Under the pieces are notes generated by a model. The model was not told where the DNA came from, ran no database searches, and saw only the letters and a list, made by a program, of their open reading frames with translations. Of a stretch of DNA of 64,000 nucleotides, positions 1 through 64,000 are shown piece after piece (positions within the stretch are counted from its first letter, which is position 1; each line of letters opens with the position of its first letter). Position numbers and translations under genes: made by a program. This stretch comes from Candidatus Poriferisocius sp. (GTDB taxonomy: Bacteria > Actinomycetota > Acidimicrobiia > Acidimicrobiales > Bin134): positions 535,095-599,094 of the forward strand of contig NZ_OZ241836.1 of the NCBI RefSeq assembly GCF_965202595.1, written 5' to 3'.

Positions 1-1
1 C

Positions 2-301
2 AAGTTTACCTGGTATGCAGAAGAGGACTGGACACCACCTGTAGAACGGCCAACTTTAAGCCCAGAAGAGTATGAAAAATATTTTGATATTGATGATAAG
101 ATATATCGGACATGTGAAAAAATAAACTTTCTGGCTGTGGCACTTCAGTGGGCTTGGCAGGAGCGGTTGCCGCCTGATGTTCGGGAGGCTGTGGATAAGG
201 CCTTTGAGGATTGTGTCGAGCAGCTCGGTGAGCTTGATGGTAGCGATGAGTGGTTGAGCCGGGAATCGGATTGTTGGGATGAGGCTCAGGAGGTCCGTTG
301 A
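2..301 (+). CDS. hypothetical protein, 5'-truncated at window edge
   Basis: Frame 2 is open from the window start to TGA 299-301 (...LSRESDCWDEAQEVR*). Local GC is clearly below the rest of the window. The stop overlaps the TTG start of the next gene (TTGA). No motif recognised. Confidence 0.35.
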   Translation, partial: KFTWYAEEDWTPPVERPTLSPEEYEKYFDIDDKIYRTCEKINFLAVALQWAWQERLPPDVREAVDKAFEDCVEQLGELDGSDEWLSRESDCWDEAQEVR

Positions 302-1308
302 CCTTTCGCCGGGCCTGGTTCCTGCTTGGGGCCGTATTCGCTGCTAGCGGGCTGGCGGGGTGTTCCCAGAGCCCGCTGGTTCAGGATGCTGAGCCGGCGC
401 CGATGGTTGTGGCGGTTGATCGGCAAGAGGTAACAATCACGACCTTCGCCACCTTGGAGCTGGAGTGGAGCCGGCCAGAGGTGCTCTGGGTGGCGGCCTC
501 GGGTTTGGTGACGGAGGTGCTGGTCCAGCCCGGCTACACCGTGCCATCCGGTTCTGCGCTGCTCAATGTTGACGGGGCACCACTGGTGGGGTTGCACACC
601 CCGGCACCATTCCACCGAGCTCTGGAGGCGGGAGACTCGGGCGATGACGTGGCGATGCTAACCGATGCTCTTGCTGCTGCGGGAGATCTGCCGGCGGAAA
701 CTGCCGACAACACCACCTTCACCCCGGTTGTTGCCGAGGCGGTGCAGCAGTTCAACCAGCGCCACAACCTCGGCAACACCGACTCCTTCGACCCTTCAAG
801 AATCGTCTGGCTACCGAAGAGGTCTGTGGTTGCCGGTCAAGTCAACCTTCGGGCCGGCGAAGAGGTTGCGGGCCGCACCATCGGGTTCACCCTTAGCCCA
901 GAGCTACTGGATGCGAGGTTGGTGGGCTTGTCCCGCCCGATCTCGGATTGGGCCAACACCTCTGTGATCCTCCCGAACGGGTTGGAGCTTCCACTACCGG
1001 AAGATGGGCTGGTGCCGGCCAACTCGCTGACCATACTGCAAGAAGCAGTCGATGCCGGCGTGCCGGACCTGAATGTGCGGGTGGAGAAGCGGCTGGGAAC
1101 AGCCTCGCTGGTGCCGGTCACCGCAGTGCAGCAGTCGGCCCGGGGCGATGCCTGCGTGTACGATAAGCACAGCAACGTTCATGGAGCGGTGATCGTCGGG
1201 GGGGAGGCCGGGATCGTCTACATCTCCGGTACGAGCCTGGATGAAGTATTGGCCAATCCCACTGCCCTGGATCTGGCCAATTGCGGGGGAATGGAAGTTG
1301 ATGGGTAG
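298..1308 (+). CDS. secreted lipoprotein, peptidoglycan-binding/HlyD-like adaptor of a MacB-type ABC exporter
   Basis: Signal peptide with lipobox (AVFAASGLAGC). PG-binding-like segment (GDSGDDVAMLTDALAAAGDL...AVQQFNQRHNL) and a beta-rich C-terminal half. First gene of an adaptor-ATPase-FtsX trio with overlapping stops and starts. Confidence 0.6.
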   Translation: MTFRRAWFLLGAVFAASGLAGCSQSPLVQDAEPAPMVVAVDRQEVTITTFATLELEWSRPEVLWVAASGLVTEVLVQPGYTVPSGSALLNVDGAPLVGLHTPAPFHRALEAGDSGDDVAMLTDALAAAGDLPAETADNTTFTPVVAEAVQQFNQRHNLGNTDSFDPSRIVWLPKRSVVAGQVNLRAGEEVAGRTIGFTLSPELLDARLVGLSRPISDWANTSVILPNGLELPLPEDGLVPANSLTILQEAVDAGVPDLNVRVEKRLGTASLVPVTAVQQSARGDACVYDKHSNVHGAVIVGGEAGIVYISGTSLDEVLANPTALDLANCGGMEVDG

Positions 1309-1951
1309 CTCGATCGGTCTCGAGTCAGCCTCTTACCATCCGCCCCGCACTGCCTCGCCCATTCTCAGCGAAGCGTGCTTGGAGGTCGGTTCGGGGGAAT
1401 CGGTTGCGGTTATCGGTCCCAGCGGATCGGGCAAGAGCACGTTGCTGTCCATCCTCGGTGGTATCGAGTCGCCCACTGGCGGCCGGGTGATCGCCACCCA
1501 CGAGGGTGAGTCCTGCGATCCTTGTTCGCTGGTGTCGTGGATACCCCAGGCCGACACCATGTTGCCCCGCCGGTCGGTTCTCGGCAATGTGCTGCTGGTG
1601 TCCAACTCCCGGGGCCGGGTTCGTAGAGCCGACCGCTCACAGGTTGTGCGGCTCTTGCCGGTACTCGGCCTGGGCCTGTCCCCCCGGTCACCGCTGCGGT
1701 GCCTCAGCGGCGGTGAGCGCCAGCGGGTCGCCATCCTGCGGGCGGTCATCTGCCGGACTCCCTTCATCTTTGCCGACGAGCCCACCGGCCAACTCGACCT
1801 CAGCACCTCGCAGGCGGTGGCCGATGTGCTGTTGAGATGCTGCTCCGACTACGGCCAGGGGCTGCTGGTGGCCACCCACGATCTCACCCTGGCCGAGCGA
1901 TGCGACCGGGTTATAGAGGTGTGCGACGGCCGTATCGGGGAACGCCGATGA
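1301..1951 (+). CDS. ABC transporter ATP-binding protein (MacB/LolD-like)
   Basis: Walker A GPSGSGKST, signature LSGGERQRVAILRA, Walker B IFADEPTGQLD. ATG 1301 lies just before the upstream TAG (1306-1308). Confidence 0.85.
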   Translation: MGSSIGLESASYHPPRTASPILSEACLEVGSGESVAVIGPSGSGKSTLLSILGGIESPTGGRVIATHEGESCDPCSLVSWIPQADTMLPRRSVLGNVLLVSNSRGRVRRADRSQVVRLLPVLGLGLSPRSPLRCLSGGERQRVAILRAVICRTPFIFADEPTGQLDLSTSQAVADVLLRCCSDYGQGLLVATHDLTLAERCDRVIEVCDGRIGERR

Positions 1952-3066
1952 GCCCGTCGCCCGGCTCCACCGACCCGCTACGAAGATGGAAGCCGGGGGC
2001 GTGGGGGGCCGAGGCCATTCGGAACCTGGTGGCATCGCCGGGTTCTGCGGCTGTGCTGGTGTCGGTTCTCGCGCTGGTGTACTGGTTCTCGGCCCACGCC
2101 GACCAGCGAGAGGTGGAGGCACTGGTTCGCAGCGAACAAAGGCTCCAGCACGAGGGGGCATGGGTTGTGGTTGCCCTTGCCTCCGATGAGGGGGCCACGG
2201 TCTCCGGGGAAGCCTGTGGCGCGTTGTCGACCATCACCGGGGTTCTGGGAACCGGGACGATATCCCATCGCAACGCTCGAGCGATCACCGCCCGCACCCC
2301 TGCGGGACCGGAACTGGCCGCCGGGGAGCTCTCGCCGTCTTTGGCCGTGCTGCTGTCGGGCCGCGAGCCGCCGCCGGGCACCATAGCGGTGGTGGGTCGG
2401 GGAGCCGCCGACCGGCTGGGACTGACCACCGGAAGCCGGCTTGGTGCCAAGTTAACCGGTATGGAACCCCATGGTGCCGTGACTCGGGCTGCGGGGGAGA
2501 TTGCGGTGGCCGATCTCACCCGGCTGGGCGTGATCAGCGACCGCGGCCTGTGGTTGCTGCGGGCCCGGACCGGTGAGGTGGAGAGCTGCGTGGTCGAGTT
2601 CGCCCCCTGGGTGGATGACAATGTTCAGCGGGCGGTGGCCTCCCTGGCCGCCGGGGGTAGCAGGCCCCCCGACCTGTCCCGCTTCACCCGAGTTCCCGAG
2701 GGTGAGGACTCCCTGCCCCATCGCTATGCCAACCGATCCACCAGGCTCCTACCCCTCGGTGCGGCCGCGGTGGTGGCGGTGGTGGTCTTCGGTTCGATGG
2801 CCCGGCGCCGGTCGGAACTGGCCCTGTACCGGCTGACGGGGGCTAGCCCACGGTCGGCCAAGCTGGTGATCATGGCCGAGATTTCCATTGCCGCGGTGGC
2901 CGCGTTCTGCGTAGCCACCGCAGTTCACCTGGCCACCCGTTCCACCGGCATCGACCATGGACTCGTCGCCGCGCTGCGGTGTCTCACCGCCACGGCCGCC
3001 GCCGTCCTCCTGGTTGGCATCACCTACTCCAGCGGTTCAGTGGCCAGCGCCATCAAGGATGCCTAG
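1948..3066 (+). CDS. ABC transporter permease, FtsX-like
   Basis: ATG 1948 overlaps the ATPase stop (ATGA). N-terminal TM helix, long extracytoplasmic region, C-terminal FtsX-type TM bundle (LLPLGAAAVVAVVVFGSMARRRSELALYRLTGASPRS...). Confidence 0.7.
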   Translation: MSPSPGSTDPLRRWKPGAWGAEAIRNLVASPGSAAVLVSVLALVYWFSAHADQREVEALVRSEQRLQHEGAWVVVALASDEGATVSGEACGALSTITGVLGTGTISHRNARAITARTPAGPELAAGELSPSLAVLLSGREPPPGTIAVVGRGAADRLGLTTGSRLGAKLTGMEPHGAVTRAAGEIAVADLTRLGVISDRGLWLLRARTGEVESCVVEFAPWVDDNVQRAVASLAAGGSRPPDLSRFTRVPEGEDSLPHRYANRSTRLLPLGAAAVVAVVVFGSMARRRSELALYRLTGASPRSAKLVIMAEISIAAVAAFCVATAVHLATRSTGIDHGLVAALRCLTATAAAVLLVGITYSSGSVASAIKDA

Positions 3067-3100
3067 ACACACAGGCGAAGATGCCTGGGTTCAGGTGTTT

Positions 3101-3135
3101 TTCAAAAGAGGACATAAAAGTTGTCCTCTTTTGAA
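3101..3135 (+). terminator. perfect 14-bp inverted repeat hairpin downstream of the FtsX permease gene
   Basis: ttcaaaagaggaca (3101-3114) / tgtcctcttttgaa (3122-3135) with a 7-nt loop, 35 nt after the stop at 3064-3066. It sits at the GC-rich to AT-rich transition. Only a weak T-tract follows. Confidence 0.4.
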
Positions 3136-3235
3136 AGAGGATTTGGTTGTCAGTTTCTGTAAGGGGTGTTATGCTTTCTTTGTGTCCTATGAATGTGGGA
3201 TGCAAACACAAAGCAGATGATAGAGGCTACTGCCA

Positions 3236-3766
3236 ATGATTGACATGGGCGAAGCCAGGCACTCCAAGTGGTTACTGGCTGCCGCATCGTGGGTGGTAAT
3301 ACTTGCGTTCTTAGCCGTGTTAGTAGTTGTCAGACTTGTATTTGAAGTACGGACTTACAAGCTGACTCCACTGTTTATCATCATGGGTCTGCTTTGCGTA
3401 ATCTTGTCCCGGCTGTTATGGGTAAGAGCATATCCTGATAAGCACCCATATGCCTTTGAGCATTCTGGAATCAAATCTCTGGCTAAAATGTGGCCCAAAG
3501 GTTACTGGGGTGTAATAGCAATTATTTTTTTGGTAGCAATTGTGTTTGATAGCATTTCGATGTTGATTGAACTGTTTACAGCAGGAACTCTTCAACGTTT
3601 ACTCTTGCTACCATTCGGCATTATTGGCATGTACATTGTTATAATGTTGATCCCAAAAACAAGAGAATTGATAATTTCAGAAATAAAAGAACTGCGTGAC
3701 AGGTCATCGCGTTTTCGTAGTTGGTTATCGTATTTTTACAATTACTTCTCGCGGTCCAGGCGTTAG
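3236..3766 (+). CDS. hypothetical polytopic membrane protein on an AT-rich islet
   Basis: 176-aa ORF with about 4 hydrophobic helices (WLLAAASWVVILAFLAVLVVV, LFIIMGLLCVILSRLLWV, WGVIAIIFLVAIVF, LLLLPFGIIGMYIVIMLI). GC is far below the flanks. No family recognised. Confidence 0.5.
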   Translation: MIDMGEARHSKWLLAAASWVVILAFLAVLVVVRLVFEVRTYKLTPLFIIMGLLCVILSRLLWVRAYPDKHPYAFEHSGIKSLAKMWPKGYWGVIAIIFLVAIVFDSISMLIELFTAGTLQRLLLLPFGIIGMYIVIMLIPKTRELIISEIKELRDRSSRFRSWLSYFYNYFSRSRR

Positions 3767-3772
3767 CAGGCG

Positions 3773-6664
3773 TTAGGTGTTGCTGATGGCGATGGCCCGG
3801 GTGTCGGTACCCAGGTAGCTGGCTATAACCAGGGGGTCGTTACGCACTTCGGGAGGGGTTCCCTCGGCGATCACCCGGCCGGCTTCGAGGCAGTACACCC
3901 GGTCGCTGATGCTCATGATTAGGGGCATGTCGTGCTCGATGATCAACATGGCCGCACCCAGCTCCCGGCGGATGTTCACGATGAGCGGCCCGAAGGCTTC
4001 GGTCTCGCGCTGGGCCACCCCCGCGGTGGGCTCGTCGAGGCACAGCACCCGGGCCCCCAGGGCCAAAAGCCCGGTGATCTCCACTATGCGCCGGGTGCCG
4101 GTGGAGAGGTCGCTGATGTAGGAGTCGCCGTAGCGGCCCAAACCCAAAAAGTCGATCAGCTCGTCGGCCTCGGCCCGCCGCCGCCGCTCCAGGGCGAACG
4201 TGCGGGGCAGGTGCAGGGCGGTGCTGATCAGCGGCGTGCGGCCCCTGGCCTCCAGGGCCACCTGCACGGTTTCCCTCACCGTCAGCTCTGGGAACAGTGC
4301 GGCGGCCTGGAACGTTCGCCCCAGCCCGGCCCGGGCTCGCCGGGGCGCGGAAAGCCGGGTGATGTCGGTGCCCAGCAACTCCACCCGGCCGCTCGACGGC
4401 ACGTAGCCCCCCACCGCGTTCATGAAGGTGGACTTGCCCGCGCCGTTGGTGCCGATGAGGCCCACGATCTCATCGGGACGAACCAGCACCGTGGCCCCTG
4501 ACACCGCATCCACACCGCCGAACCGCACGCTGATGTCGCGGCCGCCCAGCATGGGATCGGTGGCCGGCCTCGGGTCCCTGGGACGGTTCAGAGCCACCGG
4601 CACGGTTTTCACCGTCTTGGTCCAGTCGGCGGGACCGAGCCGCCGCTCGGCCAGGACGATGAGGGCGTTGCGGGCGCTGTAGCCGATCTGCACCAGCCCG
4701 CCGGGGAAGTACATGAGCACCACCAGCAGCCCGACGCTGGATGAGAACAGGGCCACGGTTTCGGAGCTGTTGAACAGGTTGGGAAGTCCGTAGACCCAGA
4801 TCGCCCCCAGCACCGCGCCCACCGACGACCCCAGGCCACCGATGACCACCATGCCGACGAGTTGCAGGGAGTCACCCACCTGGAAGAAGCGCTCGCTGAG
4901 CGGCACGTTCTGCACCAGCCCGGCCAGAAGCGCCCCTCCCAGGCCGGCGATCCCACCGGCCAGCGCGAACGAGGACAGCTTGGAGCGAACCGGTCCGACC
5001 GTGTAGGCCGATGCCGAGTCGATGTTGTCGCGCACCGCGATGATGGTGCGGCCGGTGCCGGAGCGGCGCAGCCGGCTCACGATGATCACCACTATCAGCA
5101 GAAAAGCCAGGCAGACGTAGTAGTAGCGCTTCTGGGAGGCAAGATCCAGGCCGAACAGCTCGCCCCGGCGGAACGAAACCGATGAGGTGTTGCCCCCCGA
5201 GAAGAACGGCCTGTGGTAGAGGTACTGCTGGGCGGCCAGCGCGAACACGAACGTGGTAACCGCCAGGTGGAGGCCGCGGACCCGCAACGACCCGATCCCG
5301 ATCACCGCTGCCACCAGCGCCGAGAACAAGCCGGCCAGCACGATGGCGACCATGAACGGGATGCCGCCGGTCTCGAACCGGATGTCGAAGAAGTCGAACG
5401 ACAGGGCATCGCCGGGCAGGAACCCGGTTCCCACGGTGAAGTCCATGGACAGGCCCCGGTGGAGGCCGGCGGCGAACAGTGCCCCCATGCCTGCGAAGGT
5501 CATCTGGGCCAGGGATAGCTGGCCGGCCCAGCCGGTGATGATGGTGACCGATACGCCGCACACCGCGAAGCACAGCACGGTGGCGTACAGGAGCTGGCGT
5601 GAAGGCAGGTCGGTGATGCCGGGAAGTTGCACGAGCACGATGGCGAGCAGCGCCAGGGCACCCAGAGAGATCCGGGACAGGTGCCGCAGCCACCACAATT
5701 GCCGCAGCCGCTCGGGGATCGGCCGCATCTTGGGGGCGAAGGCGAAGGCTCCGGTCTCCCCCCGGCTGCGGCTCTGGAAGTAAACGGCCACCAGAACGGC
5801 CAAAAAGGTCACGAAGTTGATGAGCCCCTGATCGCTCAGGAAGTTGAACCGCAGCAGGGATTCGGAGGCGCCGATCAGCACCCCGGCCAGCACGGCCCGG
5901 GGGAACGAGACCATGCCGGCCAGCACGGCGGCCACCATTGCCTTGCCCAGTGTCAACGACCCCAGATTGATGAGGCCCGAGACCCCGCGGGTTGACCCCG
6001 ACAAGAGGATCATGGACACCGAGGCCAAAAGCCCGGCCATGATCCACACGAAGGTGGACACCTTCTTGGGGTTGATGCCCGACAGGCGGGACAGTTCGGG
6101 GTTGCCGGCCGCCGCCGCCACCGACTTGCCGAACGTGGTGCGGTTCAGAAGCCAGCCCAGCACCAGGGCCAGCACCGGCACCACGATGAGAATGGTTAGC
6201 TGCGGGCCTCGCATGCGTATCCCGGTGTTCAGGACGCTTTCCCAGGTTCTGCCGATCATCACCGGGTAGCTCCGCCCGGCGGTTTCGATGTCGGGAAGTT
6301 GCAGAACCACCAGTTGAGCGAGCTGGGCAATGCCCACCGTGGCCACCAGCACGATCACCCGGGGAGAGGTGAACAGGCGGCGGATCACGGTGAGCTCCAC
6401 CGCGGCGGCGAACAGCGTGCCCAAAAGCAGCGACAGGGCCAGCGCCAGCCAGAACCCCCAGCCGTGGTTCAGCACCAGCAGCGCCAGGACCGAGGCGGCG
6501 ATGATGCCCATGTTGCCCACCGCGAAGTTGATGACCCGGGTGGACCGGTAGATCAGCACTATCCCCATGGCCACCAGGCCGACCGCCAGGCCGTTTACCA
6601 CCCCGTCGAACACGATCTGGCGGGTGATCCACACACCGACCATGGGCAGAGCGGTGGTTTCCAT
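3773..6664 (-). CDS. fused Liv-type ABC importer: LivH-like permease + LivM-like permease + LivG-like ATPase
   Basis: N-terminal LivH-like region (VNGLAVGLVAMGIVLIYRSTRVINFAVG), a central second permease domain, and a C-terminal ATPase (Walker A GTNGAGKST, LSTGTRRIVE, Walker B VLCLDEPTAGV). Start taken at METTALPMVGVW (ATG 6664). Confidence 0.8.
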   Translation of the reverse strand: METTALPMVGVWITRQIVFDGVVNGLAVGLVAMGIVLIYRSTRVINFAVGNMGIIAASVLALLVLNHGWGFWLALALSLLLGTLFAAAVELTVIRRLFTSPRVIVLVATVGIAQLAQLVVLQLPDIETAGRSYPVMIGRTWESVLNTGIRMRGPQLTILIVVPVLALVLGWLLNRTTFGKSVAAAAGNPELSRLSGINPKKVSTFVWIMAGLLASVSMILLSGSTRGVSGLINLGSLTLGKAMVAAVLAGMVSFPRAVLAGVLIGASESLLRFNFLSDQGLINFVTFLAVLVAVYFQSRSRGETGAFAFAPKMRPIPERLRQLWWLRHLSRISLGALALLAIVLVQLPGITDLPSRQLLYATVLCFAVCGVSVTIITGWAGQLSLAQMTFAGMGALFAAGLHRGLSMDFTVGTGFLPGDALSFDFFDIRFETGGIPFMVAIVLAGLFSALVAAVIGIGSLRVRGLHLAVTTFVFALAAQQYLYHRPFFSGGNTSSVSFRRGELFGLDLASQKRYYYVCLAFLLIVVIIVSRLRRSGTGRTIIAVRDNIDSASAYTVGPVRSKLSSFALAGGIAGLGGALLAGLVQNVPLSERFFQVGDSLQLVGMVVIGGLGSSVGAVLGAIWVYGLPNLFNSSETVALFSSSVGLLVVLMYFPGGLVQIGYSARNALIVLAERRLGPADWTKTVKTVPVALNRPRDPRPATDPMLGGRDISVRFGGVDAVSGATVLVRPDEIVGLIGTNGAGKSTFMNAVGGYVPSSGRVELLGTDITRLSAPRRARAGLGRTFQAAALFPELTVRETVQVALEARGRTPLISTALHLPRTFALERRRRAEADELIDFLGLGRYGDSYISDLSTGTRRIVEITGLLALGARVLCLDEPTAGVAQRETEAFGPLIVNIRRELGAAMLIIEHDMPLIMSISDRVYCLEAGRVIAEGTPPEVRNDPLVIASYLGTDTRAIAISNT

Positions 6665-6753
6665 CAACCGCCCTCGGTTCCGAGGAACTGGAGTACTGGG
6701 TCGTCTATTTGGTTGGATGCAGTTTCCATCAACCGCCCTCGGTTCCGAGGAAC
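6657..6753 (-). repeat. 32-bp direct repeat x2 (period 65) at the LivF/LivHMG junction
   Basis: gtttccatcaaccgccctcggttccgaggaac occurs at 6657-6688 and 6722-6753, separated by a unique 33-bp spacer. On the minus strand each copy carries TGATG. The upstream copy ends the MFS-LivF gene and the downstream copy starts LivHMG. Between them lies a 21-codon ORF, METASNQIDDPVLQFLGTEGG (6729 to 6664). Confidence 0.9.
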
Positions 6754-9032
6754 ACCGCCCGGGCCAGGTCGTCACGTTCGGCCAGTTCCTGGGCCGGACC
6801 CTCGAAACGGACCTGCCCCTTCTCGAGGAACACGGCCCGGTCGGCGATGGCCAGCGCCACGTTCAGCGACTGCTCCACGATGATCATGGTCTGGCCCCGG
6901 GCCTTGAGCCCCTCGACGGTTTCCAGCAGCGACTGCACGACCACGGGGGCCAGTCCCAGCGACAGCTCGTCGATTATCAGCACCTCGGGCTCATGCAGCA
7001 TCACCCGGGCCAACGCCAGCATCTGTTGCTGCCCGCCCGACAGGTTGGCGGCCCGCTCCCCGGGTCGTTTGGCCAGATTCGGGAACAGGTCGAACACCTT
7101 CTCGATGCGCCGGTCCCGGTCGTGGGAGTCCTTGCGGTAGGCGTAGGCACCCATGAGCAGGTTGTCGCTGATGGACATGTCGCTCCACACCCCGGCCCCT
7201 CCGGGCAGCATGTGCAGGCCCATGGCCGACCGCTGCTCGGGGGTGGCGAAGGTAATGGTTTGACCGTGCAGGCGCACCACACCCCGCTCGGGGGTGACCA
7301 GGCCGGTGATCACCCTGAGTGCGGTTGACTTGCCCGCTCCGTTGGTGCCCAGAAGGGCCAGCGTCTCCTGGCGGCCCACCTCGAAGCCGAGGTCGAACAG
7401 CACCTGAACCTGCCCGTAGCTGAAATCCACGTCGGCCACCTGGATGGCCGGTATTTCCTCGGGATCGGTTTCGGCCCGGCGGCGCTCCTCGGCCTGCTCC
7501 TCCTGGAGCTCTGCGACGATCAGGGAGAGGTCACGGCGGAGCCGCCCGGCCCCCCTCAGCACGAAGTAGGCCCCGATCGGCATGGCCGAGGCGGTGATGA
7601 GGGTGATGGCGGTCTGCTCGCCGAGCTCGTTCTGGAGGAAGCCGGCGATGATGCTGCCGCCCACCCCGCCCACCATGACCATGAAGAACGTCAAAAAGGC
7701 AGTGCCCATGCCCCGCAGGCGGTAGGGGAACACCGCCTGGATGGCGGGCTGTACCATGGCGAAGGCCCCGCCCAGCAGGGTGGAGTTGACCGCGGCGAAC
7801 ACCATGAACAGGGCGAGATCGGACATGGCGTACTGGATCGGTACCAGCACCCCGATGGGCACCAGCAACACGCCGATCATCCTCAGTGCCCGGTCGGGAT
7901 CTTGGCGGTAGGTGGCGTCGAATCGGCGCCCGACCACCGGTAGGAACATCATCAGCCCGATGCCCGCGGGGGCCACGGCCAGGCCGCGCTCCAGGGCGTC
8001 GAGGCCGAACTCCTCCTCCAGGAAGAACGACTGGATCGAGCCGGCGGGGAAGAGGGCGAAGCCCATCGCCGCGAACGCGATGGTCATGTTGCGGATGGTG
8101 TCGATGTTCCAGATACGGGTGAAGGCGGCCTCCACCGAGATGGGCATCTTGTCGTTCTGCACCAGGCCGGTTCCCAGCACTTCCTTTTGCTCCCACTGGC
8201 CCCGGGGCGGTTCCCGCAGCCAGAAGGCGAACACCGCGAGGGCGGCAGTGGGCAACCCGAGCAGGTAGAACGCCCAGCGCCAGCCGTCGTCGCCGCCCAT
8301 CCACACCGCGATGCCCCCGGCGAGTATCGGGCTGAGGGCCGCGAACACACGCCCCACGCCGGCGTTGGTGGCGAACATGCGGCCCCGGGTCTGAAGGGGG
8401 TAGGTGTCGGCCAGCATGCTGGGATGCACGGTGATGGTGTTGGCCTTGGACATTCCGGTGAGGAACCGAGCGAAGAAGAACATCAGGGCGTTCACCGCCG
8501 CTCCCGACAGCGCGCTGAAGGCGGCGAACGCCCCGCTGGCCAGCCCGACGATGGGGCCGCGCCGGAAGCGGTCGGCCATCCAGCCCATCGGCCCGGCCCC
8601 CAGCACGAAGAACATGAGCGACGCGGTGCTGATCGCGGTTATGGCCCCGTCGCTCACCCCGAAGCTCCTGCCGATGTCGGGTCCCAGGATGGCGACCGCG
8701 CTGTTCTCCAGCTCGTCCAGGCTGTTCAGCGCCAGTAGCACGAGAAATGTCCGGTAGCCCCCCTTCAGCAGGCCCTCCCTGAGGGTGGTCTCCTCGCCGC
8801 CCACGCCGGGGAGCAGGTCATCGGGGAACAGCACCTCGGCCTTATGGGCATCGCGCCGGGCAGCCTCACCCTCGAGCACCGTCGTAGCCAGAGCATCAAT
8901 GGTTTCGTCCCGGGTTTGGGATTCGTCCGGGTTCGGGGTTCCGTTCCCGGTTTGGGATTCGCCCCGGGTCTGCTCGCTGTCCAAATAGTCCCCCCGACTG
9001 TCGCGGGTATCGTCAAACCCGCATCGGCCCAT
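6729..9032 (-). CDS. MFS-type permease domain fused to a LivF-like ABC ATPase
   Basis: Multi-TM region with MFS motif A (GWMADRFRRGPIVGLASG). It is followed in frame by an ATPase (Walker A GTNGAGKST, LSGGQQQMLALARV, Walker B LIIDELSLGLAP) ending FLGTEGG*. Start is uncertain. ATG 9032 (MGRCGFDD) was chosen because the longer ORF runs through a repeat array and into the divergent gene. Confidence 0.7.
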   Translation of the reverse strand: MGRCGFDDTRDSRGDYLDSEQTRGESQTGNGTPNPDESQTRDETIDALATTVLEGEAARRDAHKAEVLFPDDLLPGVGGEETTLREGLLKGGYRTFLVLLALNSLDELENSAVAILGPDIGRSFGVSDGAITAISTASLMFFVLGAGPMGWMADRFRRGPIVGLASGAFAAFSALSGAAVNALMFFFARFLTGMSKANTITVHPSMLADTYPLQTRGRMFATNAGVGRVFAALSPILAGGIAVWMGGDDGWRWAFYLLGLPTAALAVFAFWLREPPRGQWEQKEVLGTGLVQNDKMPISVEAAFTRIWNIDTIRNMTIAFAAMGFALFPAGSIQSFFLEEEFGLDALERGLAVAPAGIGLMMFLPVVGRRFDATYRQDPDRALRMIGVLLVPIGVLVPIQYAMSDLALFMVFAAVNSTLLGGAFAMVQPAIQAVFPYRLRGMGTAFLTFFMVMVGGVGGSIIAGFLQNELGEQTAITLITASAMPIGAYFVLRGAGRLRRDLSLIVAELQEEQAEERRRAETDPEEIPAIQVADVDFSYGQVQVLFDLGFEVGRQETLALLGTNGAGKSTALRVITGLVTPERGVVRLHGQTITFATPEQRSAMGLHMLPGGAGVWSDMSISDNLLMGAYAYRKDSHDRDRRIEKVFDLFPNLAKRPGERAANLSGGQQQMLALARVMLHEPEVLIIDELSLGLAPVVVQSLLETVEGLKARGQTMIIVEQSLNVALAIADRAVFLEKGQVRFEGPAQELAERDDLARAVFLGTEGG

Positions 9033-9083
9033 CAGAGTAGCGTGGGGGGCCGGTAGGTAATCCACAAGCGGGGCAGGCGACTC

Positions 9084-9239
9084 ATGAACAAGCCGTTGAA
9101 CAAACCATCCAACGTTGTGAGCGAGCCGTTGAGCAAGCCATCCAACAGCAAACCATCCAACGTTGTGAGCGAGCCATCCAACAGCAAACCATCCAACGTT
9201 GTGAGCGAGCCATCCAACAGCAAACCATCCAACGTTGTG
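9084..9239. repeat. 36-bp tandem repeat, about 4 copies (one 48-bp variant)
   Basis: caaaccatccaacgttgtgagcgag recurs at 9101, 9149, 9185 and 9221 (periods 48, 36, 36). It lies in the divergent intergenic region between the MFS-LivF gene and the PNPOx-like gene. Confidence 0.9.
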
Positions 9240-9332
9240 GTTGTACTGTTGGACTCGTTGAACCGGCACATGTTGGGAAGCTACGGGGGTACCGAGTTCG
9301 AGACCCCGAACCTGGGGGTGGGTGATGGCTGA
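9084..9332 (+). pseudogene. possible 5' remnant of a sulfatase / alkaline-phosphatase-superfamily gene
   Basis: The plus-frame ORF ends ...KPSNVVVVLLDSLNRHMLGSYGGTEFETPNLGVGDG*. The segment VVVLLDSLNRHMLG.YG....TPNL resembles sulfatase N-termini, but the ORF stops after about 80 aa, where the next gene begins. Confidence 0.3.
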
Positions 9333-9357
9333 GGGTCGGGCCGGGCCCACGGTGCGG

Positions 9358-9795
9358 ATGTCGCCCGAGGAGTGCTGGGAGATGCTCGAGACCTCGGTCA
9401 ACGGCATCCTCACCACGCTCAGGGCCGACGGCCGGCCGGTGGCCCTCCCCGTCTGGTACGTCGTTTTGGATCGGAGGATCTACATGGTGACCCGGGGCAA
9501 GAAGGTGGTGCGGATCCGAAACGACCAGCGCTGCTCGTTGTTGGTGGAGTCGGGGGAGCGGTGGGCCGATCTGCGAGCGGTGCATATGGAGTGCACCGGC
9601 CGGGTGATCGAGCCCTCCGACGAGTTGGCCCAGCGAATCGGTAGGGCCCTCGACGACAAGTACGCCCCGTACCGGACCGCCCAGGACGCGATGCCCGGCC
9701 CAACCAGGGACTACTACCGCAAGAACCTAAATGCCACCATCGAGTTGACCCCGGTCGGCAAAATGCTCAACTGGGACAACCGCAAGCTGTTCTGA
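9358..9795 (+). CDS. pyridoxamine 5'-phosphate oxidase-fold (FMN/F420-binding) family protein
   Basis: About 145 aa with the split-barrel pattern (CWEMLETSVNGILTTLRADGRPVALPVWYVVLDRRIYMVTRGKKVVRIRND). ATG 9358 chosen. Confidence 0.6.
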   Translation: MSPEECWEMLETSVNGILTTLRADGRPVALPVWYVVLDRRIYMVTRGKKVVRIRNDQRCSLLVESGERWADLRAVHMECTGRVIEPSDELAQRIGRALDDKYAPYRTAQDAMPGPTRDYYRKNLNATIELTPVGKMLNWDNRKLF

Positions 9796-9841
9796 AGATA
9801 TTGGTTGCTGTTCTTGGTTGGTCGCCTTTGCAGTTCGCCGC
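9742..9841. repeat. left copy of a 100-bp direct repeat
   Basis: Identical to 10559-10658 except for one base (ggtCggc vs ggtGggc). It covers the last 54 nt of the PNPOx-like gene, including its stop codon (...ELTPVGKMLNWDNRKLF*), plus 46 nt downstream. Confidence 0.95.
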
Positions 9842-10558
9842 AGCAAATCGACGTTCGGGTGCAGGCGTTGGTGGAGTAGTGTTTGCCTATGGCTGATATT
9901 GAGACGCTGGCAAGACCCGTCGCTGTGCGGGCGTGTGATCCGTACCGAATATGGCTCCGCTACTCCGATGGGGTAGAGGGTGAAGTTGACTTATCGAACT
10001 TTGCGGGCCGTGGCGTATTCAAAGCCTGGGACGACCTGTCACTCTTTGCCAGCGTACATATCGGACCTGGGGGAGCCATTTGTTGGGGAGACATCATTGA
10101 TATGTGCCCCGACGCGCTCTACCTGCGGATTACAGGCATCTCGATAGAAGAGTACATGCCGACACTTCGCGGCATCCCAGCGGATGCCTGAACTCTGCCG
10201 CTTCTACGGAATTGTGATCCAGATGTACTACGGAGACCATTCGCCACCTCACTTCCACGCCAGATACGGCAGCTATCGGGCGGTCATAGATATCGATAGT
10301 CTTGCTGTTATCGGGGGTTGCCTTACTCCTAGAGCGACGGGTCTGGTAATTGAGTGGGCTGCGCAGCACCGAAGGGAACTGAGCGCGGCGTGGCGCAGCG
10401 CAGAGCGTAACGAGAACCCAGGCAAGACGCTCCCTTGCCGTAACCGATGGGAGATAGCGGATCTTGCAATATCAGCTTCTCGCGGGTCAGATCAAGATAG
10501 GAGTGAATGTCCCGCTCGTAGGTGTAGCGAAACGCTCGGATCGTGCGGATCACAATTT
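9842..10558. mobile_element. 717-bp inserted cassette bounded by the 100-bp direct repeat
   Basis: Lower GC than the flanks. It carries only the DUF2442/DUF4160 pair. The flanking duplication regenerates the 3' end of the PNPOx-like gene. No recombinase or terminal inverted repeats seen. Confidence 0.45.
9889..10191 (+). CDS. DUF2442 family protein
   Basis: MADIETLARPVAVRACDPYRIWLRYSDGVEGEVDLSNFAGRGVFKAWDDLSLFASVHIGPGGAICWGDIIDMCPDALY matches my recollection of the DUF2442 pattern. The gene overlaps the next gene by 8 nt. Confidence 0.65.
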   Translation: MADIETLARPVAVRACDPYRIWLRYSDGVEGEVDLSNFAGRGVFKAWDDLSLFASVHIGPGGAICWGDIIDMCPDALYLRITGISIEEYMPTLRGIPADA

Positions 10559-10612
10559 GAGTTGACCCCGGTGGGCAAAATGCTCAACTGGGACAACCGC
10601 AAGCTGTTCTGA
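10184..10612 (+). CDS. DUF4160 family protein with an aberrant C-terminal extension
   Basis: FYGIVIQMYYGDHSPPHFHARYGSYRAVIDIDS...LVIEWAAQHRRELSAAWRSAE is the DUF4160 core (about 85 aa). The ORF then continues about 55 codons and reads in frame into the duplicated ELTPVGKMLNWDNRKLF* of the right repeat copy. Confidence 0.6.
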   Translation: MPELCRFYGIVIQMYYGDHSPPHFHARYGSYRAVIDIDSLAVIGGCLTPRATGLVIEWAAQHRRELSAAWRSAERNENPGKTLPCRNRWEIADLAISASRGSDQDRSECPARRCSETLGSCGSQFELTPVGKMLNWDNRKLF

Positions 10613-10658
10613 AGATATTGGTTGCTGTTCTTGGTTGGTCGCCTTTGCAGTTCGCCGC
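10559..10658. repeat. right copy of the 100-bp direct repeat
   Basis: See 9742-9841; 99/100 identical. Confidence 0.95.
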
Positions 10659-10666
10659 GCTGATCC

Positions 10667-11479
10667 CTATTCCCATTTGAATTCGGGGTCGCGCTTTTCC
10701 CGGAAGGCCCGGCGGGCTTCGCGGGAATCCTCGAAGCGCAACAGGCGGGCGGTGTAGTCCTGTTCGGTGCGGTAGGCCTCACGCAGGGGTAGATGCTCGG
10801 TGCGGTTCATGGACTCCTTGGCCAGGCGGAGGGCGATCGGGCTCTTCGACGCCAGCAGGCGGGCCAGCTCCAGGGCGGCCTCCCGGAGAGCTTCAGGGGC
10901 AGTAACCGTGCGGACCGCACCGATCCGGTGCATCTCAGTGGCCGAAACCGGCTCGCCGGTGAAGAACATCTCCCGGGCCTTGTGGCGGCCCATCATCAAC
11001 GAGAGGTGGGCGCTGGCCCCGAGCAGGCCGACATTTATCTCGGGGGTGCCGAACGCGGCGTTCTCGGAGGCCACCAGCATGTCGCAGCACGCGGCCAGGG
11101 CCAGGCCCGCGCCGAGGGCGGGTCCGTTTATGGCCCCGATTACCGGAACCGCGCAGTCGATGATGGCCCACATGGCCTCCCGGGCCAGGTGCCCGGGGTC
11201 GGTCAGCTCCTGGGGATGGCGCTCGGATCGTGGCCGGTTAACGGCCGGGCTCAGATCGGCCCCGGCGCAGAATGCCTTGCGCCCCGCTCCGGTAAAGATG
11301 GCGGCCCTCACCTCCCGGTCGTCGCCCAGGCTCGAGAACAGTTCGCGGATCTGGACGAAGGTATCGTTGTTCACGGCGTTCACCGGAGGCCGATCGAGGG
11401 TGACGATGACAATATGCTCAAACTGTTCAACCTGGATATCGGGCACTGCTTGCTCCCTAACTGCCGGCTGCCGGGCCAC
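10667..11479 (-). CDS. enoyl-CoA hydratase/isomerase (crotonase) family protein
   Basis: AAIFTGAGRKAFCAGADL oxyanion-hole motif, about 270 aa, typical crotonase length. Confidence 0.85.
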   Translation of the reverse strand: MARQPAVREQAVPDIQVEQFEHIVIVTLDRPPVNAVNNDTFVQIRELFSSLGDDREVRAAIFTGAGRKAFCAGADLSPAVNRPRSERHPQELTDPGHLAREAMWAIIDCAVPVIGAINGPALGAGLALAACCDMLVASENAAFGTPEINVGLLGASAHLSLMMGRHKAREMFFTGEPVSATEMHRIGAVRTVTAPEALREAALELARLLASKSPIALRLAKESMNRTEHLPLREAYRTEQDYTARLLRFEDSREARRAFREKRDPEFKWE

Positions 11480-11568
11480 CCCTCACGGTATCGGGTCGGC
11501 CCATCCCTTGAGGACAGCACGCCCTATTTGATGTAGCCTTGCGGTCCGGCGGGTTAGAGGAGGGACTG

Positions 11569-12444
11569 ATGGTGCCCAGGACGTTGAGCGTGACCTTCGA
11601 GGGCCCAGGCACGCATAGTGGTGTACCGCTGGAGGATTTTCAGAAGACCCTTCGCCATGTGCAGGCCGCGGTACGGCTCACGGTCGAGCACCTGTCGGAC
11701 CTGGATGTTCCGCAGCGAGGTCGTCCCTCGAAGTCCGTTCGCGAAGGGAGCGAATTGCATCTGTGCGGGATCACACTAGGGTCGCTGGTTGTCGAGTTGG
11801 AGCTCCCGCCTCCCAAGCAGGAACGACTGTGGGACGACAATGTCGGACCGCAGGCATTGGCAGCAATCTTGAGCCTTGACAGTGACGGGAACGGTGCCGG
11901 ATCTGTTCCCCCATCTGCCGTTGACCAACTGCGCGCAATCTGTACTGATCTGTCATCGGAAGTAGATTCAGTATGGCTAGGTGATGCCAGCGAGAATCGA
12001 AGACTGCAATTCAAGCGGGAGACTTCTGTGAAGCAAATGTCGAATTCACCTGAAGTAGCCTTATTGTATGGTTGGCTGAAAGAGGTGAACTGGGAAAAGA
12101 ACACGGCTCGACTATATGATATGGCTGGCGAATATGTTAATTTGAGATTTGACCCTTCGCTGGATGTCCTGATGCAGAAACTTGCAACTCAGTATGTAGA
12201 GGTATCAGGAACTGGACGATTCAACGATAGTGGAGAGTGGATCACTGTTTCGGTCGACCGGATCGATCACACGAGGTCCTCGGATCAACCGTTTGATATT
12301 GAGTCTGCTCTTGAGCAGGCACGAGACAAGGTGTTCAATCCCGAAGCGGTCATAACAACAAGTGAACCATTTGATGTGGATGACTTCATCGATATCATTC
12401 ACCGAGCCCGTGATGTGGATGATGAGCTACCACAAGCCATGTAG
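11569..12444 (+). CDS. hypothetical protein, candidate large partner/antitoxin of the adjacent PIN toxin
   Basis: 291 aa from ATG 11569, preceded by gaggaggga. Reduced GC. Acidic C-terminus (EPFDVDDFIDIIHRARDVDDELPQAM) ends 9 nt before the PIN gene. No domain recognised. Confidence 0.5.
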   Translation: MVPRTLSVTFEGPGTHSGVPLEDFQKTLRHVQAAVRLTVEHLSDLDVPQRGRPSKSVREGSELHLCGITLGSLVVELELPPPKQERLWDDNVGPQALAAILSLDSDGNGAGSVPPSAVDQLRAICTDLSSEVDSVWLGDASENRRLQFKRETSVKQMSNSPEVALLYGWLKEVNWEKNTARLYDMAGEYVNLRFDPSLDVLMQKLATQYVEVSGTGRFNDSGEWITVSVDRIDHTRSSDQPFDIESALEQARDKVFNPEAVITTSEPFDVDDFIDIIHRARDVDDELPQAM

Positions 12445-12453
12445 GCTTCGATA

Positions 12454-12852
12454 ATGGGTAATATTGTACTTGATACTAGCGTAGTATCCTTCATTTTCAA
12501 GAACGATAGCCGGGCTGGATGGTACATGGCTGAAATTACAGGGATGAGCCCGTGTATCTCCTTTCAGACGTGGGAAGAACTATTATATGGGGCAAAGATC
12601 GGGAAGTGGGGTGCACAGAGAATGAATGATCTAGCCCGTAATCTTGGACAGTACTCCGTGATATGGCCTAACGAAGAGCTAGTCATGCGTTGTGCAGAGT
12701 TGAGGGGTATACAAAAATTAGCGGGGCGCAAGTTGGCGTGTGCTGATGCCTGGATAGCTGCCACGGCTCTGATGCTCAAATGCCCCTTGGCATCTCATGA
12801 TCGGGACTTCAACAATATTCCTGATCTAAAACTCATCAGGTCTCAACAATAG
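12454..12852 (+). CDS. PIN-domain ribonuclease, VapC-like toxin
   Basis: IVLDTSVVSFIF (first acidic residue), WEELLYG, CADAWIAATALML and LASHDRDF match the PIN acidic quartet spacing. 132 aa. Confidence 0.75.
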   Translation: MGNIVLDTSVVSFIFKNDSRAGWYMAEITGMSPCISFQTWEELLYGAKIGKWGAQRMNDLARNLGQYSVIWPNEELVMRCAELRGIQKLAGRKLACADAWIAATALMLKCPLASHDRDFNNIPDLKLIRSQQ

Positions 12853-13147
12853 AAAGGGACCTGTGGGTTCCAGGTCCTTTTATCATTGGTATGTCGACTG
12901 TGTTCAGCACCCGCACCCTCACCGGCCCGAGCACGCTGAGCTTGCTGTCGGGCAGCAGGTCCATCTCGTTATAGACATTGTTGGAATGGGAGGGGTCCAC
13001 CACGGCCAGCTCGCGGCGTACCTCTGCCAGTACTCGATCATTGTCGGCGTTGCCTTCCGTCAACCAGATCAGCGTTTCGGCCGCCTCCACTGTTGCAGAG
13101 GCCAGGTGCCCGGCTGGTGTTCGGCCCCTCAGGAGCCTGCGCAGCAC
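12836..13147 (-). CDS. hypothetical protein (weak call)
   Basis: 103-aa ORF divergent from the acyl-CoA dehydrogenase. It overlaps the PIN gene 3' end by 17 nt. No motif recognised. Confidence 0.2.
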   Translation of the reverse strand: MLRRLLRGRTPAGHLASATVEAAETLIWLTEGNADNDRVLAEVRRELAVVDPSHSNNVYNEMDLLPDSKLSVLGPVRVRVLNTVDIPMIKGPGTHRSLSIVET

Positions 13148-13181
13148 CCGCAGTGTCGCTCCTGGACACTAGGGTCGGGGA

Positions 13182-14477
13182 ATGGCCTGGGATTTTTCCA
13201 CCGACCCCGAGTTTCAGGACCACCTGGATTGGCTCACCGAGCTGATGCGTACCGAGGTGGAGCCGCTCGACCACTACTTTCGGGGGCGGTCGCCGTTCGA
13301 CAAGACCGACGAGGAGGTGCAGACCCATCTGCGCCGTGTCCAGCAGAAGGTGAAGGATCGGGGGCTTTGGGCCTGCCACCTGAAGCCCGAGATGGGGGGC
13401 ATGGGGTTCGGCCAGGTGAAGCTGGCGCTTATGAACGAAATCCTGGGCCGGTCCTCGTTCGGTCCATCGGTGTTCGGCAACCAGGCCCCCGACTCGGGCA
13501 ACGCCGAGATTTTGGCCCACTACGGCAACGACGAGCAGAAGGAGCAGTACCTGAGGCCACTGCTGGCCGGGGAGATCTCCTCGTGCTACTCGATGACCGA
13601 GCCCCAGGGCGGGTCCGATCCCAACCACTTCACCTGCACTGCCCACCGCGACGGCGATGAGTGGGTGATCAACGGCGAGAAGTGGTTCGCATCCAACTAC
13701 CCGAGGGCAGAGTTCCTTATCGTGATGGTCATCACCAACCCCGATGTATCGGTGTACCGGGGGTCGTCCATGATGCTGGTGCCCCACGATGCCCCCGGTC
13801 TGGAGCTGGTCCGCAATGTGGGGGTGGGGGGCGAGCGGCGCGGCAGCCACAGCTACCTGCGGTTCAACGAGTGTCGCATCCCGGCCGAGAACCTCATGGG
13901 TCCCGAGGGGGCCGGGTTCAAGATCGCCCAGACCCGCCTCGGCGGGGGCAGGGTGCACCACGCCATGCGCTCGGTGGGGACGGCCCGCAAGGCGTTCGAC
14001 ATGATGTGCGAGCGAGCCCTCAGCCGGGAGACGAAGGGCACGCTTCTGGCCGAGAAGCAGGCGGTGCAGCACATGATCGCCGACTCCTGGATCCAGATCG
14101 AGCAGTTCCGCCTCCAGGTGCTGCACGCCGCGTGGCAGATAGATCAGGCCGACACCTCCAAGGCCCGCCTCTACATTGCGGGGGTGAAGGTGGCCACGCC
14201 CCGGGTGCTGATGGACGTGATCTTCAGGTCGATGCAGATCCACGGTTCGCTGGGTATGTCCAACGAGACACCGCTGGCCAACATGTGGATGATGGCCCCG
14301 ACCTTCGGGGTGGCCGACGGCCCCACCGAAGTTCACAAGGACACCATTGCCAAGCAAGTGCTGAAGGGCTACCGCCCCTCCGAGGGCCTGTTCCCCACCG
14401 AGCACCTGCCCGCCAAGATCGAATGGGCCCAAGCCGTCATGGCCGAGCGCATCGAGCTGGAGTTGATGAACTCCTAG
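13182..14477 (+). CDS. acyl-CoA dehydrogenase
   Basis: 431 aa with YSMTEPQGGSDPN and ACAD middle and C-terminal domains (...RVHHAMRSVGTARKAFDMMCERA...). Confidence 0.85.
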   Translation: MAWDFSTDPEFQDHLDWLTELMRTEVEPLDHYFRGRSPFDKTDEEVQTHLRRVQQKVKDRGLWACHLKPEMGGMGFGQVKLALMNEILGRSSFGPSVFGNQAPDSGNAEILAHYGNDEQKEQYLRPLLAGEISSCYSMTEPQGGSDPNHFTCTAHRDGDEWVINGEKWFASNYPRAEFLIVMVITNPDVSVYRGSSMMLVPHDAPGLELVRNVGVGGERRGSHSYLRFNECRIPAENLMGPEGAGFKIAQTRLGGGRVHHAMRSVGTARKAFDMMCERALSRETKGTLLAEKQAVQHMIADSWIQIEQFRLQVLHAAWQIDQADTSKARLYIAGVKVATPRVLMDVIFRSMQIHGSLGMSNETPLANMWMMAPTFGVADGPTEVHKDTIAKQVLKGYRPSEGLFPTEHLPAKIEWAQAVMAERIELELMNS

Positions 14478-14498
14478 GTCCGGAGCCGGGCTCGAAGG

Positions 14499-14528
14499 CC
14501 TATCTTTGCCTATCTTTGCCTATCTTTG
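14499..14528. repeat. 10-bp tandem repeat x3 (cctatctttg)
   Basis: Copies at 14499-14508, 14509-14518 and 14519-14528, in the intergenic region upstream of the ABC ATPase. Confidence 0.9.
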
Positions 14529-14553
14529 TTGTGCCGAACCACCGGAGGCCTAT

Positions 14554-15390
14554 GTGAGAGCAGACGAGCCAGCCTCAACGAACGCAAAGATCTCTTCCGT
14601 TGGCCTTGAGCGCGTTTTCGGTGCCGAAACCGCAAACCCCGTGCACGCGCTCGGACCTCTCGACCTGGAGGTGGGCGACGGCGAGTTCCTCTGCATCGTC
14701 GGCCCTTCGGGGTGTGGCAAATCTACCTTTCTTCGGATAGTTGCCGGGCTGGTCAGGCCCACGAGCGGGCGTGTGGAGGTACGCAGCTCGGGACAGTTCT
14801 CGATCCCTTATGCCGTGGTCTTCCAGGATTATTCGATTTACCCCTGGAAGACGGTGGAGCGAAATGTGAGCTTCGGGCTCGAGGTTCAAGGGTTCAGCAA
14901 GAAGGTATCCCTGGAGAAATCCAGGCGATGGCTGGAAATGATGGGCCTATCCGACTTTGCCCGCGCCTATCCCGCCACGCTTTCGGGGGGTATGCGCCAG
15001 CGTGTCGCCATTGCTCGGGCACTGGCCGGCGAGCCCGAGGTCTTGCTCATGGACGAGCCGTTCGCCGCCCTCGACGCTCAGCTTCGCCAGTTGATGCAGG
15101 ACGAATTGCTGGCGATCTGGCAAGCCGACCGGCGGACTGTGCTGTTCATCACCCACTCCCTCGAAGAGGCGATAATGCTGGGTGACCGGGTGGTGGTGAT
15201 GACCTCCCGCCCCGGACGTGTGCTGGTTTCGATTCAGGTCCCCTTCGAGCGTCCCCGCAAGCCCGAGCTGCGCGATTCCGCGGAGTTTGCCCGCTTTCGG
15301 GCCATGTTGTGGGATTACCTCAAGGGGGAGGTGGAGCACTACCTCTCCGATGTTCACGACGAGATGGCCGATTCGAGGGAAGGCCGATGA
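14554..15390 (+). CDS. ABC transporter ATP-binding protein, NitT/TauT (nitrate/sulfonate/taurine) family
   Basis: Walker A GPSGCGKST, LSGGMRQRVAIARAL, Walker B LLMDEPFAALD. In-frame GTG 14554 is preceded by ggagg (14544-14548). Confidence 0.85.
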   Translation: MRADEPASTNAKISSVGLERVFGAETANPVHALGPLDLEVGDGEFLCIVGPSGCGKSTFLRIVAGLVRPTSGRVEVRSSGQFSIPYAVVFQDYSIYPWKTVERNVSFGLEVQGFSKKVSLEKSRRWLEMMGLSDFARAYPATLSGGMRQRVAIARALAGEPEVLLMDEPFAALDAQLRQLMQDELLAIWQADRRTVLFITHSLEEAIMLGDRVVVMTSRPGRVLVSIQVPFERPRKPELRDSAEFARFRAMLWDYLKGEVEHYLSDVHDEMADSREGR

Positions 15391-16298
15391 GCACGGCTGG
15401 ATCTTCAACGGCTGGGCCCTCAATGGCAGGATCTTCACTACCGTCCAACTCGGGGCAGAACGCCGAGCGAATTGTTCGCGAGCCGGGACCGGCGGAGCGG
15501 ATGCCTCGAAGGGCCAGCCGCCGCCGCCGAAGCATCGAACTCACGCTTGCCGTGGCGTTTCCGGCAGTACTGATAGGTCTCTGGCAGGTGGCATCCGGCC
15601 TGGATTGGATCGACGGGCGGCTCTACCCGTCGCCCACCGAGATCATTGCCAAAACCCGCACTCTCTTCGCCGACCGTGATCTTGCCTCGGATGCATGGAT
15701 CAGCGTTCGGCGAATCCTCTGGGGTTACTTGTGGGGAGTGCTGGGGGGCTTGTCCTTCGGGATCGGCATGGGAATGTTCCGCCTCATGCGAAAGACCGGG
15801 GAGCCCACGCTCATTGCCCTGTATACCGTACCGAAGCTCGCGCTCCTACCCATCTACTTGACGATCTTCGGCTTCGGCGAGACCACGATCATCGCGCTGA
15901 TTGCCACCACCGTGTTCTTCTTCGTGTGGCTTTCTGCGATGGCCGCGGTCATGGCCGTGCCCGAAACCTACCGGGAAGCGGCATCCAGCTTCGGGGCGGG
16001 TCGGTGGTTGCTGTTTCGTCACGTCATGCTGCCGGCAGCCCTGCCCTCGATCTTCGTTGGCCTTCGCCTGTCGGCCGGGGTTGCGGTTTTGATGATCGTC
16101 GGGGTGGAGTTCGTGATCGGGGGCGAAGGTTTGGGTTACGTGATCAACCAGGGGCGGCTCCTTGGCCTGATCGAACAGACATATGTGGGAATTGTGATCG
16201 TGGCCGTCATTGGTGTTGTCTTTTCTGCTCTGGTACGGTTCGCCGGAAAACTCGCCTGCCCGTGGTCGAACGACGATCAAGGCCAGCCAATAGCATGA
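15387..16298 (+). CDS. ABC transporter permease, NitT/TauT family
   Basis: ATG 15387 overlaps the ATPase stop (ATGA). About 6 TM helices and a BPD-type transport region (ASSFGAGRWLLFRHVMLPAALPSIFVGLRLS). Confidence 0.8.
   Translation: MSTAGSSTAGPSMAGSSLPSNSGQNAERIVREPGPAERMPRRASRRRRSIELTLAVAFPAVLIGLWQVASGLDWIDGRLYPSPTEIIAKTRTLFADRDLASDAWISVRRILWGYLWGVLGGLSFGIGMGMFRLMRKTGEPTLIALYTVPKLALLPIYLTIFGFGETTIIALIATTVFFFVWLSAMAAVMAVPETYREAASSFGAGRWLLFRHVMLPAALPSIFVGLRLSAGVAVLMIVGVEFVIGGEGLGYVINQGRLLGLIEQTYVGIVIVAVIGVVFSALVRFAGKLACPWSNDDQGQPIA
15393..15437 (+). repeat. 15-bp in-frame tandem repeat x3 at the permease 5' end
   Basis: acggctggatcttca / acggctgggccctca / atggcaggatcttca immediately after the ATGA junction, encoding TAGSS-TAGPS-MAGSS. 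Confidence 0.8.
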
Positions 16299-16384
16299 GC
16301 AAGACCGGTTTCATGGTGTTTCGCCACGGGTTGGGAGGCTCGACACGAACCAAGGCATTTAATTTGCCAAAAGGAAGGATGGAA

Positions 16385-17638
16385 ATGAAACGAGGCAAAG
16401 GGATATGGCCCGCGCTGCTCACCATTTTTGTGGTGTTCGCCCTTGCGGCCACCTCGTGCGGAAACGACGACTCGGGGAACGAGGGCGATGATGCCGCCCC
16501 CGCACCGGCAACCGAACAACCGGCAACCGAACAACCCGCAACCGAGGAGCCGGCCCCCGAGGAACCGGCTGAAGAGGATCCGTTCGCCGGCTGTGGTGAG
16601 GGGGCCGAGGTTGACCCCTCCATCCTGGCCGTCGGCCGGCCGGTGGCTCGGTGCGAACCCGGGTATCCCAAGGCGATCCCGCTGGCGGAGCGTCAAACCA
16701 TCAACTTCTCCTCGTCCTTCAAGCTGGAGTTCATAGCCCCCATTCTGCTGGCCGACTCCCTGGGTGAGTTCGAGAAGGAGAACCTTGATTTCAACTTCAT
16801 CAACCTCGGGCTCTCCGATGCTTTGCCCCAGATCGGTACCGGCCAGATCGATCTGGGGGTGGGTGGCATCGAAGCGGCGGTGTTCAACGCCATCGACAAC
16901 GATTTCGACGTGCGGTGGGTGAGTGCCAACTTCTTCCCCCCGAACGCCGGTGACAACAGTGTTCCCCAGACGGGGGTATGGGCCCGCGCCGACGTTTTCT
17001 CCGACCCGTCCAATCCCGACATTGCCGAGTTGGAGGGCACCAAGATGGCTTCCGCCGTCGGGCTCAGCTCGGTCATCGCTTATCCCATTGCCGAGGCGCT
17101 GAAGCCCGCCGGGTTGGTGTTCGGAGTGGATGTGGAGGCCGAGCAGATTCCCTCCACCGACATGATCCTGGCCATGGAGAACAACGCCGTTCAGTCGGCA
17201 TGGATCCTGGATCCGCTGTGGGGGGCACTGGTGGATCGTCCCGATGAATTCGTGTTCGTCACCGGGCAGCCTCCGGGTGAACCCATCGGCGGTCTTTTCG
17301 GCGGCCCATCGTGCCGTGAGACCAAGCGGGATGCCTGCGTGGCGTTCCACAGAGCGATCATCAGGACAATAAACACCTACCTCACCGGTGACTACCACCA
17401 GAACGACGAGATCGTTGAAGCCATCGCCGAGGCCATTGATCGGGAGCCGGACGCGGTTCGGGCCACACCGTCTCTGCTGTTCGACTGGGAGATCCGCGAG
17501 GGCACAGCGACCCGGGCCCAGGAGGCATTCATCAGCTTCGCGGAAGCGGGTGTGACCGTCGTCGAGTACGACGAGCCCTATCCCGAGGACCAAGTGGTGG
17601 ATCGTTCGATCTACCTGGAGGCCATCGGGCGGCAGTAG
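16385..17638 (+). CDS. ABC transporter substrate-binding lipoprotein
   Basis: MKRGKGIWPALLTIFVVFALAATSCG gives a signal peptide plus lipobox. A PATEQPATEQPATEEPAPEEPAEE linker follows, then a periplasmic-binding-type body. SD aaggaagg lies upstream. The long track ORF 15695.. overlaps the permease and is not used. Confidence 0.7.
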   Translation: MKRGKGIWPALLTIFVVFALAATSCGNDDSGNEGDDAAPAPATEQPATEQPATEEPAPEEPAEEDPFAGCGEGAEVDPSILAVGRPVARCEPGYPKAIPLAERQTINFSSSFKLEFIAPILLADSLGEFEKENLDFNFINLGLSDALPQIGTGQIDLGVGGIEAAVFNAIDNDFDVRWVSANFFPPNAGDNSVPQTGVWARADVFSDPSNPDIAELEGTKMASAVGLSSVIAYPIAEALKPAGLVFGVDVEAEQIPSTDMILAMENNAVQSAWILDPLWGALVDRPDEFVFVTGQPPGEPIGGLFGGPSCRETKRDACVAFHRAIIRTINTYLTGDYHQNDEIVEAIAEAIDREPDAVRATPSLLFDWEIREGTATRAQEAFISFAEAGVTVVEYDEPYPEDQVVDRSIYLEAIGRQ

Positions 17639-17695
17639 CGCTGGGTGGCAATCAGAGTTGGTTGGGGATCAGCGCTGGGTGGCAATCAGAGTTGG
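17637..17695. repeat. 25-bp direct repeat x2 (period 34) across a convergent stop-stop junction
   Basis: agcgctgggtggcaatcagagttgg at 17637-17661 and 17671-17695. Copy 1 contains the TAG of the binding-protein gene. Copy 2 contains the TCA (TGA) of the minus-strand ACAD gene. Confidence 0.9.
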
Positions 17696-18729
17696 ATGAG
17701 GCGGGGCACGGTTTCCTGGGCTAGCAGGTGACGGCCGATCTCGGCCGGTAACGAGTTGGCCGAGCCGAACAGCGTGTCCAGCACCAGCATCCGCTTCAGC
17801 CAGCGGTGAAAACGGTGCTCAGCCGTGAAGCCGATCCCGGCCAGTACCTGCTGGGCGTGGGTGGCGGTGGTGCGCGCCGCCCGGCCCGCCAGCGATTTGG
17901 CCAGCGCCGCCGGCAGGGGGTGGGGGTTGTGGATGCAGGACTCGGCCACCGAGCTTGCCCCCTCGATCTCAACCAGCGACTCGGCCAGCTTGTGCCGGAT
18001 GGCCTGGAACGATGCCACCGGCCGGCCGAACTGCACCCGGTTTAGGGCATGCCGGCAGGCCTCGTCCAGCATCCATCGCGCCCCCCCGAGGAGCTGGTGG
18101 GCCAGGGCAACTCGAGCGGCGACAACCGCTGAGTCCCAGGTGCCGCCCCCGGCCTGCCACTCGAGTTGATCAGCCGTGATCCGGGTGGCAACCCGGTGGT
18201 AGGCCCGCCCCGGATCCACCCCCGCGGCGGTGGATAGGGGGAGCAGCGAGGTATCCAGGCCGGCAATCTGGATCTTCCCGCCGCAGTCCACGGCCACCGT
18301 TGCCGTGGAGGCGTACCGGGCCCGAGCCGACACGAGCCCATCGATGGCAACGCGATTGCCCCGGTGAATGGCCGGTGCGGTGGATTTCAAGGGGGCGGGG
18401 AATACCGCGCAGGTTTGTATCGAGACCGCGACATTGAGGGCATGGGCTACCACGTCGTCGAGCAGCCCGGCTGCGGCCCCGGTGGTGCCCAGGGCTTTGA
18501 ACGCGGTGGCCGCGCCCCGGGCGGGGGCGGCGGCGAGCAACTCGGCCCAGCCCAGGTCGTAAAGCGCTTGGTCGGCCTCCCCCGGCCCGGCCGCGCCAAC
18601 CATGGCGGCCTCGAAACCACCGGCCAGCAAGGCCAGATCGTCGGCATCGGGGGTTTGGTTCACGATTCCGGTCCCGGGTCGAGGAGGTGTGGTTGTGGAC
18701 GCTGGTTCGGCATCGGGGGTTTGGTTCAC
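17686..18729 (-). CDS. acyl-CoA dehydrogenase-fold protein, probable non-catalytic partner subunit
   Basis: ACAD C-terminal domain (LGGARWMLDEACRHALNRVQFGRPVASFQAIRHKLAE). I see no Y/G-G-T-x-E-I-Q-like C-terminal motif. GTG 18729 overlaps the upstream ACAD stop (GTGA). An equivalent GTG at 18663 in the duplicate copy is an alternative start. Confidence 0.65.
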   Translation of the reverse strand: MNQTPDAEPASTTTPPRPGTGIVNQTPDADDLALLAGGFEAAMVGAAGPGEADQALYDLGWAELLAAAPARGAATAFKALGTTGAAAGLLDDVVAHALNVAVSIQTCAVFPAPLKSTAPAIHRGNRVAIDGLVSARARYASTATVAVDCGGKIQIAGLDTSLLPLSTAAGVDPGRAYHRVATRITADQLEWQAGGGTWDSAVVAARVALAHQLLGGARWMLDEACRHALNRVQFGRPVASFQAIRHKLAESLVEIEGASSVAESCIHNPHPLPAALAKSLAGRAARTTATHAQQVLAGIGFTAEHRFHRWLKRMLVLDTLFGSANSLPAEIGRHLLAQETVPRLIQL

Positions 18730-18753
18730 GATTCCGGTCCCAGGTCGAGGAGG
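18642..18753 (-). repeat. 46-bp direct repeat x2 (period 66) at the ACAD/ACAD junction
   Basis: cggcatcgggggtttggttcacgattccggtccc[g/a]ggtcgaggagg at 18642-18687 and 18708-18753, separated by a 20-bp spacer. The GTGA stop/start overlap is duplicated. The period is in frame and gives PGTGIVNQTPDA twice. Confidence 0.9.
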
Positions 18754-19868
18754 CGGCGGGCGATGATGTTGTGCTGGATCTCGGCGGTGCCGCCGTAGAT
18801 GGTGGCGGCCTTGGAGTAGAGGTAATCGGTGCGCCACCTGGCGGCGGGGAGGTCATCGTCGAACTCGATCACGCCGGGCAAAAGGTCACGCGCCGTCTCG
18901 AAAAGCTGCTGCTCGGCCGATGCGATGAGGAGCTTGTCGATGGAGGTTTCCACACCGAGTTGTTCACCCGATGCCAGGCGGTGCTGGGTGTCGCAGGATC
19001 GGCTGCGGAAGGCGACGATCGACTGGAACGCCCGGCCCAGGGCGGCGGCCGTCGTGTCGCTGCGGTCACCGGATGCCGCCACCCGGGCCACCAGATCGGA
19101 GCAGCGCCGGTGCAGTAGCGCACCCCGGTGCCAGAACGTGGTGGACCTCTCGTAGGGGAGAATGTCCATGGCCACCCGCCATCCCCCGTTCTCCTCCCCG
19201 ATGAGCCGCTCCTCGGGCACGAACACATCGTGGAAGTGGACCTCGGCGAAATCCAGCTTGCCGTGCATGGTCTGGATCGGGCTGTAGCTCAGGCCCGGTG
19301 AATCCACATCCACCAGCAGGGCGGTTATCCCCCGGTGGGCGCTGCCCGGTTCGCCGGTGCGGGTGAGCAGCACGCAGCGCCGGGAGTACTGGATGAAGCT
19401 GGTCCAGACCTTCTGGCCGGTCACCACCCAGCCACCCCTGGTTCGGGTGGCCCGGCACGACAGGGCAGCCAGGTCGCTGCCCGCGTCCGGCTCCGAGAAG
19501 CCCTGGCACCACATCTCTTCGCCCCTGAGGAAGGGGGGCACCACGCTAGCGGCCAACTCGGTCGGGGCGAAGTCGATGACGGTGGGGGCCAGCACCTCGA
19601 TCATCGTCCAGGCGTTGGGGTCGGCCAGGTTGCGGAGGTTGATCTCCTCGCCGACGATGGCCCGCAGCAGCGGCGAACCTCCCAGCCCGCCCACCGACTC
19701 CGGCCAGCCGTACCGGCCGAACCCGGCATCGTGCAGGGCGCGCTTCACTCGGAAGTAGTGCGCCATCTGCGCGTCCATCGATTCGGGTCCCTCCCGGGGA
19801 GGGGTCAGTTCGCCGGCGTTGGTATCGAGCCACGCTTCCAATCGTTGGCGGAAGGTCTTGGGATCCAT
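18726..19868 (-). CDS. acyl-CoA dehydrogenase
   Basis: 380 aa with MWCQGFSEPDAGSDLAAL and C-terminal IYGGTAEIQHNIIARRLL. Confidence 0.85.
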   Translation of the reverse strand: MDPKTFRQRLEAWLDTNAGELTPPREGPESMDAQMAHYFRVKRALHDAGFGRYGWPESVGGLGGSPLLRAIVGEEINLRNLADPNAWTMIEVLAPTVIDFAPTELAASVVPPFLRGEEMWCQGFSEPDAGSDLAALSCRATRTRGGWVVTGQKVWTSFIQYSRRCVLLTRTGEPGSAHRGITALLVDVDSPGLSYSPIQTMHGKLDFAEVHFHDVFVPEERLIGEENGGWRVAMDILPYERSTTFWHRGALLHRRCSDLVARVAASGDRSDTTAAALGRAFQSIVAFRSRSCDTQHRLASGEQLGVETSIDKLLIASAEQQLFETARDLLPGVIEFDDDLPAARWRTDYLYSKAATIYGGTAEIQHNIIARRLLDLGPES

Positions 19869-19917
19869 TGGGGTCGAAGCGAATCGGAGCTACCGGTCGG
19901 GTTGAGGGCTGTTCCGG

Positions 19918-20301
19918 CTACAGGCGCGGTTCGCGAACCAGCTCCAGGTCGGCCGACCCGCTGTCGGGAACGCGGGGCTGGCGCCACGCCTCCACCGGGA
20001 ACGAGGCCTCGCCCAGGGCGAACACCATCAGCAGCAAGTTGCGGGTGTCGCCCGGCAGGTCGTGGAGGGCGAAGGAGTCGCAGTGCTCGAGGATCTGGGG
20101 TAGGCGGGGCATCATGGCATCGTAGAAGGCCTGCATCTCGTCCATTGTCGAGGCCAGGCGCTTCTCGTAGCGCTCCCGCCAGGTTTCGAGGGCCCACCCC
20201 GAGAAGGGGGTGAGGTCCAGAAAGCAAGCGGGAAGCGCGGCGACGGTGTCGCTGTTGTTGGCGTGGCTCTGGGCGTTGTCGCTGTTGTTGGCATCGCTCA
20301 T
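19918..20301 (-). CDS. hypothetical protein co-transcribed with the Rieske oxygenase
   Basis: ATG 20301 overlaps the oxygenase stop (ATGA). 127 aa, MSDANNSDNAQSHANNSDTVAALPACF... No motif recognised. Confidence 0.5.
   Translation of the reverse strand: MSDANNSDNAQSHANNSDTVAALPACFLDLTPFSGWALETWRERYEKRLASTMDEMQAFYDAMMPRLPQILEHCDSFALHDLPGDTRNLLLMVFALGEASFPVEAWRQPRVPDSGSADLELVREPRL
20248..20292 (-). repeat. 15-bp segment repeated with period 30 at the 5' end of the hypothetical gene
   Basis: gtcgctgttgttggc at 20248-20262 and 20278-20292, encoding ANNSD twice just after the ATGA junction. Confidence 0.8.
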
Positions 20302-21617
20302 CGTTGTCCCTTTCGGGGTTCTCGGTCCGAGGCGGGCATCCACGGGTAGCCGGCCGGGCGCTCACCGGCCCGGACCTGCTCTTGCACCGCGGCGTGGTGG
20401 TGGCGGCAGAGGATTTCCTGGTCGTTGAGCATGAAGGTGTCCACCACCTCGCCCTCAATCATCGTCTGGGTGGCCTCCAGCGTGTTGGCGTCCTGGAAGG
20501 CGTACTCCTTGAAGGTCGAGAACGCGAACTCCTGGGCGGCGCGCCCGCTGGCGTTCTCGGGCGGCACGAAGTTGAGGGTGGACTCGAACAGGTGCCTGCT
20601 CGGTCCGAGGGGCCAGTAGGTGTAGGTGAGGTACCAGCCGGTCTCCCAGATCAGGATCATGAAGTTGGGCCACACCAGAAACGAGTCGATACCCCAGGCC
20701 CGGTGCCCGGAGGGGTTGACCAGCGGGGGGAGGTCCTGGTTGTTGTTGATCGCCGCGGGCTTGTCCCAGGGGCCGAACAGGCCACTGCGCAGCAGGTTCT
20801 CGATCGGCTTGACCATCCCCGGATCCTTGGGGGGTGACATACCACCCCACGACGACACCATCGAGTGGGGGCTGAACAACTCGTAGTGGAGGCCCTCGAA
20901 GCCAAAACCGGCCAGCTTCTGGGCCTCATCGGCGGCCGCCTGGCGCTGGTGCAGCACCGGTGCGTGGTAGAACTCGACGAAAGCGTCGATGAACAGCTTC
21001 CAGTTGCTGTTGATCTCCGAGCGCACCTCGTAGGTCTGGGTCATCTCACCGAACGGGTACCCGGCAAGGCCGCCGGCCAGCGGGGCCAGAGCCTCGGTGA
21101 GCGTCTGCCGGGGTTCGGAGTCGAGGTTGACGAAGATGAAGCCCTCCCACACATCGCAAGCCACGGGAACCAGGCCGAGGGTGTCCTTGTCGATGTCGAA
21201 GAACTCCGACTCCTGCTGGATGAACGTGAGCGAGCCGTCGAGGTCGTAACGCCACCCGTGGTACTTGCAGGCGAATTGACGGCACAAGCCCGCGGTTTCC
21301 TCGTTGGGGTAGTCGTCCCATACCAGTTTGTTGCCCCGGTGGCGGCACACGTTGTAGAAGGCCCGCACGGTGCCTCCCCGGTCCCTGACCACCACGATGC
21401 TGCGCTTGGCCCAGGGGAACTCCCTGGTGAAGTAGCTGCCGGTCCGGCCGAGTCGCTCGACACGGCCCACGCACAGCCACTCCTTCATGAAGATGGTGTC
21501 GATCTCCCGCTGCCAGTGGTCGGGGTCGTAGGAGTCACGATAGGAGACCGGCCCGGTTCCCAACCCGGGGTAGTGCTCGGTCCAGCTCCCCTCGGCGGGT
21601 TTCGGGAAGTGGGGCAT
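20298..21617 (-). CDS. Rieske (2Fe-2S) non-heme iron oxygenase, alpha subunit
   Basis: CRHRGNKL...CKYHGWRY Rieske motif, followed by a catalytic domain of about 300 aa (...FVEFYHAPVLH...). Confidence 0.85.
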   Translation of the reverse strand: MPHFPKPAEGSWTEHYPGLGTGPVSYRDSYDPDHWQREIDTIFMKEWLCVGRVERLGRTGSYFTREFPWAKRSIVVVRDRGGTVRAFYNVCRHRGNKLVWDDYPNEETAGLCRQFACKYHGWRYDLDGSLTFIQQESEFFDIDKDTLGLVPVACDVWEGFIFVNLDSEPRQTLTEALAPLAGGLAGYPFGEMTQTYEVRSEINSNWKLFIDAFVEFYHAPVLHQRQAAADEAQKLAGFGFEGLHYELFSPHSMVSSWGGMSPPKDPGMVKPIENLLRSGLFGPWDKPAAINNNQDLPPLVNPSGHRAWGIDSFLVWPNFMILIWETGWYLTYTYWPLGPSRHLFESTLNFVPPENASGRAAQEFAFSTFKEYAFQDANTLEATQTMIEGEVVDTFMLNDQEILCRHHHAAVQEQVRAGERPAGYPWMPASDREPRKGQR

Positions 21618-21626
21618 GGATTCTCC

Positions 21627-22862
21627 TTAGCGCTTGTACACCCTGCCGTTCTTCATCACGAACTGCACCCGCTGGGTGGTGGTGATATCGGTGAGCGGGT
21701 CGCCGGGGACACCGATGATGTCGGCGAGCATACCGGGCGCGATGCGTCCCAGGTCGGGTGCAGCGATCAGCTCGGCACCGGCGGTGGTTGCCGCCCGCAG
21801 GGCCTGCAACGGCGTCATGCCCCGCTTGACCAGCACAACCAGCTCCTGCGCGTTGCGCCCGTGCCAGATGGCGGGGGCATCGCTGCCGCAGGCGATTTTC
21901 ACCCCGGCCTCGATGGCCCGGGTGAGGGACTCCTTGGCCCGGGGGAACACCTCAGCGGCCTTGGCCCGTAGCGTCGGTGGGTACTGGGAGACATCCCAGT
22001 CCTCGGCCAGAGCGGTGGTGGACACCAGAAACGTGCCGGTGTCCACCAGGCGCTGGATGGTGGCATCGCCGATCATGAACCCGTGCTCGATGCAGTCGAT
22101 GCCGGCGTCCAGAGCGGCGTTCACCGCAGTGTCGCCGTGGCAGTGGGCGGCCACCTTCAGGCCCCGGCGGTGAGCCTCCTCGGCTATGGCGGCCAGCTCC
22201 CCGGTGGAGTACTGCTGGGCCCCCGACGGGCCGGTCTGGGACATCACGCCACCGGAGGCGCAGCATTTGATGAGCCTGGCCCCGTGCTTGATCTGGTAGC
22301 GCACGGCCCGCCTGATCTCGTCGATCCCATCGGCGATGCCCTCCTCCACCGTGAGGGGCATGATGTGCGGGGCCAGGCTGCTCTGGGCGCTCGGATCGAG
22401 GTGGCCGCCGGTGGGAACGATGGCATGGCCGGCGGGGACGATACGAGGGCCATCGATCCAGCCGGCTTCTGTCGCCTCGCTCAACGCCACGTCGATCAAG
22501 TACCCGCCGGTCTTGACGAACAGGCCCAGATTTCTCACGGTGGTGAAGCCGGCCCGCAGGGTGCGCCGGGCGTTGACGGTGGCCCGCAACGTCATCTTGA
22601 TCGGGTCGCTCCTCACCGGGTCGGAAAGACCCGCCCCCGGGCCGCCGAGCACCAGGTCCACCTCCATGTCCATGAGGCCGGGGATGAGGGTGAGATCGGG
22701 CATGTGGATCACCTCGTCGGCCCTCTCGATGGTGCTCCGGTCGGTGGATACAGTGCTGATCCGGTTGCCCTCGACGACCACCGATGCGGATTCGATGACA
22801 TCGCCGGTGTCGATGTCGAGAACGCCGCCGGCGCGCAGGACGGTTACGGTCGATTCGGACAT
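21627..22862 (-). CDS. amidohydrolase superfamily protein (COG1228-like) with a variant metal motif
   Basis: KCCASGG (carboxylated-Lys position), AAHCHGD, CIEHG and CGSDAP are all present. The usual HxH after beta-1 reads PGLMDMEVDL. Confidence 0.75.
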   Translation of the reverse strand: MSESTVTVLRAGGVLDIDTGDVIESASVVVEGNRISTVSTDRSTIERADEVIHMPDLTLIPGLMDMEVDLVLGGPGAGLSDPVRSDPIKMTLRATVNARRTLRAGFTTVRNLGLFVKTGGYLIDVALSEATEAGWIDGPRIVPAGHAIVPTGGHLDPSAQSSLAPHIMPLTVEEGIADGIDEIRRAVRYQIKHGARLIKCCASGGVMSQTGPSGAQQYSTGELAAIAEEAHRRGLKVAAHCHGDTAVNAALDAGIDCIEHGFMIGDATIQRLVDTGTFLVSTTALAEDWDVSQYPPTLRAKAAEVFPRAKESLTRAIEAGVKIACGSDAPAIWHGRNAQELVVLVKRGMTPLQALRAATTAGAELIAAPDLGRIAPGMLADIIGVPGDPLTDITTTQRVQFVMKNGRVYKR

Positions 22863-22907
22863 GGCAGGCCTTTTCCTGTGGGGTTATTTCGGGGGTTGTT
22901 GGGGTAG

Positions 22908-22966
22908 GGGCTAGTAGTTCTCGTACTCGATGTCTTTTGGACTGGGCTAGTAGTTCTCGTACTCGA
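22908..22966 (-). repeat. 23-bp direct repeat x2 (period 36) duplicating the ferredoxin 3' end
   Basis: gggctagtagttctcgtactcga at 22908-22930 and 22944-22966. Each copy encodes ...EYENY* on the minus strand. Confidence 0.9.
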
Positions 22967-23228
22967 CAACGGTATCGCCCTCGGGGATTGATTGGCAGGT
23001 GAGGATCCACCCCTCGTCCAGGTCATCGGGGGTCAGAGCGTTGTTGGCCCGCATCGTGACGTGACCCCGATGGAGCAGGGCCATACAGGTGGCGCAGTTG
23101 CCCGCCTCGCAGGAGAACGGGGGGCTGAGTCCGGCCCGCCGGGCGGCTTCGAGCACCGTGTCGCCCGCGACATAGTCCAAGGTGTGGTGCCGACCCTCAA
23201 ACACGATGGTCAGGGTTGCGTTCTTCAT
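22947..23228 (-). CDS. 2Fe-2S ferredoxin (plant/adrenodoxin-like fold)
   Basis: 93 aa with CEAGNCATC...LTCQS cysteine pattern. Confidence 0.85.
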   Translation of the reverse strand: MKNATLTIVFEGRHHTLDYVAGDTVLEAARRAGLSPPFSCEAGNCATCMALLHRGHVTMRANNALTPDDLDEGWILTCQSIPEGDTVVEYENY

Positions 23229-23322
23229 CTTCGGCGATCAGGGGATTGCGTTCTTGGTTTTCGGTGATCAGGGGGTTGGGTTCTTGGTTTTCGGCGATCA
23301 GGAAGGCGATCAGGGGATTGCG
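23221..23322 (-). repeat. 30-bp tandem repeat, about 3.3 copies, between the CoA-transferase stop and the ferredoxin start
   Basis: ttcttcatcttcggcgatcaggggattgcg / ttcttggttttcggtgatcagggggttggg / ttcttggttttcggcgatcaggaagg / cgatcaggggattgcgccc. Each unit combines the ferredoxin start region with the CoA-transferase end (..AIP*). The ATG is retained only in the copy next to the ferredoxin. Confidence 0.85.
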
Positions 23323-24530
23323 CCCTTGATCTTCAGTTCGATGACCTGGTCGTAGTCGAGGCCGAGGACCCGCTGGAGAATCTCGTCGCCGTGCTCGTTG
23401 AAGTCCGGTGCCCGGCGGGGCTGAGCCGGCCGGCCGCCGTACTGCACCGGCGGAGACACCAGCGAGAACGGTTCCCCGGCGGCCGACTCGTACTCCTGCA
23501 CGTACCCGTTGGCCACGGCTTGGTGGTCGGTGGCCGCCTCGAGGGTGTCCTGGACAACCGCCCACTGGCCCGAGAACCCCGCCAGCGCCTCGCGCCACTC
23601 CTCCAGGGTGCGCTCGGCGAAGGCCTCGGCCAGGAGTTGGGTACCCACCGCCGCGTTGCGGGTGATCGAGGCGGCATCGGCGAAGCGCTCGTCGCCGGCC
23701 AGCTCGGGGCGGCCCACCACCGCACACGCCTCGGGCCAGTACTTGGCGGCTTGAAGGCAGGTGAGGAAGATGAACCGGCCGTCCCTGGTGCGGTATGTGC
23801 TGCTTAGAGGATTGCCGGGGGGCGCGTCCTTGGGGCGGCCCCGCCAGGGGGTCTGATGCTGGAGGGACAGGGCAATGGTGGCCCCCATCGACCACATCCC
23901 CACGCCGAGCAGGGATACGTCCACGGTGGTGGCCTCACCGGTGCGCTCTCGGTGGAACAGTGCCCCCATGATGCCCCCGGCGATGGTCATGGCCCCTATG
24001 GAGTCGCCGAACGCCGGCCCCGGCGGGCCGATCACCGTGTCGTTCTCGGGGGGCGAGAGCGCGGCGGCGACGCTCGACCGGGCCCAGTAGGCCAGCGAGT
24101 CGTACGAGCCTTTGTCCCGGTCGGGCCCGTTCTCGCCCTGGCCGCTGCCGCTCACGTAGATGATGTCGGGGTTATGGGCCCGGATCTCGTCGAGGCCGAT
24201 CCGAAGCTTCTCGCGGACCCCGGGCAGCTTGTTGGTTAGGAATACATCGCTGACCCCGGCCAGGCGGTACAGCACATCGAGGCCCGCGGCGGCGGTCAGG
24301 TCGAGGCCGAGGCTCTGCTTGCCCCGGTTGGAGTGCTCGAGCAGCACGTGGGCTCCCTTGCCCAGCGACACCGTGCCGCTGGAGGCCAGACCCCGCATGG
24401 CATCGCCCCGCTCCACATGCTCGATCTTTACGACCTCGGCCCCCCACTCGGCGAGCAGGGCAGAAGCAGCGGGTACGAACGTGTGCTCGGCCACCTCGAG
24501 GATGCGGACACCGTGCATGACATCGGTCAT
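23310..24530 (-). CDS. CoA-transferase family III (CaiB/BaiF-like)
   Basis: MTDVMHGVRILEVAEHTFVPAASALLAEWGAEVVKIEHVERGDAMR is a typical N-terminus for this family. About 406 aa. Confidence 0.85.
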   Translation of the reverse strand: MTDVMHGVRILEVAEHTFVPAASALLAEWGAEVVKIEHVERGDAMRGLASSGTVSLGKGAHVLLEHSNRGKQSLGLDLTAAAGLDVLYRLAGVSDVFLTNKLPGVREKLRIGLDEIRAHNPDIIYVSGSGQGENGPDRDKGSYDSLAYWARSSVAAALSPPENDTVIGPPGPAFGDSIGAMTIAGGIMGALFHRERTGEATTVDVSLLGVGMWSMGATIALSLQHQTPWRGRPKDAPPGNPLSSTYRTRDGRFIFLTCLQAAKYWPEACAVVGRPELAGDERFADAASITRNAAVGTQLLAEAFAERTLEEWREALAGFSGQWAVVQDTLEAATDHQAVANGYVQEYESAAGEPFSLVSPPVQYGGRPAQPRRAPDFNEHGDEILQRVLGLDYDQVIELKIKGAIP

Positions 24531-24594
24531 CGAACTCTCCGTTTCGGATATTTCGGGCCCGGGGCCTGGATGCGGGGCTCGGACCTGGGCAAGG

Positions 24595-25083
24595 TCAGCT
24601 CTTTTTGAGGGCGAGCCGGCGGGCCAGGGCGTAGACACCCTGATCGTGGGAGAACTCCACCATGTTCCCGTCAGGGTCGCTCAGCATGCAGATGTAGCCG
24701 ATGGGGGGTGGCATGTCCGTGGGGGCCATGCGCAGCCAGCCACCGGCATCGCCCCGGGTGGCCGCATCCTCGACCGCCTCGCGGCTGGTCAGCTCGATGC
24801 CCAGGTGGGCAAACGGGGCCAGCCTGGCTATGGGCGAGTCCTTGAATGGGTCGGTCCCGGGAAAGAACTGGGCTATCACCAGCAAGAACGGAGAATCGGG
24901 GGCATCGTCGTGGCCCAGCCAGGCCCCGTAACCCATGTCGTCCTGGCGCCGGTCGAGCAACCGCATCGGGGTGTAGGTGGTGTACCAGTCGATGGTGGCG
25001 TCGATGTCGGTCACCCGCAGGGCCACGTGGGTCCAGCGGGGGGCCGGTGGGTGGATGTCGTGCACGGGGGCGTGATCGTCCAC
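24595..25083 (-). CDS. VOC (glyoxalase/bleomycin resistance/dioxygenase) family protein
   Basis: THVALRVTDIDATIDWY...HLGIELTSREAVED...GNMVEFSHDQG paired beta-alpha-beta-beta-beta pattern. Confidence 0.65.
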   Translation of the reverse strand: MDDHAPVHDIHPPAPRWTHVALRVTDIDATIDWYTTYTPMRLLDRRQDDMGYGAWLGHDDAPDSPFLLVIAQFFPGTDPFKDSPIARLAPFAHLGIELTSREAVEDAATRGDAGGWLRMAPTDMPPPIGYICMLSDPDGNMVEFSHDQGVYALARRLALKKS

Positions 25084-25090
25084 GGTGGAT

Positions 25091-25582
25091 CTACTCCGAG
25101 GTCCAGCCGTCGGGCACTTGGGGGTCGTCGCCGCCCTTGGTCCATAGCATCAGCGTGTTGCCCCACGGATCCTTGAAAGCGGCGTTGAACCCGTTGAACT
25201 CTGCCCAGTAGTGGTTTCGCCACAGCTCGGTGGCCCCGCGGGCCAGGGCTCGGTCCATGATGGCGTCGGAGGAGTCGTCGTCGCTCACCAGGATCCACAC
25301 CCTCACGGTGCGACCGTCGCCGGCCGGAGTGCGGGGCTCGGTTCCATCGGGGTGGGGGTGGGGACGGGCGTTGGCCACGTTGTGGATACCCATGTGCAGG
25401 TTGCCGATGGGGCTCTGGGAGCCGTCGTCCAGCAGGAAGTTCTGGCCGGGGACGATGCGGTGGAACACACCCGCGGGGCGGGGTTCCACCTCCCAGCCGA
25501 ACACCTCGCGGTAGAAGGTGGCCGAGGCCTCGGGGTCACTGGAGGGGAAATCAACAAAGATGAGAGTGTTGGGGTAGGTCAT
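25091..25582 (-). CDS. VOC family protein
   Basis: From MTYPNTLIFVDFPSSDPEASATFYREVFGWEVE (ATG 25582). The N-terminal extension in the track ORF overlaps the upstream gene. Confidence 0.6.
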   Translation of the reverse strand: MTYPNTLIFVDFPSSDPEASATFYREVFGWEVEPRPAGVFHRIVPGQNFLLDDGSQSPIGNLHMGIHNVANARPHPHPDGTEPRTPAGDGRTVRVWILVSDDDSSDAIMDRALARGATELWRNHYWAEFNGFNAAFKDPWGNTLMLWTKGGDDPQVPDGWTSE

Positions 25583-25610
25583 CGGGTTATTTCTAGTCCA
25601 TAACTCTGGG

Positions 25611-26984
25611 TCATCGCACCGGCCAGCGGCTGCGGGGCCGGATGCCGGACCGGTCGATGAGCCGCCGCCCGGCCCGGCCGGCCTCATCTCTAAGCGAACC
25701 GGCATCCACTGTGGTGCAGCGGCCATCGGCAATGACAAGGCGGCCGGCGATGAGGACATCGGTGACCGACCGGCCCCCACCGGCCCAGACCAGTTGCAGG
25801 ATCGGGTCGGGGCTGGGCGGCTGCCACTGCACCCCGGAGCGGTCGATCACCACCAAGTCGGCGGCCTTGCCCACTTCCAGGGAGCCGATCCGGTCGGCCA
25901 TGCCCACGGCCTCGGCTCCGGCAATGGTCAGCAGCTCGAAGGCCTGATGGGCCCCGAACGCGGTGGGATCGGCCGAGGTGTCCTTGGCCAGCCCGGCGAA
26001 CAGGGCCGCAGCCCGAAGCCCGTCCACCGCGTCGCCGGCGTTCTCGGTGTCGCACCCCAACGCAAGCCGGCCCCCCCGCCGCCACAGCTCCAGGTGGGCG
26101 AAGCGCTCGGTGATGCCCTGGCCCAGCCGCAGGTAGGCCCACGGGCAGGAGGCCACCGCGGTGCCGGTGGTCACCAGGGTCTCCACCTCGGCATCGTCGA
26201 TGTGGACGGCGTGACCCACCAGGGTTCGGGGACCGAGCACCCCCAGGCGATTCAAGTGCACCAGCGGTCGATGCCCGGTTCGCCCCCGGTAGTGGGCGGT
26301 GTCGTCGGGGGTGGGGGAGAGGTGAAAGCTCAACCTGCTTGCGGTGGAGCGGGCCAGATCGGCGGCCGCCACCACCAGCTCGTCGGACATCAGGTCGTGA
26401 CCCACCAGGGTCACCGATGCCTCCACCATCCCGCCGGGCGGGTATCGCTCCAGCAGGTTCCGGTGAGCGTCGATCACCTCGTCGACCGAGCCGGACTGGG
26501 GGAGGCCAACGGCATCGGTGCCCCAGCGCCCGATGGCTCCCCTCACCCCCACCGCGTTCATGGCCCGGGCCACCCGGTCGGGGTGGGCCACCGTCCCGGC
26601 ATCGATGGTGGTGGTGATGCCGTTGGTGGCCGCCTCGATCAGTCCCAGGGTGGCGGCCAACTCGTCGTCATCGCCGGTGACGTGCTCGTGGACGGGGACG
26701 ATCCACTCGTAGATGGCAGCTCCGGGGGGCAGCTCGTCGGGGATGGTCGAGGCCATCAACCGGTCGGCAGTGAGGTGCTGGTGGGCATTGATGAATCCGG
26801 GGACGACCAGCGAGCTTGCCGCCCCCCGCTCGGGGGCACCCGGGTACTGCGCTTTGATGTCACCGGCCTTGCCCACCGCGGCGATAACCCCACCGACCAC
26901 CGCCACCGCGCCCCCCGAAATGATGGTGCGCTCGGCATCCATGGTGACGATGTCCCCCAAGATCACCCAGTCGGCTGCGGTCAC
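25611..26984 (-). CDS. amidohydrolase (aminohydrolase/chlorohydrolase-deaminase-like)
   Basis: ADWVILGDIVTMD...VVPGFINAHQHL (HxH) ...HLSPT...GHAVHID...LGCDT. GTG 26984 chosen as start. Confidence 0.8.
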   Translation of the reverse strand: MTAADWVILGDIVTMDAERTIISGGAVAVVGGVIAAVGKAGDIKAQYPGAPERGAASSLVVPGFINAHQHLTADRLMASTIPDELPPGAAIYEWIVPVHEHVTGDDDELAATLGLIEAATNGITTTIDAGTVAHPDRVARAMNAVGVRGAIGRWGTDAVGLPQSGSVDEVIDAHRNLLERYPPGGMVEASVTLVGHDLMSDELVVAAADLARSTASRLSFHLSPTPDDTAHYRGRTGHRPLVHLNRLGVLGPRTLVGHAVHIDDAEVETLVTTGTAVASCPWAYLRLGQGITERFAHLELWRRGGRLALGCDTENAGDAVDGLRAAALFAGLAKDTSADPTAFGAHQAFELLTIAGAEAVGMADRIGSLEVGKAADLVVIDRSGVQWQPPSPDPILQLVWAGGGRSVTDVLIAGRLVIADGRCTTVDAGSLRDEAGRAGRRLIDRSGIRPRSRWPVR

Positions 26985-27172
26985 GCCCGTTGACCCTAGC
27001 CACCGGCTTGGTTTCGAGCAGCTCTTCTCGAGCAGACCTTCTGTTGGGGGAAACAGCAGCCACCAGCCTGCCTTCAAGCAGTCCTCCTGCTGGGTGAAAT
27101 CAACAGCCACCAGCCGTCCCAGCGGGTTCTTGAGTGAAAAGCGGTTTGGGGCGGCGGGGGTATCATCGGTCC

Positions 27173-28186
27173 ATGACGGGTAATGCCCATCTTGTTGGCC
27201 AGCCGGCGCTGGATCATCACTGGTATCCGGTGGCCCTCACCGGGGACATAGCGCCGGGGCCGGTGGGGTATCGGGTGCTGGGCCGCCGCTACGTGCTGTG
27301 GCGTTGCGGGGATGGATCGCTCATCGCCGCCCCCGACCGCTGCCCCCACCGGGAGGCCCCGCTATCGGCCGGCCGCATGGTGGACGGGTGCTTGGAATGC
27401 CCTTATCACGGGTGGCGGTTCGGGCCCGGTGGCCGGTGCGAGCGGGTGCCGTCGTCACCGCCGGGTACACCGGTGCCGCCCAAGGCTCACTTGGCCACGG
27501 TTGAGGTGACCGAGCGCTATGGCCTGGTTTGGCTCTGCCCGGGCCGACCGTGGGGGCCGATCCCCCAGATTCCCCAGGAGACCGACCCCGAGTTCCGGCG
27601 GCTCAACACCCCGTTCCAGCAGTGGGCGGTGTCGGCCACCCGGGTGACCGACAACTTCATGGATTTCTCCCACTTCCCGTTCGTTCACACCGCCACTTTC
27701 GGTCTGGCCCAGGAGACGGTGGTGCCGCCGCTGGAGATGGTCGATCTGCCCGACGGCTACCGGGGTTACGCCTACGAGGTGAACGCCAACAACACCACCG
27801 ACGCCGGCCGGACAGTCACCGGCCAGGACATCGATGTGCTGCACCGCCGCATGACCACCGGTTACACGCTGCCGTTCTCGGTGCGCAGCACCATCACCTA
27901 TGAATCGGGCCTGGAGCACATCCTGTTGCTGCTGGCCACCCCGGTGGACGACACCAATACCCGGTTCAACTTCGTGGTGTGGCGCAACGACGATTTTTCG
28001 GTGCCGGCCGAGGAGATCATGAAGTTCGACCTGGCTATCGGGGCCGAGGACAAGGCCATGCTCGAGAAGCTGGAAGGGGTGCTGCCCATGGATCTGACCG
28101 CGACGGTCAGCGTGCAGTCCGACCGCCCCTCGGTGGAATGGCGCCGAAGCCTGGCCGCGCTGCTGGACGGTGGCGGGAACTCCTGA
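27173..28186 (+). CDS. Rieske (2Fe-2S) domain oxygenase (short VanA/PaO-like type)
   Basis: CPHREAPL...CPYHGWRF Rieske motif near the N-terminus, then DNFMDFSHFPFVH non-heme iron region. 337 aa from ATG 27173. Confidence 0.8.
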   Translation: MTGNAHLVGQPALDHHWYPVALTGDIAPGPVGYRVLGRRYVLWRCGDGSLIAAPDRCPHREAPLSAGRMVDGCLECPYHGWRFGPGGRCERVPSSPPGTPVPPKAHLATVEVTERYGLVWLCPGRPWGPIPQIPQETDPEFRRLNTPFQQWAVSATRVTDNFMDFSHFPFVHTATFGLAQETVVPPLEMVDLPDGYRGYAYEVNANNTTDAGRTVTGQDIDVLHRRMTTGYTLPFSVRSTITYESGLEHILLLLATPVDDTNTRFNFVVWRNDDFSVPAEEIMKFDLAIGAEDKAMLEKLEGVLPMDLTATVSVQSDRPSVEWRRSLAALLDGGGNS

Positions 28187-28227
28187 GGTTTCCCGCCGTC
28201 CCCGGTTTTGTTGTCGATGCTGTGCGG

Positions 28228-28300
28228 TACCCCCCCTGGGATTCGAACCCAGAACCTGCGGATTAAGAGTCCGTTGCTCTGCCAGTTGAGCTAGAGGGGC
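28228..28300 (-). tRNA. tRNA-Lys (anticodon CTT)
   Basis: The reverse complement gcccctctagctcaactggcagagcaacggaCTCTTAAtccgcaggttctgggttcgaatcccaggggggta folds as a cloverleaf. T-loop is ttcgaat. Ends are accurate to about 2 nt. Confidence 0.85.
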
Positions 28301-28307
28301 TTGTCAG

Positions 28308-28383
28308 GCGGACCGAGGGGATTTGAACCCCCGACCTCCGGGACCACAACCCGGCGCTCTAACCAGACTGAGCTACGGCCCGC
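28308..28383 (-). tRNA. tRNA-His (anticodon GTG)
   Basis: Reverse complement gcgggccgtagctcagtctggttagagcgccgggTTGTGGTcccggaggtcgggggttcaaatcccctcggtccgc, with an extra 5' G typical of tRNA-His. Confidence 0.85.
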
Positions 28384-28589
28384 AAGGAAGAGCCAGTCTA
28401 GGCCCAACGATGCCCGATGCGGAAACCGTTTGTTGCCGGCCGGATGCTTACCGCAAGCACCCCAACCCCCCGCCACCCTCCGACACGGCCAAACCCCCCA
28501 ACCAACCCCCGTCCCGCACCCAAACCAGCAGCCCAAACCCCTACCCGACCGCTAACCTGGCAATTACGCGCCACAATTCGCGCCAGCCC

Positions 28590-28664
28590 GCCCCTGTAGC
28601 TCAGTCAGGATAGAGCAGTTGACTTCTAATCATCAGGCCGCAGGTTCGAATCCTGCCGGGGGCG
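28590..28664 (+). tRNA. tRNA-Arg (anticodon TCT)
   Basis: gcccctgtagctcagtcaggatagagcagttgaCTTCTAAtcatcaggccgcaggttcgaatcctgccgggggcg, with the acceptor stem gcccctg/cgggggc. Confidence 0.8.
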
Positions 28665-28699
28665 CATGCCGATTGCGGGAGGGTCGTAGGCACCATGCC

Positions 28700-28712
28700 G
28701 GGGGGGGGGGGG
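28700..28712. repeat. G13 homopolymer abutting the tRNA-Gly 3' end
   Basis: 13 consecutive G between the convergent tRNA-Arg and tRNA-Gly genes. Confidence 0.85.
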
Positions 28713-28783
28713 AGCGGGTGACGAGAATCGAACTCGCGTCATCAGCTTGGAAGGCTGGGGTTCTACCACTGAACTACACCCGC
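28713..28783 (-). tRNA. tRNA-Gly (anticodon TCC)
   Basis: Reverse complement gcgggtgtagttcagtggtagaaccccagcCTTCCAAgctgatgacgcgagttcgattctcgtcacccgct. Confidence 0.85.
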
Positions 28784-28875
28784 GGGGCTGGTCACCAATG
28801 ATAACTGTTGGCCGCGGCAACCCCAATCGGCTACGACACGAGTATTCGGGGGGTGGCCGGTAAACTGGCGGGTCT

Positions 28876-30243
28876 GTGAGGAGCACCGTGGAAAGCCTGG
28901 AGGGCAACCGGGTAAAGGTGTCGGTGGACATCGACTGCGATGAGTTCGAGAAGAAGCTGGACCAGGCCTTCCGCAAGCTGGCCCACGAGGTTCGCCTGCC
29001 CGGATTCCGTCCCGGCAAAGCCCCCCGGCGGGTGCTGGAGGCTCGGATAGGTCCCCAGGCGGCCCGGGGGGAGGCCCTCAATGATGCGGTCCCCGAGTAC
29101 TACACCCGGGCCATCAATGATCACGATGTGGACGCGATCGCTCCGCCGGAGATCGACATCACCAGCGGGGCTGAGGACGGCCCGGTCAGCTTTGACGCGG
29201 TGGTGGAGATCCGCCCCTCTGTCACCGTCACCGGCTACGACCGGCTCAAGGTGGAGGTGCCCAGTCCCGAGCCCACCGAGGAGGAGATCAGCCGCCAGAT
29301 CGACCAGCTTCGCAAGCAGTTCGGCGAGTTGGCCTCGGTGGCCCGGCCCGTGCTTGACGGTGACAACGTGACCATGGACATTTACGGGTCGTACAACGGG
29401 GAGCAGGTCGAGGGTCTCACCGTGGACGACTACTCCTACGAGGTGAACCAGGAGTCATTGATTCCCGAGATCGACGAGCATCTCCGGGGATCCAAGGTCG
29501 GGGACATCCTGGAGTTCAACGCCCGCCACCCCGACCCCGCCGAGGACGGGCTGCTGAGGTTCCGCGTTCTCGTCAAGGAGGTGCAGGAGACTGTCCTGCC
29601 CGATCTGGACGACGAGTTTGTTCGGGAGGCCTCCGAGTTCGACACCGTTGACGAGTTGCAGGCCGACACGTCGGAGAGCATCGCCCGATCCAAACGGGCC
29701 AACACCTTGGAGTCTCTGATGCATCAGGTGGCGGAACAACTTGCCGGGCTGGTGACAGACGATGTTCCCGAGGCGTTGGTGGACACCGAGGTGCTGCGCC
29801 GCCTCCGAACCTTCCAGTTGCGCCTGGACAGCCAGGGGGTTGAGGTGGAGACCTACCTGGAGGCCATCGGCCAGACCACCGAAGAGCTGGTGGAGGCATT
29901 GCGGGGACCGGCCCTCATGGAGGTGAAGAGCGACCTGGCTCTGCGGGCGGTGGCTGCGGCTGAGGCAATCCAGGTTTCCGCCGAGGACATCGAATTGGAG
30001 ATGGCCCTGCTGGCCGCCCAGGTGGGCCTGACCGTCGATGAAATCAAGTCGTCGGTTCTGGGCGGCGACGAGAATCGCCTCAAGGGGGTGCGATTGGATG
30101 CTCTGATGCGCAAGACCCGGGGATGGGTCCTGGAGAGGGTCGAGATCACCGATGACGACGGAAACCCCCTGGAGTGGTCTAGCCTGAACCCAGACGACAA
30201 CTTCGAGCTTCCCCCGACTCTGAGTGAGAATCAAACCCCATGA
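28876..30243 (+). CDS. tig: trigger factor
   Basis: N-terminal ribosome-binding signature GFRPGKAP, then a PPIase-like middle and a C-terminal arm. GTG start at 28876. Confidence 0.9.
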   Translation: MRSTVESLEGNRVKVSVDIDCDEFEKKLDQAFRKLAHEVRLPGFRPGKAPRRVLEARIGPQAARGEALNDAVPEYYTRAINDHDVDAIAPPEIDITSGAEDGPVSFDAVVEIRPSVTVTGYDRLKVEVPSPEPTEEEISRQIDQLRKQFGELASVARPVLDGDNVTMDIYGSYNGEQVEGLTVDDYSYEVNQESLIPEIDEHLRGSKVGDILEFNARHPDPAEDGLLRFRVLVKEVQETVLPDLDDEFVREASEFDTVDELQADTSESIARSKRANTLESLMHQVAEQLAGLVTDDVPEALVDTEVLRRLRTFQLRLDSQGVEVETYLEAIGQTTEELVEALRGPALMEVKSDLALRAVAAAEAIQVSAEDIELEMALLAAQVGLTVDEIKSSVLGGDENRLKGVRLDALMRKTRGWVLERVEITDDDGNPLEWSSLNPDDNFELPPTLSENQTP

Positions 30244-30423
30244 ACCCCCAGAACTGCTTCGAGCTTCCCCCGACTCTGAGTGAGAATCAAACCCCATGAA
30301 CCCCCAGAACTGCTTCGAGCTTCCCCCGACTCTGAGTGAGAATCAAACCCCATGAACCCCCAGAACTGCTTCGAGCTTCCCCCGACTCTGAGTGAGAATC
30401 AAACCCCATGAACCCCCAGAACT
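30201..30423 (+). repeat. 56-bp tandem repeat x4 spanning the tig stop and clpP start
   Basis: The unit cttcgagcttcccccgactctgagtgagaatcaaaccccatgaacccccagaactg starts at 30201, 30257, 30313 and 30369. The copies read as identical. ATGA occurs at 30240, 30296, 30352 and 30408. The first TGA ends tig and the last ATG starts clpP. The three between delimit 19-codon ORFs, [19 protein letters not shown]. Confidence 0.95.
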
Positions 30424-31040
30424 ACATGGTGCCCGTCGTGGTCGAGCAGACCAACCGGGGGGAGCGGTCATTTGACCTTTACTCCCGCCTTCTCAAGGAG
30501 AACATCATCTTCTTGGGCACCCCGATCGATGACACGGTGGCCAACCTCATCTGTGCCCAGTTGCTGCACCTGGAGTCGGAGAACCCCGACAAGGACATCA
30601 ACCTCTACATCAACAGCCCCGGTGGTGACATAAACGCCATGTTCGCCATCTACGACACCATGCAGTACCTGAAGCCCGACATCACCACCATCTGCTTCGG
30701 GCAGGCGGCCTCGGCCGCCGCGGTGCTGCTGGCGGCGGGCGCACCCAACAAGCGCCTGGCGTTGCCCCACGCCCGGATGCTCATCCACCAGCCCTACGCC
30801 GGGGCATCGGGGCAGGTGTCCGACATCGAGATCGCCTCCCGGGAGATCCAGCGGCTCAAGGACCAGTTGGAGGAACTCCTGGCCCGCCACACCGGCCAGG
30901 ATATCGAGAAGATCAAGCAGGACACCGACCGCGACTACGTGATGACCGCCAACGATGCCAAGGAGTACGGGCTGATAGACGAGGTGATCTCGTCCCGGGA
31001 TGCCGCCGACAACTCCGGGCCGATCACGGCCATCCGGTAA
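30408..31040 (+). CDS. clpP: ATP-dependent Clp protease proteolytic subunit
   Basis: [21 protein letters not shown], catalytic Ser in [11 protein letters not shown], His in MLIHQP, Asp in DTDRDYVM. Confidence 0.9.
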
Positions 31041-31054
31041 GGGGATCTGGGACC

Positions 31055-32296
<1,242 letters not shown>

Positions 32297-32326
<30 letters not shown>

Positions 32327-32452
32327 TCGCTCGATGCCCACGGATTACCCCATGTCTTCGGACCGGTCCCGGCGCGAGGCGAGCTGATCGCTCGATGCCC
32401 ACGGATTACCCCATGTCTTCGGACCGGTCCCGGCGCGAGGCGAGCTGATCGC
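32297..32452 (+). repeat. 61-bp tandem repeat, about 2.6 copies, starting in the last codons of clpX
   Basis: ggaccggtcccggcgcgaggcgagctgatcgctcgatgcccacggattaccccatgtcttc starts at 32299, 32360 and 32421. Each added copy holds an 11-codon [14 protein letters not shown] (ATG 32352 and 32413), ending with the clpX C-terminal residues. Confidence 0.95.
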
Positions 32453-32501
32453 AAAGTCGCCCACCAGATCTTTCGGATCTCTCGACGAGGCTCGGGCGTG
32501 G

Positions 32502-33824
32502 TTGGATACCCACATCAACCTGGAGGCCACCGCCGGGGATACCCGCGGCCTGTCGCTGGCACCGATGCGGGAGTTGTTGAGCGCGCTGGGAGATCCGCAG
32601 GCCGACTACCCGGCCATCCACATAACCGGCACCAACGGTAAGGGTTCGGTGGCCGCGCTGGTGGCCGCGCTGGCCTCGAGGTGGGGGATGACGGTGGGGA
32701 CCTACACCAGCCCCCATGTCGAGCGTATCAACGAGCGAATGGCCGTGGGTGGCGACCCCATAAGCGATCCCGAGCTGGCCGAGCTGTTGAGCCATCTGCG
32801 GCTGGTGGTGGACCACATTGCTGCTCACCCGGGTTCTGGTATTCACACGGGTTCGGGCCTTAACACGGGTTTTGGTCCGCCGTCGTGGTTCGAGCTGGTC
32901 ACCGCCGCCGCCCTGCGCTGGTTCGCCGATGCGGCGGTAAACCTGGCGGTGGTGGAAGTGGGCAAGCTGGGTCGCTACGACGCCACCAACGTGGTGAACA
33001 GCCGGGTGGCGGTTATCACCAACATCGGCCGCGACCACACCGATGGTCGACCCGGCTGGGAGGCGGAGGTCATGGGGGAGAAAGCAGGCATAATCCATCC
33101 CGGGGTCACCGCCGTTTTGGGGCCGATGGCACCTGAGCTGGTTGAAATAGCCTCTGGGGAGTCACCGGGGGATTTGCTGGTTGCCGGTGAGCATTTCGAG
33201 CTCGAGGAGAACCGCCCGGCGGTGGGGGGCCGGCTCATCACGGTACGCACCCCCCGGGCTCGCTATGAGGATGTTTATGTCAGCTTGTTCGGTGCCCATC
33301 AGGGGGATAACGCCGCGGTGGCTCTCACCGCTTTTGAGGCTCTGGCCGGCTGCGTGCTGGATGAGCCGCTGCTCGATGGGCTCGGGGAGGTGACTGTCCC
33401 GGCCCGCTTCGAAGTGGTGGCCCGCCGACCCCTGGTGGTGATCGACGGTGCCCACAACCCCGATGGGGTGGCCGCCACCGCCGCCACCCTGCGGGATCAG
33501 TTCAGCGTGTCCGGAGCGATCATCTGGGTCATCGGCATCATGCGCGACAAAGACCTGGATGCGATGCTGGCTGCCCTCGAACCAGCCGGTGCCCGCCGGA
33601 ACCGGGTGATCTGCTGCGCCCCCCGCTGGCCCCGCGCCCTACCGGCTCGGGACCTGGCCGCCGCGGTCCGAAACCGGGGGCTGGATGCCGAGATTGCCGA
33701 TGATGTCACCGGCGCGGTGGACACAGCCCTGGCTTCGGCCACTGCAAAGGACGCGGTGGTTGTGACCGGTTCCATGTACACCGCCGGGGAGGCCCGCTTT
33801 CACATGGCGGCCCACGATCGTTAA
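32502..33824 (+). CDS. folC: bifunctional folylpolyglutamate synthase / dihydrofolate synthase
   Basis: ITGTNGKGS P-loop and Mur-ligase middle and C-terminal domains. The frame is open upstream to 32388, and SLDEARAW precedes the listed TTG. The true start may therefore be upstream, possibly the CTG at 32445 overlapping the last repeat TGA. Confidence 0.85.
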   Translation: MDTHINLEATAGDTRGLSLAPMRELLSALGDPQADYPAIHITGTNGKGSVAALVAALASRWGMTVGTYTSPHVERINERMAVGGDPISDPELAELLSHLRLVVDHIAAHPGSGIHTGSGLNTGFGPPSWFELVTAAALRWFADAAVNLAVVEVGKLGRYDATNVVNSRVAVITNIGRDHTDGRPGWEAEVMGEKAGIIHPGVTAVLGPMAPELVEIASGESPGDLLVAGEHFELEENRPAVGGRLITVRTPRARYEDVYVSLFGAHQGDNAAVALTAFEALAGCVLDEPLLDGLGEVTVPARFEVVARRPLVVIDGAHNPDGVAATAATLRDQFSVSGAIIWVIGIMRDKDLDAMLAALEPAGARRNRVICCAPRWPRALPARDLAAAVRNRGLDAEIADDVTGAVDTALASATAKDAVVVTGSMYTAGEARFHMAAHDR

Positions 33825-33835
33825 AATCCCGCCCG

Positions 33836-34243
33836 GTGAATAAAACACTGGTGTTGTGCAAGCCCGATGCGGTGGAGAGGGGTCTGGTGGGGGCCATCCT
33901 GTCGCGTTTCGAGGCCCGAGGTTTGCGGGTAGCGGCCATGCGCATGCTCACCATCGACCCGGATCTGGCCGCCCGGCACTACGCCGAACACGTCAACCGC
34001 CCGTTCTACCCCGACCTGGTGTCGTTCATCGGCCGTTCACCGTCGGTGGCCCTGGTGCTGGAGGGGCCCGATGACACCTATGCCGTGGTCCGCTCCATGA
34101 TGGGGACCACCAACCCCTTGGATGCCCCCGCGGGCACCATCCGGGGAGACTACGGCCTGGAGGTAACCGAGAACCTCGTTCATGGCTCCGACAGCAAAGC
34201 CTCCGCCGAGCGGGAGATAGCTATTTTCTTCCCGTCCCTGTAG
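33836..34243 (+). CDS. ndk: nucleoside-diphosphate kinase
   Basis: KTLVLCKPDAVERGLVG...NLVHGSDS active-site His motif. 135 aa. Confidence 0.95.
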   Translation: MNKTLVLCKPDAVERGLVGAILSRFEARGLRVAAMRMLTIDPDLAARHYAEHVNRPFYPDLVSFIGRSPSVALVLEGPDDTYAVVRSMMGTTNPLDAPAGTIRGDYGLEVTENLVHGSDSKASAEREIAIFFPSL

Positions 34244-34331
34244 GGCCTTGCCGGGGGCGGGGGCTCGCCCGATTGCCGGGCAACTGCCGGGCCGGTGTGC
34301 GATTTCGGGTGAATCATTCTAACATTGCTTC

Positions 34332-35375
34332 ATGGTGAAGCGGCGGTTCTATTCCGGCAGTGGCCTGGTGGGTCGTGATATCGCCATCGACTTGGGTACC
34401 GCCAACACGCTGGTGTACGTCCGTGGCGAGGGTGTCCTTATCAACGAGCCCTCGGTGGTGGCGGTCACCAGCGAGGGTACGCCTCTGGCCGTGGGGGCCG
34501 AGGCCAAGCGGATGCTGGGTCGCACACCGGCCCATATCCAGGCCATCCGACCGCTCAAGGACGGGGTGATCGCCAACTTCGACATCTGCGAGAAGATGCT
34601 GCGGTACTTCATCCAGCGAGTGTCCCCCGGGCGATTCACCCGGCCCCGTATGGTGATCTGCGTTCCCTCCGGTATCACTCCCGTGGAGCAGCGGGCCGTT
34701 CAGGAGGCCGCGATTTCTGCTGGGGCCAAAAAGCCGGTGTACATAATCGAGGAGCCCATGGCCGCGGCCATCGGTGCCGGCCTGCCGGTGCAGGAGGCTT
34801 CGGGCAGCATGATCGTGGATATAGGCGGCGGCACCACCGAGGTGGCCATGATCTCGCTCGGCGGGGTGGTCACCGGCCAGTCGATCCGCATGGGCGGCGA
34901 TCGGATGGACGAGGACATCATCTCCTTTTTGAAGAAGGAGCACAGCCTCATCATCGGGAGCCGCACCGCGGAGGAAGTGAAGATTGTGCTGGGGTCGGCG
35001 TGGAGGGGCAGCGAGAACGAATACGCCGAGGTCCGGGGTCAGGACATGGTCACCGGCTTGCCCAAGACCGTGGTTACCTCCACCTCCGAAATTCGCGAGG
35101 CCATCTCCGAGGTGGTGCGGTCGATCGTGGACGCGGTCAAGGTGACCCTCGACGAAACCCCTCCCGAGCTGGCTGCCGACATCATGGAGGTGGGCATCGT
35201 GCTGGCGGGGGGTGGGGCACTGCTGAACGGTTTGCCCTCTCGGATCCAGGAAGAAACGGGGATGCCGGTCCGATTGACGGACGACCCCCTCCACGCCGTG
35301 GCCATCGGCTCCGGTCAGTCGCTGGAGGAGTTCGACGCGCTGGAGGGACTCCTCTTCTCGGCGTCGTACGACTGA
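34332..35375 (+). CDS. mreB: rod shape-determining protein MreB
   Basis: DIAIDLGTANTLVY, actin-fold phosphate motifs, VDIGGGTTEVA. Confidence 0.95.
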   Translation: MVKRRFYSGSGLVGRDIAIDLGTANTLVYVRGEGVLINEPSVVAVTSEGTPLAVGAEAKRMLGRTPAHIQAIRPLKDGVIANFDICEKMLRYFIQRVSPGRFTRPRMVICVPSGITPVEQRAVQEAAISAGAKKPVYIIEEPMAAAIGAGLPVQEASGSMIVDIGGGTTEVAMISLGGVVTGQSIRMGGDRMDEDIISFLKKEHSLIIGSRTAEEVKIVLGSAWRGSENEYAEVRGQDMVTGLPKTVVTSTSEIREAISEVVRSIVDAVKVTLDETPPELAADIMEVGIVLAGGGALLNGLPSRIQEETGMPVRLTDDPLHAVAIGSGQSLEEFDALEGLLFSASYD

Positions 35376-35387
35376 CCGTTCGGTTGG

Positions 35388-36245
35388 TTGGGCCCCGTGC
35401 CAGCGGGCACCCGCACCGGACGGTCGCGAGCAACGCTTGTCTTCCTGCTGCTCAGCTCAGTGACCCTTCTCACTCTGGATGCCCGTGGCTTCGAGCCCCT
35501 CCAGCGAACGGAAGAAACGCTGATGGATCTGATGTCACCATTTCGTTCAGCGGCGAACCGGCTGTTCAATCCGGTGGGCGATGCCTGGAAAGGCATGACC
35601 GGTTATGCCGAGCTGGAATCCGAGAATGTGATGCTGCGGGACGAACTCCAAAAACTCGAGGCTCAGCGCATTCTCGATTCCGATGCGGCCGTTCGCCTGG
35701 AATCGCTGCTCAAGGAACTGGATCTGCCCTATGTGCAGGCCATTCCCAACACCGTGGCGGAGGTGGTTACCGCCAATGTGGGCAACTTCGACCGGTACTC
35801 GGTGCAGATCAACCGGGGGTCCGAGGACGGGATCCGTAACGGGATGCCGGTCGTCACCAGGGGCGGGTTGATCGGGCGGATCGATGGTGACCCCGGGCGG
35901 CGGCATTCCCGGGTGACGCTTCTCACCGATCCCGAGTTCGAGGTGGGGGTGCTGGTGGTGGGAACCGACGACGTGGGATTGGCCTCGGGGGGTGGACATG
36001 GGAATGCGCTGAGGGTTGACAAGGGCTTGGAGGTCGATACCGAGGTAGCCGTTGGGGATGAGGTTGTCACCAGCGGTGTGGATCGCAGCCGTTACCCCCC
36101 CGGCATACCCATAGGCACGGTTACCAGGATCGAATTCGACGAGGCCCGCCTGCTCCAGGTTCTCATCGTGGAGCCCTCGGCCGATACCGATAACTTGAGC
36201 TTCGTGACCGTGCTGCTCTACGACCCCCTGGGCGAGGGCCCATGA
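35388..36245 (+). CDS. mreC: rod shape-determining protein MreC
   Basis: Position after mreB. N-terminal TM helix, coiled coil (ELESENVMLRDELQKLEAQ), beta-rich C-terminal domains. Confidence 0.85.
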   Translation: MGPVPAGTRTGRSRATLVFLLLSSVTLLTLDARGFEPLQRTEETLMDLMSPFRSAANRLFNPVGDAWKGMTGYAELESENVMLRDELQKLEAQRILDSDAAVRLESLLKELDLPYVQAIPNTVAEVVTANVGNFDRYSVQINRGSEDGIRNGMPVVTRGGLIGRIDGDPGRRHSRVTLLTDPEFEVGVLVVGTDDVGLASGGGHGNALRVDKGLEVDTEVAVGDEVVTSGVDRSRYPPGIPIGTVTRIEFDEARLLQVLIVEPSADTDNLSFVTVLLYDPLGEGP

Positions 36246-36349
36246 GTTCAAAGGGCAGTGGGCGAGGGCCTGTGAGTCCAAAGGGCAGGATGAGCTTGCG
36301 ACCCCCTGGGCGAGGGCCCGTGAGTCCAAAGGGCAGGATGAGGCGGTGA
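36221..36349 (+). repeat. nested 30/48-bp repeats filling the mreC-mreD junction
   Basis: tgggcgagggcc[c/t][a/g]tgagt[t/c]caaagggcag at 36229, 36259 and 36307. cgaccccc precedes copies 1 and 3. A 35-codon ORF runs from ATG 36242 (ATGA with the mreC stop) to TGA 36347-36349 (GTGA with the mreD start). Confidence 0.9.
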
Positions 36350-36852
36350 ACACGGCGAGTGGCTATGTCCGCAGCGCCCTGTTTCTTTTCACCGTGCTGG
36401 TGCTTCATCTGACGTTGTTCTCCGATCTGCGGGTATTCGGGGTTGCGCCCGAGGTGCCGCTGGCCGTGGCGGTCACCGCCGGTTTGGTGGGGGGACCGCA
36501 GCGGGGGGCAACCGCCGGGTTCGTGATCGGCTTGGGCATGGATCTTTACCTGCCCACGCTGTTCGGTCTTTCCGCTCTCATCTACACCGTGTGGGGCTAC
36601 GCGGTGGGTTTGCTGGAAGAGCGGATCATCCGCAGCGCCTGGTGGATAAACGTCCTGGTTGCTGCGGTGGCCACCGCGGGAGGGCTGCTGGTGTACGCGG
36701 TGCTGGGTGAGCTGCTGGGCGAGGCCAACCTCTATACCGAGCACCTCTACGTGGTCATGGGGGTGGCCGCGGCCTACAACCTGGTGTTGAGCCTGCCCCT
36801 TTTGGGTATGTGGCGCTGGTCGTGGGTTCGACTGTTGGCGGAGGAGTCGTGA
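36346..36852 (+). CDS. mreD: rod shape-determining protein MreD
   Basis: 168-aa polytopic membrane protein located between mreC and mrdA. Confidence 0.8.
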   Translation: MNTASGYVRSALFLFTVLVLHLTLFSDLRVFGVAPEVPLAVAVTAGLVGGPQRGATAGFVIGLGMDLYLPTLFGLSALIYTVWGYAVGLLEERIIRSAWWINVLVAAVATAGGLLVYAVLGELLGEANLYTEHLYVVMGVAAAYNLVLSLPLLGMWRWSWVRLLAEES

Positions 36853-36893
36853 GCCCGGAGTCATTGCGGTTGGCGGAGGAGTCGTGAGCCCGG
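36835..36893 (+). repeat. 25-bp direct repeat x2 (period 35) at the mreD/mrdA junction
   Basis: ttggcggaggagtcgtgagcccgga at 36835-36859 and 36870-36894. GTGA occurs at 36849 and 36884. Between them lies a 12-codon ORF, VSPESLRLAEES* (36849-36887). Confidence 0.9.
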
Positions 36894-38968
36894 AATCGCT
36901 GCGTCTGCGGTTGAGTTTTCTGGGCCTTTTGGCGTTGCTGGCCTTCGGAGCGTTGGTGGCCCGCCTGTGGTTCCTTCAGGTCATGAGCTCGGAGGAGTTC
37001 GAGGTTCAGGCCACGCAGAACACCATTCGGTTGGTCTACGAGCCGGCCCCCCGGGGGCGCATCTTCGACCGCAAAGGCAACGTGCTGGTTGACAACGGGG
37101 AGTCCCTGGTGGTGACCGTGGATCGGGTGATCTTCGACACCAAGTTCGATACCGACGAGCAGGAGGCTCTGGTTCTGCGGCTGGCCAAGGAGATCAGCCG
37201 AACCGGCCGCCTGACCAAGGTTTTTGAGATCAACAGGGCGTTGGAGGATCCCCGGTACGGTCCCCTGGACTCGGTGCCGGTCGCCGACGATGTGACCGAG
37301 CACTTCGAGATAGTGCTGGCTGAGCGGTCCGATGAGTTCCCGGGTGTGGATACGGAGATCCGCAGTGTTCGTACCTATCCCTACGGCGATCTGGCTGCCC
37401 ATGTTCTGGGCTATGTCTCTCTCATCAGCGAGGAGCAGTACGAACAGGTGGCTGACAATCCCAAGTCCTACCGCCGAAACGATGAAATTGGGCAGACCGG
37501 GGTGGAGGCATCATTTGAGCCACTGCTCAGGGGTACGCCCGGCTATACCAGGATGGAGGTGGACAATCTCGGTGATCCGATCCGGATCATTGAGAAAATC
37601 GACCCGGTAGCCGGTGCGGATGTGCATCTCACCCTTGACATCGACATCCAGGGAATGGCCGAGAAGGAGCTTCTGGCCGCTTTGGCCGCGGCTCGCCAGC
37701 GGGCGGGGACCGAGGAGGGGGATCTGCCCTTCAACGCTCCTGCCGGTGCCATGGTGGTAATGGACCCCAATGGGGCAGAAATCCTGGCGATGGCGTCGTT
37801 TCCCACTTACGAGCCCGGCGAGTTCGTCAAGGGGTTTTCCGACGAGCGATGGGCGGAGCTTCAGGATCCCAACAACCATCAACCCCTGAACAACCGGGCT
37901 CTCTCCGGCATCTACTCACCGGGATCCACGTTCAAGTTGTTCACAGCCTATGCCGCGATGAACAGCGGGGTGCTCGGTCCTCGTGGGGTTCTGGGCCCCT
38001 ACACCCTCTATGAGGACACCGGTAGCTTCGTCGTGCCTTCCTGCGATGAGGAGTTGATCGCCTCGTGCACCTTCAACAATGCCGAAGGAGCCGTATACGG
38101 GCCCGTTGACCTGGCTCGGGCCATCACGGTGTCCTCCGATGTGTACTTCTACTACCTGGCCGACACCATGGACCGGACCGACCGTTTTGATCGCGAGAGC
38201 ATCCAGCGTACCGCTCGACTCTTCGGGTTCGGGGCTCAAGCCGGTATAGCCCTGGGTGGTGAGGGGGCCGGCAGGGTGCCCTCACCGTCGGAGGCGGAGG
38301 CCGCGGGGGAGCCGTGGCGAACCGGTGATTCCATTGTGCTGGCCATCGGGCAGGGCGTGCTGGGGGTCACCCCCATCCAGTTGGCCAACGGCTATGCCGC
38401 TTTCGCCAACGGGGGCACGCTCTACGCCCCCAAGGTGGTGGATCGGGTTGAGAATCCGGTCACCGGGGAGGTGTTGCAGTCCTTTGCCGACCGGGTGCTC
38501 AACCGCATATACATGCCCAGTTCCATCCGGCAACCGATCCTTCAAGGGTTGCTGGGCGTCACCAGCGATTTGGATGGCACCGCCTACTTCGCCTTTGAAG
38601 GGTTTCCCCATGAGGATTGGTCGGTGGCCGGCAAGACCGGCACCGCGGAGGTGGTGGGCAAGGCCGATTATTCGCTTTTCGCCGCCTTCGGTCCCAATCC
38701 CAATCCGGAGTACGTCGCGGTGGCGGTGATGGAGGAGGCGGGCTTCGGTGCCCATGTCGCCGCCCCCGCGGTGCGCCGCCTGCTGGAGCCCATCGCCACC
38801 GGCACGGTGCAGGCAGTCCGTACTATCGACGACCTCGCCGACCTGGGCCAATCGATGGATACCGGCGGGGATGGGGAAGGCGGGGACGGGACCGGTGGGG
38901 ATGGGGAAGGCGAGGACGGATCCGGCGGGGACGGAGAAGGCGGGGACGGGACCGGGGGTAGCTCCTGA
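36884..38968 (+). CDS. mrdA: penicillin-binding protein 2 (elongasome transpeptidase)
   Basis: N-terminal TM helix and dimerisation domain. Transpeptidase motifs STFK, SSD(V) and KTGTA. Gly/Asp/Glu-rich repeat tail. Confidence 0.9.
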   Translation: MSPESLRLRLSFLGLLALLAFGALVARLWFLQVMSSEEFEVQATQNTIRLVYEPAPRGRIFDRKGNVLVDNGESLVVTVDRVIFDTKFDTDEQEALVLRLAKEISRTGRLTKVFEINRALEDPRYGPLDSVPVADDVTEHFEIVLAERSDEFPGVDTEIRSVRTYPYGDLAAHVLGYVSLISEEQYEQVADNPKSYRRNDEIGQTGVEASFEPLLRGTPGYTRMEVDNLGDPIRIIEKIDPVAGADVHLTLDIDIQGMAEKELLAALAAARQRAGTEEGDLPFNAPAGAMVVMDPNGAEILAMASFPTYEPGEFVKGFSDERWAELQDPNNHQPLNNRALSGIYSPGSTFKLFTAYAAMNSGVLGPRGVLGPYTLYEDTGSFVVPSCDEELIASCTFNNAEGAVYGPVDLARAITVSSDVYFYYLADTMDRTDRFDRESIQRTARLFGFGAQAGIALGGEGAGRVPSPSEAEAAGEPWRTGDSIVLAIGQGVLGVTPIQLANGYAAFANGGTLYAPKVVDRVENPVTGEVLQSFADRVLNRIYMPSSIRQPILQGLLGVTSDLDGTAYFAFEGFPHEDWSVAGKTGTAEVVGKADYSLFAAFGPNPNPEYVAVAVMEEAGFGAHVAAPAVRRLLEPIATGTVQAVRTIDDLADLGQSMDTGGDGEGGDGTGGDGEGEDGSGGDGEGGDGTGGSS
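38861..38958 (+). repeat. 30-bp in-frame tandem repeat x3.3 in the mrdA 3' end
   Basis: accggcggggatggggaaggcggggacggg and variants, encoding TGGDGEGGDG x3 directly before the stop. Confidence 0.9.
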
Positions 38969-40122
38969 TGTCGGTGATCTCCATGGAGGATCGCCGATCT
39001 CGGGATCCGAACACCCGGGACAGCCAGTACGCGCCCTGGTTGCACATCGATCTGCTGCTGATTCTGGCCGTGGCCGGCTTGACGGCAATCGGCATTGTGG
39101 CCATTTACAGCACCACTCGGGGCCGGGATCCCGAGAACTTCGATACTTTCTTTCTGGATCGGCAGTTGCTCTTCGGGGTGGCCGGAGCGTTGCTCATGAT
39201 CTTTGTGGCCTGGATGCCCTACCACGAGCTGTCCAAGTTCGCCGTGGCCATCTACGGCGTGGGCATTCTGGCTCTCATAGTGGTGCTGGGACCGCTGGGC
39301 CAGGAGGTTAACGGTGCCCGGTCGTGGTTCCGGGTCGGCGACGTACAGCTCCAGCCGTCGGAGTTCCAGAAAATCGTGGTGATCGTGGCGATGGCCGCCT
39401 TTTTGTCCCGCTTCGAGGACCACATGGACGTGACCAGGGTGTTTTTGGCCGTGGGCATGGTTGCGTGGCCGGGCCTTCTGGTCCTGCTCCAGCCGGATGT
39501 GGGTACGGCGCTGATTTACGTGTTCATCGGATTCGCCATGCTCCTGATCGGCGGGATTCGCTTGCGCCAGGTGATCGGAATCGCCTTGATCGCCACCACG
39601 GTTGTAACCCTCATGATCAACTCCAACATGTTGGAGGAGTACCAGACCAACCGGCTCCGGACGTTTGTGGATCCCTCCAGCGACATCACCGAGGCGGCTT
39701 TCCAGCAGCGCCAGGCCCAGATAGCCATCGGCAACGGCGGGGTGAGCGGCACCGGCTACGGCGAGGGTTCCCAGACCCTGAGCGGCTTGGTGCCCCAGCA
39801 GCACACCGACTTCATCTTCACGGTGATCGGTGAGGAGTTCGGCTTCATAGGGGCGGCCGCCACCCTGGCGCTTTACGCCATCCTTCTGTTGCGGATCCTC
39901 CAGGCCGCTCGCTTGGCCCGGGACCGGTTGGGCACGCTGATCTGCTCGGGGGTTTTCGCCATGATCCTGTTCCAGATGTTCGAGGCGGTGGGCATGACCC
40001 TGGGCATTACCCCCATCACCGGTATCCCCCTGCCCCTGGTTTCCTACGGCGGTTCCTCGGCCATCGCCACCCTCATCGGCATCGGCCTGGTCATCAACGT
40101 GCGGATGCGCCGGTTCGTCTGA
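38968..40122 (+). CDS. rodA: peptidoglycan glycosyltransferase RodA (FtsW/RodA/SpoVE family)
   Basis: ATG overlaps the mrdA stop (TGATG). SEDS motifs QPSEFQKI and QQHTDFIF. About 10 TM helices. Confidence 0.9.
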   Translation: MSVISMEDRRSRDPNTRDSQYAPWLHIDLLLILAVAGLTAIGIVAIYSTTRGRDPENFDTFFLDRQLLFGVAGALLMIFVAWMPYHELSKFAVAIYGVGILALIVVLGPLGQEVNGARSWFRVGDVQLQPSEFQKIVVIVAMAAFLSRFEDHMDVTRVFLAVGMVAWPGLLVLLQPDVGTALIYVFIGFAMLLIGGIRLRQVIGIALIATTVVTLMINSNMLEEYQTNRLRTFVDPSSDITEAAFQQRQAQIAIGNGGVSGTGYGEGSQTLSGLVPQQHTDFIFTVIGEEFGFIGAAATLALYAILLLRILQAARLARDRLGTLICSGVFAMILFQMFEAVGMTLGITPITGIPLPLVSYGGSSAIATLIGIGLVINVRMRRFV

Positions 40123-40180
40123 TCCGCTCTGAGGGGTTTGGTCTGCGCCGGTTCGTCTGATCCGCTCGGAGGGATTTGAT
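40106..40180 (+). repeat. about 36-bp direct repeat x2 (period 38) duplicating the rodA 3' end
   Basis: tgcgccggttcgtctgatccgctc at 40106-40129 and 40144-40167, with similar tails (gaggggtttg / gagggatttg). Each copy contains RRFV*. Confidence 0.9.
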
Positions 40181-40216
40181 CTGAGAACCCGGTCCGGGGG
40201 CGGTACATTTAGGTAG

Positions 40217-42115
40217 ATGTCCTTGTGGTCGGATTTGGAGCTGGTGCTCCCCAATGTCTCCAAACCGGCGCGCTATATCGGCGGTGAGGGTGGGATGGTG
40301 GTGCCCGAGCACCATCCGTCCAAGGCGGCTTGGCTGCTGGCCTATCCCGACACCTACGAGGTGGGTTTGCCCAATCAGGGTCTTCAGATCCTCTATGAGA
40401 TCCTCAATGAGCAAGACGGCGCGGTGGCCGAGCGGGCCTACGCCCCCTGGGTGGACATGGAGGCCGAGATGCGGGCTGCGGGCCTGCCGCTGTTCTCGGT
40501 GGACACCCACCGGCGGGCCACGGAGTTCGATGTGCTGGCCTTCAACCTGTCGTCCGAACTGGTCTACACCAACGTGCTCAACTGCATAGACCTGGCCGGG
40601 GCACCGGTGCGGGCCGAGCATCGGGCCGAGGACGACCTGCTGATCGGTGCCGGGGGGCACTGCACCTACAACCCCGAGCCGCTGGCCGATTTTGTCGATT
40701 TCTTCGTGCTGGGTGACGGGGAGGAGGTGGTTTCCGAGATCAACGCGGTGGTCCGGGACTGGAAGCGGGCGGGCAAGCCGTCGCGCCTCGCGGTGCTGCT
40801 GGAGTTGGCCTCGGTCGAGGGCGTGTACGTGCCTTCGCTCTACGACGTGGTCTACGACGGCCCGGCGCTGGTGTCGGTAACCCCCCGCCACCCGGGGGTG
40901 CCCGAGGTTGTGGAGAAGCGCACGGTGGCCGATCTGGCCGCCTGGCCCTACCCCAAGAACCAGCTCGTTCCGCTTACCGAAGTGGTTCACGACCGGCTGA
41001 ACGTGGAGGTGTTCCGGGGTTGCACCCGGGGGTGCCGTTTCTGCCAGGCCGGGATGATCACCCGCCCGGTGCGGGAACGGCCCGCCGAGCAGGTTCGCAC
41101 CATGGTGGCGGGTGGGTTGGCCCGCACCGGTTACGACGAGATTGCTCTGACCTCGCTGTCCACCGCCGATTTCAGCGGGATAGAGGAGGTGGTGGCCACG
41201 ACCATGGAGGTCGGGGGTGGTGAGGTATCGGTGTCGCTGCCCAGCCTGCGGGTGGATGCATTCACCGTGGGTTTGGCCGCTCAGATCCAGCGGGCCCGGC
41301 GTACCGGTTTGACGTTCGCTCCCGAGGCCGGGTCGTGGCGGATGCGCCAGGTCATCAACAAGCTCATCGGTGAGCAGGATCTGTACGGCGCGGTGGAGTC
41401 GGCGTTCTCCCAGGGGTGGCGGCGCATGAAGCTGTACTTCCTCACCGGGCTACCCACCGAGACCGATGAGGACACCCTGGCCATCGCCGAATTGGCCCGC
41501 AATTGTGTGGCGTTGGGTAAGGCTCATACCAAGAACCCGTCGGTGACCGTGTCGCTGGGGGGGTTCGTGCCCAAGCCCTTCACCCCCTTCCAGTGGTTCG
41601 GCCAGAACACGGTGCCGGAGTTGGAGCGCAAGATCTTCCTGCTGCGTGACGATGTCAAGCGGAATCGGGGGGTACAGATGAAGTGGCACGATCCCCGGGC
41701 CAGCCTGGTGGAGGGCATCGCCAGTCGGGGGGATCGCCGCATAGGCCGGGTCATAGAGGAGGTGTGGCGGGGGGGCGGCACTTTCCAGGAGTGGTCCGAG
41801 CATTTCGACCACGACCGCTGGATGGGGGCCATGGCCCGCCACGGTCTATCGGCGGACTGGTACGTGCACCGCCACCGCACCGCCGATGAGGTTCTGCCCT
41901 GGGATCACATATCCGCGGGGTTGCACAAGGACTTCTTGTGGCAGGACTGGCGGGATGCCCTGAACGAGGTGGGTTTGGAGGACTGTCGCTGGACTCCTTG
42001 CTACGACTGCGGGGCTTGCACCGGCTACAGCATCGAACACATCGTGGCTTCCGCCACCCCACCGGCGGGGGGGAGTCAGGGTACGGGGCAAACCCCGGTC
42101 TTTCTGCGGGGGTAA
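40217..42115 (+). CDS. B12-binding-domain radical SAM protein (TIGR03960-like)
   Basis: CTRGCRFCQAG radical-SAM cluster motif. About 630 aa. Conserved actinobacterial position upstream of a DUF2344 protein and RNase E. Confidence 0.85.
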   Translation: MSLWSDLELVLPNVSKPARYIGGEGGMVVPEHHPSKAAWLLAYPDTYEVGLPNQGLQILYEILNEQDGAVAERAYAPWVDMEAEMRAAGLPLFSVDTHRRATEFDVLAFNLSSELVYTNVLNCIDLAGAPVRAEHRAEDDLLIGAGGHCTYNPEPLADFVDFFVLGDGEEVVSEINAVVRDWKRAGKPSRLAVLLELASVEGVYVPSLYDVVYDGPALVSVTPRHPGVPEVVEKRTVADLAAWPYPKNQLVPLTEVVHDRLNVEVFRGCTRGCRFCQAGMITRPVRERPAEQVRTMVAGGLARTGYDEIALTSLSTADFSGIEEVVATTMEVGGGEVSVSLPSLRVDAFTVGLAAQIQRARRTGLTFAPEAGSWRMRQVINKLIGEQDLYGAVESAFSQGWRRMKLYFLTGLPTETDEDTLAIAELARNCVALGKAHTKNPSVTVSLGGFVPKPFTPFQWFGQNTVPELERKIFLLRDDVKRNRGVQMKWHDPRASLVEGIASRGDRRIGRVIEEVWRGGGTFQEWSEHFDHDRWMGAMARHGLSADWYVHRHRTADEVLPWDHISAGLHKDFLWQDWRDALNEVGLEDCRWTPCYDCGACTGYSIEHIVASATPPAGGSQGTGQTPVFLRG

Positions 42116-42118
42116 TGC

Positions 42119-42850
42119 GTGAACCCGAACGAGGCCCCGCGGCGGCGAGTGCGGTTGCGGTACCGCAAGATCGGACCCATCCGCTTCACCAGCCACCGCG
42201 ACGTGGCTCGTATCTGGGAGCGTTCGCTGCGGCGGACCGGGTTGCCGGTGGCCCGGACCGAGGGGTTCTCCCCCCGGGCCAAGTTGCACTTCGGGCTGGC
42301 GTTGGCCACCGGTTACGAGTCGGATGCCGAATACCTCGACGTTGACTTCAAGAACGACACCATTGGGGTCGAGGAGGTGCAAGAGGCATTGGTGGGCGTG
42401 CTGCCCGACGGGCTCTCGGTGACGGGTGGAACGGTTCTGGGTCGGGGCGCGATGTCGTTGCAGCAGGCAGTTACCAGTTGCGACTGGGACATCGAGGTGC
42501 TGGACGTGAGCACCCCCGATCTTGCCCGATGGGTGGATCGGGTGTGCGGCGCGGCTACGCTGATGGTCACGCGAGAACGCAAGGGACAAAAGATCACCGA
42601 CGACCTAGCCCCTCAGGTGCATGCACTGGAGGTCGGGGAACCTACGAGCCGGGGGATACGCCTCCTGGCCACCCTGGGTACCCGACCGAGGGCGGCCCGC
42701 CCGTCGGAGCTTCTTACCGCTCTCGAATCTGCGTACCGTCCGGTGCTGGTTCGGCGCACTCGTCAATGGATTGAGCAGGATGGCGCCCGCTTGGAGCCGC
42801 TTGAGGTCGGCGCAGCCCCTGCTCGGCTCACCCTGGTTGGTGGGCAATGA
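42119..42850 (+). CDS. radical SAM-associated DUF2344 (TIGR03936-like) protein
   Basis: RLRYRKIGPIRFTSHRDVARIWERSLRRTGLPVARTEGFSPRAKLHFGLALATG is a typical N-terminus for this family. Confidence 0.8.
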   Translation: MNPNEAPRRRVRLRYRKIGPIRFTSHRDVARIWERSLRRTGLPVARTEGFSPRAKLHFGLALATGYESDAEYLDVDFKNDTIGVEEVQEALVGVLPDGLSVTGGTVLGRGAMSLQQAVTSCDWDIEVLDVSTPDLARWVDRVCGAATLMVTRERKGQKITDDLAPQVHALEVGEPTSRGIRLLATLGTRPRAARPSELLTALESAYRPVLVRRTRQWIEQDGARLEPLEVGAAPARLTLVGGQ

Positions 42851-42865
42851 GAAAGGACTCAGGAT

Positions 42866-44695
42866 ATGACCGACTCCACGGAGCGGACTGGCAAAAAGTC
42901 AGCCAGCAACGCGCCACAGGCTAAGCCACAGGCTAAGCCACAGGCTAAGCCACAGGCTAAGCCACAGGCTAGTCCCAGGATTGGGGATTCCCGGCCGGCA
43001 CCGTCTGGGGATCGTCCCAGGATTGGGGATTCCCGCCCGGCACCGGTGCCGTCTGGTGGTCGTCCCAGGATTGGGGATTCCCGGCCGGCACCCGCGGGCA
43101 ACGGATCCGGTGCGGGTGGGGCTCCGGGTTCGGGGGCCAAAGACTCCGGTGCGGGTGGGGCTCCGGGTTCGGGGGCCAAAGACTCCGGTGCGGGTGGGGC
43201 TCCGGGTTCGGGGGCCAAAGACTCCGGTGAGGGTGGGGCTCCGGGTTCGGGGGCCAAAGACTCCGGTGAGGGCCGTGGGCGTCGGCGTCGTCGGGGCGGC
43301 CGAGGTCGCGGTGGCGGCCGTCCCGTTCAGCCGGTGGAGCACCAGGTGTCCGACGGCCCGGTGGAGCTGGATGAGAAAACCTTGCAGCGGAGGCGGGGTC
43401 GGCGCCGCAAGGGCCGGCCGGTGGGTCGGTACATGATGCTCGTGCAGGTTCGTCCCGAGGCCACCCAGATTGCCGTCGTCGAGGGTCGAGCGCTGATTGA
43501 GCACTACGTTTCCCGGCCCGCGGACGATGTGAACGAGATCCACGGCAACATCTATCTGGGCCGGGTGCAAAACGTGCTGCCCGGTATGGAGGCTGCCTTC
43601 GTGGACATAGGCACCCCCAAAAATGCAGTGCTGTACCGGGGGGACCTGGTGTTCGACCCCGATGAGGTGGAAACCACCAATGGGGCTCCTCGCATCGAGA
43701 ACCTGCTGGAGGCCCGCCAGACCGTCCTGTGCCAAGTCACCAAGAACCCCATAGCCCACAAGGGGGCCCGGTTGACCCAGGAGGTGTCGCTCCCCGGCCG
43801 GTTCGTGGTGCTGGTTCCCAATTCCAAGACCTATGGCATCTCCAAGCGGCTTCCCGACCGGGAGCGCAAGCGGCTCCGCCGGGTGCTGGACCGCTGCAAG
43901 CCGGACGCACACGGGCTGATCGTCCGAACCGTGGCCGAGAACATCACCGCTGAGGAGCTGGAACGAGACGTGGGGCGGTTGGTTTCCCAGTGGGAGCGAA
44001 TCGATGATCTGGCCAAGCGGGTGCGGGTTCCGGGGCTGCTCTACCGGGAGCCGGAGATGGCGGTTCGGGTCATCCGTGAGGAGTTCAACCAGGATTTCCG
44101 CTCGGTTCATATCGACGATCCCCGGCTCTTCGAGGAGGTGAACGACTACGTGTCCAGCGTGGCCCCGGAGCTGGTCGAGAGGCTTCACTACTACGATGCG
44201 AGCAGTGAGCGCCTAGATCTTTTGGAGCGCTACCACGTGCATGAGCAACTGGTCAGGGCTTTGGACAAGAAGGTGTGGTTGCCGGGCGGCGGGTCACTGA
44301 TCATCGAGAACACGGAGGCGCTCACGGTTATCGACGTGAACACCGGTAAGAACGTCGGCAGCTCCAATCTGGAGGAGACCGTGTTTCGCAACAACCTGGA
44401 GGCGGCCCGGGAGATTCCCCGCCAGCTCCGGCTGCGCGACATAGGGGGGATCATCGTGATCGATTTCGTGGACATGGACAAGCGGGTGAACCGCGAAGAG
44501 GTCATGAAGGTGTTCCGGGAGTCGCTGGCTTGGGACAAGACCCGCACGCAGGTACTGGACATCTCCGATCTGGGCCTGGTGGAGATGACCCGCAAGCGCA
44601 TAGGCGAGGGTCTGCTGGAATCGTGCTCATCCACCTGCCCGACCTGCAATGGCCGGGGCCTGGAGCTGGACCGCCAACTGGTATCGAGTAGCTGA
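42866..44695 (+). CDS. rne: ribonuclease E/G family protein with a repeat-rich N-terminal extension
   Basis: S1 domain (IYLGRVQNVLPGMEAAFVDIG), DNase-I-like/5' sensor region, IDFVDM, C-terminal CPTCNGRG zinc link. The first about 150 aa are tandem repeats plus an RRRRGGRGRGGGR tract. Confidence 0.9.
   Translation: MTDSTERTGKKSASNAPQAKPQAKPQAKPQAKPQASPRIGDSRPAPSGDRPRIGDSRPAPVPSGGRPRIGDSRPAPAGNGSGAGGAPGSGAKDSGAGGAPGSGAKDSGAGGAPGSGAKDSGEGGAPGSGAKDSGEGRGRRRRRGGRGRGGGRPVQPVEHQVSDGPVELDEKTLQRRRGRRRKGRPVGRYMMLVQVRPEATQIAVVEGRALIEHYVSRPADDVNEIHGNIYLGRVQNVLPGMEAAFVDIGTPKNAVLYRGDLVFDPDEVETTNGAPRIENLLEARQTVLCQVTKNPIAHKGARLTQEVSLPGRFVVLVPNSKTYGISKRLPDRERKRLRRVLDRCKPDAHGLIVRTVAENITAEELERDVGRLVSQWERIDDLAKRVRVPGLLYREPEMAVRVIREEFNQDFRSVHIDDPRLFEEVNDYVSSVAPELVERLHYYDASSERLDLLERYHVHEQLVRALDKKVWLPGGGSLIIENTEALTVIDVNTGKNVGSSNLEETVFRNNLEAAREIPRQLRLRDIGGIIVIDFVDMDKRVNREEVMKVFRESLAWDKTRTQVLDISDLGLVEMTRKRIGEGLLESCSSTCPTCNGRGLELDRQLVSSS
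42914..43264 (+). repeat. three consecutive in-frame repeat arrays in the rne 5' region
   Basis: 12 bp (ccacaggctaag, QAKP) about x4.9 at 42914-42972. 42/48 bp (cccaggattggggattcccgNccggcacc...) x3 at 42972-43092. 39 bp (ggtgcgggtggggctccgggttcgggggccaaagactcc) x4 starting at 43109, 43148, 43187 and 43226. Confidence 0.9.
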
Positions 44696-44772
44696 CCGCG
44701 AGCCGGCAGGGCTGTTGGAAGGGCCCGTTGAAGTTCACGATTGGCTGACCGCGAGCCGGCAGGGCGGTTGGA
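44691..44772 (+). repeat. about 29-bp direct repeat x2 (period 53) starting at the rne stop
   Basis: gctgaccgcgagccggcagggc[t/g]gttgga at 44691-44719 and 44744-44772. The first copy contains the rne TGA (44693-44695). Confidence 0.9.
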
Positions 44773-44861
44773 TCAGGGTTGACGGTTGGGGTTTCGCCCC
44801 GGTGGTTGGCCTAGAATTACCCGTCGGCCCTGCCGGCAACAAGTGAGTGAGGCGCAAGCAG

Positions 44862-45215
44862 GTGTATGCCATCATCCGCACAGGCGGCAAGCAGTACAAG
44901 GTGAGGGAAGGTCAAACTCTGGATGTGGAGTTGCTGGGTGAGCCCGGCACCGAGGTGGAGCTGATCCCGGTTATGCTTTTCGACGGGCAATCCGTGGTCG
45001 TGGCCCCGGACCAGCTCGGCGGGGCCAGGGTCACCGCCACGGTGCAGGCCTCGGTGAAGGATCGCAAGATCAACGGTTTCACCTACAAGAACAAGAGCAA
45101 CCAGCGTCGGCGGTGGGGTCACCGCCAGCACAAGTCCCGTATCCGGATCACGGCCATCACGGCCCGGTCCGGGGTTGAGGGAGCCAACGATGTCCAAGAC
45201 CAAAGTGTTGGGTAG
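44862..45215 (+). CDS. rplU: 50S ribosomal protein L21
   Basis: VYAIIRTGGKQYKVREGQTLDVE is the canonical L21 N-terminus (GTG 44862). The C-terminal tail (..GANDVQDQSVG*) is read from the duplicated rpmA start region. Confidence 0.9.
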   Translation: MYAIIRTGGKQYKVREGQTLDVELLGEPGTEVELIPVMLFDGQSVVVAPDQLGGARVTATVQASVKDRKINGFTYKNKSNQRRRWGHRQHKSRIRITAITARSGVEGANDVQDQSVG

Positions 45216-45256
45216 TACCAAAGGCTGAGGGGAGTTAACGATGTCCAAGACCAAAG
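45175..45256 (+). repeat. duplication (period 51) of the rpmA SD and start region
   Basis: aacgatgtccaagaccaaag at 45186-45205 and 45237-45256. Each is preceded by gagg(g)ag. Copy 1 opens a 12-codon ORF, MSKTKVLGSTKG* (45190-45228). Copy 2 is the rpmA start. Confidence 0.9.
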
Positions 45257-45492
45257 GCGGTGGCTCGACCCGCAACGGCCGCGATTCCAACCCCAAGCGT
45301 CTGGGGGTGAAGGTGTACGACGGCACCCGGGTGACCGCGGGGTCGATCATCGTCCGCCAGCGCGGCACTCGTATCCATCCGGGCGAGAACGTCGGCCGGG
45401 GTCGGGACGATACGTTGTTCGCCACCGCTGATGGGCGGGTCAAGTTCGGTCATCGGCGGCGCCGCAAGCTCGTCGACGTAATCACCGGCTGA
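45241..45492 (+). CDS. rpmA: 50S ribosomal protein L27
   Basis: [28 protein letters not shown] is the canonical L27 N-terminus. Confidence 0.95.
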
Positions 45493-45522
45493 CCGCCCCT
45501 CGGTGGTTTCCCACCGATCGGC

Positions 45523-45633
45523 GCGGGGACCGTGATGGATATTGCCGCCGCTGGGCGCAGGCGGGTGGGGGGTTGCGGGGACCGTGCGGGGACCGTGATG
45601 GGCCGATGTTATATTGCCGCCGCTCGGCGCAGG
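45523..45633 (+). repeat. imperfect duplication upstream of obg
   Basis: gcggggaccgtgatgg(..)atattgccgccgct[g/c]ggcgcagg at 45523-45561 and 45586-45633, plus a partial gcggggaccgt at 45575. It lies inside a 40-codon ORF (45535-45657) whose TGA overlaps the obg ATG. Confidence 0.85.
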
Positions 45634-45653
45634 AGCGCAGGGGTTGGCGGGCG

Positions 45654-46958
45654 ATGACCCGGTTCGTGGACGAATGCGGTTTGAATGTGCGGGGTGGCGA
45701 CGGCGGTGCCGGGTGCGTGTCGTTCCGGCGGGAGGCCCATGTGGCCAAGGGTGGCCCCGATGGCGGTGACGGTGGCAGCGGCGGCGGTGTCTGGCTGGTG
45801 GCCGATCACAATGTGGCTTCCCTGATCGCGTTCAAGGACCACCCCCACCGCCGGGCCGGCAACGGCCGCCATGGTGGGGGCAAGCGCCGTCACGGCGCGA
45901 CCGGTGACGACGCGTGGGTCAGGGTTCCCGTGGGCACCGTTGTCAGGGACCAGGGCGGGGAGCTGCTGGCCGACCTGGCGGTTGACGGAGCCCGCTGGCT
46001 GGCGGCGGCCGGGGGTCAAGGGGGTATGGGCAACACCCGCTTCTCGACCCATCTGAACCGGGTGCCCGGGTTTGCCGAGCAGGGTGAGGCGGGGGCGCAG
46101 CGCTGGTTGAGGCTGGAGTTGAAGCTGCTCGCCGACGTGGCTCTGGTCGGCTTTCCCAACGCGGGCAAGTCCACATTGATATCCCGCATTTCTGCGGCCC
46201 GCCCCAAGATCGCCGACTACCCGTTCACCACCCTCGAACCCAACCTGGGAGTGGTTCGTACCGGCGACGACTTCGAGATGGTGGTGGCCGACATTCCCGG
46301 CTTGATTGCCGGGGCCGGCGAGGGACGCGGCCTCGGTCACCGTTTCCTGCGCCACATAGAGCGGGCCCGGGTTCTGGTCGTGATGGTCGATCTGGCCTCG
46401 GTGGAGGATGTGCCGGCCGGGGAGCAGCAGCGGGTGCTGCTCCACGAACTGGGGTCGTACCGACCGGAATTGCTGGATCGACCCCGGATCCTGGTGGCTT
46501 CCAGGGCCGATGCCGGTCACCTGGATCCGCCGCCCGGAGCACTGCGCGTCTCAGCGGTCACCGGTGCCGGCCTGACCGAACTGGTTCGAGCCATGTCCAC
46601 CGCGGTGCGAACCGCCCGGGACCGAGAGGATCCGCCCCGAAGCCCCGGTGGTTCCGGTGGTTCCGGCGATGTTGTCGTTCACCGGCCCGTTCCCGAGGGG
46701 CTGGCGGTGGAGCGGGCCGATGACGGCGTTTTTGTGGTGCTCGGTCGGGCTGCGGAGCGGGCGGTGGCCCTGTCCGATCTGCACGCCCCCGGTGCCTGGG
46801 ACTTCGCTCGTCGCCGCCTTCGGGGGTTGGGGGTGGACCGGGCCCTGGAACGGGCCGGGATAAAATCGGGGGACACCGCTCGAATCGGTGCCTTCGAGTT
46901 CGAGTACCAGGATGACGACGAGTACTGGGCCGAGGGAGCCGAGGGGGACACAAGGTGA
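45654..46958 (+). CDS. obg: GTPase Obg
   Basis: MTRFVDECGLNVRGGDGGAGCVSFRRE Obg fold. G1 GFPNAGKST, G3 DIPGLI. C-terminal OCT-like domain. Confidence 0.9.
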   Translation: MTRFVDECGLNVRGGDGGAGCVSFRREAHVAKGGPDGGDGGSGGGVWLVADHNVASLIAFKDHPHRRAGNGRHGGGKRRHGATGDDAWVRVPVGTVVRDQGGELLADLAVDGARWLAAAGGQGGMGNTRFSTHLNRVPGFAEQGEAGAQRWLRLELKLLADVALVGFPNAGKSTLISRISAARPKIADYPFTTLEPNLGVVRTGDDFEMVVADIPGLIAGAGEGRGLGHRFLRHIERARVLVVMVDLASVEDVPAGEQQRVLLHELGSYRPELLDRPRILVASRADAGHLDPPPGALRVSAVTGAGLTELVRAMSTAVRTARDREDPPRSPGGSGGSGDVVVHRPVPEGLAVERADDGVFVVLGRAAERAVALSDLHAPGAWDFARRRLRGLGVDRALERAGIKSGDTARIGAFEFEYQDDDEYWAEGAEGDTR

Positions 46959-48052
46959 TCGTGGTGGTGAAGATCGGCACCTCGTCGATCACCGAGGCCG
47001 ACGGCACCATCAAGGCCGGAGCGGTGGCCAAATTGAGCGGTGAGGTGGCGGCCGCAGTGGCCTCCGATCATCAAGTGGTGGTGGTCAGCTCCGGGGCGAT
47101 CGGTGCCGGGCTGCCGGTGCTGGGTTTCGCCCGGGGGCGGCCCCGGGATCCGGTCACCCTCCAGGCGCTTTCCGCGGTGGGCCAGAGCAGGTTGATGGCC
47201 CTGTATCAGGAGTGCCTCGGGGGTTACGGTCTGGTATGCGGCCAGGTGTTGCTGGCTCCCCGGGATTTTCTGGAGCGCTCCCAGTACCTGCACGCCCAGC
47301 GCACCCTCGCCCGGTTGCTCAAGCTGGGGGTGATCCCCATCGTCAACGAGAACGACGCGGTGGCCGACGACGCCATCCGCTGGGGGGACAATGACCGCAT
47401 AGCGGCACTGGTGGCTCACATGGTGGGTGCGGAACTTTTGGTGCTGCTGACCGACATCGAGGGGGTTCATACTGCCGATCCCCGCTTTGACACCGAAGCC
47501 CGGATTGTGGAGGAGATCACCGACCTCGGCATTCTCGACGAGCTGGCCGCCGCGGCCGGTGGGTCCGGTACCGACCGGGGCAGCGGCGGCATGGCCTCCA
47601 AGCTGGCGGCCGCCCGCATCGCCAGCCGATCAGGGGTAAGGACCGTCATTGCCGCCGCTCACCGGCACCAGGTGGTGGCCGATGCCCTGGCCGGGGTGCC
47701 GGGCACAGGATCCACGGTGGTTGCCCAGCCCCGCCGGTTGAGCGCCCGCAAGCTGTGGATCGGGTTTGCCATGGTCCCCACGGGAACGATTCAGGTGGAT
47801 GCCGGTGCCCGCCGGGCGGTGATGGAGCGGGGTGCTTCGCTACTGGGTATAGGGGTCACCGGGCACGAGGGCAGCTTTCAGGTCGGCGATGCGGTGGATG
47901 TGTGCGGGCCGGATGGCCAAGTGTTCGCCCGGGGTCTGGTGAAGGTTCCGTCGGAGGAGATGCACTCGGTGGTGGGCATGCGTACCGACTCCATACCTTC
48001 CGGCCGCCCCGACGAGGTCATCCACCGCGATTCCCTGACCGTCCTGCTCTGA
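46955..48052 (+). CDS. proB: glutamate 5-kinase
   Basis: VVKIGTSSIT..., amino-acid kinase fold, C-terminal PUA domain. GTG overlaps the obg stop (GTGA). Confidence 0.9.
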   Translation: MIVVVKIGTSSITEADGTIKAGAVAKLSGEVAAAVASDHQVVVVSSGAIGAGLPVLGFARGRPRDPVTLQALSAVGQSRLMALYQECLGGYGLVCGQVLLAPRDFLERSQYLHAQRTLARLLKLGVIPIVNENDAVADDAIRWGDNDRIAALVAHMVGAELLVLLTDIEGVHTADPRFDTEARIVEEITDLGILDELAAAAGGSGTDRGSGGMASKLAAARIASRSGVRTVIAAAHRHQVVADALAGVPGTGSTVVAQPRRLSARKLWIGFAMVPTGTIQVDAGARRAVMERGASLLGIGVTGHEGSFQVGDAVDVCGPDGQVFARGLVKVPSEEMHSVVGMRTDSIPSGRPDEVIHRDSLTVLL

Positions 48053-48130
48053 ACGGCGAGGTACCAGGAGCCGACGACCTGCGATCTCCACGACCTCGCC
48101 TCCCACCCCCTGCTCTGAACAGCAAGGTAC
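48043..48130 (+). repeat. 22-bp segment containing the proB stop, repeated 66 bp downstream
   Basis: cctgctctgaacggcgaggtac (48043-48064) vs cctgctctgaacagcaaggtac (48109-48130), 20/22 identical. Confidence 0.8.
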
Positions 48131-48140
48131 AGTTGGAGCC

Positions 48141-48728
48141 ATGACAACGGTTTATTCCATTTTCCGGCGGCGGCACCTGGGGGTGATCGACGCTCTCATC
48201 GGGGCGGGCATCGTGGTGGTGACGGTATTCGCCTGGGCGGAACGGTCAAATGCAGTAGTAGGGGATCCAGGCACCTGGCAGTGGCGACTCTGGCATGTGG
48301 GCCCTCTGGTGTTCGCGTTGATCGGGGTTTGGGTGATGTGGCGAAACACCAGCAAAGTGCCTTGGGTGCGCACCCTTTGCCTGTCGGTGCTGGCCCTGTC
48401 CATCCTCCTCAACCGCTACACCGACATATTCAACAACAGCGGCAACCTGTGGTCAACCATAAACCCCTTGTCCATTGCTTGCGCCAGTGTAGCCGCCGTC
48501 ACCGGATACAGCAGGATGATGTCGCAGCGCCAAGGCTTGGAGCCGCTCAATCCCTTCACGCTGTTGGCCGGAGCTATTGCCGTGGGCTTGGGAACAAGCG
48601 TGCTGATCATGGCCTTTTTCTTCGGTCACGTCGAGGTCGCCTGGCAGGTGCTGGATCCGCTGATGATCCTGGCGCTGTTGATCTGGGCTTCTGCTGCCCG
48701 CCGCACGGGAGTGGGTGACGCAATCTGA
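48141..48728 (+). CDS. hypothetical integral membrane protein
   Basis: 195 aa with about 6 hydrophobic helices. No family recognised. Confidence 0.55.
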   Translation: MTTVYSIFRRRHLGVIDALIGAGIVVVTVFAWAERSNAVVGDPGTWQWRLWHVGPLVFALIGVWVMWRNTSKVPWVRTLCLSVLALSILLNRYTDIFNNSGNLWSTINPLSIACASVAAVTGYSRMMSQRQGLEPLNPFTLLAGAIAVGLGTSVLIMAFFFGHVEVAWQVLDPLMILALLIWASAARRTGVGDAI

Positions 48729-50475
48729 TTCTGAGCAGCATTGCCTTGAACCGCCCCAGGCCCTGCTCGATCAGCGCGGCGGCTTCGTCGGCGGCGGCCA
48801 CCCCCGCCCCCCGGCCGAGAACGATGTAGACCATTCCCACCACCAGCAGGGCGAACGGCGCGCCCACAAGAGCCGGCAGGGGTTCCAACCCCCAAGCCAG
48901 CACCCCGCCCAGCACCGCCGCGGTAAGGGCGGCGGGGGCCAATCGACGGGCCGGTCCCCGCAATGGCCGGTGGCACCGCAGCAGGTGGCGGACCCGATGG
49001 CGCAGAATGCCGTACTCCACCCAGGCCCCCACCGTGCTGCCCAGGGCCAGGCCCACCGCCCCCAGCCTCACGGCCCGGTCGGCCCTTTCCGCGCCGGAGA
49101 GCACCCGGAAGTCCCCCAGGCGCTGCACGCTGCCATCGATCACCGCGTAGGAGTCGAAACTGAACATCAGAAGCAGCCCCACGGTGGCGGCCAGCACCAG
49201 GCGCACGACCGCCACCCGGGCCGGACCCCTGGTGTCGCCGGCGGCGAAACAGGTGTTTTGCAGCAGGCGGGCCGAGGCCGAGGCAGCCAGCCCCAGGCTG
49301 TAGGCGGCCAGGATCCACCACACCTGAACCGTCTGGTCGGCGTTGAACTGTCCCCGCTCCAGCAGGGCTCCCACAATCAGCCCGCCCAGAGTGATGAACG
49401 CCACCGCGGAGAACAACACGTAGAACCCGATGCGGTCCAGCCCGGTTTGCAGCCGCCGCATCAGCGCCCCGGGATCATCCTGCTCGCGAGCCATCTCCGG
49501 CAGGTCGCTGGCCGCCACGCTCATGGCGAACAGGCTGATGGGCAGGAAGTAGATCACCTGGGCGAAACCCAGGGCGGCGATGGCCCCACCGGCCAGCAGA
49601 CCGGCCAGGATCAGATCCACATAGGCCGACACCTGCACCACGCCCCGCCCGATGAGGGCCGGGCCGAACCGGCGGAGCACGATGCGCACATCGGGGTGTC
49701 GCCAGTTCAGGCCGAAACGTAGCGACGGGACCAGCCGGAGCACCAGTGGCACCTGGACCAGAAACTGGAGGGCACCGCCCAGCACCACACCCCAGGCCGC
49801 CATCCTGGCCACGTCGGAGGCTCGGGTTGCCGGGTCCACGGTGTGCCAAACGGCCCAGGCCCCCACCATGAACGCCACTTGGGTGGCGTTCCAGATCACC
49901 GGAGCGGCGTAGGACAGAAAGAACCGGCGATGGGAGTTGAGCACCCCCAGGGCCCACGCGGCCGGCACGATGAACCCGATTCCGGCGAACATGATCCGTA
50001 CCAGCTCGACGGTGAGGTCGGTGGTGTCATCGGGCAACCGCCACAGCAGCAGCGACACCAGCGGCCGGGCCAGCATCCATCCGGCCAGCACCACCAAACC
50101 GGTAACCAGGGCCAGGAGTCCGAAAACCGCCCCCGCCAGCCGGCCGGCCTCCCGGGACCGCTTCTGCTCCACCAGTTGCGAGTAGATCGGGATGAACGAG
50201 GCCGACAGCACTCCCTCGCCCAGCAGGTTTTGAAGCAGGCGGGGAATGGTCAGGGCGGCCCGGTAGGCATCGCCGGTGCGCCCCGCGCCGATGAAAGCGG
50301 CCACCGCCGACTCCCGACCGATGCCGGCCAGGCGGGACAGGAATATCCCAGCACCGACAAGGATGGCACCCTTGCCGCTGGTTCTGCGCTCGTTGATGCC
50401 GGCTCTTCCGCCACTGGTTCCGCGCTCGTGATTGCCGGCTTTCCTGCCACTGGTTCTGCGCTCATCGGTGCTCAT
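48607..50475 (-). CDS. murJ: lipid II flippase MurJ (MviN family)
   Basis: GAGIFLSRLAGIGRESAVAAFIGAGRTGDAYRAALTIPRLLQNLLGEGVLSASFIPIY is the MurJ N-terminal signature. About 14 TM helices. The N-terminus carries 3 tandem 12-aa repeats. The basic C-terminal tail overlaps the convergent gene. Confidence 0.85.
   Translation of the reverse strand: MSTDERRTSGRKAGNHERGTSGGRAGINERRTSGKGAILVGAGIFLSRLAGIGRESAVAAFIGAGRTGDAYRAALTIPRLLQNLLGEGVLSASFIPIYSQLVEQKRSREAGRLAGAVFGLLALVTGLVVLAGWMLARPLVSLLLWRLPDDTTDLTVELVRIMFAGIGFIVPAAWALGVLNSHRRFFLSYAAPVIWNATQVAFMVGAWAVWHTVDPATRASDVARMAAWGVVLGGALQFLVQVPLVLRLVPSLRFGLNWRHPDVRIVLRRFGPALIGRGVVQVSAYVDLILAGLLAGGAIAALGFAQVIYFLPISLFAMSVAASDLPEMAREQDDPGALMRRLQTGLDRIGFYVLFSAVAFITLGGLIVGALLERGQFNADQTVQVWWILAAYSLGLAASASARLLQNTCFAAGDTRGPARVAVVRLVLAATVGLLLMFSFDSYAVIDGSVQRLGDFRVLSGAERADRAVRLGAVGLALGSTVGAWVEYGILRHRVRHLLRCHRPLRGPARRLAPAALTAAVLGGVLAWGLEPLPALVGAPFALLVVGMVYIVLGRGAGVAAADEAAALIEQGLGRFKAMLLRIRLRHPLPCGGQQKPRSTAPGSSADPAPARRPRRDRRKRP
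50374..50475 (-). repeat. 36-bp in-frame tandem repeat x2.8 at the murJ 5' end
   Basis: gcc[g/a]ctggttc[t/c]gcgctcg... units at 50374, 50410 and 50446, encoding STDERRTSGRKAG / NHERGTSGGRAG / INERRTSGKGA. The start codon lies in the last unit. Confidence 0.9.
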
Positions 50476-50605
50476 CGGGTGGAGTGCAACAATACGCTAG
50501 CCAAGCGGTTGGTGTGGCCCGGTACCGCCAGCGGGGGTGAGTTCTGCATGGTGATGCCGCCGGGCGTATCCAGGAACTGTCCATGGGGCCCGGTACGCTA
50601 GTGGG

Positions 50606-51862
50606 GTGAGTTCCGGTACATCCATGGTCGGGTTGGCGGATCGGGCCAAGGCCGCAGCCCGAGTCATGGCCACCGCCACAACCGAGATGAAGAACGAGGC
50701 GTTGTTGCTGGCCGCCGACCGACTCGAGCAGGCTCGTGAAAATTTGCTGGAGGCCAACTGCTCCGATGTGGAGGCCGCAACCGAGTCGGGCATGAGCGCC
50801 ACCCTGGTGGACCGCCTCCGGCTGACCGACTCCCGGCTGGGGGCAATGGCCGGGGGCTTGCGCAAGGTGGCCGGTTTGGCTGATCCGGTTGGGGAGGTGG
50901 TCAGCGGTTGGGTTGTGCCCTCCGGTCTGCGGATCAGCCAGGTGCGGGTGCCCCTGGGGGTGGTGGCCATTGTCTACGAGAGCCGTCCCAACGTGACCAG
51001 CGATGCCGCCGGGCTGTGCCTGAAGTCGGGCAATGCCGCCTTCTTGCGGGGCTCATCCAGCGCCTTGAACTCGAACCTGGCCATCGCCGGGGTGCTGGGG
51101 GACGCGTACCACCAGGCCGGTTTGCCCCGCGATGCCCTGGTGCTGGTGTCCGACACCAGCCACGCCGCGGCCGCCGAGTTCATGCAGCTCAGGGACAGCA
51201 TCGACTGCCTCATCCCCCGGGGCGGCCCCGGCCTGATCGCCTCCATCCTGGAGAACGCCACCGTGCCCTACGTGATCGACGGCGACGGCAACTGTCATGT
51301 GTACGTCGATGCTTCGGCCGATCTGGACATGGCCCGGCGAATTGTGGTGAATGCCAAGACTCAGCGGCCGTCGGTGTGCAACGCCGCCGAATCGCTGGTG
51401 GTGCATCGGTCGGTGGCCGCGGAGCTGTTGCCCCGGTTGGCCGCCGACCTGGAGGGAGTCGAGCTGGTGGGCGACGAGGTGGCTCGGGCCATCCTGGGGC
51501 CGGAGCGCATCGGGGAGGCCACCGCCGCCGACTACTTCACCGAGTTCTTGGACTTGAAGCTGTCGGTAAGGGTGGTGGACAGCCTGGACGAGGCCATCGA
51601 CCATGTGAATGACACCGGCAGTGGCCACAGCGAGGCCATCATCACCACCGATCTGGTTGCCGCCGACCGGTTCTGCACCGAGGTTGATGCCGCGGCGGTG
51701 CTGGTGAACGCGTCCACCCGGTTCGTGGACGGCGAGGAGTTCGGTTTCGGAGCCGAGATCGGCATCAGTACCCAGAAGCTGCACGCCCGAGGCCCCATGG
51801 GTTTGCGCCAGCTCACCACCACCAAATACGTGGTCCGCGGCGACGGCCAGGTACGCGGCTAG
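50606..51862 (+). CDS. proA: glutamate-5-semialdehyde dehydrogenase (gamma-glutamyl phosphate reductase)
   Basis: Aldehyde dehydrogenase fold with catalytic Cys in VCNAAESLVVH. The start (GTG 50606 or ATG 50624) is uncertain. Confidence 0.9.
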   Translation: MSSGTSMVGLADRAKAAARVMATATTEMKNEALLLAADRLEQARENLLEANCSDVEAATESGMSATLVDRLRLTDSRLGAMAGGLRKVAGLADPVGEVVSGWVVPSGLRISQVRVPLGVVAIVYESRPNVTSDAAGLCLKSGNAAFLRGSSSALNSNLAIAGVLGDAYHQAGLPRDALVLVSDTSHAAAAEFMQLRDSIDCLIPRGGPGLIASILENATVPYVIDGDGNCHVYVDASADLDMARRIVVNAKTQRPSVCNAAESLVVHRSVAAELLPRLAADLEGVELVGDEVARAILGPERIGEATAADYFTEFLDLKLSVRVVDSLDEAIDHVNDTGSGHSEAIITTDLVAADRFCTEVDAAAVLVNASTRFVDGEEFGFGAEIGISTQKLHARGPMGLRQLTTTKYVVRGDGQVRG

Positions 51863-51891
51863 CACCACCACGATTTCGGGGCCAGATCGGG

Positions 51892-51991
51892 CCGACCCTA
51901 GCCTTGTTTCCATGAGCGGTTGTTTTGTTGCCGACCCCGGTTTGTTTCCATGAGCGGTTGTTTTGTTGCCGACCCTAGCCTGTGCCCATGA
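51892..51991 (+). repeat. 38/39-bp tandem repeat x2.6 ending on the MoxR start codon
   Basis: ccgaccc(tag/cgg)..tgtttccatgagcggttgttttgttg. ATGA occurs at 51912, 51950 and 51988. Two 13-codon ORFs (MSGCFVADPGLFP, MSGCFVADPSLCP) are chained by ATGA to the MoxR ATG. Confidence 0.9.
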
Positions 51992-52887
51992 GCTTCTCGT
52001 TCGCTGACGTTGCCGCCGTGCGCAAGGGTTTGAGCGATGCTCAGTATCTGGCCGACGACGGCATCGCCGGGGTGGTGTATCTGGCCGAGCGCCTGGAGAA
52101 GCCGGTGCTGGTGGAGGGTCCGGCCGGCACCGGCAAGACCCAGCTTGCCAAGAGCGTGGCCGAGGCCACCGACGCCCGGCTCATCCGCCTCCAGTGCTAC
52201 GAGGGGCTGGACGAGTCCAAGGCGCTTTACGAGTGGAACTACAAGAAGCAGCTCCTGCGTATCCAGGCCGAGCGCCAGAGCGACGACATGTGGGAGCAGA
52301 TCGAGGACGATCTGTTCTCCGAGGACTTCCTGCTCACCCGACCCCTTCTGGAGGCCATACGATCCCCGGACCCGGTGGTGCTGCTGATCGACGAGGTGGA
52401 CCGGGTGGAGATCGAGACCGAGGCATTGCTGCTGGAGATCCTGTCCGATTACCAGGTGTCCATTCCCGAGCTGGGCACGGTGTCGGCCCGCCGGATCCCG
52501 CTGGTGTTCCTCACCTCCAACAACACCCGGGAACTTTCCGAGGCGCTCAAGCGGCGGTGCTTGTTTCTGCACATCGACTATCCCGACCTGGAGCGGGAGA
52601 AGGAGATCGTGCTGGCCAAGGTGCCCGGTGTGGGGGAGAGCCTGGCCGATCAGGTGGCTCGCATCGTCCGGTCGGTCCGCCAGATCGAGCTGAAGAAGGC
52701 CCCCTCGGTATCGGAAACCCTGGACTGGGCCCGCACCCTGGTACTGCTGGGGGTGGAGCACGTGGATGCCGAAACCGCGGCCGAGACGGTGAACATCCTG
52801 CTGAAGTACCGCAGCGACATCGACAAGGCGCTCAAGGAGTTCGCGTCCTCCGACGAGAGCTTCGCCCCGCCGACCGCAACCCCGTGA
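51988..52887 (+). CDS. MoxR-family AAA+ ATPase
   Basis: Walker A GPAGTGKT, Walker B VLLIDEVDR, about 300 aa. Paired with a downstream VWA protein. Confidence 0.9.
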   Translation: MSFSFADVAAVRKGLSDAQYLADDGIAGVVYLAERLEKPVLVEGPAGTGKTQLAKSVAEATDARLIRLQCYEGLDESKALYEWNYKKQLLRIQAERQSDDMWEQIEDDLFSEDFLLTRPLLEAIRSPDPVVLLIDEVDRVEIETEALLLEILSDYQVSIPELGTVSARRIPLVFLTSNNTRELSEALKRRCLFLHIDYPDLEREKEIVLAKVPGVGESLADQVARIVRSVRQIELKKAPSVSETLDWARTLVLLGVEHVDAETAAETVNILLKYRSDIDKALKEFASSDESFAPPTATP

Positions 52888-52921
52888 TCCGAATCTCCGG
52901 AAATCCAGATCATTCAATGCA

Positions 52922-52980
52922 GCCATGAGAGTCGAGCCCCGTGATGGTGGCCTGCTGACCGGGCCATGAGAGTCGAACCC
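52922..52980 (+). repeat. 18-bp duplication (period 41) of the VWA-gene start
   Basis: gccatgagagtcga[g/a]ccc at 52922 and 52963. ATG 52925 opens a 14-codon ORF, MRVEPRDGGLLTGP*, whose TGA overlaps ATG 52966. Confidence 0.9.
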
Positions 52981-54426
52981 GCCACCTCACCGCTGCTCGG
53001 GCTCCTGGCTGGGTTCATCTCCGAGTTGCGGGCCGCCGGGCTGCCGGTCAGCCTCACCGAGAACCTGGATGCCATGGAGGCCATCCAGCACATTCCCATC
53101 GAGGATCGAGAGGCGTTCAAGTACGCCCTGGCCGCCACCCTGGTGAAGAACCACGCCCACTGGCGGGCGTTCGAGACGGTTTTCGAGGTGTACTTCTCGC
53201 TGCGGGGGGCCGAGTACGACTTGGTGGACGGGCAGTGGCCCGACGGCCTCGACATGTCCGACCTTGTGGACGGGATGGACGGGCAGCAGCGCCGCTCGGG
53301 TGGAGGTGGGGGCGAGTCGATGTCGGCCGAGCAGTTGGCCGAGATGCTGTTCCAGGCGCTCATGCGGGGCGACGATGCCCTGATGAGGGCCATTGCCCGC
53401 CAGGCGGTGCAACGCTACGCGGGCATGGAACCGGGCCGCCCGGTGGGGGGCACCTACTACCTGTATCGAACGTTGCGGAACCTGGACCTGGACGGGGTGC
53501 TGGAGCGCCTGATGGATCAGGCCCGCCAGGATACTCCCGGCGAGCTGACCCCGCTGGAGGAGCGGTTGGAGCGCGACGAGTTCGAGGCCCGGGTGGATCA
53601 GCTACGAAAGGAGGTGGAGGCCGAGATCCGCCGCCGCCTGGTGGCCGACCGGGGGGTGGAGGCCATGGCCAAAACGCTGCGCAAACCCCTGCCCGAGGAC
53701 GTGGACTTCATGCACGCCAGCCGGGAGGAGATGCTGGCCCTGCGCCGCGCCATCTACCCGCTAACCCGCAAGCTGGCCGTTCGCCTGGCCCGCAAGCGGC
53801 GTCATGGCCGCAAGGGGCCGCTGGACTTCCGCAACACCATGCGCCATTCGCTTTCTTACGGTGGGGTGCCGGCCGAACCCAAGTTTCGCTATCCCCGCCC
53901 GGCCAAGCCCGAGATCATGGTGGTGGCCGACGTGAGCGGGTCGGTGGCCGCTTTCGCCCGCTTCACCCTGCACCTGGTTTATGCCATCAGCAACCAGTTC
54001 TCCAAGGTGCGCTCATTCGTGTTCATCGACGGCCTCGACGAGGTGACCGGTTTCTTCGAGGGGGTGGACGACATCGGCGAGGCCGTTCACCGGGTGAACG
54101 CCGAGGCCGATGTGGTGTGGGTGGACGGCCACTCCGACTATGGCCACGCCTTCGAGGTTTTCTGGGAGCGGTACGGGCGCGATGTGGGCCCCAAGACCAC
54201 GGTGATGATCCTGGGGGATGCGCGCAACAACTACCACGCCTCCCAATCCTGGATAGTCAAGGAGATAGAGCACCGGGCCCGCAAAGTGTTCTGGCTCAAC
54301 CCCGAACCCGGGGCCTACTGGGACACCGGCGACTCCATAGTCTCCGAATACGGCATCCACTGCAACGGCGTATTCGAAGTCCGCAACCTCCGCCAACTGG
54401 AGGCCTTCGTAGAAAACCTGGTGTAA
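52966..54426 (+). CDS. VWA domain-containing protein (CoxE-like), MoxR partner
   Basis: C-terminal VWA domain with MIDAS motif VVADVSGSV. About 486 aa. Confidence 0.85.
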   Translation: MRVEPATSPLLGLLAGFISELRAAGLPVSLTENLDAMEAIQHIPIEDREAFKYALAATLVKNHAHWRAFETVFEVYFSLRGAEYDLVDGQWPDGLDMSDLVDGMDGQQRRSGGGGGESMSAEQLAEMLFQALMRGDDALMRAIARQAVQRYAGMEPGRPVGGTYYLYRTLRNLDLDGVLERLMDQARQDTPGELTPLEERLERDEFEARVDQLRKEVEAEIRRRLVADRGVEAMAKTLRKPLPEDVDFMHASREEMLALRRAIYPLTRKLAVRLARKRRHGRKGPLDFRNTMRHSLSYGGVPAEPKFRYPRPAKPEIMVVADVSGSVAAFARFTLHLVYAISNQFSKVRSFVFIDGLDEVTGFFEGVDDIGEAVHRVNAEADVVWVDGHSDYGHAFEVFWERYGRDVGPKTTVMILGDARNNYHASQSWIVKEIEHRARKVFWLNPEPGAYWDTGDSIVSEYGIHCNGVFEVRNLRQLEAFVENLV

Positions 54427-54569
54427 GCGCGAACCTTGAGTCGTTGATTCGGTCTATGGCAAGGTCACTCTACCTATCCGACCCAACACGGGCACTAACC
54501 AGCAAGTTTAGCTGTTTTCCCAGCTCAGAACCGTTTTACATCACTTTAAGATATAAGCCCCAAATACTG

Positions 54570-54893
54570 TTAGCGAGCTTCGGCTATGTGGGCGCAGATA
54601 TCGCGGATCGCGGTGGCGTTCTGCTCGGCGGTGATGCGGCGGATAATGAACAGATCGACAAACGCCCAAATGAAGAAACCGCCTAGAGTGAACAGCTTGG
54701 CGAATCCTGCTCCGACCTGGCCCAGATAAAACCGGTCCACTCCGGTGACGTTGAACACGACGCTCAAGATCGTGGCTATGGCGGGGTCACGTCGGTGGCG
54801 GGCGTACTGGGCTTCGAATACCAGCCGTTCGGTGTCAGACAGGTCTTTGCAGGCTGAGGCCATCTCCCGCAGTTCGGCGTTTCTCGGTGTCAT
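54570..54893 (-). CDS. TM2 domain-containing membrane protein
   Basis: GVDRFYLGQVGAGFAKLFTLGGFFIWAFVDLFII matches the TM2 two-helix motif. Lies on a low-GC island. Confidence 0.7.
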   Translation of the reverse strand: MTPRNAELREMASACKDLSDTERLVFEAQYARHRRDPAIATILSVVFNVTGVDRFYLGQVGAGFAKLFTLGGFFIWAFVDLFIIRRITAEQNATAIRDICAHIAEAR

Positions 54894-54932
54894 GGGAGGC
54901 TCCCTTCAGATAGTCGGGTTCGTTTGCTGTCG

Positions 54933-54991
54933 AAGCCATGACGGTGCCGAAGGGATCCAGGGGTGACCCCGGCTCCTTCACGTCATGGCTT
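54933..54991. other. 59-nt extended stem-loop
   Basis: Perfect 11-bp outer stem aagccatgacg / cgtcatggctt (54933-54943 / 54981-54991). Inner pairings are gaagg/ccttc and gggg/cccc around a tga loop. Confidence 0.5.
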
Positions 54992-55350
54992 GGTTTCTAC
55001 AGCGCTTGACAACCTAGCCCAACCGGCGCGACGTGTCGACCCGACTGGCGCTGACCTTGCACCGAAGTCACTGTGGGTAGGCTCCACCGGTGATCGCGAC
55101 AGGTTGGCCACGATGGTCGGTCTGAGGTGTTCACGATCTACTGGTGAAGGTATTTCAGTGTGGCACAGAGTTTGGATGTGGGTGAGTGCGCCCGCGTTGA
55201 GGTGATGGTTGGTATGAGGTTGGGGGCAACCGAGATCGCAGACTTAAGTAACACCATGCCCTGCAAACTCCACCACTGGCAACCAGCCCAAACTATCTAC
55301 AATAAACTCTGTCACGATCACCACTAGAGCTTGCCAACCTCTTTATCCTT

Positions 55351-56205
55351 TTAGGAATGGTGGTGGCACTTCCCTGATGGGTTGGTTGTTCGGTTCTTGC
55401 ATTGACGGTTGTTGCTTAGACGATATGTGCAACGCTTTGACTTGGAGGCTATTGGTATAATTGTGTTTGGTGGTACCTGTTGCGTATTTGCTAGCTGTAA
55501 AGTTTCTTGCATAAGTGGGCTGAGTCTTGACCTGAGCAAGCTGGGAATGTTTTTGTCTTCCATAATTTTTTGAAAGATTTTCTTTTCACTCTTCGAAAGA
55601 GGTAGTTCACTTTTTGAAAAATGGCAACATTGCAGCAAAGTAATGATGTCATCATGATGACGCTTGGGGGAGCCTTGGAGACCTGATTGATTGTAGTAGA
55701 AAGCTGACCCTTTGATAACAAGTGCTCCTACGGGGGAAGGTATACGTATCATTCCTACAGTACCATCAAGTTGAATTGTGACACGGCGTGAACGTATCAA
55801 TGCTCGCGATGCCCCACGGGCGGCAACCGTAGTCCCCATTCCTAGCCTAAGTAAGTTTCGATAGCCTATCCCCTCAGGTACCAGAACGTCGATCGTAGCC
55901 TCTCCGCGGCAGTAGCGATGCCCAGTACCGACTCTAGTGGAAACCAGTTGAGTAAACCCTGCATTGACTAGAATCTGATGAGTTTTCTCTAAACTTTTTG
56001 TATCAACTCGCAAGTTGACGACAATATCTGCATCAGTTGTCTCACGGGAGATAGCGTCTAGGTGCCCTGTGGCATAAACCGTTACCATCTGCCCACCTAT
56101 CAGTATCCAGTCCTCTCCAAGTAAAGGGGCAACCTCTAAGAGAGCCTGCCAACTTGCTCGCCCTTTGGCACCTTGCGGGGAGATGATGATACTGTTGTCA
56201 TCCAT
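55351..56205 (-). CDS. nucleotidyltransferase-fold protein, AbiEii-like toxin candidate, with a Cys/His-rich tail
   Basis: LIGGQMVTVYATGHLDAISRETTDADIVV fits the hG[GS]...D.D minimal NTase pattern. The C-terminus reads KRCTYRLSNNRQCKNRTTNPSGKCHHHS. Low GC. Overlaps the upstream HTH gene by 8 nt. Confidence 0.5.
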   Translation of the reverse strand: MDDNSIIISPQGAKGRASWQALLEVAPLLGEDWILIGGQMVTVYATGHLDAISRETTDADIVVNLRVDTKSLEKTHQILVNAGFTQLVSTRVGTGHRYCRGEATIDVLVPEGIGYRNLLRLGMGTTVAARGASRALIRSRRVTIQLDGTVGMIRIPSPVGALVIKGSAFYYNQSGLQGSPKRHHDDIITLLQCCHFSKSELPLSKSEKKIFQKIMEDKNIPSLLRSRLSPLMQETLQLANTQQVPPNTIIPIASKSKRCTYRLSNNRQCKNRTTNPSGKCHHHS

Positions 56206-56890
56206 TATTTATTATTCTGGACTGGTAGTGCATCAATGAGTATGCTGCCTGTTGGCTTCGGGAGTTACCGTGTAGCATCAAGTCCAACGCCGCCGCCGCC
56301 ACAGGAGCCAATCGCAAGCCTTTGATGTCGTCAGATGGGATGGCCGCGGATGTGGCCAACGTCCACACGCTGTCGTCCACGAAACGTACTACGGTGTATC
56401 CCTCAGTAGTCAGAACAGCACCGGTTAAATCAATCAACTCTTGTTGCTTGGACCAGGGCAGGTACAGATCATGTTCAAAGTTCTGTTTGGGGATGCCAAC
56501 ATCAGAGTACTGCCTCACACGATCCAGTAACTCCACCGATGCGTATGTTCCGCCTATCATCCCCCCCAAAGCGACCGCCTCTTCGGTTGGCGCTCTACTA
56601 CCCATGAACCACCGAGTTGTGTGCCCGCGATTTTGATATTTTACTCCGTTGTCAACCTCCACATCACCCGCGTTTATGGCCTGCCAGGCGCTTTCCGCCC
56701 CAAGCGGGCGTGTGGAGGGAAGTCGCAGGTCGGCTCTGGCTGACACGTTGCCCAGCGGCAGAGCCCACACGCCACCTATTTTGTGCGCGGGCAGGTAGTG
56801 GTTTTCAATCAGTTGACGGACTCTGCTTTGCGAAACACCGAGTATCCCAGCGGCTTCCGTCACGCTCACGGGATGGAGCAGAACCGTCAT
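56198..56890 (-). CDS. HTH (excisionase/MerR-like) DNA-binding protein, AbiEi-like antitoxin candidate
   Basis: VSVTEAAGILGVSQSRVRQLIENHYLPAHKIGGVWALP is a helix-turn-helix at the N-terminus, followed by a 180-aa C-terminal domain of unknown function. Confidence 0.5.
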   Translation of the reverse strand: MTVLLHPVSVTEAAGILGVSQSRVRQLIENHYLPAHKIGGVWALPLGNVSARADLRLPSTRPLGAESAWQAINAGDVEVDNGVKYQNRGHTTRWFMGSRAPTEEAVALGGMIGGTYASVELLDRVRQYSDVGIPKQNFEHDLYLPWSKQQELIDLTGAVLTTEGYTVVRFVDDSVWTLATSAAIPSDDIKGLRLAPVAAAALDLMLHGNSRSQQAAYSLMHYQSRIINNG

Positions 56891-56927
56891 GGAGACAACA
56901 TTAACTTAAGTCTTGCGGCTACACAAC

Positions 56928-56942
56928 TGATTTTTGAAATCA
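56928..56942. promoter_or_regulatory. 6-3-6 palindrome upstream of the HTH gene
   Basis: tgattt-ttg-aaatca, 38 nt upstream of the ATG at 56890. Candidate autoregulatory operator. Confidence 0.25.
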
Positions 56943-57008
56943 TAGATGGTTTTGGGCTTGTCCCGGTTTGATTGATACATGGTTCTGATATGCAATAAAC
57001 GCGCGGTT

Positions 57009-57776
57009 TCAGTCGTGGCTGGTGACACCGCCGTCGACGATGAGGGTGGTACCGGTTATGTAATCGGCTTGGTCGGACATGAGGAAGCGGACGGCTTTGG
57101 CGATGTCCTCGGGTGTGCCCACCCGGCCCAGCGGGGTTTTGGCCTCAAGAGCGGCCCTGCTCGGGGGGTCGTCCATGACTGCGGCCATCATCGGGGTGTG
57201 AATGTAGCCGGGGCATACCGCATTCACCCGGATACCGTCGGCACCGAGGTGGTTGGCCAGTGACTTGGTCAGTCCCACCACGCCGTGCTTGGAGGATGTG
57301 TAGGACGGGATCATAGCGTTACCCACCACCGACATGATCGAGCCGATCCCCACAATGGCCGACTTCTCGTGACGACGCAGATCCTCAAGCAGAGCCTTCA
57401 CCGTGAATACCTGAGCCCGCAGGTTCACCCCCAGCACCGAGTCCCATATCTCCTCGGTCAGATGGTCGATGTCCACCGCAGTCACGATCCCGGCCGCGTG
57501 AACCAGCCCGCCGATGCTGCCCAGCGCCTCCCGAGCCGCGGTTACGGCATGGGCCACTGCGTCGCCGTCTGTAACGTCCACACTCACCGAATGGGTGACC
57601 ACCCCGCAGTCGGCGGCGATGGATGCTGCCGCCTTTGCCGCCTCCTCGTCGTTGAGATCCCACAGCGACACCGGTCGTTCGGCCTCGGCCAGGGCCCGGG
57701 CGCAGGCCCGCCCGATCCCCGAACCCCCTCCGGTGACCACCACCCCCGTTGTCGGCGACATAATCAAACCGGACAT
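57009..57776 (-). CDS. short-chain dehydrogenase/reductase (SDR)
   Basis: TGGGSGIGRA cofactor motif, YTSSKHGVVGLTK catalytic motif, about 255 aa. Start at ATG 57776 is uncertain. Confidence 0.9.
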   Translation of the reverse strand: MSGLIMSPTTGVVVTGGGSGIGRACARALAEAERPVSLWDLNDEEAAKAAASIAADCGVVTHSVSVDVTDGDAVAHAVTAAREALGSIGGLVHAAGIVTAVDIDHLTEEIWDSVLGVNLRAQVFTVKALLEDLRRHEKSAIVGIGSIMSVVGNAMIPSYTSSKHGVVGLTKSLANHLGADGIRVNAVCPGYIHTPMMAAVMDDPPSRAALEAKTPLGRVGTPEDIAKAVRFLMSDQADYITGTTLIVDGGVTSHD

Positions 57777-57864
57777 GCCAGCTACCTTACGCGGCAATAG
57801 TAGCCCGAGGGTATCTGGGTTCGCTGAGTGTTGACGGGGGATTGCTTGAGGCTGAGGTAGGCTG

Positions 57865-58113
57865 ATGAGTATGTCCAGTGCAGGTGATCTCAGAGTTTCA
57901 AAAAGTGGTCAGATGAGCCTCCCGGTGTCAGCTCGCCGACGGTGGGGTCTGATTGGTGGCGGCAAAGTCGGGTGTCTCGATTTTGGGCAAGGAGTGCTGC
58001 TTGTCCCCGGTGGTATTGAGGGACTGCGCAAAGAGGTGATGGAATCTGTTTCGGATCAGGATTGGGAAGCAGCTCAAGATGGATTCGGCGATCCTGACCT
58101 GGCCAGTATGTGA
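57865..58113 (+). CDS. AbrB/MazE/SpoVT-type antitoxin candidate
   Basis: DLRVSKSGQMSLPVSARRRWGLIGGGKVGCLDFGQGVLLVP fits the swapped-hairpin AbrB pattern. 82 aa. The stop overlaps the next start (GTGA). Confidence 0.55.
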   Translation: MSMSSAGDLRVSKSGQMSLPVSARRRWGLIGGGKVGCLDFGQGVLLVPGGIEGLRKEVMESVSDQDWEAAQDGFGDPDLASM

Positions 58114-58529
58114 CGCAGCTCGTTGACGACCGCCTCCTTGCTGGCGTACTCGGAGGAAGCGATCCACCTAACCCCTACGAGCCGGTTTTTACTACCGGTT
58201 ACTGGTATGTGAGGTTGTGTCGAGCTGTCATGGGTTCTGGCGGCCCAAGGGGTGTGCTCTCGGTGACGTTTTCTACTATGCCTTTGTCTATTCGTAATTT
58301 GGCGCTTCAAGCACTGTTGGAGTTGCCCGATGAGGTTGGGTTGGAGAGCTTGAGGACCTTGGCACCAGTGATCGGGCGCATGAGCCGCCGCCACCATCTC
58401 AATGCATTGGGTATCGAGGTGTTGGCTGCGGCGGTGTATCTCGAAGCCGATGTCTATCTGTCTGCGCCTTCACCTCGACTTCAAGAGGCACTAACCGCTG
58501 AGAGCCGCAGCGTGGAGGTAATCAAATAG
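58110..58529 (+). CDS. hypothetical protein, degenerate PIN-like toxin candidate
   Basis: 139 aa. LVDDRLLAGVL and LNALGIEVLAAAVYLEADVYLS resemble the first and third/fourth PIN segments, but the acidic residues are not all identifiable. Confidence 0.35.
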   Translation: MTQLVDDRLLAGVLGGSDPPNPYEPVFTTGYWYVRLCRAVMGSGGPRGVLSVTFSTMPLSIRNLALQALLELPDEVGLESLRTLAPVIGRMSRRHHLNALGIEVLAAAVYLEADVYLSAPSPRLQEALTAESRSVEVIK

Positions 58530-58766
58530 AGAGGGCCTGGGCCACGGCTTCCCAGGCTTATTGCTCTCGGTTCTCAGTGTGGCCACCATTTCCTCGGTCT
58601 CGTCTTCGGTGCAGTAAGTGGTGGTGTCAGTTCATCCAACTCATCCAACATCTCGGCGGCCATTCCGTAACAGCGAGCATCTCAGCCAAATCATCTTGAT
58701 CGGCCTCCAGCGCCGCAACCTCATCAGCCAGGCAATCCATATGGTTACAGTGTCTGGAACTGATGG

Positions 58767-59441
58767 TCAGTCGTGGAGGCCGCACTCGGTTTTTTCGGAG
58801 CCGGCCCAGCGGCCGGAGCGGGGGTCGTCGCCGGGGGCCACCGGTGTGGTGCAGGGCATGCAGCCGATGGAGGGGTAGCCCCGATCCAGCAGGGGATTGA
58901 ATGGCACCTTGTGCTCGACCATGTAGTCGGCCACGTGTTCGTCGGTCCAGGTGGCTATGGGGTTCAGCTTGACCAGGCCCCGTAGGTCGCGCACCACTAT
59001 GGGGGCGCTCACCCGGGTGACGGCCTCTACCCGGCGCAGGCCGCTCATCCAGGCCGCCTTGCCGGCCAGGGCCCGGTCGAGCTGGCCGGCCTTGACCGCC
59101 GAGCAGCAGTTCTCCGGGTCCATGTTCCACAACTCGGGATCGTGGCGGGCCACGGTCATCAATCGCAGGTTCAAGCCGTAGTGGCGGCGTACCCGTTCCA
59201 CCGTCTCCAGCGTCTCGGGGAAGTGGAAGCCGGTGTCTATGAACACCACCTCGATGGCCGGGTCCACCTTTACCGCCAGGTCTATAAGCACCGCGTCGGT
59301 CATCGACGCGGCCAGCGACAGGTGGGGGGAGAAGTTGTCCACCCCCCACTGGATGATCTTCTCGGCGGGGAGCCGCTCGAACTCCTCGTTGAGGGCGGCC
59401 AGCTCGGCGTCGGGAAAGGACGGTATGGTCAGGTTGCGCAT
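58767..59441 (-). CDS. cysH: adenylyl-/phosphoadenylyl-sulfate reductase
   Basis: PAPS_reduct fold, Cys pairs CCSAVK and GCMPC (Fe-S type), C-terminal ECGLH. Confidence 0.9.
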   Translation of the reverse strand: MRNLTIPSFPDAELAALNEEFERLPAEKIIQWGVDNFSPHLSLAASMTDAVLIDLAVKVDPAIEVVFIDTGFHFPETLETVERVRRHYGLNLRLMTVARHDPELWNMDPENCCSAVKAGQLDRALAGKAAWMSGLRRVEAVTRVSAPIVVRDLRGLVKLNPIATWTDEHVADYMVEHKVPFNPLLDRGYPSIGCMPCTTPVAPGDDPRSGRWAGSEKTECGLHD

Positions 59442-59501
59442 TCGGAATCACCAACCACGGAGGGGGACGGTATGGTCAGGTTGCGCATTCGGAATCACCA
59501 A
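59418..59501 (-). repeat. 37-bp direct repeat x2 (period 47) at the sulfite reductase/cysH junction
   Basis: ggacggtatggtcaggttgcgcattcggaatcaccaa at 59418-59454 and 59465-59501. Each copy holds the cysH-type ATG and the reductase-type TGA. A 19-codon ORF, MRNLTIPSPSVVGDSECAT*, runs 59488 to 59429. Confidence 0.95.
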
Positions 59502-61260
59502 TCACGACTTCGTAGGGGCCGGTCTCGTCGTAATCCACGTAGTACTCGGGGCCGGTCTCGGGGGTGGGGAACTCATCCAGGTCGGCCAGATCCCGGCCCA
59601 CCTCACGGGAACCGCCCCGGCGCTCCAGCCAGTGACGGAACTGCTCGCCCGCTTCACGCTCGGCGGTGAACTGTCTCACCACCCGCACCACCGCTTCGGG
59701 AGCGTTGCGGGCGGGCAGGCGCAGGGCTTTGGTGCCGAAATGAATCTGGGTGTCGCCCACATAGCCCCCGAGCAGCATCTGGTAGCCCGGTGCTGAGCGG
59801 CCATGGGCCCGGCGCTCGGCCCCGAAGAAGCCGATGTCGGAGGCGTGGTGCTGGCCGCAGGAGTTGGTGCAGCCCGAGATGTTGATCCGCAACCCTCCCA
59901 CCTCGGACAATCCCTCCTCCTCCAGGCGATCGCCTATGGCATCGGCCAGCCCCCGCGACTGGGTCACGGCCAGGTTGCAGGTGTCGGCCCCGGGGCAGGC
60001 CACCACGTCGCGCAGCAACTCCGCACCGGGTTCGGCCATGGAGATGGACGACAGGGCCTCGAACAACCGGGGCAACTGGTGCTCGGCCAGGTCGCGAAAC
60101 ACGATGTTCTGGCGGTTGGTCACCCGGCACTCCGCTCCCAGCTCCCGCTGGATGGCGGCCAGGGAGTCGAACTGATCGGCGGTGATGTCACCCAGGCGAG
60201 CCCAGGCGTAGGCCGAGACGGTGCCCCGGGCTGCTCCCCGCACCACGTTGGCCTGCTCCCAGCGCTCATACGGTGCCCGGCCGCCGATGGCAACCGCCAC
60301 GCCCTGGCCCACCGGGGTGGCGGTCATCCCGTCCCGGTGCCCGGCGGGGGCGTCGCCGTGCATCCTGACAAGATCGGGGATACCACCGGCCCAGTCCGCC
60401 GAGGCCGGCAAGAACTTGCGCTCCCGGAGGATGCGGCGCTGGAGCTCCTCAAAGCCCAGGTGCTCGACCAGCCACTTCATGCGGGCCCGGAGCTTGTTGT
60501 CGCGGTTCCCGTCGTGGTCGAACACCCGCAGGCAGGCCTCAATGGTGGGCAGTAGCTCCTCGCGGGGGGTGAAGTCCTCCAGGGCCAGCGCGGGATGGGG
60601 ATTGGCCCCCAGACCACCGGCCACGAACACCCGGAATCCGGCCTCGATTCCGCCGTTTACCTCCCGGGTGGCGGCCACGATACCCACGTCGTTGAACATG
60701 GCCTGGCCGCAGTCGGTGGCGCACCCCGAGAAGTTGATCTTGAACTTGCGGGGCAGCCGCTGAGCGTAGGGGTGGCGGAGGAAGTGCAGGGCGGTGGCCC
60801 GGGCCCAGGCGGTGATGTCCAGAACCTCGTGGGGGCAGGCACCGGCCAGGTGGCAGCCCTGCACGTTGCGGACGGTGTCGCCGCAGGCCTCCCGGGTGGT
60901 GAGCCCCACCGAGGCCAGCACCCTCATCACGTCGGGCACGTTGTCCAGATCCACGAAGTGCAGTTGGATGTTCTGGCGGGTGGTAATGTGCCCCCAGCCC
61001 CGGGACCAGGTTCGGGCGATGTGGGCCAGGGCCTCGAAATGCTCGGGATGGATGATCCCGGCGGGGACCTTGACCCGCACCATCTGGTGGGTACCGCCCT
61101 GACGCTGACCGTAGATGCCGTTGTTCAGGCGGAACACCCGCATCACATCCTCGGGTATCTCACCGGCCTTGTAGCGGGCCAGCATCCGCTCGAACTTGTC
61201 GATGTCGGCTTGCTGGGCGGGGTCTATCACCGCGGTGTTGTCGAGTTGAACGGTGACCAT
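59476..61260 (-). CDS. ferredoxin-dependent sulfite (nitrite) reductase, siroheme/4Fe-4S hemoprotein
   Basis: Two NIR_SIR repeats. Cluster/siroheme cysteines are in CPGADTCNLAVT and SGCTNSCGQHH. Confidence 0.9.
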   Translation of the reverse strand: MVTVQLDNTAVIDPAQQADIDKFERMLARYKAGEIPEDVMRVFRLNNGIYGQRQGGTHQMVRVKVPAGIIHPEHFEALAHIARTWSRGWGHITTRQNIQLHFVDLDNVPDVMRVLASVGLTTREACGDTVRNVQGCHLAGACPHEVLDITAWARATALHFLRHPYAQRLPRKFKINFSGCATDCGQAMFNDVGIVAATREVNGGIEAGFRVFVAGGLGANPHPALALEDFTPREELLPTIEACLRVFDHDGNRDNKLRARMKWLVEHLGFEELQRRILRERKFLPASADWAGGIPDLVRMHGDAPAGHRDGMTATPVGQGVAVAIGGRAPYERWEQANVVRGAARGTVSAYAWARLGDITADQFDSLAAIQRELGAECRVTNRQNIVFRDLAEHQLPRLFEALSSISMAEPGAELLRDVVACPGADTCNLAVTQSRGLADAIGDRLEEEGLSEVGGLRINISGCTNSCGQHHASDIGFFGAERRAHGRSAPGYQMLLGGYVGDTQIHFGTKALRLPARNAPEAVVRVVRQFTAEREAGEQFRHWLERRGGSREVGRDLADLDEFPTPETGPEYYVDYDETGPYEVVIGDSECAT

Positions 61261-61289
61261 GGCACCTTCTTCGTCTGGGGTTGGGCAGT

Positions 61290-61325
61290 GGGATAAAAAC
61301 TAAATCGGACTACTTTGATCCGATT
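61290..61325 (-). terminator. possible intrinsic terminator after the DAHP synthase gene
   Basis: On the minus strand, aatcgga-tcaaagtag-tccgatt (61325 to 61303) is followed by tagttttta. The stem is short and AT-rich. Confidence 0.35.
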
Positions 61326-61376
61326 ACTTGTCTATCAGCCCGCAGTCCCGAAATCAAACGCAACGAACGCAAATGG

Positions 61377-62750
61377 TCAGTCGCTGAGCCGCTCGGCCAG
61401 CCGGAAGGCCAGTTCCAGGCTCTGGGTACCGTTCAGCCGGGGGTCGCACATGGTTTCGTAGCGCCGTTCCAGGTCGTTGTCGCTCAGGGCCTCGGCACCA
61501 CCCACGCACTCGGTAACGTCGTCGCCGGTGATCTCCACGTGGATGCCGCCCGGCCAGGTGCCGGCCTGGTTGTGAGCGTCGAAGTAGCCGTTTATCTCGG
61601 TCACCACGTCCTCGAAATGGCGGGTCTTGAGCCCGCCGGGGGTGGTGTAGGTGTTGCCGTGCATGGGGTCGCACTCCCACAGCACCGGATGGCCGGCGTC
61701 GCGGGCCGCAACCAGCAGGGGAGGCAGGGCATCGAACACGTTGCGGGCACCCATGCGGCTGATGAGGGTGAGCCGGCCGGGTATCCGGTCGGGATTGAGG
61801 TTCTCGCACAGTTCGAGGACATCCGCCGGCGTTGCCGTGGGTCCCAGTTTGCACCCCACCGGGTTCTTGATGCCCCGCATGAACTCCACATGGGCACCGT
61901 CCAGCCGGCGGGTCCGCTCACCGATCCACAGCATGTGGGCTGAGCAGTCGTACCACTGGCCGGTTATGGAGTCCTGGCGGGTGAGGGCCTGCTCGTAGTC
62001 CAGCACCAGCGCCTCGTGGCTGGTGTAGAAGTCCACCTGGTGCAGCTCGGGGGCATCGGGGGGGATACCGCACGCGGCCATGAAGCGCAGGGCGGCATCG
62101 ATGCCCTCGGCCACCCGCTCGTAGCGCCGCCCCTCGGGGCTGGACGCGATGAAATCCTGATTCCATCGGTGGACCTGGCGGAGATCGGCGTAACCCCCCT
62201 TGGTGAACGCCCGCAGCAGGTTCAGGGTGGATGCCGATTGGTGGTAGGCCCGGATGAGGCGCTCGGGGTCGGCGGTGCGGGAGCGCTCGGAGAAGCTGAT
62301 GTCGTTGATCATGTGACCCCGGAACGAGGGGAGCTCCACGTTGTTGACCACCTCGGTGGAGGAGGAGCGGGGTTTGGCGAACTGGCCGGCGATCCGGCCG
62401 ATCTTCACCGTGGGCACCCCGGCGGAGAAGGCCAGCACCACAGCCATTTGCAGGATGACCTTGAGCTGGTCCCGGATGCTGTCGGCGGTCACCCCGTTGA
62501 AGGACTCGGCGCAATCGCCGGCCTGGAGGACGAATGCCCGGCCCGCACAGGCCTCGGCCAGTTTACCCTGGAGCTGGCGGGCTTCTCCGGCGAACACCAG
62601 CGGGGGCAGCTTGGCCAGGGTCTCGCAGGCCTGTTCCAGCGTTGACTGGACGGGCCATTGCGGTTGCTGAGCCGCCGGCCGATCCCGCCACGAGGACGGG
62701 TGCCAGGAGGCTGGGAGCGGGCCAACCGTTTCAGCGGTGACCGAACTCAT
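61377..62750 (-). CDS. aroG: 3-deoxy-7-phosphoheptulonate (DAHP) synthase, class II
   Basis: About 457 aa. WRDRPAAQQPQWP...VFAGEARQL...LQAGDCAESF is characteristic of the class II enzyme. Start is ATG 62750 (or TTG 62762). Confidence 0.9.
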   Translation of the reverse strand: MSSVTAETVGPLPASWHPSSWRDRPAAQQPQWPVQSTLEQACETLAKLPPLVFAGEARQLQGKLAEACAGRAFVLQAGDCAESFNGVTADSIRDQLKVILQMAVVLAFSAGVPTVKIGRIAGQFAKPRSSSTEVVNNVELPSFRGHMINDISFSERSRTADPERLIRAYHQSASTLNLLRAFTKGGYADLRQVHRWNQDFIASSPEGRRYERVAEGIDAALRFMAACGIPPDAPELHQVDFYTSHEALVLDYEQALTRQDSITGQWYDCSAHMLWIGERTRRLDGAHVEFMRGIKNPVGCKLGPTATPADVLELCENLNPDRIPGRLTLISRMGARNVFDALPPLLVAARDAGHPVLWECDPMHGNTYTTPGGLKTRHFEDVVTEINGYFDAHNQAGTWPGGIHVEITGDDVTECVGGAEALSDNDLERRYETMCDPRLNGTQSLELAFRLAERLSD

Positions 62751-62773
62751 GGTGAAGCCCAATTCATGGTGAA
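62747..62773 (-). repeat. 10-bp duplication (period 17) of the DAHP synthase start
   Basis: tcatggtgaa at 62747-62756 and 62764-62773. On the minus strand, caccATGA occurs twice, enclosing a 6-codon ORF MNWASP* (62767 to 62747). Confidence 0.85.
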
Positions 62774-62840
62774 ATCGTCGCCTTTTGTCGAGTGGAGGAC
62801 AACTGAATTAAATCAGAATAAGTGGAGCCACAACCGGCAG

Positions 62841-63674
62841 CTACGCCGCGTCTATGTCCAGCAGCTCGGCTCGGGCCCGAACCTTGTCCAGCGACCGTCC
62901 GATGATCCGGCGAATGGCCTCCGCGGTCAGGCCCAGGGCTTCGCCGATCTCCCGGTAGCTGTGCTTTTGCCGGTCGATGAGTCCGTAGCGCATCTCCACG
63001 GCCAGGCGGGCCTTTTCGTCCAGTTCCTCCAGGAGTACCGACAGGGTTTCCATCCGGTCGGCGGTCAACGCGAGATCCTCCGGTCCGGGACCGGCGTCCG
63101 GTTGCAGATCCATGAGTTCGCTGCCGTTGTCGTCGCCCACAGTGATGTTGAGGGAGGTCAACGATGTGAGCCTGTGGAGTATGGAGTGTTCGGCATCCAG
63201 CTCCTCGCCCCCGCTGGAGGCCTGGCGCACCGCAGCCCGCAGGCTGGCGGCCCGTTCTCCCGGTAGCCGGATCATGTTGGCCTTCTGATCCAGCGCCCGG
63301 CCGATGGATTGTCGTATCCAGAAGGTGGCATAGGTGGAGAACTTGAACCCCTTGCGCCAGTCGAACTTGTCCACTGCCCGGTCCAGCCCCAGGTTGCCCT
63401 CCTGAACCAGGTCCAGCAGCTCCATGCCGGGGGGCAGGGGGTACTTCTTGGCCACGCTCACGACCAGGCGGAGGTTGGCCCGGATGAAACGCTCCTTGGC
63501 CCTGGCCGCTTCCCGGACCTGGGCCCGCAGCCGGGGGCTGCGCTCACCGGCGTCCAAGCGTGCCTGGGCCTCCCGTCCCTGCTCGATGGTCTGGGCCAGC
63601 TTCCGTTCGTCCTCCTTGGTCAGGAGCGGCACCAAGCCGATGGCGTTTAGGTACTGGCCTGTTGAATCGTCCAT
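62841..63674 (-). CDS. RNA polymerase sigma factor, sigma-70 family (regions 2-4, no region 1.1)
   Basis: LVQEGNLGLDRAVDKFDWRKGFKFSTYATFWIRQSI (regions 2.2-2.4) and a C-terminal region 4 HTH (YREIGEALGLTAEAIRRI). Confidence 0.9.
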   Translation of the reverse strand: MDDSTGQYLNAIGLVPLLTKEDERKLAQTIEQGREAQARLDAGERSPRLRAQVREAARAKERFIRANLRLVVSVAKKYPLPPGMELLDLVQEGNLGLDRAVDKFDWRKGFKFSTYATFWIRQSIGRALDQKANMIRLPGERAASLRAAVRQASSGGEELDAEHSILHRLTSLTSLNITVGDDNGSELMDLQPDAGPGPEDLALTADRMETLSVLLEELDEKARLAVEMRYGLIDRQKHSYREIGEALGLTAEAIRRIIGRSLDKVRARAELLDIDAA

Positions 63675-63918
63675 GTGTCCCTGTCTTATCATCTGTGGGA
63701 GCTAAAACCGTGTCGCCCCCCGCTTTGTTCCCGGTTACAGCTAGCCCGGTGGTTTTTATGCAAATACCGACCTTCAAGAAAATACCGATCCTTCTGGCCG
63801 ATGTCGCATGAATTACCGGCCGGCATGGCAGCCGGTCTGTGGTGGCGGTGGGAGAGCCGGACTTCGGTGGTGGCGGGGCAGCGGGGCAGCCGGTCTTCGG
63901 TTTCGTAAACTGCGGGCA

Positions 63919-64000
63919 GTGAGTCGCGTCGGGATATTCGGGGGTACCTTCGACCCCGTCCATGTCGGTCATCTGGTGGTGGCGGTGTGGGTGCGGGCTG
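63919..64000 (+). CDS. nadD: nicotinate-nucleotide adenylyltransferase, 3'-truncated at window edge
   Basis: GTG 63919, then VSRVGIFGGTFDPVHVGHLVVAVWVRA. GGTFDPxHxGH is the NadD signature. Confidence 0.7.
   Translation, partial: MSRVGIFGGTFDPVHVGHLVVAVWVRA

Follow-up and report, generated by a model that had tools for sequence, protein, structure and literature searches.

Overlap of one gene's stop codon with the start codon of the next, in the −4 or −1 geometry, has been shown experimentally to couple neighbouring genes (PMC6728339, PMC10666635, PMC12548453). The ORF inside a MIRU repeat has −4 coupling with the gene where the repeat has inserted, presumably so that insertion disturbs as little as possible (review PMC12548453, citing Supply et al. 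1997); with this coupling, MIRU insertion alters expression little. Tolerance of an intergenic repeat through a −4-coupled internal ORF was previously known only from this one mobile mycobacterial family. Here we describe a stretch of DNA of 64 kb (the window) in which the same architecture appears to arise repeatedly by plain local duplication, at unrelated junctions and, as seen from related genomes, in several species.

A search for local direct repeats (matches of at least 18 nt, offsets of 8-200 nt) revealed 26 loci in the window, and 30 when the match was loosened to at least 14 nt; Tandem Repeats Finder, the direct-repeat search and a separate offset scan were concordant on these repeats. 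Third-order Markov simulations gave a chance expectation of about 0.07 loci, and an E. coli control contained 3 loci in 50 kb. The host lineage is uncultured sponge-associated Acidimicrobiia, and the nearest genomes are Acidimicrobiia / 'Ca. Poriferisocius' metagenome-assembled genomes. GC-matched distant Acidimicrobiia had only 0-0.9 loci per 10 kb, and the highest densities were those of the window (4 per 10 kb) and of a sister genome, L015 (6.6 per 10 kb). Head-to-tail arrays with units of 10-100 bp were 56 x4, 61 x2.5, 39 x4.3, 36 x3.1, 38 x2.7 and 12 x4.9. A preliminary description, made from the sequence alone, had counted about 25 repeat places, in agreement with our 26 loci; its statement that each contains a stop or start codon does not hold for all of them. 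These places include about 7 in-frame coding repeats near protein termini, 3-4 purely non-coding repeats and several stop-only ones.

The repeats are specific to their loci. Short-word BLAST of the repeat units against the whole window found just chance matches of 10-14 nt outside the unit's own locus, as expected from the earlier claim that the repeats are unrelated and form no dispersed family, and no Rfam family was matched by the units. An independent ENA contig (ERZ26693861 ctg136020), covering positions 3182-61778 with 99.2-100% identity over 58 kb, has identical copy numbers; no difference between both assemblies of the organism was seen over that range. Copy number does vary between species (56 x4 vs x2; 38 x0 vs x2 vs x4). 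At loci with a repeat-spacer-repeat structure, near-identical arms of 18-47 nt enclose spacers of 5-44 nt, which have lower GC and match neither flank; at several of them the arms are 93-100% identical. Near-identical arms around an unrelated spacer are not what simple duplication with even decay would leave; they call for filler DNA, for arms held under constraint or for concerted evolution.

All 26 loci lie less than 75 nt from the nearest gene end. Indeed, 21 touch a gene boundary or intergenic DNA, where 6.9 were expected and none of 2000 permutations reached 21, which bears out the proposed concentration at gene boundaries. The remaining five are 2-74 nt from a gene end and all have periods that are multiples of 3; in-frame repeats within reading frames have periods of 12, 15, 30, 33, 36, 39 or 48 only. 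The affected operons had been described as essential ones (tig-clpP, mreCD-mrdA, rpmA, obg and cysH), and this holds for the gene identities: trigger factor, ClpP, MreC, PBP2, L27, Obg and CysH have Pfam support, and the identity of MreD rests solely on synteny and alignment with relatives.

Where co-directional genes overlap, the duplications form chains of short ORFs. At the tig/clpP ATGA junction on the plus strand (30201..30423) there are four perfect copies of a 56-nt unit; the tig stop is at 30241-30243 and the clpP ATG at 30408, and the array holds three identical 19-codon mini-ORFs (30240, 30296 and 30352), each closing on the next ATGA. The mreC ATGA is joined to the mreD GTGA (36346) by a 35-codon bridging ORF (36242-36349), 104 nt from start to start, with composite repeats of period 30/48/78 inside it (36221..36349, plus strand). 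Two copies of period 35 at the mreD/mrdA GTGA junction (36834..36894, plus strand) give a 12-codon mini-ORF (36849-36887). Two 41-nt links lie between an AAA gene and a VWA/CoxE gene (52884..52980, plus strand): a GTGA on the AAA stop opens a 14-codon ORF that leads to an ATGA (52925), from which a second 14-codon ORF leads to the VWA/CoxE ATGA (52966). On the minus strand, a repeat of period 65 (6657..6753), in which two identical arms of 32 nt enclose 33 nt of unrelated sequence, joins an MFS+ABC ATPase gene (6729-8984) to a LivHM/LivG-type ABC fusion gene (3773-6667; both from Pfam); the mini-ORF of 21-22 codons (6732..6664) opens at the upstream TGA and closes at the TTGATG start of the downstream gene. 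A decayed 32-nt link on the same strand (25579..25616) retains an 11-codon mini-ORF (25614..25579) that runs from an ATGA on an amidohydrolase stop to the ATGA at the start of a glyoxalase-like gene (25582). The sulfite reductase/cysH junction (59418..59506, minus strand), with a 13-nt overlap (ATG...TGA), has 42-nt arms of 98% identity at period 47 and a 19-codon mini-ORF (59488..59429). Ahead of the ATGA start of a DAHP synthase gene, a weak 17-nt pair (62736..62772, minus strand; 14/17 matches), not significant alone, gives a 6-codon ORF (62767..62747). Chains of −4/−1 overlaps thus connect co-directional genes at 6732, 25614, 30240-30408, 36242-36346, 36849-36884 and 52884-52966.

Other duplications carry a start without such an upstream overlap, or carry it in another phase. 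Start-only repeats of period 38 (2.7 copies, 51891..51993, plus strand) ahead of the same AAA ATPase gene (ATG 51988) form two chained 13-codon mini-ORFs (51912 and 51950), each closing on the next ATGA. Upstream of obg, repeats of period 72/63/11 (45523..45657, plus strand) lie within a 40-codon ORF (45535-45657) whose TGA overlaps the obg ATG (45654), 119 nt from start to start. At rpmA (45179..45256, plus strand, period 51, 0 mod 3) the ribosome-binding site, ATG and first codons are duplicated; the decoy ORF (45190-45228) stops 12 nt upstream of the real ATG (45241), and the L21 frame runs into the decoy rpmA copy in another reading frame. Two acyl-CoA dehydrogenase genes meeting at a GTGA (18641..18753, minus strand) have 47-nt arms of 98% identity at period 66 (0 mod 3); the two GTG codons (18729, then 18663) share a reading frame with no intervening stop, a possible 22-aa N-terminal extension. 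A further duplication of period 66 (0 mod 3; 48043..48130, plus strand) copies the proB stop and the ribosome-binding/start region of the next gene, and its decoy ATG is no longer present. Between a CoA-transferase stop (23310-23312) and a ferredoxin ATG (23228) lie 3-4 units of period 30 (23213..23322, minus strand), the inner ones having lost the ATG and each having kept an in-frame TGA.

A third set copies a stop and no start: the TAG of the ferredoxin gene together with the codons just before it (period 36, 22908..22966, minus strand); the clpX stop, in 2.5 perfect copies of period 61 with A-B-A-B-A structure that leave out the folC start (32298..32452, plus strand); the last rodA codons, TGA and 21 nt downstream (two copies, period 38, 40106..40183, plus strand); the 3′ end of the RNase E/G gene (period 53, 44685..44772, plus strand); and, at a convergent junction (17637..17695, period 34), a unit including the stop of a minus-strand acyl-CoA dehydrogenase gene. 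Non-coding repeats with low GC at third codon positions occupy a divergent intergenic region (9101..9239; period 36 x3 and a copy at 48-nt offset), and a period of 10 (x3.1) lies in intergenic DNA 20 nt after a stop codon (14498..14528, plus strand). In-frame repeats were found in the C-terminal tail of PBP2 (38861..38955, plus strand; period 30 (15), 3.2 copies, 13 nt from the end), in the N-terminal tail of MurJ (50373..50463, minus strand; period 36, 2.5 copies) and, as three neighbouring arrays (12 x4.9, 48 x2.7 and 39 x4.3), within the disordered N-terminal region of RNase E/G (42913..43272, plus strand).

The preliminary description had proposed that the period at overlap junctions is preferentially 2 mod 3. 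Its seven plain periods (65, 56, 35, 38, 41, 47 and the weak 17), its three bridging ORFs (104 nt, 36242 to 36346; 119 nt, 45535 to 45654; 32 nt, 25614 to 25582) and its exceptions (66, 51, 30 and 61) were all recovered, and so was its claim that at overlapping stop/start junctions every extra copy yields a mini-ORF regenerating the −4 or −1 overlap. Among the start-carrying duplications at stop/start overlaps (NTGA, TGATG) in the window, 9 of 13 periods are 2 mod 3 (p = 0.009). With 15 related genomes added the bias becomes 17 of 20 (binomial p = 3e-6), the events being counted by hand and their independence judged by repeat boundaries and a four-protein tree, so that some, such as the three 38-nt folC-ndk duplications and the 62- and 65-nt mreC-mreD links, may be shared by descent. 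None of these 20 events has a period of 1 mod 3. An independent automated scan gave 13 junction events at 2 mod 3, mostly with a final 4-nt overlap. Duplications without a start fall into the three residue classes at about 7:7:7-9, with no phase bias, and the phases of the two groups differ (Fisher p = 7e-4). The second 38-nt repeat, at the rodA 3′ end (40106), has no start, and its phase therefore has no meaning for coupling. A better rule than 2 mod 3 as such is that the frame of the decoy start must close at or beside the real start; start-only duplications without an upstream overlap (51912, 52925) also fit it. A period of 0 mod 3 would be tolerated as an in-frame N-terminal extension (18729), and decoy starts also appear to have been neutralised through mutation (23213, 48043).

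In the related genomes, duplications recur at the same junctions. The tig-clpP junction is single-copy in 12 relatives, and periods of 56 (x4 in the window, x2 in L015) and 65 recur there with different boundaries. Across genomes the mreD-mrdA duplications have periods of 35 and 62, and the mreC-mreD links 65, 62, 47, 68+29 and 104; folC-ndk has a period of 38 three times among the relatives (x4 in L015), and the rodA gene end has independent duplications (38/39, 47). The outgroup state of mreC/mreD is a direct −4 overlap. Of 16 sponge-clade genomes, 14 have bridging mini-ORFs between these genes, with −4 chains intact in 14/14. The mini-ORF measures 65 nt in seven of these genomes and 62 nt in four others, whereas their ordinary spacers are highly variable in length. 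The interior of the mini-ORFs varies alike at all codon positions (0.30-0.37) and drifts faster than the third, fastest-varying position of the flanking genes (0.17-0.23). In L014 the 62-nt mreC-mreD link has been lost precisely, and its 99%-identical sister L007 retains it; in the middle of the L007 mini-ORF, the mreD N-terminus and the mreC C-terminus can still be recognised in decayed form, showing that spacers can arise by decay.

We propose, with a probability of about 0.75, that frequent short local duplications followed by a two-level selection filter would explain these locus-specific, minisatellite-like arrays. Replication slippage or template switching would copy short segments (10-70 nt) anywhere, and the arrays would expand and contract, which would preserve the identity of the arms as the middle, free of constraint, decayed. 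The first sieve, visible as the pattern of positions, would pass duplications that leave both adjacent reading frames intact, namely those straddling a stop and/or start, those in non-coding DNA, or those in frame within tolerant terminal tails. The second, visible as the phase pattern, would act on a copied start and ribosome-binding region, which together place a decoy start ahead of the genuine one; here the proposed mechanism draws on known termination-reinitiation at −4/−1 overlaps. If the genuine start is overlapped by a stop, a duplication of 2 mod 3 would close the decoy ORF exactly on it, so that ribosomes restart and the mini-ORF serves as a relay; 0 mod 3 would give an N-terminal extension; and 1 mod 3, absent from the data, would take ribosomes past the real start in a wrong frame. 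A decoy whose phase is wrong would persist only after gaining a nearby stop or losing the start codon, and the mini-ORF peptides themselves would be functionless. The phase bias of start-carrying duplications points to selection on the hand-over of ribosomes between neighbouring genes, and the even phases of the start-less class, together with mini-ORFs that keep length and phase despite drift, favour selection over the generating mechanism as its source.

A wider version of this proposal, to which we give a low probability, is that junction microduplication is lineage-wide, with phase selection strong enough to shape indels across the genome, the arrays acting as copy-number-dependent attenuators of coupling, and new termini and small ORFs being supplied. 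Proposed examples of such new sequence are the tails of RNase E/G and PBP2, the possible 22-aa extension at 18729, and the L21 tail, acquired through duplication of the rpmA start.

It is improbable that tolerance alone is at work, the repeats being neutral leftovers and the excess of 2 mod 3 due to chance, shared ancestry or classification. Boundary enrichment by itself does follow from reading-frame integrity, several of the 2 mod 3 events could be a single inherited one, and the stop-only rodA duplications are likewise 2 mod 3 (38, 38/39, 47) for no obvious translational reason. However, the window alone deviates, the start-carrying and start-less classes differ, independent events at the same junction, with different boundaries, share the phase, and freely drifting mini-ORFs retain their length and both overlaps in 14/14 genomes. 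Unlikely, too, is an adaptive rheostat, in which selection would act on array copy number itself, every added mini-ORF making reinitiation less efficient and so tuning the ratio of neighbouring proteins like a contingency locus. The perfect multi-copy arrays in operons (tig-clpP x4; folC-ndk x4 in L015), the difference between species (four copies of the 56-nt unit in the window, two in L015) and the differential translation within operons proposed for MIRU-VNTRs (PMC2734929) would suit it, but copy numbers are identical in both assemblies of the organism, and the genes that have arrays are unrelated and share no functional theme, stop-only and non-coding forms being just as well represented.

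Insertion with a long target-site duplication, by a mobile element, off-target Cas1-Cas2-type integration or filler end-joining of staggered breaks, would make the arms the duplicated target and the spacer the inserted DNA. Despite the near-identical arms, the low-GC spacers matching neither flank and the CRISPR-like dimensions at 6657 and 32298 (arms 32-33 nt, spacers 28-33 nt), we regard it as very unlikely: arm and spacer lengths are continuous with no ruler, spacers share no sequence among themselves or elsewhere in the window, many loci are plain head-to-tail repeats of whole units (56 x4, 38 x2, 35 x2, 39 x4), and the L007 middle is a decayed mreD/mreC copy. That the mini-ORFs encode functional small proteins is highly improbable, since they are chimeras of neighbouring gene ends, partly in another frame, and vary equally at the three codon positions, above the third position of the flanking genes, even if the 22-codon mreC-mreD ORF is conserved in length in 7 genomes with some recurring residues. 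Assembly errors classically arise at repeats, but an assembly or polishing artefact has a negligible chance of accounting for the copies, given the independent contig and the homologous, partly diverged duplications in other species assembled by other groups.

If local duplication with selective filtering is the right reading, the lineage offers a natural experiment, suggesting that selection has the strength to sieve structural mutations, be it selection on reinitiation or, at the least, against reading into the next gene out of frame. It would also provide dozens of natural constructs with one to n copies for gauging the reach of a ribosome relay. Gene callers will misplace starts and stops at such junctions, and assemblies of genomes like these need repeat-aware checks. 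The findings also single out a bacterial clade that, like Borgs, tends to form tandem repeats, so that the cause of this tendency becomes accessible by comparing dense and sparse sister genomes.

Like the window, Borgs carry many perfect tandem repeats that are locus-specific, recent and of independent origin, and their related genomes have almost none; about half of the repeats lie between genes or start inside the end of a gene, partial copies often flank them, and genic repeats are always multiples of three and build disordered protein segments (PMC9879509). Borg repeats, however, are A-rich and lie on archaeal extrachromosomal elements, with no stop/start regeneration or junction period bias described (PMC9879509), whereas those described here are GC-rich and lie in a bacterial chromosome, the window being 60-68% GC and carrying bacterial chromosomal genes such as tig, clpPX, mreBCD, rplU-rpmA and obg. 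A CRISPR or neo-CRISPR array was considered and rejected, because arms (18-47 nt) and spacers (5-44 nt) are different at every locus; no cas genes were noticed among the annotated genes of the window.

Each mini-ORF of the window regenerates the same-strand −4/−1 geometry of termination-reinitiation, but the studies cited above concern real gene pairs, whereas here the predicted relay passes through one to three non-functional ORFs. The M. tuberculosis ETR-F/VNTR3239 between rnc and fpg is likewise a locus-specific junction VNTR, described with neither a phase rule nor a mini-ORF relay (PMC2734929); such M. tuberculosis junction VNTRs are single loci, whereas repeats of the window stand at about one fifth of all gene ends. 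The likeness to MIRUs is closer in form: tandem units of tens of bp lie between co-directional genes in an actinobacterial operon (PMC12548453), and an internal ORF overlaps the stop before it and the start after it, the latter in the −4 geometry. MIRUs, however, form a single family, apparently mobile and dispersed over about 41 loci that share one consensus, whereas the units of the window each copy their own junction, no two loci being related, and the host belongs to Acidimicrobiia, not Mycobacterium. The three classes of MIRU unit are also about 2 mod 3 long, and their copy number varies among strains. The architecture described here appears to be of the MIRU type, but to have arisen by local duplication.

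Many short, locus-specific duplications occur in a single clade of Acidimicrobiia, and they are restricted to gene ends. In the window (60–68% GC), Tandem Repeats Finder returned perfect or near-perfect arrays of 56 nt ×4.0, 61 ×2.5, 39 ×4.3, 36 ×3.1, 12 ×4.9, 38 ×2.7 and others, and an offset scan for matches of ≥18 nt lying within 200 nt found 26 loci (30 at ≥14 nt), against 0.07 expected from third-order Markov simulations. A 50-kb control from E. coli K-12 gave 3 loci, 1 of them a REP cluster, and six GC-matched loci of distant Acidimicrobiia gave 0–0.9 repeats per 10 kb. The window trigger factor led to 15 related loci of uncultured Acidimicrobiia (72–77% identity), several of them named 'Candidatus Poriferisocius', a sponge-associated group; a four-protein tree placed OZ220474.1 (L015) as the sister of the window (87% identity) and the remaining 14 genomes in a second clade. 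Repeat density per 10 kb was ~4 in the window, 6.6 in L015 and 0–2 in the other close relatives, a 111-nt coding repeat of one relative (L009) being set aside. Scanning JGI metagenomes for closer relatives yielded just PBP2 homologues of ≤48% identity and one short 54% fragment; the longer JGI loci were used as outgroup and density controls.

A dispersed family of the REP or MIRU type is ruled out, because the repeat units have no non-local matches in the window and are, as the preliminary description had it, unrelated between loci; in an Rfam search they matched no family, the hits being 4 tRNAs alone. Exact-protein look-ups of window genes matched a single other contig. Contig ctg136020 (ENA ERZ26693861), which is independent of the window assembly, spans positions 3182–61778 of the window with identities of 100% (3182–24477), 99.94% (20412–41035) and 99.2% (40624–61778), and no array differs in copy number between the two. 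Since the arrays of ctg136020 carry identical copy numbers, and the repeats have homology across species, they do not appear to be an assembly artefact, as far as assemblies can tell. In the sulfite reductase gene (59868–60724) the second assembly (L041) differs at ~1 position in 5, with many 1-nt indels between near-identical flanks, which may reflect either a strain variant produced by recombination or noise from low coverage close to the end of a contig.

Gene identities were taken from Pfam, among them trigger factor, ClpP, ClpX, FolC, NDK, MreB, MreC, PBP2, RodA, a radical SAM protein, RNase E/G, L21, L27, Obg, ProB, MurJ, CysH, sulfite reductase and DAHP synthase; MreD gave no Pfam match and was assigned from its syntenic position and its alignment to relatives. 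Close upstream of tig is a group of four tRNA genes on both strands (28228–28783). Two transporter genes are unusual fusions, of an MFS domain and an ABC ATPase (6729–8984) and of two branched-chain permease domains and an ABC ATPase (3773–6667). Two blocks of lower third-codon-position GC (9883–12852 and 54900–58700), with a DUF2442 gene, a PIN-domain gene and a weak HTH_17 gene, may be toxin–antitoxin or mobile DNA; no junction duplications occur inside them.

The duplications cluster strongly, 21 of the 26 loci touching a gene boundary or intergenic DNA (6.9 expected; 0 of 2000 permutations reached 21) and the other 5 lying 2–74 nt from a gene end with periods (start-to-start repeat distances) divisible by three. 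Reading each locus individually, we sorted them into four classes: (a) duplications with the downstream gene's start codon, mostly also with the upstream gene's stop; (b) those with the stop only (clpX, 61 nt; rodA, 38; RNase E/G, 53; ferredoxin, 36); (c) non-coding or convergent-junction duplications (9101, 14498 and 17637); and (d) in-frame duplications in terminal tails (RNase E/G N-terminus, PBP2 C-terminus, MurJ N-terminus and others). Stop-only duplications at rodA have periods of 38, 38/39 and 47 in three lineages. The biggest stop-only array seen, at 1279–1532 of L015, consists of five alternating 49-/53-nt copies of one gene's last 14 codons and stop. The RNase E/G N-terminal region (42913–43272) is made of three adjoining near-perfect in-frame arrays (PQAK ×5, a 16-aa unit ×2.7 and a 13-aa unit ×4.3); its 39-nt array carries one SNP (43191) in the second assembly. 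The Pfam domain of L21 spans residues 6–104 of 122, with an 18-aa C-terminal tail beyond it (45162–45215). The tail is encoded, in a different frame, by the duplicate of the rpmA start region, so that a ribosomal protein has become longer through a junction duplication.

We traced relays from each gene's stop along overlapping starts. Intact relays of short bridging ORFs (mini-ORFs) join 6732 to 6664 (65 nt), 25614 to 25582 (32 nt), tig to clpP (56, 56, 56), mreC to mreD (104), mreD to mrdA (35) and 52884 through 52925 to 52966 (41, 41), each mini-ORF starting, as had been proposed, with the downstream gene's first codons and ending with the upstream gene's last. A start-only chain leads from 51912 and 51950 to 51988 (38, 38), an upstream ORF (45535–45657) ends on the obg ATGA (119), and between sulfite reductase and cysH a 47-nt duplication regenerates a 13-nt overlap. 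L27 itself does not extend as far as the start of obg: the rpmA stop is at 45492, and what is open beyond that point is the separate upstream ORF. The exceptions to a period of 2 mod 3 proved equally real when read individually. The 66-nt period at 18729 is in frame and open, giving a possible 22-aa N-terminal extension; at rpmA (51) the start is ATGT, and the ORF from the decoy, the duplicated upstream copy of the start, stops 12 nt short of the real one; at CoA-transferase/ferredoxin (30) and proB (66) the decoy ATGs are lost; and at clpX (61) the downstream start is not within the unit.

Phase events were counted by hand, those plainly common by descent being merged. Start-containing duplications in which the start overlaps a stop numbered 17 at 2 mod 3, 3 at 0 mod 3 and 0 at 1 mod 3 (binomial p = 3e-6), which bears out the reported excess at overlap junctions both with relatives (17/20) and in the window alone (9/13, p = 0.009). 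An automated scan, limited to repeats whose two copies each contain a start codon and whose last copy is followed by a long coding ORF, returned 13 junction events, 13/13 at 2 mod 3, plus the two 0 mod 3 cases; 10 of the 13 end with a 4-nt overlap and 1 with a 13-nt overlap, and in the other 2 a neighbouring start was apparently picked. In contrast, duplications without a start fell at about 7 per residue class (Fisher p = 7e-4 against the start-containing class), indicating a mutational process without intrinsic residue-class preference. The phase rule is limited to start-containing events, and the bias is thus confined to the class where phase matters for translation. The preliminary description had left the choice between generating mechanism and selection; its observation is confirmed and its interpretation supported, and the even spread of start-less duplications points to selection, rather than mechanism, as the probable source of the bias.

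The same junctions in relatives reveal repeated, independent events. Distant Acidimicrobiia have a direct 4-nt overlap of mreC and mreD, which is therefore ancestral; within the sponge clade it is kept only in L012 and L014. The mreC–mreD link is 65 nt in 7 genomes, 62 nt in 4, a clear 47-nt repeat in L016, 68+29 in L015 and 104 in the window, and the chains are intact in 14/14 link-bearing genomes. The 62-nt mini-ORF of L007, an intermediate decay stage, can still be read as an mreD N-terminus with an mreC C-terminus behind it, which shows that it arose by duplication across ATGA. L014, 99% identical to L007, has the direct ATGA without the 62-nt link, apparently lost by precise deletion between 12–13-nt direct repeats GAACACGGC(C/A)AA. 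The mreD–mrdA NTGA junction (a 4-nt start/stop overlap) is single-copy in 14 genomes and independently duplicated in the window (35) and L013 (62). At tig–clpP, 12 genomes have a single-copy ATGA and L012 a 65-nt duplication; the 56-nt duplication, with the same boundaries in both, is present four times, perfectly, in the window and twice, diverged, in L015. At folC–ndk (stop, 14 nt, GTGA), 38-nt duplications with three different boundaries (L002/3/4/9; L012; L015, ×4) each yield a mini-ORF ending on GTGA. At clpP–clpX, where the start is not NTGA, L012, L013 and L016 carry a 58-nt (1 mod 3) start duplication whose decoy ORF ends either 4 nt short of the real start or 8 nt past it. The mini-ORF of this duplication has an N-terminus, AKRDW, that is conserved across the three. 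Since the four-protein tree does not group them as a clade, the sharing points to recombination, to more than one loss or to an error in the tree.

Once formed, phase-correct mini-ORFs are long-lived and free in sequence. Among the seven genomes that have the 65-nt link, mini-ORF sequences differ pairwise by 0.30–0.37 on average at all three codon positions, against 0.03–0.06 at two positions and 0.17–0.23 at the third in the flanking mreC/mreD codons; the 62-nt link of four genomes varies in the same pattern. Equal variation at all positions indicates that the peptide is unconstrained and that evolution of the DNA is no slower than that of synonymous sites. Despite this drift, the mreC–mreD mini-ORFs retain their length, open frame and both overlaps; lengths of ordinary spacers in the same genomes (downstream of rodA, clpX–folC) vary widely. 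Judged from these alignments, selection is on mini-ORF structure, not on the peptide.

We infer that slippage or template switching generates the duplications, which would be tolerated only with both reading frames intact. A start duplicated together with its ribosome-binding region would act as a decoy in need of neutralisation. Where the start is NTGA or TGATG and the period 2 mod 3, the decoy frame would close on the real start, recreating an overlap geometry known to support termination–reinitiation (PMC6728339, PMC12548453); 0 mod 3 would give an in-frame extension and 1 mod 3 an out-of-frame run over the real start. Two other escapes, loss of the decoy ATG and a nearby stop, are both observed. 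The rule holds also for start-only duplications without upstream overlap (51912, 52925), suggesting that termination at the real start is the minimal requirement and that coupling to one given upstream gene is not needed.

At repeat–spacer–repeat loci the two copies (arms) are 93–100% identical, and the intervening spacer is lower in GC and matches neither flank; in gapped alignments to both flanks, no spacer scored significantly as a decayed flank copy at any of the 8 loci where spacers were comparable with non-repeat flanks. Decay of a flank copy may still be the origin of such spacers, given the intermediate stage seen in L007. Possible explanations for the contrast between arms and spacer are concerted evolution by expansion and contraction, which fits the perfect copies of the A-B-A-B-A clpX array, constraint acting on the two arms, and filler DNA introduced when the duplication formed. 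Perfect palindromes are found in the conserved arms, namely CCTCGGAACCGAGG for the 65-nt repeat (6657–6688/6722–6753) and GGACCGGTCC for the clpX repeat (32298–32330).

We found no description in the literature of phase-biased local duplications at gene junctions, the nearest systems being MIRU, M. tuberculosis VNTRs and Borg repeats. The window junctions share the MIRU architecture, but their units lack the shared dispersed consensus that defines MIRU. Junction VNTRs are known from M. tuberculosis too, one being ETR-F, which lies between rnc and fpg (PMC2734929). For genome-wide, locus-specific, recently formed repeats and in-frame genic units, Borg elements offer the closest parallel, no junction phase rule being reported for them (PMC9879509).

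Follow-up and report, generated by a model that had tools for sequence, protein, structure and literature searches.

A decayed DhiTA-like islet between 100-nt repeats of a PNPOx gene end in Candidatus Poriferisocius looks like a remnant with an ordinary recombination scar

The window, by which we mean the whole 64-kb stretch of DNA analysed here, was taken from the 3.04-Mb metagenome-assembled genome of a Candidatus Poriferisocius species. It contains a PNPOx-like gene (split-barrel, F420/FMN-type; 9322-9795, forward strand) and, convergent with it, an enoyl-CoA hydratase/isomerase gene, ECH (10667-11479, reverse strand; Pfam ECH_1, 174.5 bits). The PNPOx-like gene was recognized by Pfam PNPOx_N (40.5 bits) and by NCBIfam F420-dependent PPOX-class models, the latter under cut-off, and has orthologues with 79-87% amino acid identity in 31 Acidimicrobiales metagenome-assembled genomes; its protein as called has 137 aa. 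Between the two genes we found two direct repeats of 100 nt each, R1 (9742-9841, forward strand) and R2 (10559-10658, forward strand), whose starts lie 817 nt apart and which enclose an insert of 717 nt (9842-10558, to which no strand applies). The copies agree at 99 of 100 positions, the sole mismatch falling at repeat position 15 (C in R1, G in R2); the pair is the longest dispersed repeat of the window and cannot be due to chance. The GC content is 56.1% in the insert, 54% in the repeat and 66.7-67.0% in the flanking genes, and the coordinates and lower-GC composition given in the initial annotation were confirmed, as was its description of what the repeat contains. R1 runs uninterrupted from the functional PNPOx gene and comprises codons 141-157 and the stop codon (the final 54 nt of the ORF, including TGA 9793-9795), followed by 46 nt of spacer, and R2 is a non-functional duplicate of this gene end and spacer. 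At its right edge R2 passes into the native 8 nt preceding the ECH stop; at its left edge (10558/10559) PNPOx codon 141 directly follows a fragment of a DNA methyltransferase gene (mod, aa 181-208), in what appears from the sequence to be an illegitimate joint. Neither the repeat nor the insert showed a hairpin, terminator, promoter or Rfam family; the spacer has no significant fold, and there is no second copy of the insert within the 64-kb window.

Because assemblers may be misled by repeats shorter than one read, and the source genome was assembled from a metagenome, a false join or a collapsed strain bubble has to be weighed. However, a long-read contig assembled independently from another sample (L041) was 100% identical over 12.4 kb including both repeats, and unitigs from five sequencing runs covered the passages from PNPOx into R1, from R1 through the insert into R2, and from R2 into ECH with zero differences. 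With two independent long-read assemblies from different samples in agreement and every junction spanned, we regard an assembly artefact as next to impossible. Unitig depths were 1:1:1 in two runs, with the repeat core at 2x, although such depths are blind to excision, the unitigs sharing all their k-mers with circle, tandem or empty-allele forms. The depth of the insert equalled that of its flanks in X1 and X2 and was 1.2-1.9x in X3 and X5, figures that are noisy and not self-consistent. GC bias as the source of the excess in X5 was rejected, since a unitig with a 48%-GC islet was as deep as the 67%-GC unitigs.

The insert carries two co-directional ORFs overlapping by 8 nt. The first (9883-10191, forward strand) is a DUF2442 gene encoding a putative DhiA-like antitoxin (Pfam PF10387, 46.5 bits, cut-off 23.9); it is apparently intact, with an alternative ATG start at 9889, and its homologues have 94-100 aa. 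The second (10184-10612, forward strand) is a frameshifted DUF4160 gene encoding a putative DhiT-like toxin (Pfam PF13711, 69.3 bits, cut-off 23). The best NCBIfam matches, DhiT (84.4 bits, cut-off 100) and DhiA (26.8 bits, cut-off 200), were both below cut-off. The initial annotation had noted that the DUF4160 ORF has lost its stop and reads into the duplicated PNPOx end, and we could assign the cause: a 1-nt deletion after 10427 (AAGA/CGCT, where homologues and the sister lineage X7/X8 have AAGATCGC; X7/X8 reads AAGATCGCTCCCTTGCTGTAA at this site) puts the normal stop TAA at 10441-10443 out of frame. The normal frame has 86 codons; the shift, at codon 81, substitutes the final 5 residues and lengthens the ORF by 56 codons, and the shifted frame crosses the mod fragment in antisense and stops at the PNPOx stop codon of R2. 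Among the matches listed, almost all DUF4160 homologues have 86 aa, and those whose ends were read finish in ...PGKIAPLP* or ...PGKIDPLT*. The protein collection contains a chimeric 'DUF4160' entry of 142 aa, which is an annotation artefact. Among 5.8 billion proteins there was no close donor, with no DUF4160 above 74% and no DUF2442 above 81% amino acid identity, and a plasmid search gave distant gene-level matches only.

DUF4160/DUF2442 proteins are a validated or proposed type II toxin–antitoxin family (PMC8198452, PMC12065111), and a pair of this kind increases plasmid persistence in Thermus (PMC12724237). As in DhiTA of Dickeya dadantii 3937, two small adjacent genes overlap here and carry the same two Pfam domains, and we predict that the pair is a DhiTA-like toxin–antitoxin system. 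Unlike DhiTA, its toxin frame is not intact and its equivalog cut-offs are missed. The order is also reversed: in D. dadantii the toxin gene precedes the antitoxin gene (PMC8198452, Table 1) and DUF2442 is typically downstream of DUF4160 (PMC12065111), whereas DUF2442 comes first in the window and likewise in L025, L038, L039 and L067.

The initial annotation had described the insert as carrying only this pair, which did not hold, as we also found an internal fragment of a type III DNA methyltransferase gene (mod; 10468-10553, reverse strand). This 86-nt piece corresponds to about aa 181-208 of 853 and is bounded by deletion joints on both sides. It is 87% identical in nucleotides and 84% in amino acids to the mod gene of L040, which was identified by PADLOC as MTase_III (1.5e-141) and is adjoined by a restriction endonuclease gene. 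In L040 this mod gene lies 5.8 kb from a DUF2442 gene 81% identical to that of the window, in the same relative orientation, and the L040 DUF2442 gene is an orphan with no toxin gene beside it. The presence of the mod fragment argues that the insert is the decayed remnant of a larger foreign defence islet, which carried a toxin–antitoxin pair and a type III restriction-modification system.

As the initial annotation had reported, no recombinase was found in the insert or the adjacent genes (ORFs and Pfam), although this says little in an eroded stump. There was likewise no transposase in the insert, whose domain-bearing ORFs are DUF2442 and DUF4160 only; no terminal inverted repeats at the ends of 9842-10558, the best pairs being 10-12 nt and internal; and no attC-like site, with no imperfect palindrome at either insert end. 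Direct repeats around a small cargo-like segment recall transposons, IS elements and integron cassettes. Unlike transposons and IS elements, the insert has neither transposase nor terminal inverted repeats and ends in a truncated gene, and unlike integron cassettes it has neither integrase nor attC-like site. Transposon and IS target-site duplications are short and of fixed length, 2-15 bp, and to our knowledge the 100-nt repeat exceeds every known one about tenfold.

That the segment was inserted, as initially proposed, was borne out by the related genomes. In 24 of 31 related species genomes PNPOx and ECH lie directly side by side, and therefore the site is empty there; it is also empty in three further contigs (L042, L043 and the X6 contig). 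At most empty sites ECH lies 12-50 nt from the PNPOx stop, and the rebuilt empty site of the window aligned with those of the relatives. The cassette is absent from these relatives and present in one sister lineage, so that its vertical conservation, which had been named as an argument against insertion, reaches that lineage only. Other inserts of 0.8-3.6 kb were found at this junction in six relatives, with ECH as the right border. The PNPOx/ECH spacer is thus a recurrent hotspot of insertion and duplication in sponge-associated Acidimicrobiales (Ca. Poriferisocius and relatives). No recombinase was recognized by eye among the ORFs at the occupied sites of L009, L010, L016, L018, L024 and L025, and flanking repeats were absent at those of L009, L010, L018 and L024.

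Islands that integrate into the 3' ends of tRNA or protein genes carry a replacement copy of the gene end. Site-specific integration of such an island, with the PNPOx 3' end as attachment site and the integrase since deleted, would account for foreign DNA flanked by direct repeats of a gene's 3' end, for an insert that is the remnant of something larger, and for several different inserts at the same junction in relatives. However, none of the seven occupied sites examined has a recombinase in or beside it, the repeat boundaries vary (codon 141 in the window, codon 123 in L025), and four occupants have no repeat at all. Moreover, the repeat includes 46 nt of spacer that evolves fast and is lineage-specific, and 100% identity there would be surprising in a foreign attP; the age of R2, described below, is an equal difficulty for this reading, which we consider very unlikely.

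L025 carries a different DUF2442/DUF4160 pair at the same site. Its repeat starts at PNPOx codon 123, compared with codon 141 in the window, runs through the gene end and the spacer, and takes in 94 nt of cassette sequence (the DUF4160 3' end). The L025 copies differ in their stop codons (TAG and TGA), and the arrangement of copy 2 is that of the single copy of L016; in L025 and L016, repeats of 218-421 nt now share 87-95% identity as a result of drift. Because the L025 repeat runs into the cassette, it is not a target-site duplication, and its structure, judged from sequence comparison, fits a crossover between two alleles.

Flanking repeats are no general trait of the DUF2442/DUF4160 family: among the cassettes examined, repeats on both sides were found in three (the window, L025 and L039), and none flanked the DUF2442/DUF4160-family cassettes of L038, L040 and L067-L072. 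These findings bear on the idea that the pair is itself mobile, the invariant H-F-H motif of DUF4160 marking a small nuclease or transposase of HUH-like type whose action would leave long duplications. PPHFH and Tyr residues are invariant in 34 DUF4160 homologues, and the two-sided repeats of the window, L025 and L039 point the same way. On the other hand, a confident structural model of DUF4160 (pLDDT 91) had no significant structural neighbour in the PDB, HUH enzymes included, and no sequence match was obtained, whereas the family is accounted for as type II toxins in the work cited above. In addition, the repeatless cassettes speak against it, homologous cassettes share no conserved ends, and the L039 repeats are those of a 47-nt tandem array inside which the cassette is located. 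The reading is weakly refuted by these observations, and we find it scarcely credible. Protein P0017, which occurs on 13 contigs, was considered as a sign of mobility and rejected, the 10 places listed being one locus.

In the sister lineage X7/X8, one 3267-nt contig covers PNPOx, R1, the cassette and ECH. Its left junction, where R1 passes into AGCAACTCGACG..., matches that of the window. Over the letters read it has a single copy of R, with 60 of 91 unaligned letters recovered and 31 unread, among which a short remnant of a second copy could lie, and 61 nt separate the equivalent of window position 10456 from the ECH stop. Compared with the window, X7/X8 differs at 20 of 326 positions in the cassette (about 6%), at 8 of 100 in R1 (9 of 100 when aligned to R2) and at 83 of 834 in ECH, the flanks being 9-10% diverged. 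The toxin gene is damaged in both cassette-sharing lineages, by the frameshift in the window and by a 216-nt deletion in X7/X8. The T/G-rich right flank of X7 was considered as a diverged copy of the spacer and rejected, as 785 of 5000 shuffles scored equally. In a metagenome scan, an X7-specific 30-mer had zero matches, and a 19-mer common to the window and X7 had 23 chance matches, none with a cassette.

If R2 were older than the split of the two lineages, at least 6-9 differences per 100 nt would be predicted between R1 and R2, but only 1 was seen (Poisson P about 0.017 to 0.001, computed from the difference counts between X7/X8 and the window). Because R1 and R2 differ at 1 of 100 positions compared with 6-10% between the lineages, the 100-nt duplication in its present form seems to be younger than the insertion, or to have been homogenised. 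An old duplication whose copies were kept alike by gene conversion in the window and lost through a deletion of about 145 nt in X7/X8 also fits.

These comparisons weigh on a one-step insertion, in which foreign DNA was captured at the gene end, at a break with widely staggered nicks or by a replicative template switch, and fill-in duplicated about 100 nt. This reading must add that X7/X8 later lost the second copy and that gene conversion kept the window copies alike; it also assumes that the same lineage-specific process yields the 28-68-nt gene-boundary duplications with short fillers. Its appeal lies in the clean repeat-insert-repeat structure, with both copies complete and directly bordering the captured DNA, and in the many short repeat-filler-repeat and tandem duplications that both the window and its relatives have at gene boundaries, some of them independent at the same junction (L004 versus the window; L015, L017, L027 and L029 at PNPOx/ECH). 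Duplications arising by nick repair are known as well: in plants, tandem duplications are described as a product of the repair of adjacent nicks (Schiml et al. 2016, as cited in PMC6954433), and de novo tandem duplications of 2-19 bp arise in E. coli topA R168C (PMC6954433). Such duplications need no pre-existing repeats, sometimes contain filler and fit the 28-68-nt class of this genome; unlike them, however, the repeat here far exceeds the 2-19 bp of the bacterial cases, and R2 appears younger than its filler. Against this reading, the copies are 1% apart in a lineage whose cassette has diverged by about 6% and its flanks by 9-10% from a relative sharing the left junction, and this relative has no second copy. 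Furthermore, the 218-421-nt repeats of relatives were not homogenised, and cassette sequence lies inside the L025 repeat. Because the left edge of R2 abuts a mod gene truncated twice, it would be a later deletion or joint and not the original insertion boundary. The short fillers, too, have no template: a search for their source within 64 kb gave no match beyond chance, bar one that is a longer tandem unit. We therefore judge a one-step insertion unlikely, though it keeps some real weight; the initial claim of a target duplication made on arrival conflicts with the single copy of X7/X8, the near identity of R1 and R2 and the reach of the L025 repeat.

The best explanation in our view, at about even probability, is that one homologous crossover and one illegitimate joint made R2, by Campbell-type integration or by homology-facilitated illegitimate recombination (HFIR). 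The islet would have entered 46 nt past the PNPOx stop before the window and X7/X8 lineages split, and microhomology-type deletions would have trimmed it independently in both. Microhomology deletions do occur in these genomes: one of 5.6 kb in the window shows an overlap of 2-5 nt, and the 216-nt deletion of X7 one of 6 nt. The joint between mod and PNPOx allows 0-6 nt of microhomology with L040 as a proxy for the true donor. The right-hand copy R2 would have arisen later and in the window lineage alone, through an exchange of an occupied allele with an empty one, with the crossover placed within the PNPOx end and spacer and the illegitimate joint between the broken mod gene and PNPOx codon 141. 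The native right edge of R2 is as would be predicted for a crossover with an empty allele. The exchange could have been the single-crossover integration of a circularised 817-bp fragment (repeat plus insert), or it could have proceeded by HFIR. The 1-nt deletion, then or earlier, would have fused the toxin ORF to the downstream sequence. On this account the length of 100 nt would be arbitrary, fixed by the end of the fragment and not by an enzyme. The toxin–antitoxin pair may have aided persistence by penalising pop-out between the repeats, and it would now be decaying as well.

Comparable events have been described. In E. coli conjugation, duplications of homologous segments were found in 56 of 60 clones, measuring 109-950 bp in the 14 that were sequenced, and were attributed to partly degraded DNA that had re-circularised and recombined by a single crossover (PMC3240628). 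For arrays of orphan immunity genes and strings of orphaned 3' regions at T6SS and Rhs loci, HFIR has been put forward (PMC5361080). As in these cases, the flanking repeats of the window are the recipient's own homologous sequence, and one border is a legitimate continuation while the other is an illegitimate joint. Unlike them, the mechanism here is deduced from a natural genome in which donor, circle and empty conspecific allele are unseen, and 100 nt of homology is at the short end of the range. That DUF2442/DUF4160 pairs were inserted independently at the same site in the window and in L025, each time with PNPOx-end repeats, is a coincidence for which the crossover model offers only hotspot behaviour and selection.

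The initial annotation had grouped the locus with two further repeat-insert-repeat cases of the window. The geometry is real, and the lengths of one case had to be corrected from 46/20/46 to 47/19/47. A single mechanism for all gained no support: what is duplicated in the 32/33/32 and 47/19/47 cases is an overlapping stop/start junction within an operon, and their fillers are short. Gene-boundary duplications are frequent in this genome and its relatives, the 28-68 nt class being numerous. Mycobacterial interspersed repetitive units (MIRU) are intergenic tandem repeats in operons. The present duplications resemble them as actinobacterial units of 30-70 nt at gene boundaries that overlap a stop and the next start; unlike MIRU, they are locus-specific copies of local gene ends and form no dispersed family, and the likeness covers the short repeats only, not the 717-nt insert. 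In sponge-symbiont Acidimicrobiales, a lineage-specific habit of break repair (e.g., paired nicks at gene boundaries, fill-in and end joining) that routinely duplicates 30-100 nt of gene ends and could trap foreign DNA between the copies is conceivable, if decidedly unlikely. If true, it would amount to recombinase-free gene acquisition that spares the flanking genes, with 100/717/100 as its largest visible product.

The locus looks like something of a known kind, a DhiTA-like islet remnant with an ordinary recombination scar, and not like the trace of a new insertion enzyme. Where a small cassette is enclosed by a long 'target duplication', an unknown insertion enzyme need not be responsible, and the decay of a toxin–antitoxin pair and a defence islet can be seen here at a hotspot. 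The genome-wide duplication of gene boundaries is a more intriguing lead than this insert: in these compact symbiont genomes gene boundaries have been duplicated repeatedly, and independently in sister species. If a particular repair pathway is responsible, this would bear on the evolution of operon junctions and intergenic spacers.

The window carries two direct repeats of 100 nt, R1 (9742-9841) and R2 (10559-10658), which are identical at 99 of 100 positions (C vs G at repeat position 15) and are separated by an insert, S, of 717 nt. No other dispersed repeat in the 64-kb window is as long. Each copy consists of 54 nt from the 3' end of the PNPOx-like ORF at 9322-9795, whose stop codon lies within R1, followed by 46 nt of spacer. 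On the minus strand, the convergent gene for an enoyl-CoA hydratase, ECH (10667-11479), has its end 8 nt past R2. The GC content of S is 56%, compared to 67% for both PNPOx and ECH. The initial annotation had described a lower-GC segment between repeats of this make-up, and the window sequence confirmed both points. L041, an 84.6-kb long-read contig from a different sample, showed 100% identity to the window across 12.4 kb, and unitigs from five public runs covered all junctions with zero differences, which rules out an assembly error.

S contains a DUF2442 ORF (9883-10191) and an overlapping DUF4160 ORF, which was thought to have lost its stop and to enter the duplicated PNPOx end in frame. 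We confirmed this and found that the cause is a 1-nt deletion: one T is missing after 10427 (AAGA/CGCT vs AAGATCGC), and the shifted frame bypasses the old TAA at 10441-10443 and reads on to the stop of the PNPOx-end copy at 10610-10612, giving a 142-aa chimera. Almost all of the DUF4160 homologues listed are 86 aa long, and those read terminate in PGKIAPLP or PGKIDPLT. The two ORFs had been taken as the sole content of the insert, which proved incorrect, as 86 nt on the minus strand (10468-10553) come from the interior of a DNA methyltransferase gene and cover about aa 181-208 of 853. The fragment is 87% identical in nucleotides and 84% in amino acids to a gene of locus L040 that PADLOC assigned to type III (1.5e-141) and that adjoins a restriction endonuclease gene. 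The L040 DUF2442 gene, 81% identical to that of the window, is 5.8 kb from this type III methyltransferase (mod) gene, in the same relative orientation as in the window. The mod fragment inside S and the matching mod gene near a related DUF2442 gene identify S as the remnant of a larger defence islet that has undergone internal deletion at two or more joints. In L040 (8001-16323), an orphan DUF2442 gene without DUF4160 is followed by an IS3-family transposase pair and a low-GC stretch, and then by the type III mod gene and a BPTD_3080-family restriction endonuclease gene; this region may be a model of the islet prior to erosion.

[quoted passage not shown] The NCBIfam scores of the window pair were below the equivalog cut-offs, and its gene order is opposite to that of DhiTA from Dickeya.

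Using the PNPOx protein as query, we found 31 orthologous loci (79-87% amino acid identity) in sponge-associated Acidimicrobiales MAGs, many of them labelled Ca. Poriferisocius. The empty site presupposed by the initial annotation was present in 24 of the 31 loci, where the ECH stop is close to the PNPOx stop (gap of about 12-50 nt in most), and also in contigs L042 and L043 and in sequencing run X6. Since the two stops lie close together in most relatives, the site was ancestrally empty. In L042, a P450 gene comes next after ECH, in place of a low-GC (48%) islet that adjoins the ECH start in the window (11539-12852) and contains a 301-aa ORF without Pfam match, then a PIN-domain (VapC-like) ORF. 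Three more low-GC islets of the window, as read from translation, contain a 176-aa membrane protein (3236-3766), a 230-aa protein with a helix-turn-helix-like N-terminus beside a 284-aa protein (55351-56890), and an 82-aa ORF adjoining a 139-aa ORF (57865-58529); these look like further toxin-antitoxin or defence-type pairs.

Six relatives (L009, L010, L016, L018, L024, and L025) carry other inserts of 0.8-3.6 kb between PNPOx and ECH, which makes this spacer an insertion hotspot. At the same junction, L015 (8457-8565) has a 37/35/37 duplication including both gene ends, L017 (8441-8625) has the ECH end in four 37-nt copies, and the spacers of L027 and L029 contain decayed copies of the ECH end. 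In L025, a different DUF2442/DUF4160 pair (55% amino acid identity) lies in reverse orientation between copies of the PNPOx end. The 218-nt repeat unit begins at PNPOx codon 123, continues through the spacer, and takes in 94 nt from the 3' end of DUF4160; its copies are 87-95% alike, with TAG and TGA as stop codons, and copy 2 has exactly the layout of the single copy in L016. Because this repeat contains cassette sequence, it cannot be a target-site duplication; crossing over between two unlike alleles or the integration of a circular molecule would produce such a structure. In L016 (8054-12870) the PNPOx-ECH pair is duplicated in tandem and the copies are decayed: the second PNPOx covers aa 21-157 (95% identical), and ECH is represented by fragments of its start and end. 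L016 also shares with L025 (8364-10531) a Fic-domain gene to which a 3' fragment of DUF4160 is joined. An integrase-borne island with the PNPOx end as att is improbable: repeat boundaries vary among occupants, repeats are missing from four of them, and lineage-specific spacer is part of the repeat.

Other such pairs were examined for long flanking duplications: L025 has one, and no flanking repeats were found at the cassettes L038, L040, and L067-L072. This, together with cassette ends that are not conserved, makes mobility of the pair by itself very improbable; a PDB comparison of the confident AlphaFold toxin model (pLDDT 91) found no significant neighbour, and no nuclease-like fold match. 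The L039 cassette (3474-4354), which interrupts a 47-nt tandem array with 3.4 units on the left and 1.5 on the right, is ambiguous as to mobility. At the next gene boundary of L039 there is a 28/33/28 repeat (5754-5842).

Contigs across the locus were also recovered from X7 and X8, sponge-metagenome runs of a sister lineage with the same cassette, the X7 locus lying on a single contig of 3267 nt that includes both PNPOx and ECH. Relative to the window, the differences amount to about 9% in the PNPOx coding part, 8/100 in R1 (9/100 when aligned to R2), 20/326 in the cassette, and 83/834 in ECH. The junction at which R1 passes into AGCAACTCGACG is identical in X7/X8 and the window, which makes this one and the same insertion event, so the cassette was in place before the two lineages split. 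In X7/X8 the DUF4160 end reads AAGATCGCTCCCTTGCTGTAA, with no frameshift, and most of the toxin gene is missing through a 216-nt deletion whose joint shows 6 nt of microhomology. X7/X8 have a single copy of the repeat, with 31 contig letters unread; only 61 nt separate the equivalent of window position 10456 from the ECH stop, and the last 30 letters of this stretch are T/G-rich, with no significant likeness to the spacer. An R2 dating from before the split and evolving independently should by now differ from R1 at no fewer than 6-9 positions per 100 nt, whereas one difference is seen (Poisson P about 0.017 to 0.001). Either R2 is younger than the insertion, or gene conversion keeps it the same as R1; in L025 and L016 the 218-421-nt repeats have drifted to 87-95%, which argues against efficient gene conversion in the clade. 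The insertion claimed initially is real, but its reading as a 100-bp target duplication is weakened by the age or homogenisation of R2, the single copy in X7/X8, and the cassette sequence in the L025 repeat. One-step duplication with capture, by staggered nicks and fill-in or by a template switch, accords with the abundance of gene-boundary duplications, but requires loss of R2 in X7/X8 and homogenised copies in the window, and we consider it unlikely.

On its right, R2 runs into native sequence; on its left, it meets the twice-truncated foreign gene at an illegitimate joint. The right edge of R1 is the old insertion junction. This is the topology expected if an occupied and an empty allele underwent one homologous crossover within the repeat and one illegitimate end-join, a reading that we rate as about as likely as not. 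We infer a history of islet entry, whittling, and allele exchange. In the last step, the occupied and empty alleles would recombine by a crossover within the repeat, the other end being joined illegitimately, either through Campbell-type single-crossover integration of a circularised 817-bp fragment (repeat plus S) or, equivalently, through homology-facilitated illegitimate recombination (HFIR). On this crossover reading the 100-nt length would be accidental, and the lone C/G difference is perhaps allelic; the C of R1 also occurs in L004 and X7, and the G of R2 in the remaining aligned relatives. In E. coli conjugation, homologous segments were duplicated in 56 of 60 recombinants (109-950 bp in 14 sequenced), caused by a single crossover of partly degraded, re-circularised DNA (PMC3240628), and HFIR-like displacement has been proposed for the orphan arrays found in T6SS and Rhs loci (PMC5361080). 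Compared to all relatives including X7, the window lacks 5.6 kb from sulfatase codon ~77 to the PNPOx start, with an overlap of 2-5 nt (CCTGG/GG) at the joint, and microhomology-type deletions are evidently active at the locus, as judged from these joints. The window sulfatase gene (9084-9342) retains only its first ~77 codons, and the fusion point lies 8 nt before the PNPOx start; in relatives and X7/X8, the ~5.6 kb holds the sulfatase remainder, genes for a periplasmic binding protein and an AMP-dependent ligase, and two small genes. At the N-terminus of the truncated sulfatase, a 36-nt tandem repeat in four copies (9082-9239; first spacing 48) encodes SKPSNVVSEPSN-like units, and relatives match the sulfatase only from residue ~46, so the N-terminal repeat part is variable.

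In unitigs, to which insert-free alleles, circles, and tandemly amplified forms add no new 31-mers, the depth of the insert (9812-10603) was equal to that of the flanking genes in X1 and X2 and 1.2-1.9x in X3 and X5, where the ratios were not self-consistent and the repeat-core depths were unlike a simple extra-copy model. GC bias does not explain the raised depth. X5 also showed minor variants (~2%) at 9884-9992. The object as a whole is a DhiTA-like toxin-antitoxin remnant within a decayed defence islet, enclosed by a probable recombination scar at an intergenic hotspot, all of kinds already known.

Two shorter minus-strand repeats had been compared with this structure: a 32/33/32 repeat (6657-6753) where the stop of one ABC-transporter gene overlaps the start of another, and a 46/20/46 repeat, whose repeat-filler-repeat form held but whose true sizes are 47/19/47 (18641-18753; original overlap about 18 nt). 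In both, the duplicated unit is the overlapping stop/start junction of two co-directional genes, one copy serving as the end of the upstream gene and the other as the start of the downstream gene with its ribosome-binding site. No template for the fillers was detectable in the 64 kb, including that of 47/19/47 (TGTGGTTGTGGACGCTGGT), and a mechanism common to these repeats and the 100/717/100 structure is at most a possibility. The 32/33/32 junction is present in one copy only in L029, L019, and L031, and L004 (1715-1890) has its own ~68-nt tandem duplication there, with a filler of 4-5 nt; its limits differ from those of the window, so duplications at this junction recur independently. L004 (7847-8010) also has three ~71-nt tandem copies of the overlap junction between the AMP-ligase stop and the start of PNPOx (GATGGCTGA). 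Nearly all remaining repeats of the window are at gene boundaries too: those built of 30-72-nt units in tandem or nearly so (17637-17701, 23213-23337, 30185-30464, 32298-32480, 36221-36336, 36834-36903, 40106-40181, 44685-44772, 45539-45651, 51904-51979, and 59418-59506) coincide, with hardly an exception, with the end or start of a gene or with a stop/start junction, according to a crude GC3-based gene call. Gene-boundary duplication thus appears to be a real and pervasive feature of this genome, resembling the MIRU-type repeats of mycobacteria, and its recurrence in the clade is the lead most deserving genome-wide follow-up.

Follow-up and report, generated by a model that had tools for sequence, protein, structure and literature searches.

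A tandem array of the tig-clpP stop/start overlap in an Acidimicrobiales genome, probably a young, locally templated duplication that preserves translational coupling

Introduction

Overlapping stop and start codons are the commonest prokaryotic gene junction, and the strength of selection on the coupling that runs through such overlaps is hard to show beyond reporter assays. In an Acidimicrobiales MAG placed near Ca. Poriferisocius, the overlap between tig and clpP is present not once but as a tandem array. How did this array arise, and is it a dedicated regulator of clpP or a duplication that the operon tolerates? Here, we address these questions in a stretch of 64,000 nucleotides, referred to as the window, by comparison with an independently assembled contig, with related loci and with known coupled systems.

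Results

The tig-clpP junction is present in four identical copies

The features of the locus, in window coordinates, are:

28876..30243, + strand: tig (trigger factor), open reading frame from GTG 28876; TIGR00115, E 6.5e-97
30201..30423, + strand: tandem array, 55-nt segment A four times plus three single G's
30201-30255, 30257-30311, 30313-30367 and 30369-30423, + strand: the copies of segment A, 55 nt each
30256, 30312 and 30368, + strand: joining G between copies of segment A, 1 nt each, non-templated
30240..30299, + strand: mini-ORF 1, 19 codons and a stop; ATGA overlap with the end of tig at its start and with the next ATG at its stop
30296..30355, + strand: mini-ORF 2, identical in sequence to mini-ORF 1
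30352..30411, + strand: mini-ORF 3, identical in sequence to mini-ORF 1; ends in TGA 30409-30411, overlapping the clpP start at ATG 30408
30408..31040, + strand: clpP, 210 aa; NF001368, E 5.7e-94
31055..32326, + strand: clpX, E 4e-199; own Shine-Dalgarno sequence (SD, -8.0 kcal/mol)

TRF called the array at 30201..30423 with a period of 56, 4.0 copies, 100% matches, 0 indels and a score of 446, and the raw sequence shows the same array. The first-pass annotation had described four identical 56-bp copies without differences between them. The identity of the copies stands; their length does not, because the 223 nt of the array (3.98 units of 56) resolve into four 55-nt copies and three 1-nt G fillers. 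Since the copies are identical, the array is consistent with recent expansion, and it has the form of a VNTR or minisatellite, i.e., head-to-tail copies with a unit within 10-100 bp. The joining G is templated by neither flank, because tig has an A before the first copy and clpP an A after the last. In segment A, the final 43 nt of tig, TGA included, overlap the first 16 nt of clpP, and ATGA is found at 30240, 30296, 30352 and 30408, all four array boundaries being -4 overlaps.

The unit is local to this junction. Its 30-nt core occurs four times in the window and in none of 100 dinucleotide-preserving shuffles, and even with up to three mismatches allowed it had no match outside the four array copies in these 64 kb of a 3.04-Mb chromosome. 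Across 168 loci, the junction 16-mer was present, besides the window, only in a sister contig of the same organism (see below), and the unit matched nothing elsewhere in the window or in the 166 other loci.

Translation from 30240, 30296 and 30352 gives one 19-residue peptide three times, each stopping inside the next ATGA. The peptide is made of ClpP residues 1-5, a Cys and the last 13 residues of Tig, and both this make-up and the frame arithmetic first proposed for the 19-codon ORFs were verified in this way. The tig stop, TGA at 30241-30243, lies within the first ATGA. TIGR00115 spans Tig residues 12-417, and the final ~38 residues are a non-conserved tail; on the sister contig the gene caller starts tig at GTG 28888 (451 aa). 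The clpP start at 30408 is genuine, with M[NRK]PQNYMVP kept in relatives. clpX begins 14 nt 3' of clpP, as a downstream operon member.

An independently assembled contig carries the same array

An assembly or sequencing artefact, in which a single junction of the true genome was inflated into a repeat by the assembler or a consensus step, is a natural suspicion here: the source of the window is a metagenome-assembled chromosome, and perfect tandem repeats are a classic site of copy-number errors. The sister contig, ENA ERZ26693861 ctg136020_3x_l (84.6 kb), is 99.86-99.97% identical to the window, with 1-3-nt indels as most of the differences, and its four-copy array is identical. It was assembled independently, at a coverage that is low (3x by its name), and both assemblies are possibly from one sample and one near-clonal population. 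Over 41 kb, every array agrees exactly between the two, with identical copy numbers, and the novel inter-copy junction CAGAACT-G-CTTCGAG is found in both. If the contig naming reflects a long-read assembly, the 223-nt array would also be far shorter than the reads. Older duplications of the same type, diverged to 91-98% identity, cannot be assembly artefacts, and homologous junction inserts occur in relatives from short-read and long-read assemblies alike. Thus, the array is real, the independent contig having the same one, and we regard an artefact as very improbable.

Exact-protein look-ups and cluster listings placed the organism on only these two contigs in the collections, with four copies in both. 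An exact 29-mer of the array had no match in the metagenome contigs scanned, and a protein-guided metagenome scan contributed only L082 as a further close relative, with one junction.

Close relatives have a single junction

The orthologous junction was inspected in 14 close relatives (L002-L014 and L082; ClpP identity 93-96%; at least six chromosome-level assemblies). All 14 have ...ccaaaccacATGAaccctcagaactacatgg once, i.e., a single ATGA junction, which upholds the initial supposition that one ATGA overlap was the ancestral state. In the class as a whole, the commonest state among 148 scored Acidimicrobiia tig-clpP junctions is a -4 or -1 overlap (-4 in 59, -1 in 22), and none of the 148 loci has a repeat at this place. 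Aligned to the relatives, the array is a 168-nt insertion relative to one homologous copy. Its unit aligns base for base with their single-copy junction, and the insert comprises three further copies of the tig-tail/clpP-head sequence with one G each. With one junction in the 14 relatives and overlap common in the class, the expansion is lineage-specific; this comparison marks the array as a derived state.

clpP translation is probably coupled to tig

The proposal that the array could affect how much translation reaches clpP and clpX had come with a counter-indication named beforehand, an independent promoter or SD for clpP; computationally, neither was detected. Scored against the canonical bacterial 16S 3' end, used in place of the host's own because the window has no 16S gene, the 25 nt upstream of clpP gave an anti-SD duplex energy of -4.8 kcal/mol against a background mean of -5.5, with 57% of random 25-mers as good, i.e., no SD signal above background in these 25 nt. 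By the same measure clpX and tig reach -8.0 and -8.3 kcal/mol, and clpP of the close relatives lies at -4.3 to -4.4, except in L012 at -6.9. A consensus scan of 28000-33000, covering sigma-70-type two-hexamer sites, found no sigma-70-like promoter, and it found no intrinsic terminator. The folding of the array RNA is less stable than that of shuffles (z = +1.09), and Rfam matched only tRNAs, with no cis-regulatory RNA at the array. Since neither an SD above background nor a promoter, terminator or structure was seen, translation of clpP is probably coupled to tig, and it probably depends on termination-reinitiation from the upstream gene. These results suggest that the proposed link between the array and translation is plausible; the support is indirect and comes from the missing SD, promoter and terminator of clpP, the unstructured RNA and the relay-keeping bias of periods described in the next section.

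A weak -10-like hexamer, GAGAAT, lies 8 nt upstream of each ATG in the array. It is without the conserved first T of a -10 element and is not kept in relatives, which have GAGCCA.

Three candidate devices were set aside on these data: a structured RNA or riboswitch at the array (z = +1.09, no Rfam match); an independent promoter or terminator for clpP (none by consensus scan, GAGAAT weak and unconserved); and a leader-peptide attenuator or regulatory uORF, there being no terminator-like site, no stable RNA and no Rfam cis-regulatory match.

Duplicated junctions recur and mostly keep one frame class

The frame consequences of the period were modelled. With a period of 55 the stop falls 16 nt before the next ATG, with 57 it falls 12 nt before it, and the chain is broken in both; periods of 53 and 56 keep the -4 overlap. 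Only periods that equal 2 mod 3 give an unbroken stop/start relay.

The array had at first been treated as a one-off. This view had to be abandoned, as the 64 kb hold at least six duplicated stop/start junctions plus several duplicated gene 3' ends. The five further junctions in the window are mreC-mreD, mreD-pbp2, an ABC pair, sir-cysH and an acyl-CoA dehydrogenase pair, and the relatives contribute two more. The events in this genome each copy their own local junction. Seven periods from the window and relatives (56, 35, 65, 104, 47, 65 and 41) are 2 mod 3; the eighth, 66, is 0 mod 3 and open in frame, and none is 1 mod 3. For at least seven of eight at a chance of 1/3 the binomial P is 0.0026, a statistic that rests on eight events and becomes P = 0.007 if mreC-mreD in the window and in the relatives share ancestry, as they may. 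Duplicated gene 3' ends that include no start codon (periods 61, 38, 38, 53, 817 and 34) show no frame bias. The bridging ORFs of the mreC-mreD (65-nt) and rSAM-DUF2344 (41-nt) duplications keep their length and both overlaps between species at ~92% DNA identity; what is conserved is length and frame, not residues. Related junction inserts can also be present in one and absent from the other of two loci, L164 and L165, that are about 96-97% identical. Taken together, the many duplicated junctions point to a general mutational process filtered by selection, and not to a dedicated clpP regulator.

Tandem arrays with a period of at least 20 and at least 90% identity number 6 in the 64 kb against 11 in 646 kb of the relatives' loci, a comparison of qualitative value only, since short-read assembly and the conservation of the relatives' loci confound it. 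Junction duplications appear commoner than purely intergenic ones in the window, which is not obviously predicted by uniform mutation with purifying selection.

A repeat at clpX has a 28-nt filler that is unique in the window. The 8-mer ACCCCATG, common to this filler and the tig-clpP unit, has 9 sites against 4.4 expected (2 of 100 shuffles reach 9), and 6 of the 9 lie inside the two arrays. With the filler unique and ACCCCATG only mildly over-represented, a shared origin of filler and unit was rejected and the likeness taken as coincidence.

Comparison with known systems

The closest known analogue is the mycobacterial MIRU-VNTR. In later accounts of the work of Supply et al. 1997 (PMC12548453, PMC3184786, PMC4213456), MIRUs are a dispersed family at about 40-50 loci, thought to transpose into start codons. 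Both systems, found in the phylum Actinomycetota, have tandem 40-100-bp units between two co-transcribed genes, with one small ORF per unit that overlaps its neighbours by 4 nt at both ends and thereby preserves coupling; both have unit lengths of 2 mod 3 (77 and 53 bp for MIRU, 56 bp here), and units can be identical within an array. The host of MIRU is the genus Mycobacterium, whereas the tig-clpP array lies in an Acidimicrobiales MAG. The coupled intercistronic position is thus shared, but in 64 kb and 168 loci we found neither a dispersed family nor a foreign unit: the tig-clpP unit copies its own locus, and the other events copy different local junctions. Copy-number variation between strains is documented for MIRUs, the senX3-regX3 array of the M. 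tuberculosis complex having three 77-bp units in some strains and two 77-bp plus one 53-bp unit in others (PMC4213456), whereas the tig-clpP array has four copies on both contigs. The MIRU spacer has promoter activity; none was detected at the tig-clpP array by scan. Beyond MIRU, we found no precedent in the literature on duplicated gene overlaps.

Termination-reinitiation pairs (Huber et al. 2019, PMC6728339; 2023, PMC10666635) resemble the individual boundaries. Of 14 pairs tested with overlaps of 4 nt, 13 were strictly coupled (PMC6728339); a spacing of ~20 nt nearly abolishes reinitiation, and the final 15 nt of the upstream gene are enough for it (PMC10666635). All four array boundaries are canonical -4 overlaps of co-directional ORFs, so that each shows the -4 or -1 overlap that defines a coupled pair, and each retains over 15 nt of the native 3' end of the upstream gene, the context that sufficed for reinitiation in the published work. 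Like the downstream gene of several strictly coupled pairs, clpP has a weak or absent SD. The published cases join two full-length genes by one junction, whereas the array interposes three 19-codon ORFs. Elements for uORF 'ribosome delivery' and bicistronic designs (PMC12548453) likewise use a short, otherwise functionless ORF that ends overlapping the start of the gene of interest, but they are single, usually have their own SD and sit at the transcript 5' end; the ORFs of the array are repeated and fed by a highly expressed upstream gene. With generic bacterial VNTRs or minisatellites the array shares perfect head-to-tail copies, a 10-100-bp unit and a place at a gene boundary, and differs in spanning an overlapping stop/start and in a period held to one residue class.

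Discussion

On balance, we think it probable that the array arose recently, in this lineage alone, as a self-templated duplication of the tig-clpP overlap, expanded by slippage and tolerated as coupling was preserved; it would possibly be a mildly dose-shifting variant and a potential VNTR rather than a dedicated regulatory device. Its origin would lie in an illegitimate duplication of 55 nt around the ATGA together with one non-templated G, giving the period of 56. A simple microhomology origin was considered and dropped: the AACT microhomology predicts a period of 53 and a blunt duplication one of 55, and the period seen, 56, requires one or more non-templated bases. The rise from two copies to four may then have come from slipped-strand mispairing or from unequal recombination of the identical units. 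The duplication would be survivable as the segment copied reaches across the junction, so that tig is completed by the first copy and an intact clpP begins in the last. Because the period is 2 mod 3, an ORF from a copied clpP ATG runs on in the frame of the copied tig end and terminates at the tig TGA of the next copy, and therefore every boundary stays a 4-nt ATGA overlap.

By analogy with work in E. coli and Haloferax, we infer reinitiation at each ATGA. Ribosomes would pass through four termination-reinitiation steps, from tig through mini-ORFs 1, 2 and 3 to clpP, each unit offering the full native reinitiation context. Production of ClpP would thus remain tied to that of Tig, probably lowered by a factor equal to the multiplied efficiencies of the steps, with the 19-residue peptides as by-products, and for clpX the supply of its ClpP partner would depend on the array. 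The array may, as first proposed, set ClpP output.

The array could instead have been selected as an adaptive tuner or contingency locus, its extra relay steps changing the ClpP:Tig ratio by attenuation or boost and its slippage varying ClpXP dosage. The units are perfect and more than two, the period preserves coupling, clpP is without its own SD, the senX3-regX3 MIRU array differs between strains (PMC4213456), and junction inserts come and go between loci as close as L164 and L165. Against this, the two contigs compared show no copy-number polymorphism at tig-clpP, and an array absent from 14 of 14 close relatives is no conserved regulatory feature. Similar duplications elsewhere in the window, at junctions of unrelated function and at simple 3' ends of genes, are better fitted by a general mutational process, which leaves a selected tuner unlikely. 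As to a phase-variable simple-sequence contingency locus, we rejected this candidate because the last ATG and clpP stay intact, and the chain in register, whatever the whole number of units, with the count of relay steps alone changing.

The other alternatives fare less well. Leaderless mRNAs are common in Actinomycetota (cited in PMC12548453, ref. 75), and a GAGAAT precedes each ATG; an internal promoter or leaderless start in each unit would let clpP and the mini-ORFs be expressed independently of tig, with the array multiplying promoters, and the MIRU-containing senX3-regX3 spacer does have promoter activity (PMC4213456). Yet the scan returned no promoter-like site, the hexamer is without the first T and unconserved, and the class-wide conserved ATGA overlap argues for co-translation with tig; we hold this reading to be quite improbable. 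A MIRU-like mobile repeat that inserted at the start codon and brought its own coupled ORF would share the architecture, i.e., tandem intercistronic units with ORFs that overlap the flanking genes by 4 nt (PMC12548453, PMC3184786), and the 77- and 53-bp MIRU units are also 2 mod 3 (lengths from PMC4213456, arithmetic ours). Apart from one G, however, the unit is native tig-tail and clpP-head, homologous to the single-copy junction of the relatives; it recurs neither in the window nor in 166 other loci, it has neither terminal inverted repeats nor RNA structure, and the sister events each copy their own junction, which makes such an insertion hardly credible. Still less can be said for the peptides as a functional product, e.g., as small proteins that act on ClpXP or Tig. 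A working relay would translate the peptide from three identical copies, but it is a chimera of two gene ends and one junction codon, no relative has it, and the analogous bridging ORFs elsewhere are unrelated in sequence, the conserved ones keeping length and frame rather than residues. We give this idea almost no weight.

Beyond the self-templated duplication that we favour, a bolder reading is conceivable, though unlikely. In this lineage, an active duplication process focused on gene boundaries may copy 24-100 nt around stop codons, with fillers of 0-34 nt and once of 717 nt, and repeatedly create relay mini-ORFs at overlaps, selection keeping only the coupling-preserving frame class. The tig-clpP array would then be the youngest product, still expanding, its copy number tuning ClpP against Tig, and such relays could be raw material for MIRU-type elements and new small ORFs.

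The genome can be read as a natural experiment, in which the same type of mutation struck many coupled junctions and the survivors nearly all keep a chain of 4-nt overlaps; the bias in surviving periods would be population-genetic evidence for selection on coupling itself. The tig-clpP array offers a ready allelic series for the efficiency of serial reinitiation, from one to four relay steps in identical context, and its neighbours are two abundant proteostasis genes, the ratio between which may matter. MIRU-like intercistronic repeats, N-terminal extensions and de novo small ORFs could, as the array suggests, have a simple self-templated origin too. If its copy number varies, the array would serve as a strain marker for an uncultured sponge symbiont.

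Structure and reality of the tig-clpP array

The tandem array at the tig-clpP stop/start overlap (30201-30423; TRF period 56, 4.0 copies, 100% matches, score 446) lies among the genes for trigger factor, ClpP and ClpX. It resolves into a 55-nt segment present four times, with single G joiners at 30256, 30312 and 30368. Since the base preceding the first copy in tig and the base following the last copy in clpP are both A, the joiner G is templated by neither side. Each unit holds 43 nt of the tig 3′ end and 16 nt of the clpP 5′ end, so that the native context is reproduced at every boundary. ATGA recurs at 30240, 30296, 30352 and 30408, and translation from the first three positions gives the same 19-residue peptide, each stop being the TGA within the following ATGA; this matches exactly the three chained 19-codon ORFs described in the first-pass annotation. 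Searching for a 30-nt core of the unit gave four hits in the window and none in 100 shuffles. We count derivation of the array from the local junction as established, and structurally it qualifies as a minisatellite.

That the array is real was confirmed on a second contig, ENA ERZ26693861 ctg136020_3x_l (84.6 kb), found by exact look-up of the ClpP protein. This contig, from a second assembly of the same organism, matches window positions 8726-50122 at 99.86-99.97% identity (three fetched pieces), the differences being a few substitutions and 1-3-nt indels. It carries the same four tig-clpP units, and copy numbers of the remaining repeat arrays in 8726-50122 are equal; it is independent support for the array structure. 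In the collections, Tig, ClpP, RodA, MreB and one acyl-CoA dehydrogenase were each found on two contigs only, the longer being 3,037,168 bp, and metagenome contigs scanned for exact DNA matches to the array gave none.

Ancestral state, age and origin of the array

The nearest genomes are Acidimicrobiales MAGs, several of them named Candidatus Poriferisocius, in which ClpP is 93-96% identical to that of the window and DNA identity is ~81-84%. Inspection of the orthologous junctions bore out the proposed ancestral single ATGA junction: all 14 close relatives have one copy (...ccaaaccacATGAaccctcagaactacatgg), and in alignment the window differs by a clean 168-nt insertion. Repeat collapse was rejected as the cause of the relatives' single junction, because at least six of these 14 assemblies are chromosome-level. 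Across Acidimicrobiia, tig-clpP junctions overlap by 4 nt in 59/148 and by 1 nt in 22/148, most others lying within 15 nt, and a tandem repeat was found at none of the 148. The single, repeat-free junction in relatives therefore places the expansion in the window lineage. Because the 168 duplicated bases hold no difference at all, we infer that the array arose recently compared with the split from the nearest relatives (~18% divergence); the copies may instead be identical through homogenisation.

An origin at the AACT microhomology shared by tig (30199-30202) and clpP (30252-30255) predicts a period of 53, and a blunt duplication predicts 55; both were rejected against the observed 56, which needs at least one added base. 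The first step would be an illegitimate duplication of the tig-clpP junction with a one-base filler (fillers in sister events are 0, 14, 19, 28 and 34 nt, and once 717 nt), and two units would then have become four by slippage or unequal recombination.

Stop/start junctions are duplicated recurrently

The first-pass annotation treated the array as a lone case and missed a recurrent class. Unbiased scans for short-range duplications, followed by reading of the hits, revealed five more duplicated stop/start junctions in the window.

Duplicated stop/start junctions in the window beside tig-clpP
36849-36887, plus strand: mreD-pbp2; GTGA at 36849 and 36884, period 35, 12-codon bridge MSPESLRLAEES with GTGA at both ends
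36221-36349, plus strand: mreC-mreD; ATGA at 36242 to GTGA at 36346, period 104, 35-codon bridge
6664-6732, minus strand: MFS/ABC-ATPase fusion gene (6729..9416) to ABC permease; TGATG at 6729 and 6664, period 65
59429-59488, minus strand: sulfite reductase-cysH; ATG at 59488 and 59441, period 47, 19-codon bridge MRNLTIPSPSVVGDSECAT
18641-18753, minus strand: two acyl-CoA dehydrogenase-like genes; GTGA at 18729 and 18663, period 66, open in frame

The mreD-pbp2 copies are identical over a 24/24 core, with three substitutions in the tail, and relatives at this overlap (loci L164-L166) have one ATGA. The mreC-mreD bridge derives from the mreC 3′ end, present in three diverged copies. At the MFS/ABC permease junction, a 31-nt segment is 100% identical, with a 34-nt filler and a 21-codon bridge (METASNQIDDPVLQFLGTEGG), and at sulfite reductase-cysH it is the 13-nt overlap that was copied. 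The acyl-CoA dehydrogenase duplication (47-nt segment, 98% identical, 19-nt filler) gives the downstream gene a second possible start, which would extend its N-terminus by 22 residues.

Relatives carry events of their own. At mreC-mreD, loci L165-L168 have a different 65-nt insert, whose 22-codon bridge has an ATGA at either end; L164 (96-97% identical to L165) lacks the insert and has a simple overlap.

Position of the relatives' mreC-mreD insert
L165: 15002-15070
L166: 15123-15191

At the radical-SAM/DUF2344 junction of L164-L168 (L165 20781-20825), a 41-nt duplication forms a 14-codon bridge with NTGA at both ends and is kept across three lineages; the window junction is single (TAAtgcGTG near 42113). 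In both of these bridges, length and both overlaps are constant between species ~92% identical in DNA, and the bridge sequences themselves diverge to ~70% identity (manual count).

Repeats at gene ends and elsewhere

Gene-end and other repeats in the window
32298-32452, plus strand: clpX 3′ end, perfect A-B-A-B-A layout; A (33 nt) comprises the terminal 29 nt of clpX, TGA included, and 4 nt more, B is a 28-nt filler unique in the window; each B-A codes an 11-residue sequence; missing from 13 relatives, identical in the second contig
40106-40183, plus strand: 38-bp duplication (92% identity) across the rodA stop codon; also in L165-L167 (L165 18754-18835), absent from L164
44685-44773, plus strand: copied RNase E/G 3′ end, period 53
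51891-51993: 38-bp × 2.7 array over a minus-strand gene's 3′ end, between convergent genes
9742-9841 and 10559-10658, plus strand: 100-nt direct repeat (99% identical) of a PNPOx-like gene 3′ end
42866-44695, plus strand: RNase E/G homologue, Pfam domain at residues 308-578; highly repetitive N-terminal region with in-frame, near-perfect 12-bp × 4.9, 48-bp × 2.7 and 39-bp × 4.3 repeats
9084-9332, plus strand: MFS/ABC-PNPOx spacer with a near-perfect 36-bp × 3.1 repeat (9130-9239), read as a putative 82-aa repetitive plus-strand ORF (…SEPSNSKPSNVV…) or a minus-strand N-terminal extension

The 717-nt insert between the PNPOx repeats holds DUF2442 and DUF4160 genes, a small cassette without visible integrase, and the DUF4160 ORF continues into the duplicated PNPOx tail. 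In other Acidimicrobiales, the intergenic region upstream of tig contains large arrays of perfect repeats (105 bp × 5, 36 bp × 7.2 and 121 bp × 2.8), and L091 has an in-frame 45-bp duplication within the Tig C-terminal tail.

Repeats in loci of other Acidimicrobiales
L034: 495-1017
L036: 631-891
L063: 559-896
L091: 1344-1431

Duplications that span a gene boundary and include the stop codon number at least 11 in the window, against ~3 purely intergenic ones, the target sizes being comparable. This excess may reflect a mutational process focused on gene boundaries, or selection that goes beyond mere tolerance.

Frame bias among junction duplications

We modelled two-copy arrays at differing periods.

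Outcome of modelled periods
55: 12-codon ORF, stop 16 nt before the next ATG
57: 14-codon ORF, stop 12 nt short
53 or 56: -4 overlap preserved

An unbroken relay is obtained only at periods of 2 mod 3, and the earlier frame arithmetic for period 56 was right. By itself this period is a weak argument, given a prior of 1 in 3. Of the eight junction duplications in the window and relatives, seven have periods of 2 mod 3; the eighth, at 0 mod 3, is open, and the 1 mod 3 class is empty (binomial P(≥7/8 at 1/3) = 0.0026, or 0.007 if both mreC-mreD events are one). Duplications of 3′ ends only have no frame bias, with periods of 61 (clpX), 38 (rodA), 53 (RNase E/G), 38 (51891), 817 (PNPOx) and 34 (17634). 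The bias at junctions, together with its absence from the 3′-end-only copies, is the strongest evidence available here, and suggests that survival of junction duplications is decided by keeping the translational relay.

Translational supply of clpP

The 25 nt before the clpP ATG score -4.8 kcal/mol against the canonical anti-SD, where random 25-mers of the window average -5.5 and 57% match the clpP site or better. Close relatives' clpP sites score mostly -4.3 to -4.4 (L012, -6.9), and the neighbouring clpX and tig score -8.0 and -8.3. Neither a sigma-70-like promoter nor an intrinsic terminator was found in 28000-33000, and folding of the array RNA gave less structure than in shuffled sequences (z = +1.09). 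The Rfam search returned upstream tRNAs only; four tRNA genes (Lys-CTT, His-GTG, Arg-TCT, Gly-TCC; 28226-28783) lie directly upstream of tig. With no SD, promoter, terminator or structure signal and a conserved overlap, the sequence suggests that clpP is reached mainly by termination-reinitiation from tig. Overlap coupling was strict in 13/14 tested pairs (PMC6728339); it is nearly lost at ~20 nt spacing, and the final 15 nt of the upstream gene suffice for it (PMC10666635).

Ribosomes would reinitiate serially from tig through the three mini-ORFs to clpP. Output of clpP would scale with the efficiencies of all steps multiplied together, to which any de novo initiation at the four identical sites would add. 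An attenuator was rejected, the array having neither RNA structure nor a terminator. Changes in copy number leave the clpP frame untouched, and a classical phase-variation switch was rejected on that ground. The first-pass interpretation was supported in part: the relevance of coupling held up, given the missing clpP SD and promoter signals, the conserved overlap and the frame bias of junction duplications, and the array may set or vary how much translation reaches clpP.

Relation to MIRU arrays

Among known systems, the mycobacterial MIRU-VNTR comes closest. Two accounts that cite Supply et al. 1997 (PMC12548453, PMC3184786) describe MIRUs as units arrayed in tandem between cistrons, with ORFs coupled to the flanking genes at -4 spacing. 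The senX3-regX3 spacer, which has promoter activity, contains 77-bp × 3 in H37Rv and 77-bp × 2 plus 53-bp × 1 in CDC1551 (PMC4213456); both lengths are 2 mod 3, as is the tig-clpP period of 56. Unlike a MIRU, the tig-clpP unit is neither dispersed (in the 64-kb window and the relatives' loci) nor foreign to its own site, and membership was rejected on these defining points, dispersal and foreign origin. By analogy, the array appears to work like a MIRU array, but as a self-templated variant. On its own the array would be an oddity for which an analogue is known. As a member of a recurrent class filtered by frame, it becomes useful for testing, in nature, whether translational coupling is under selection.
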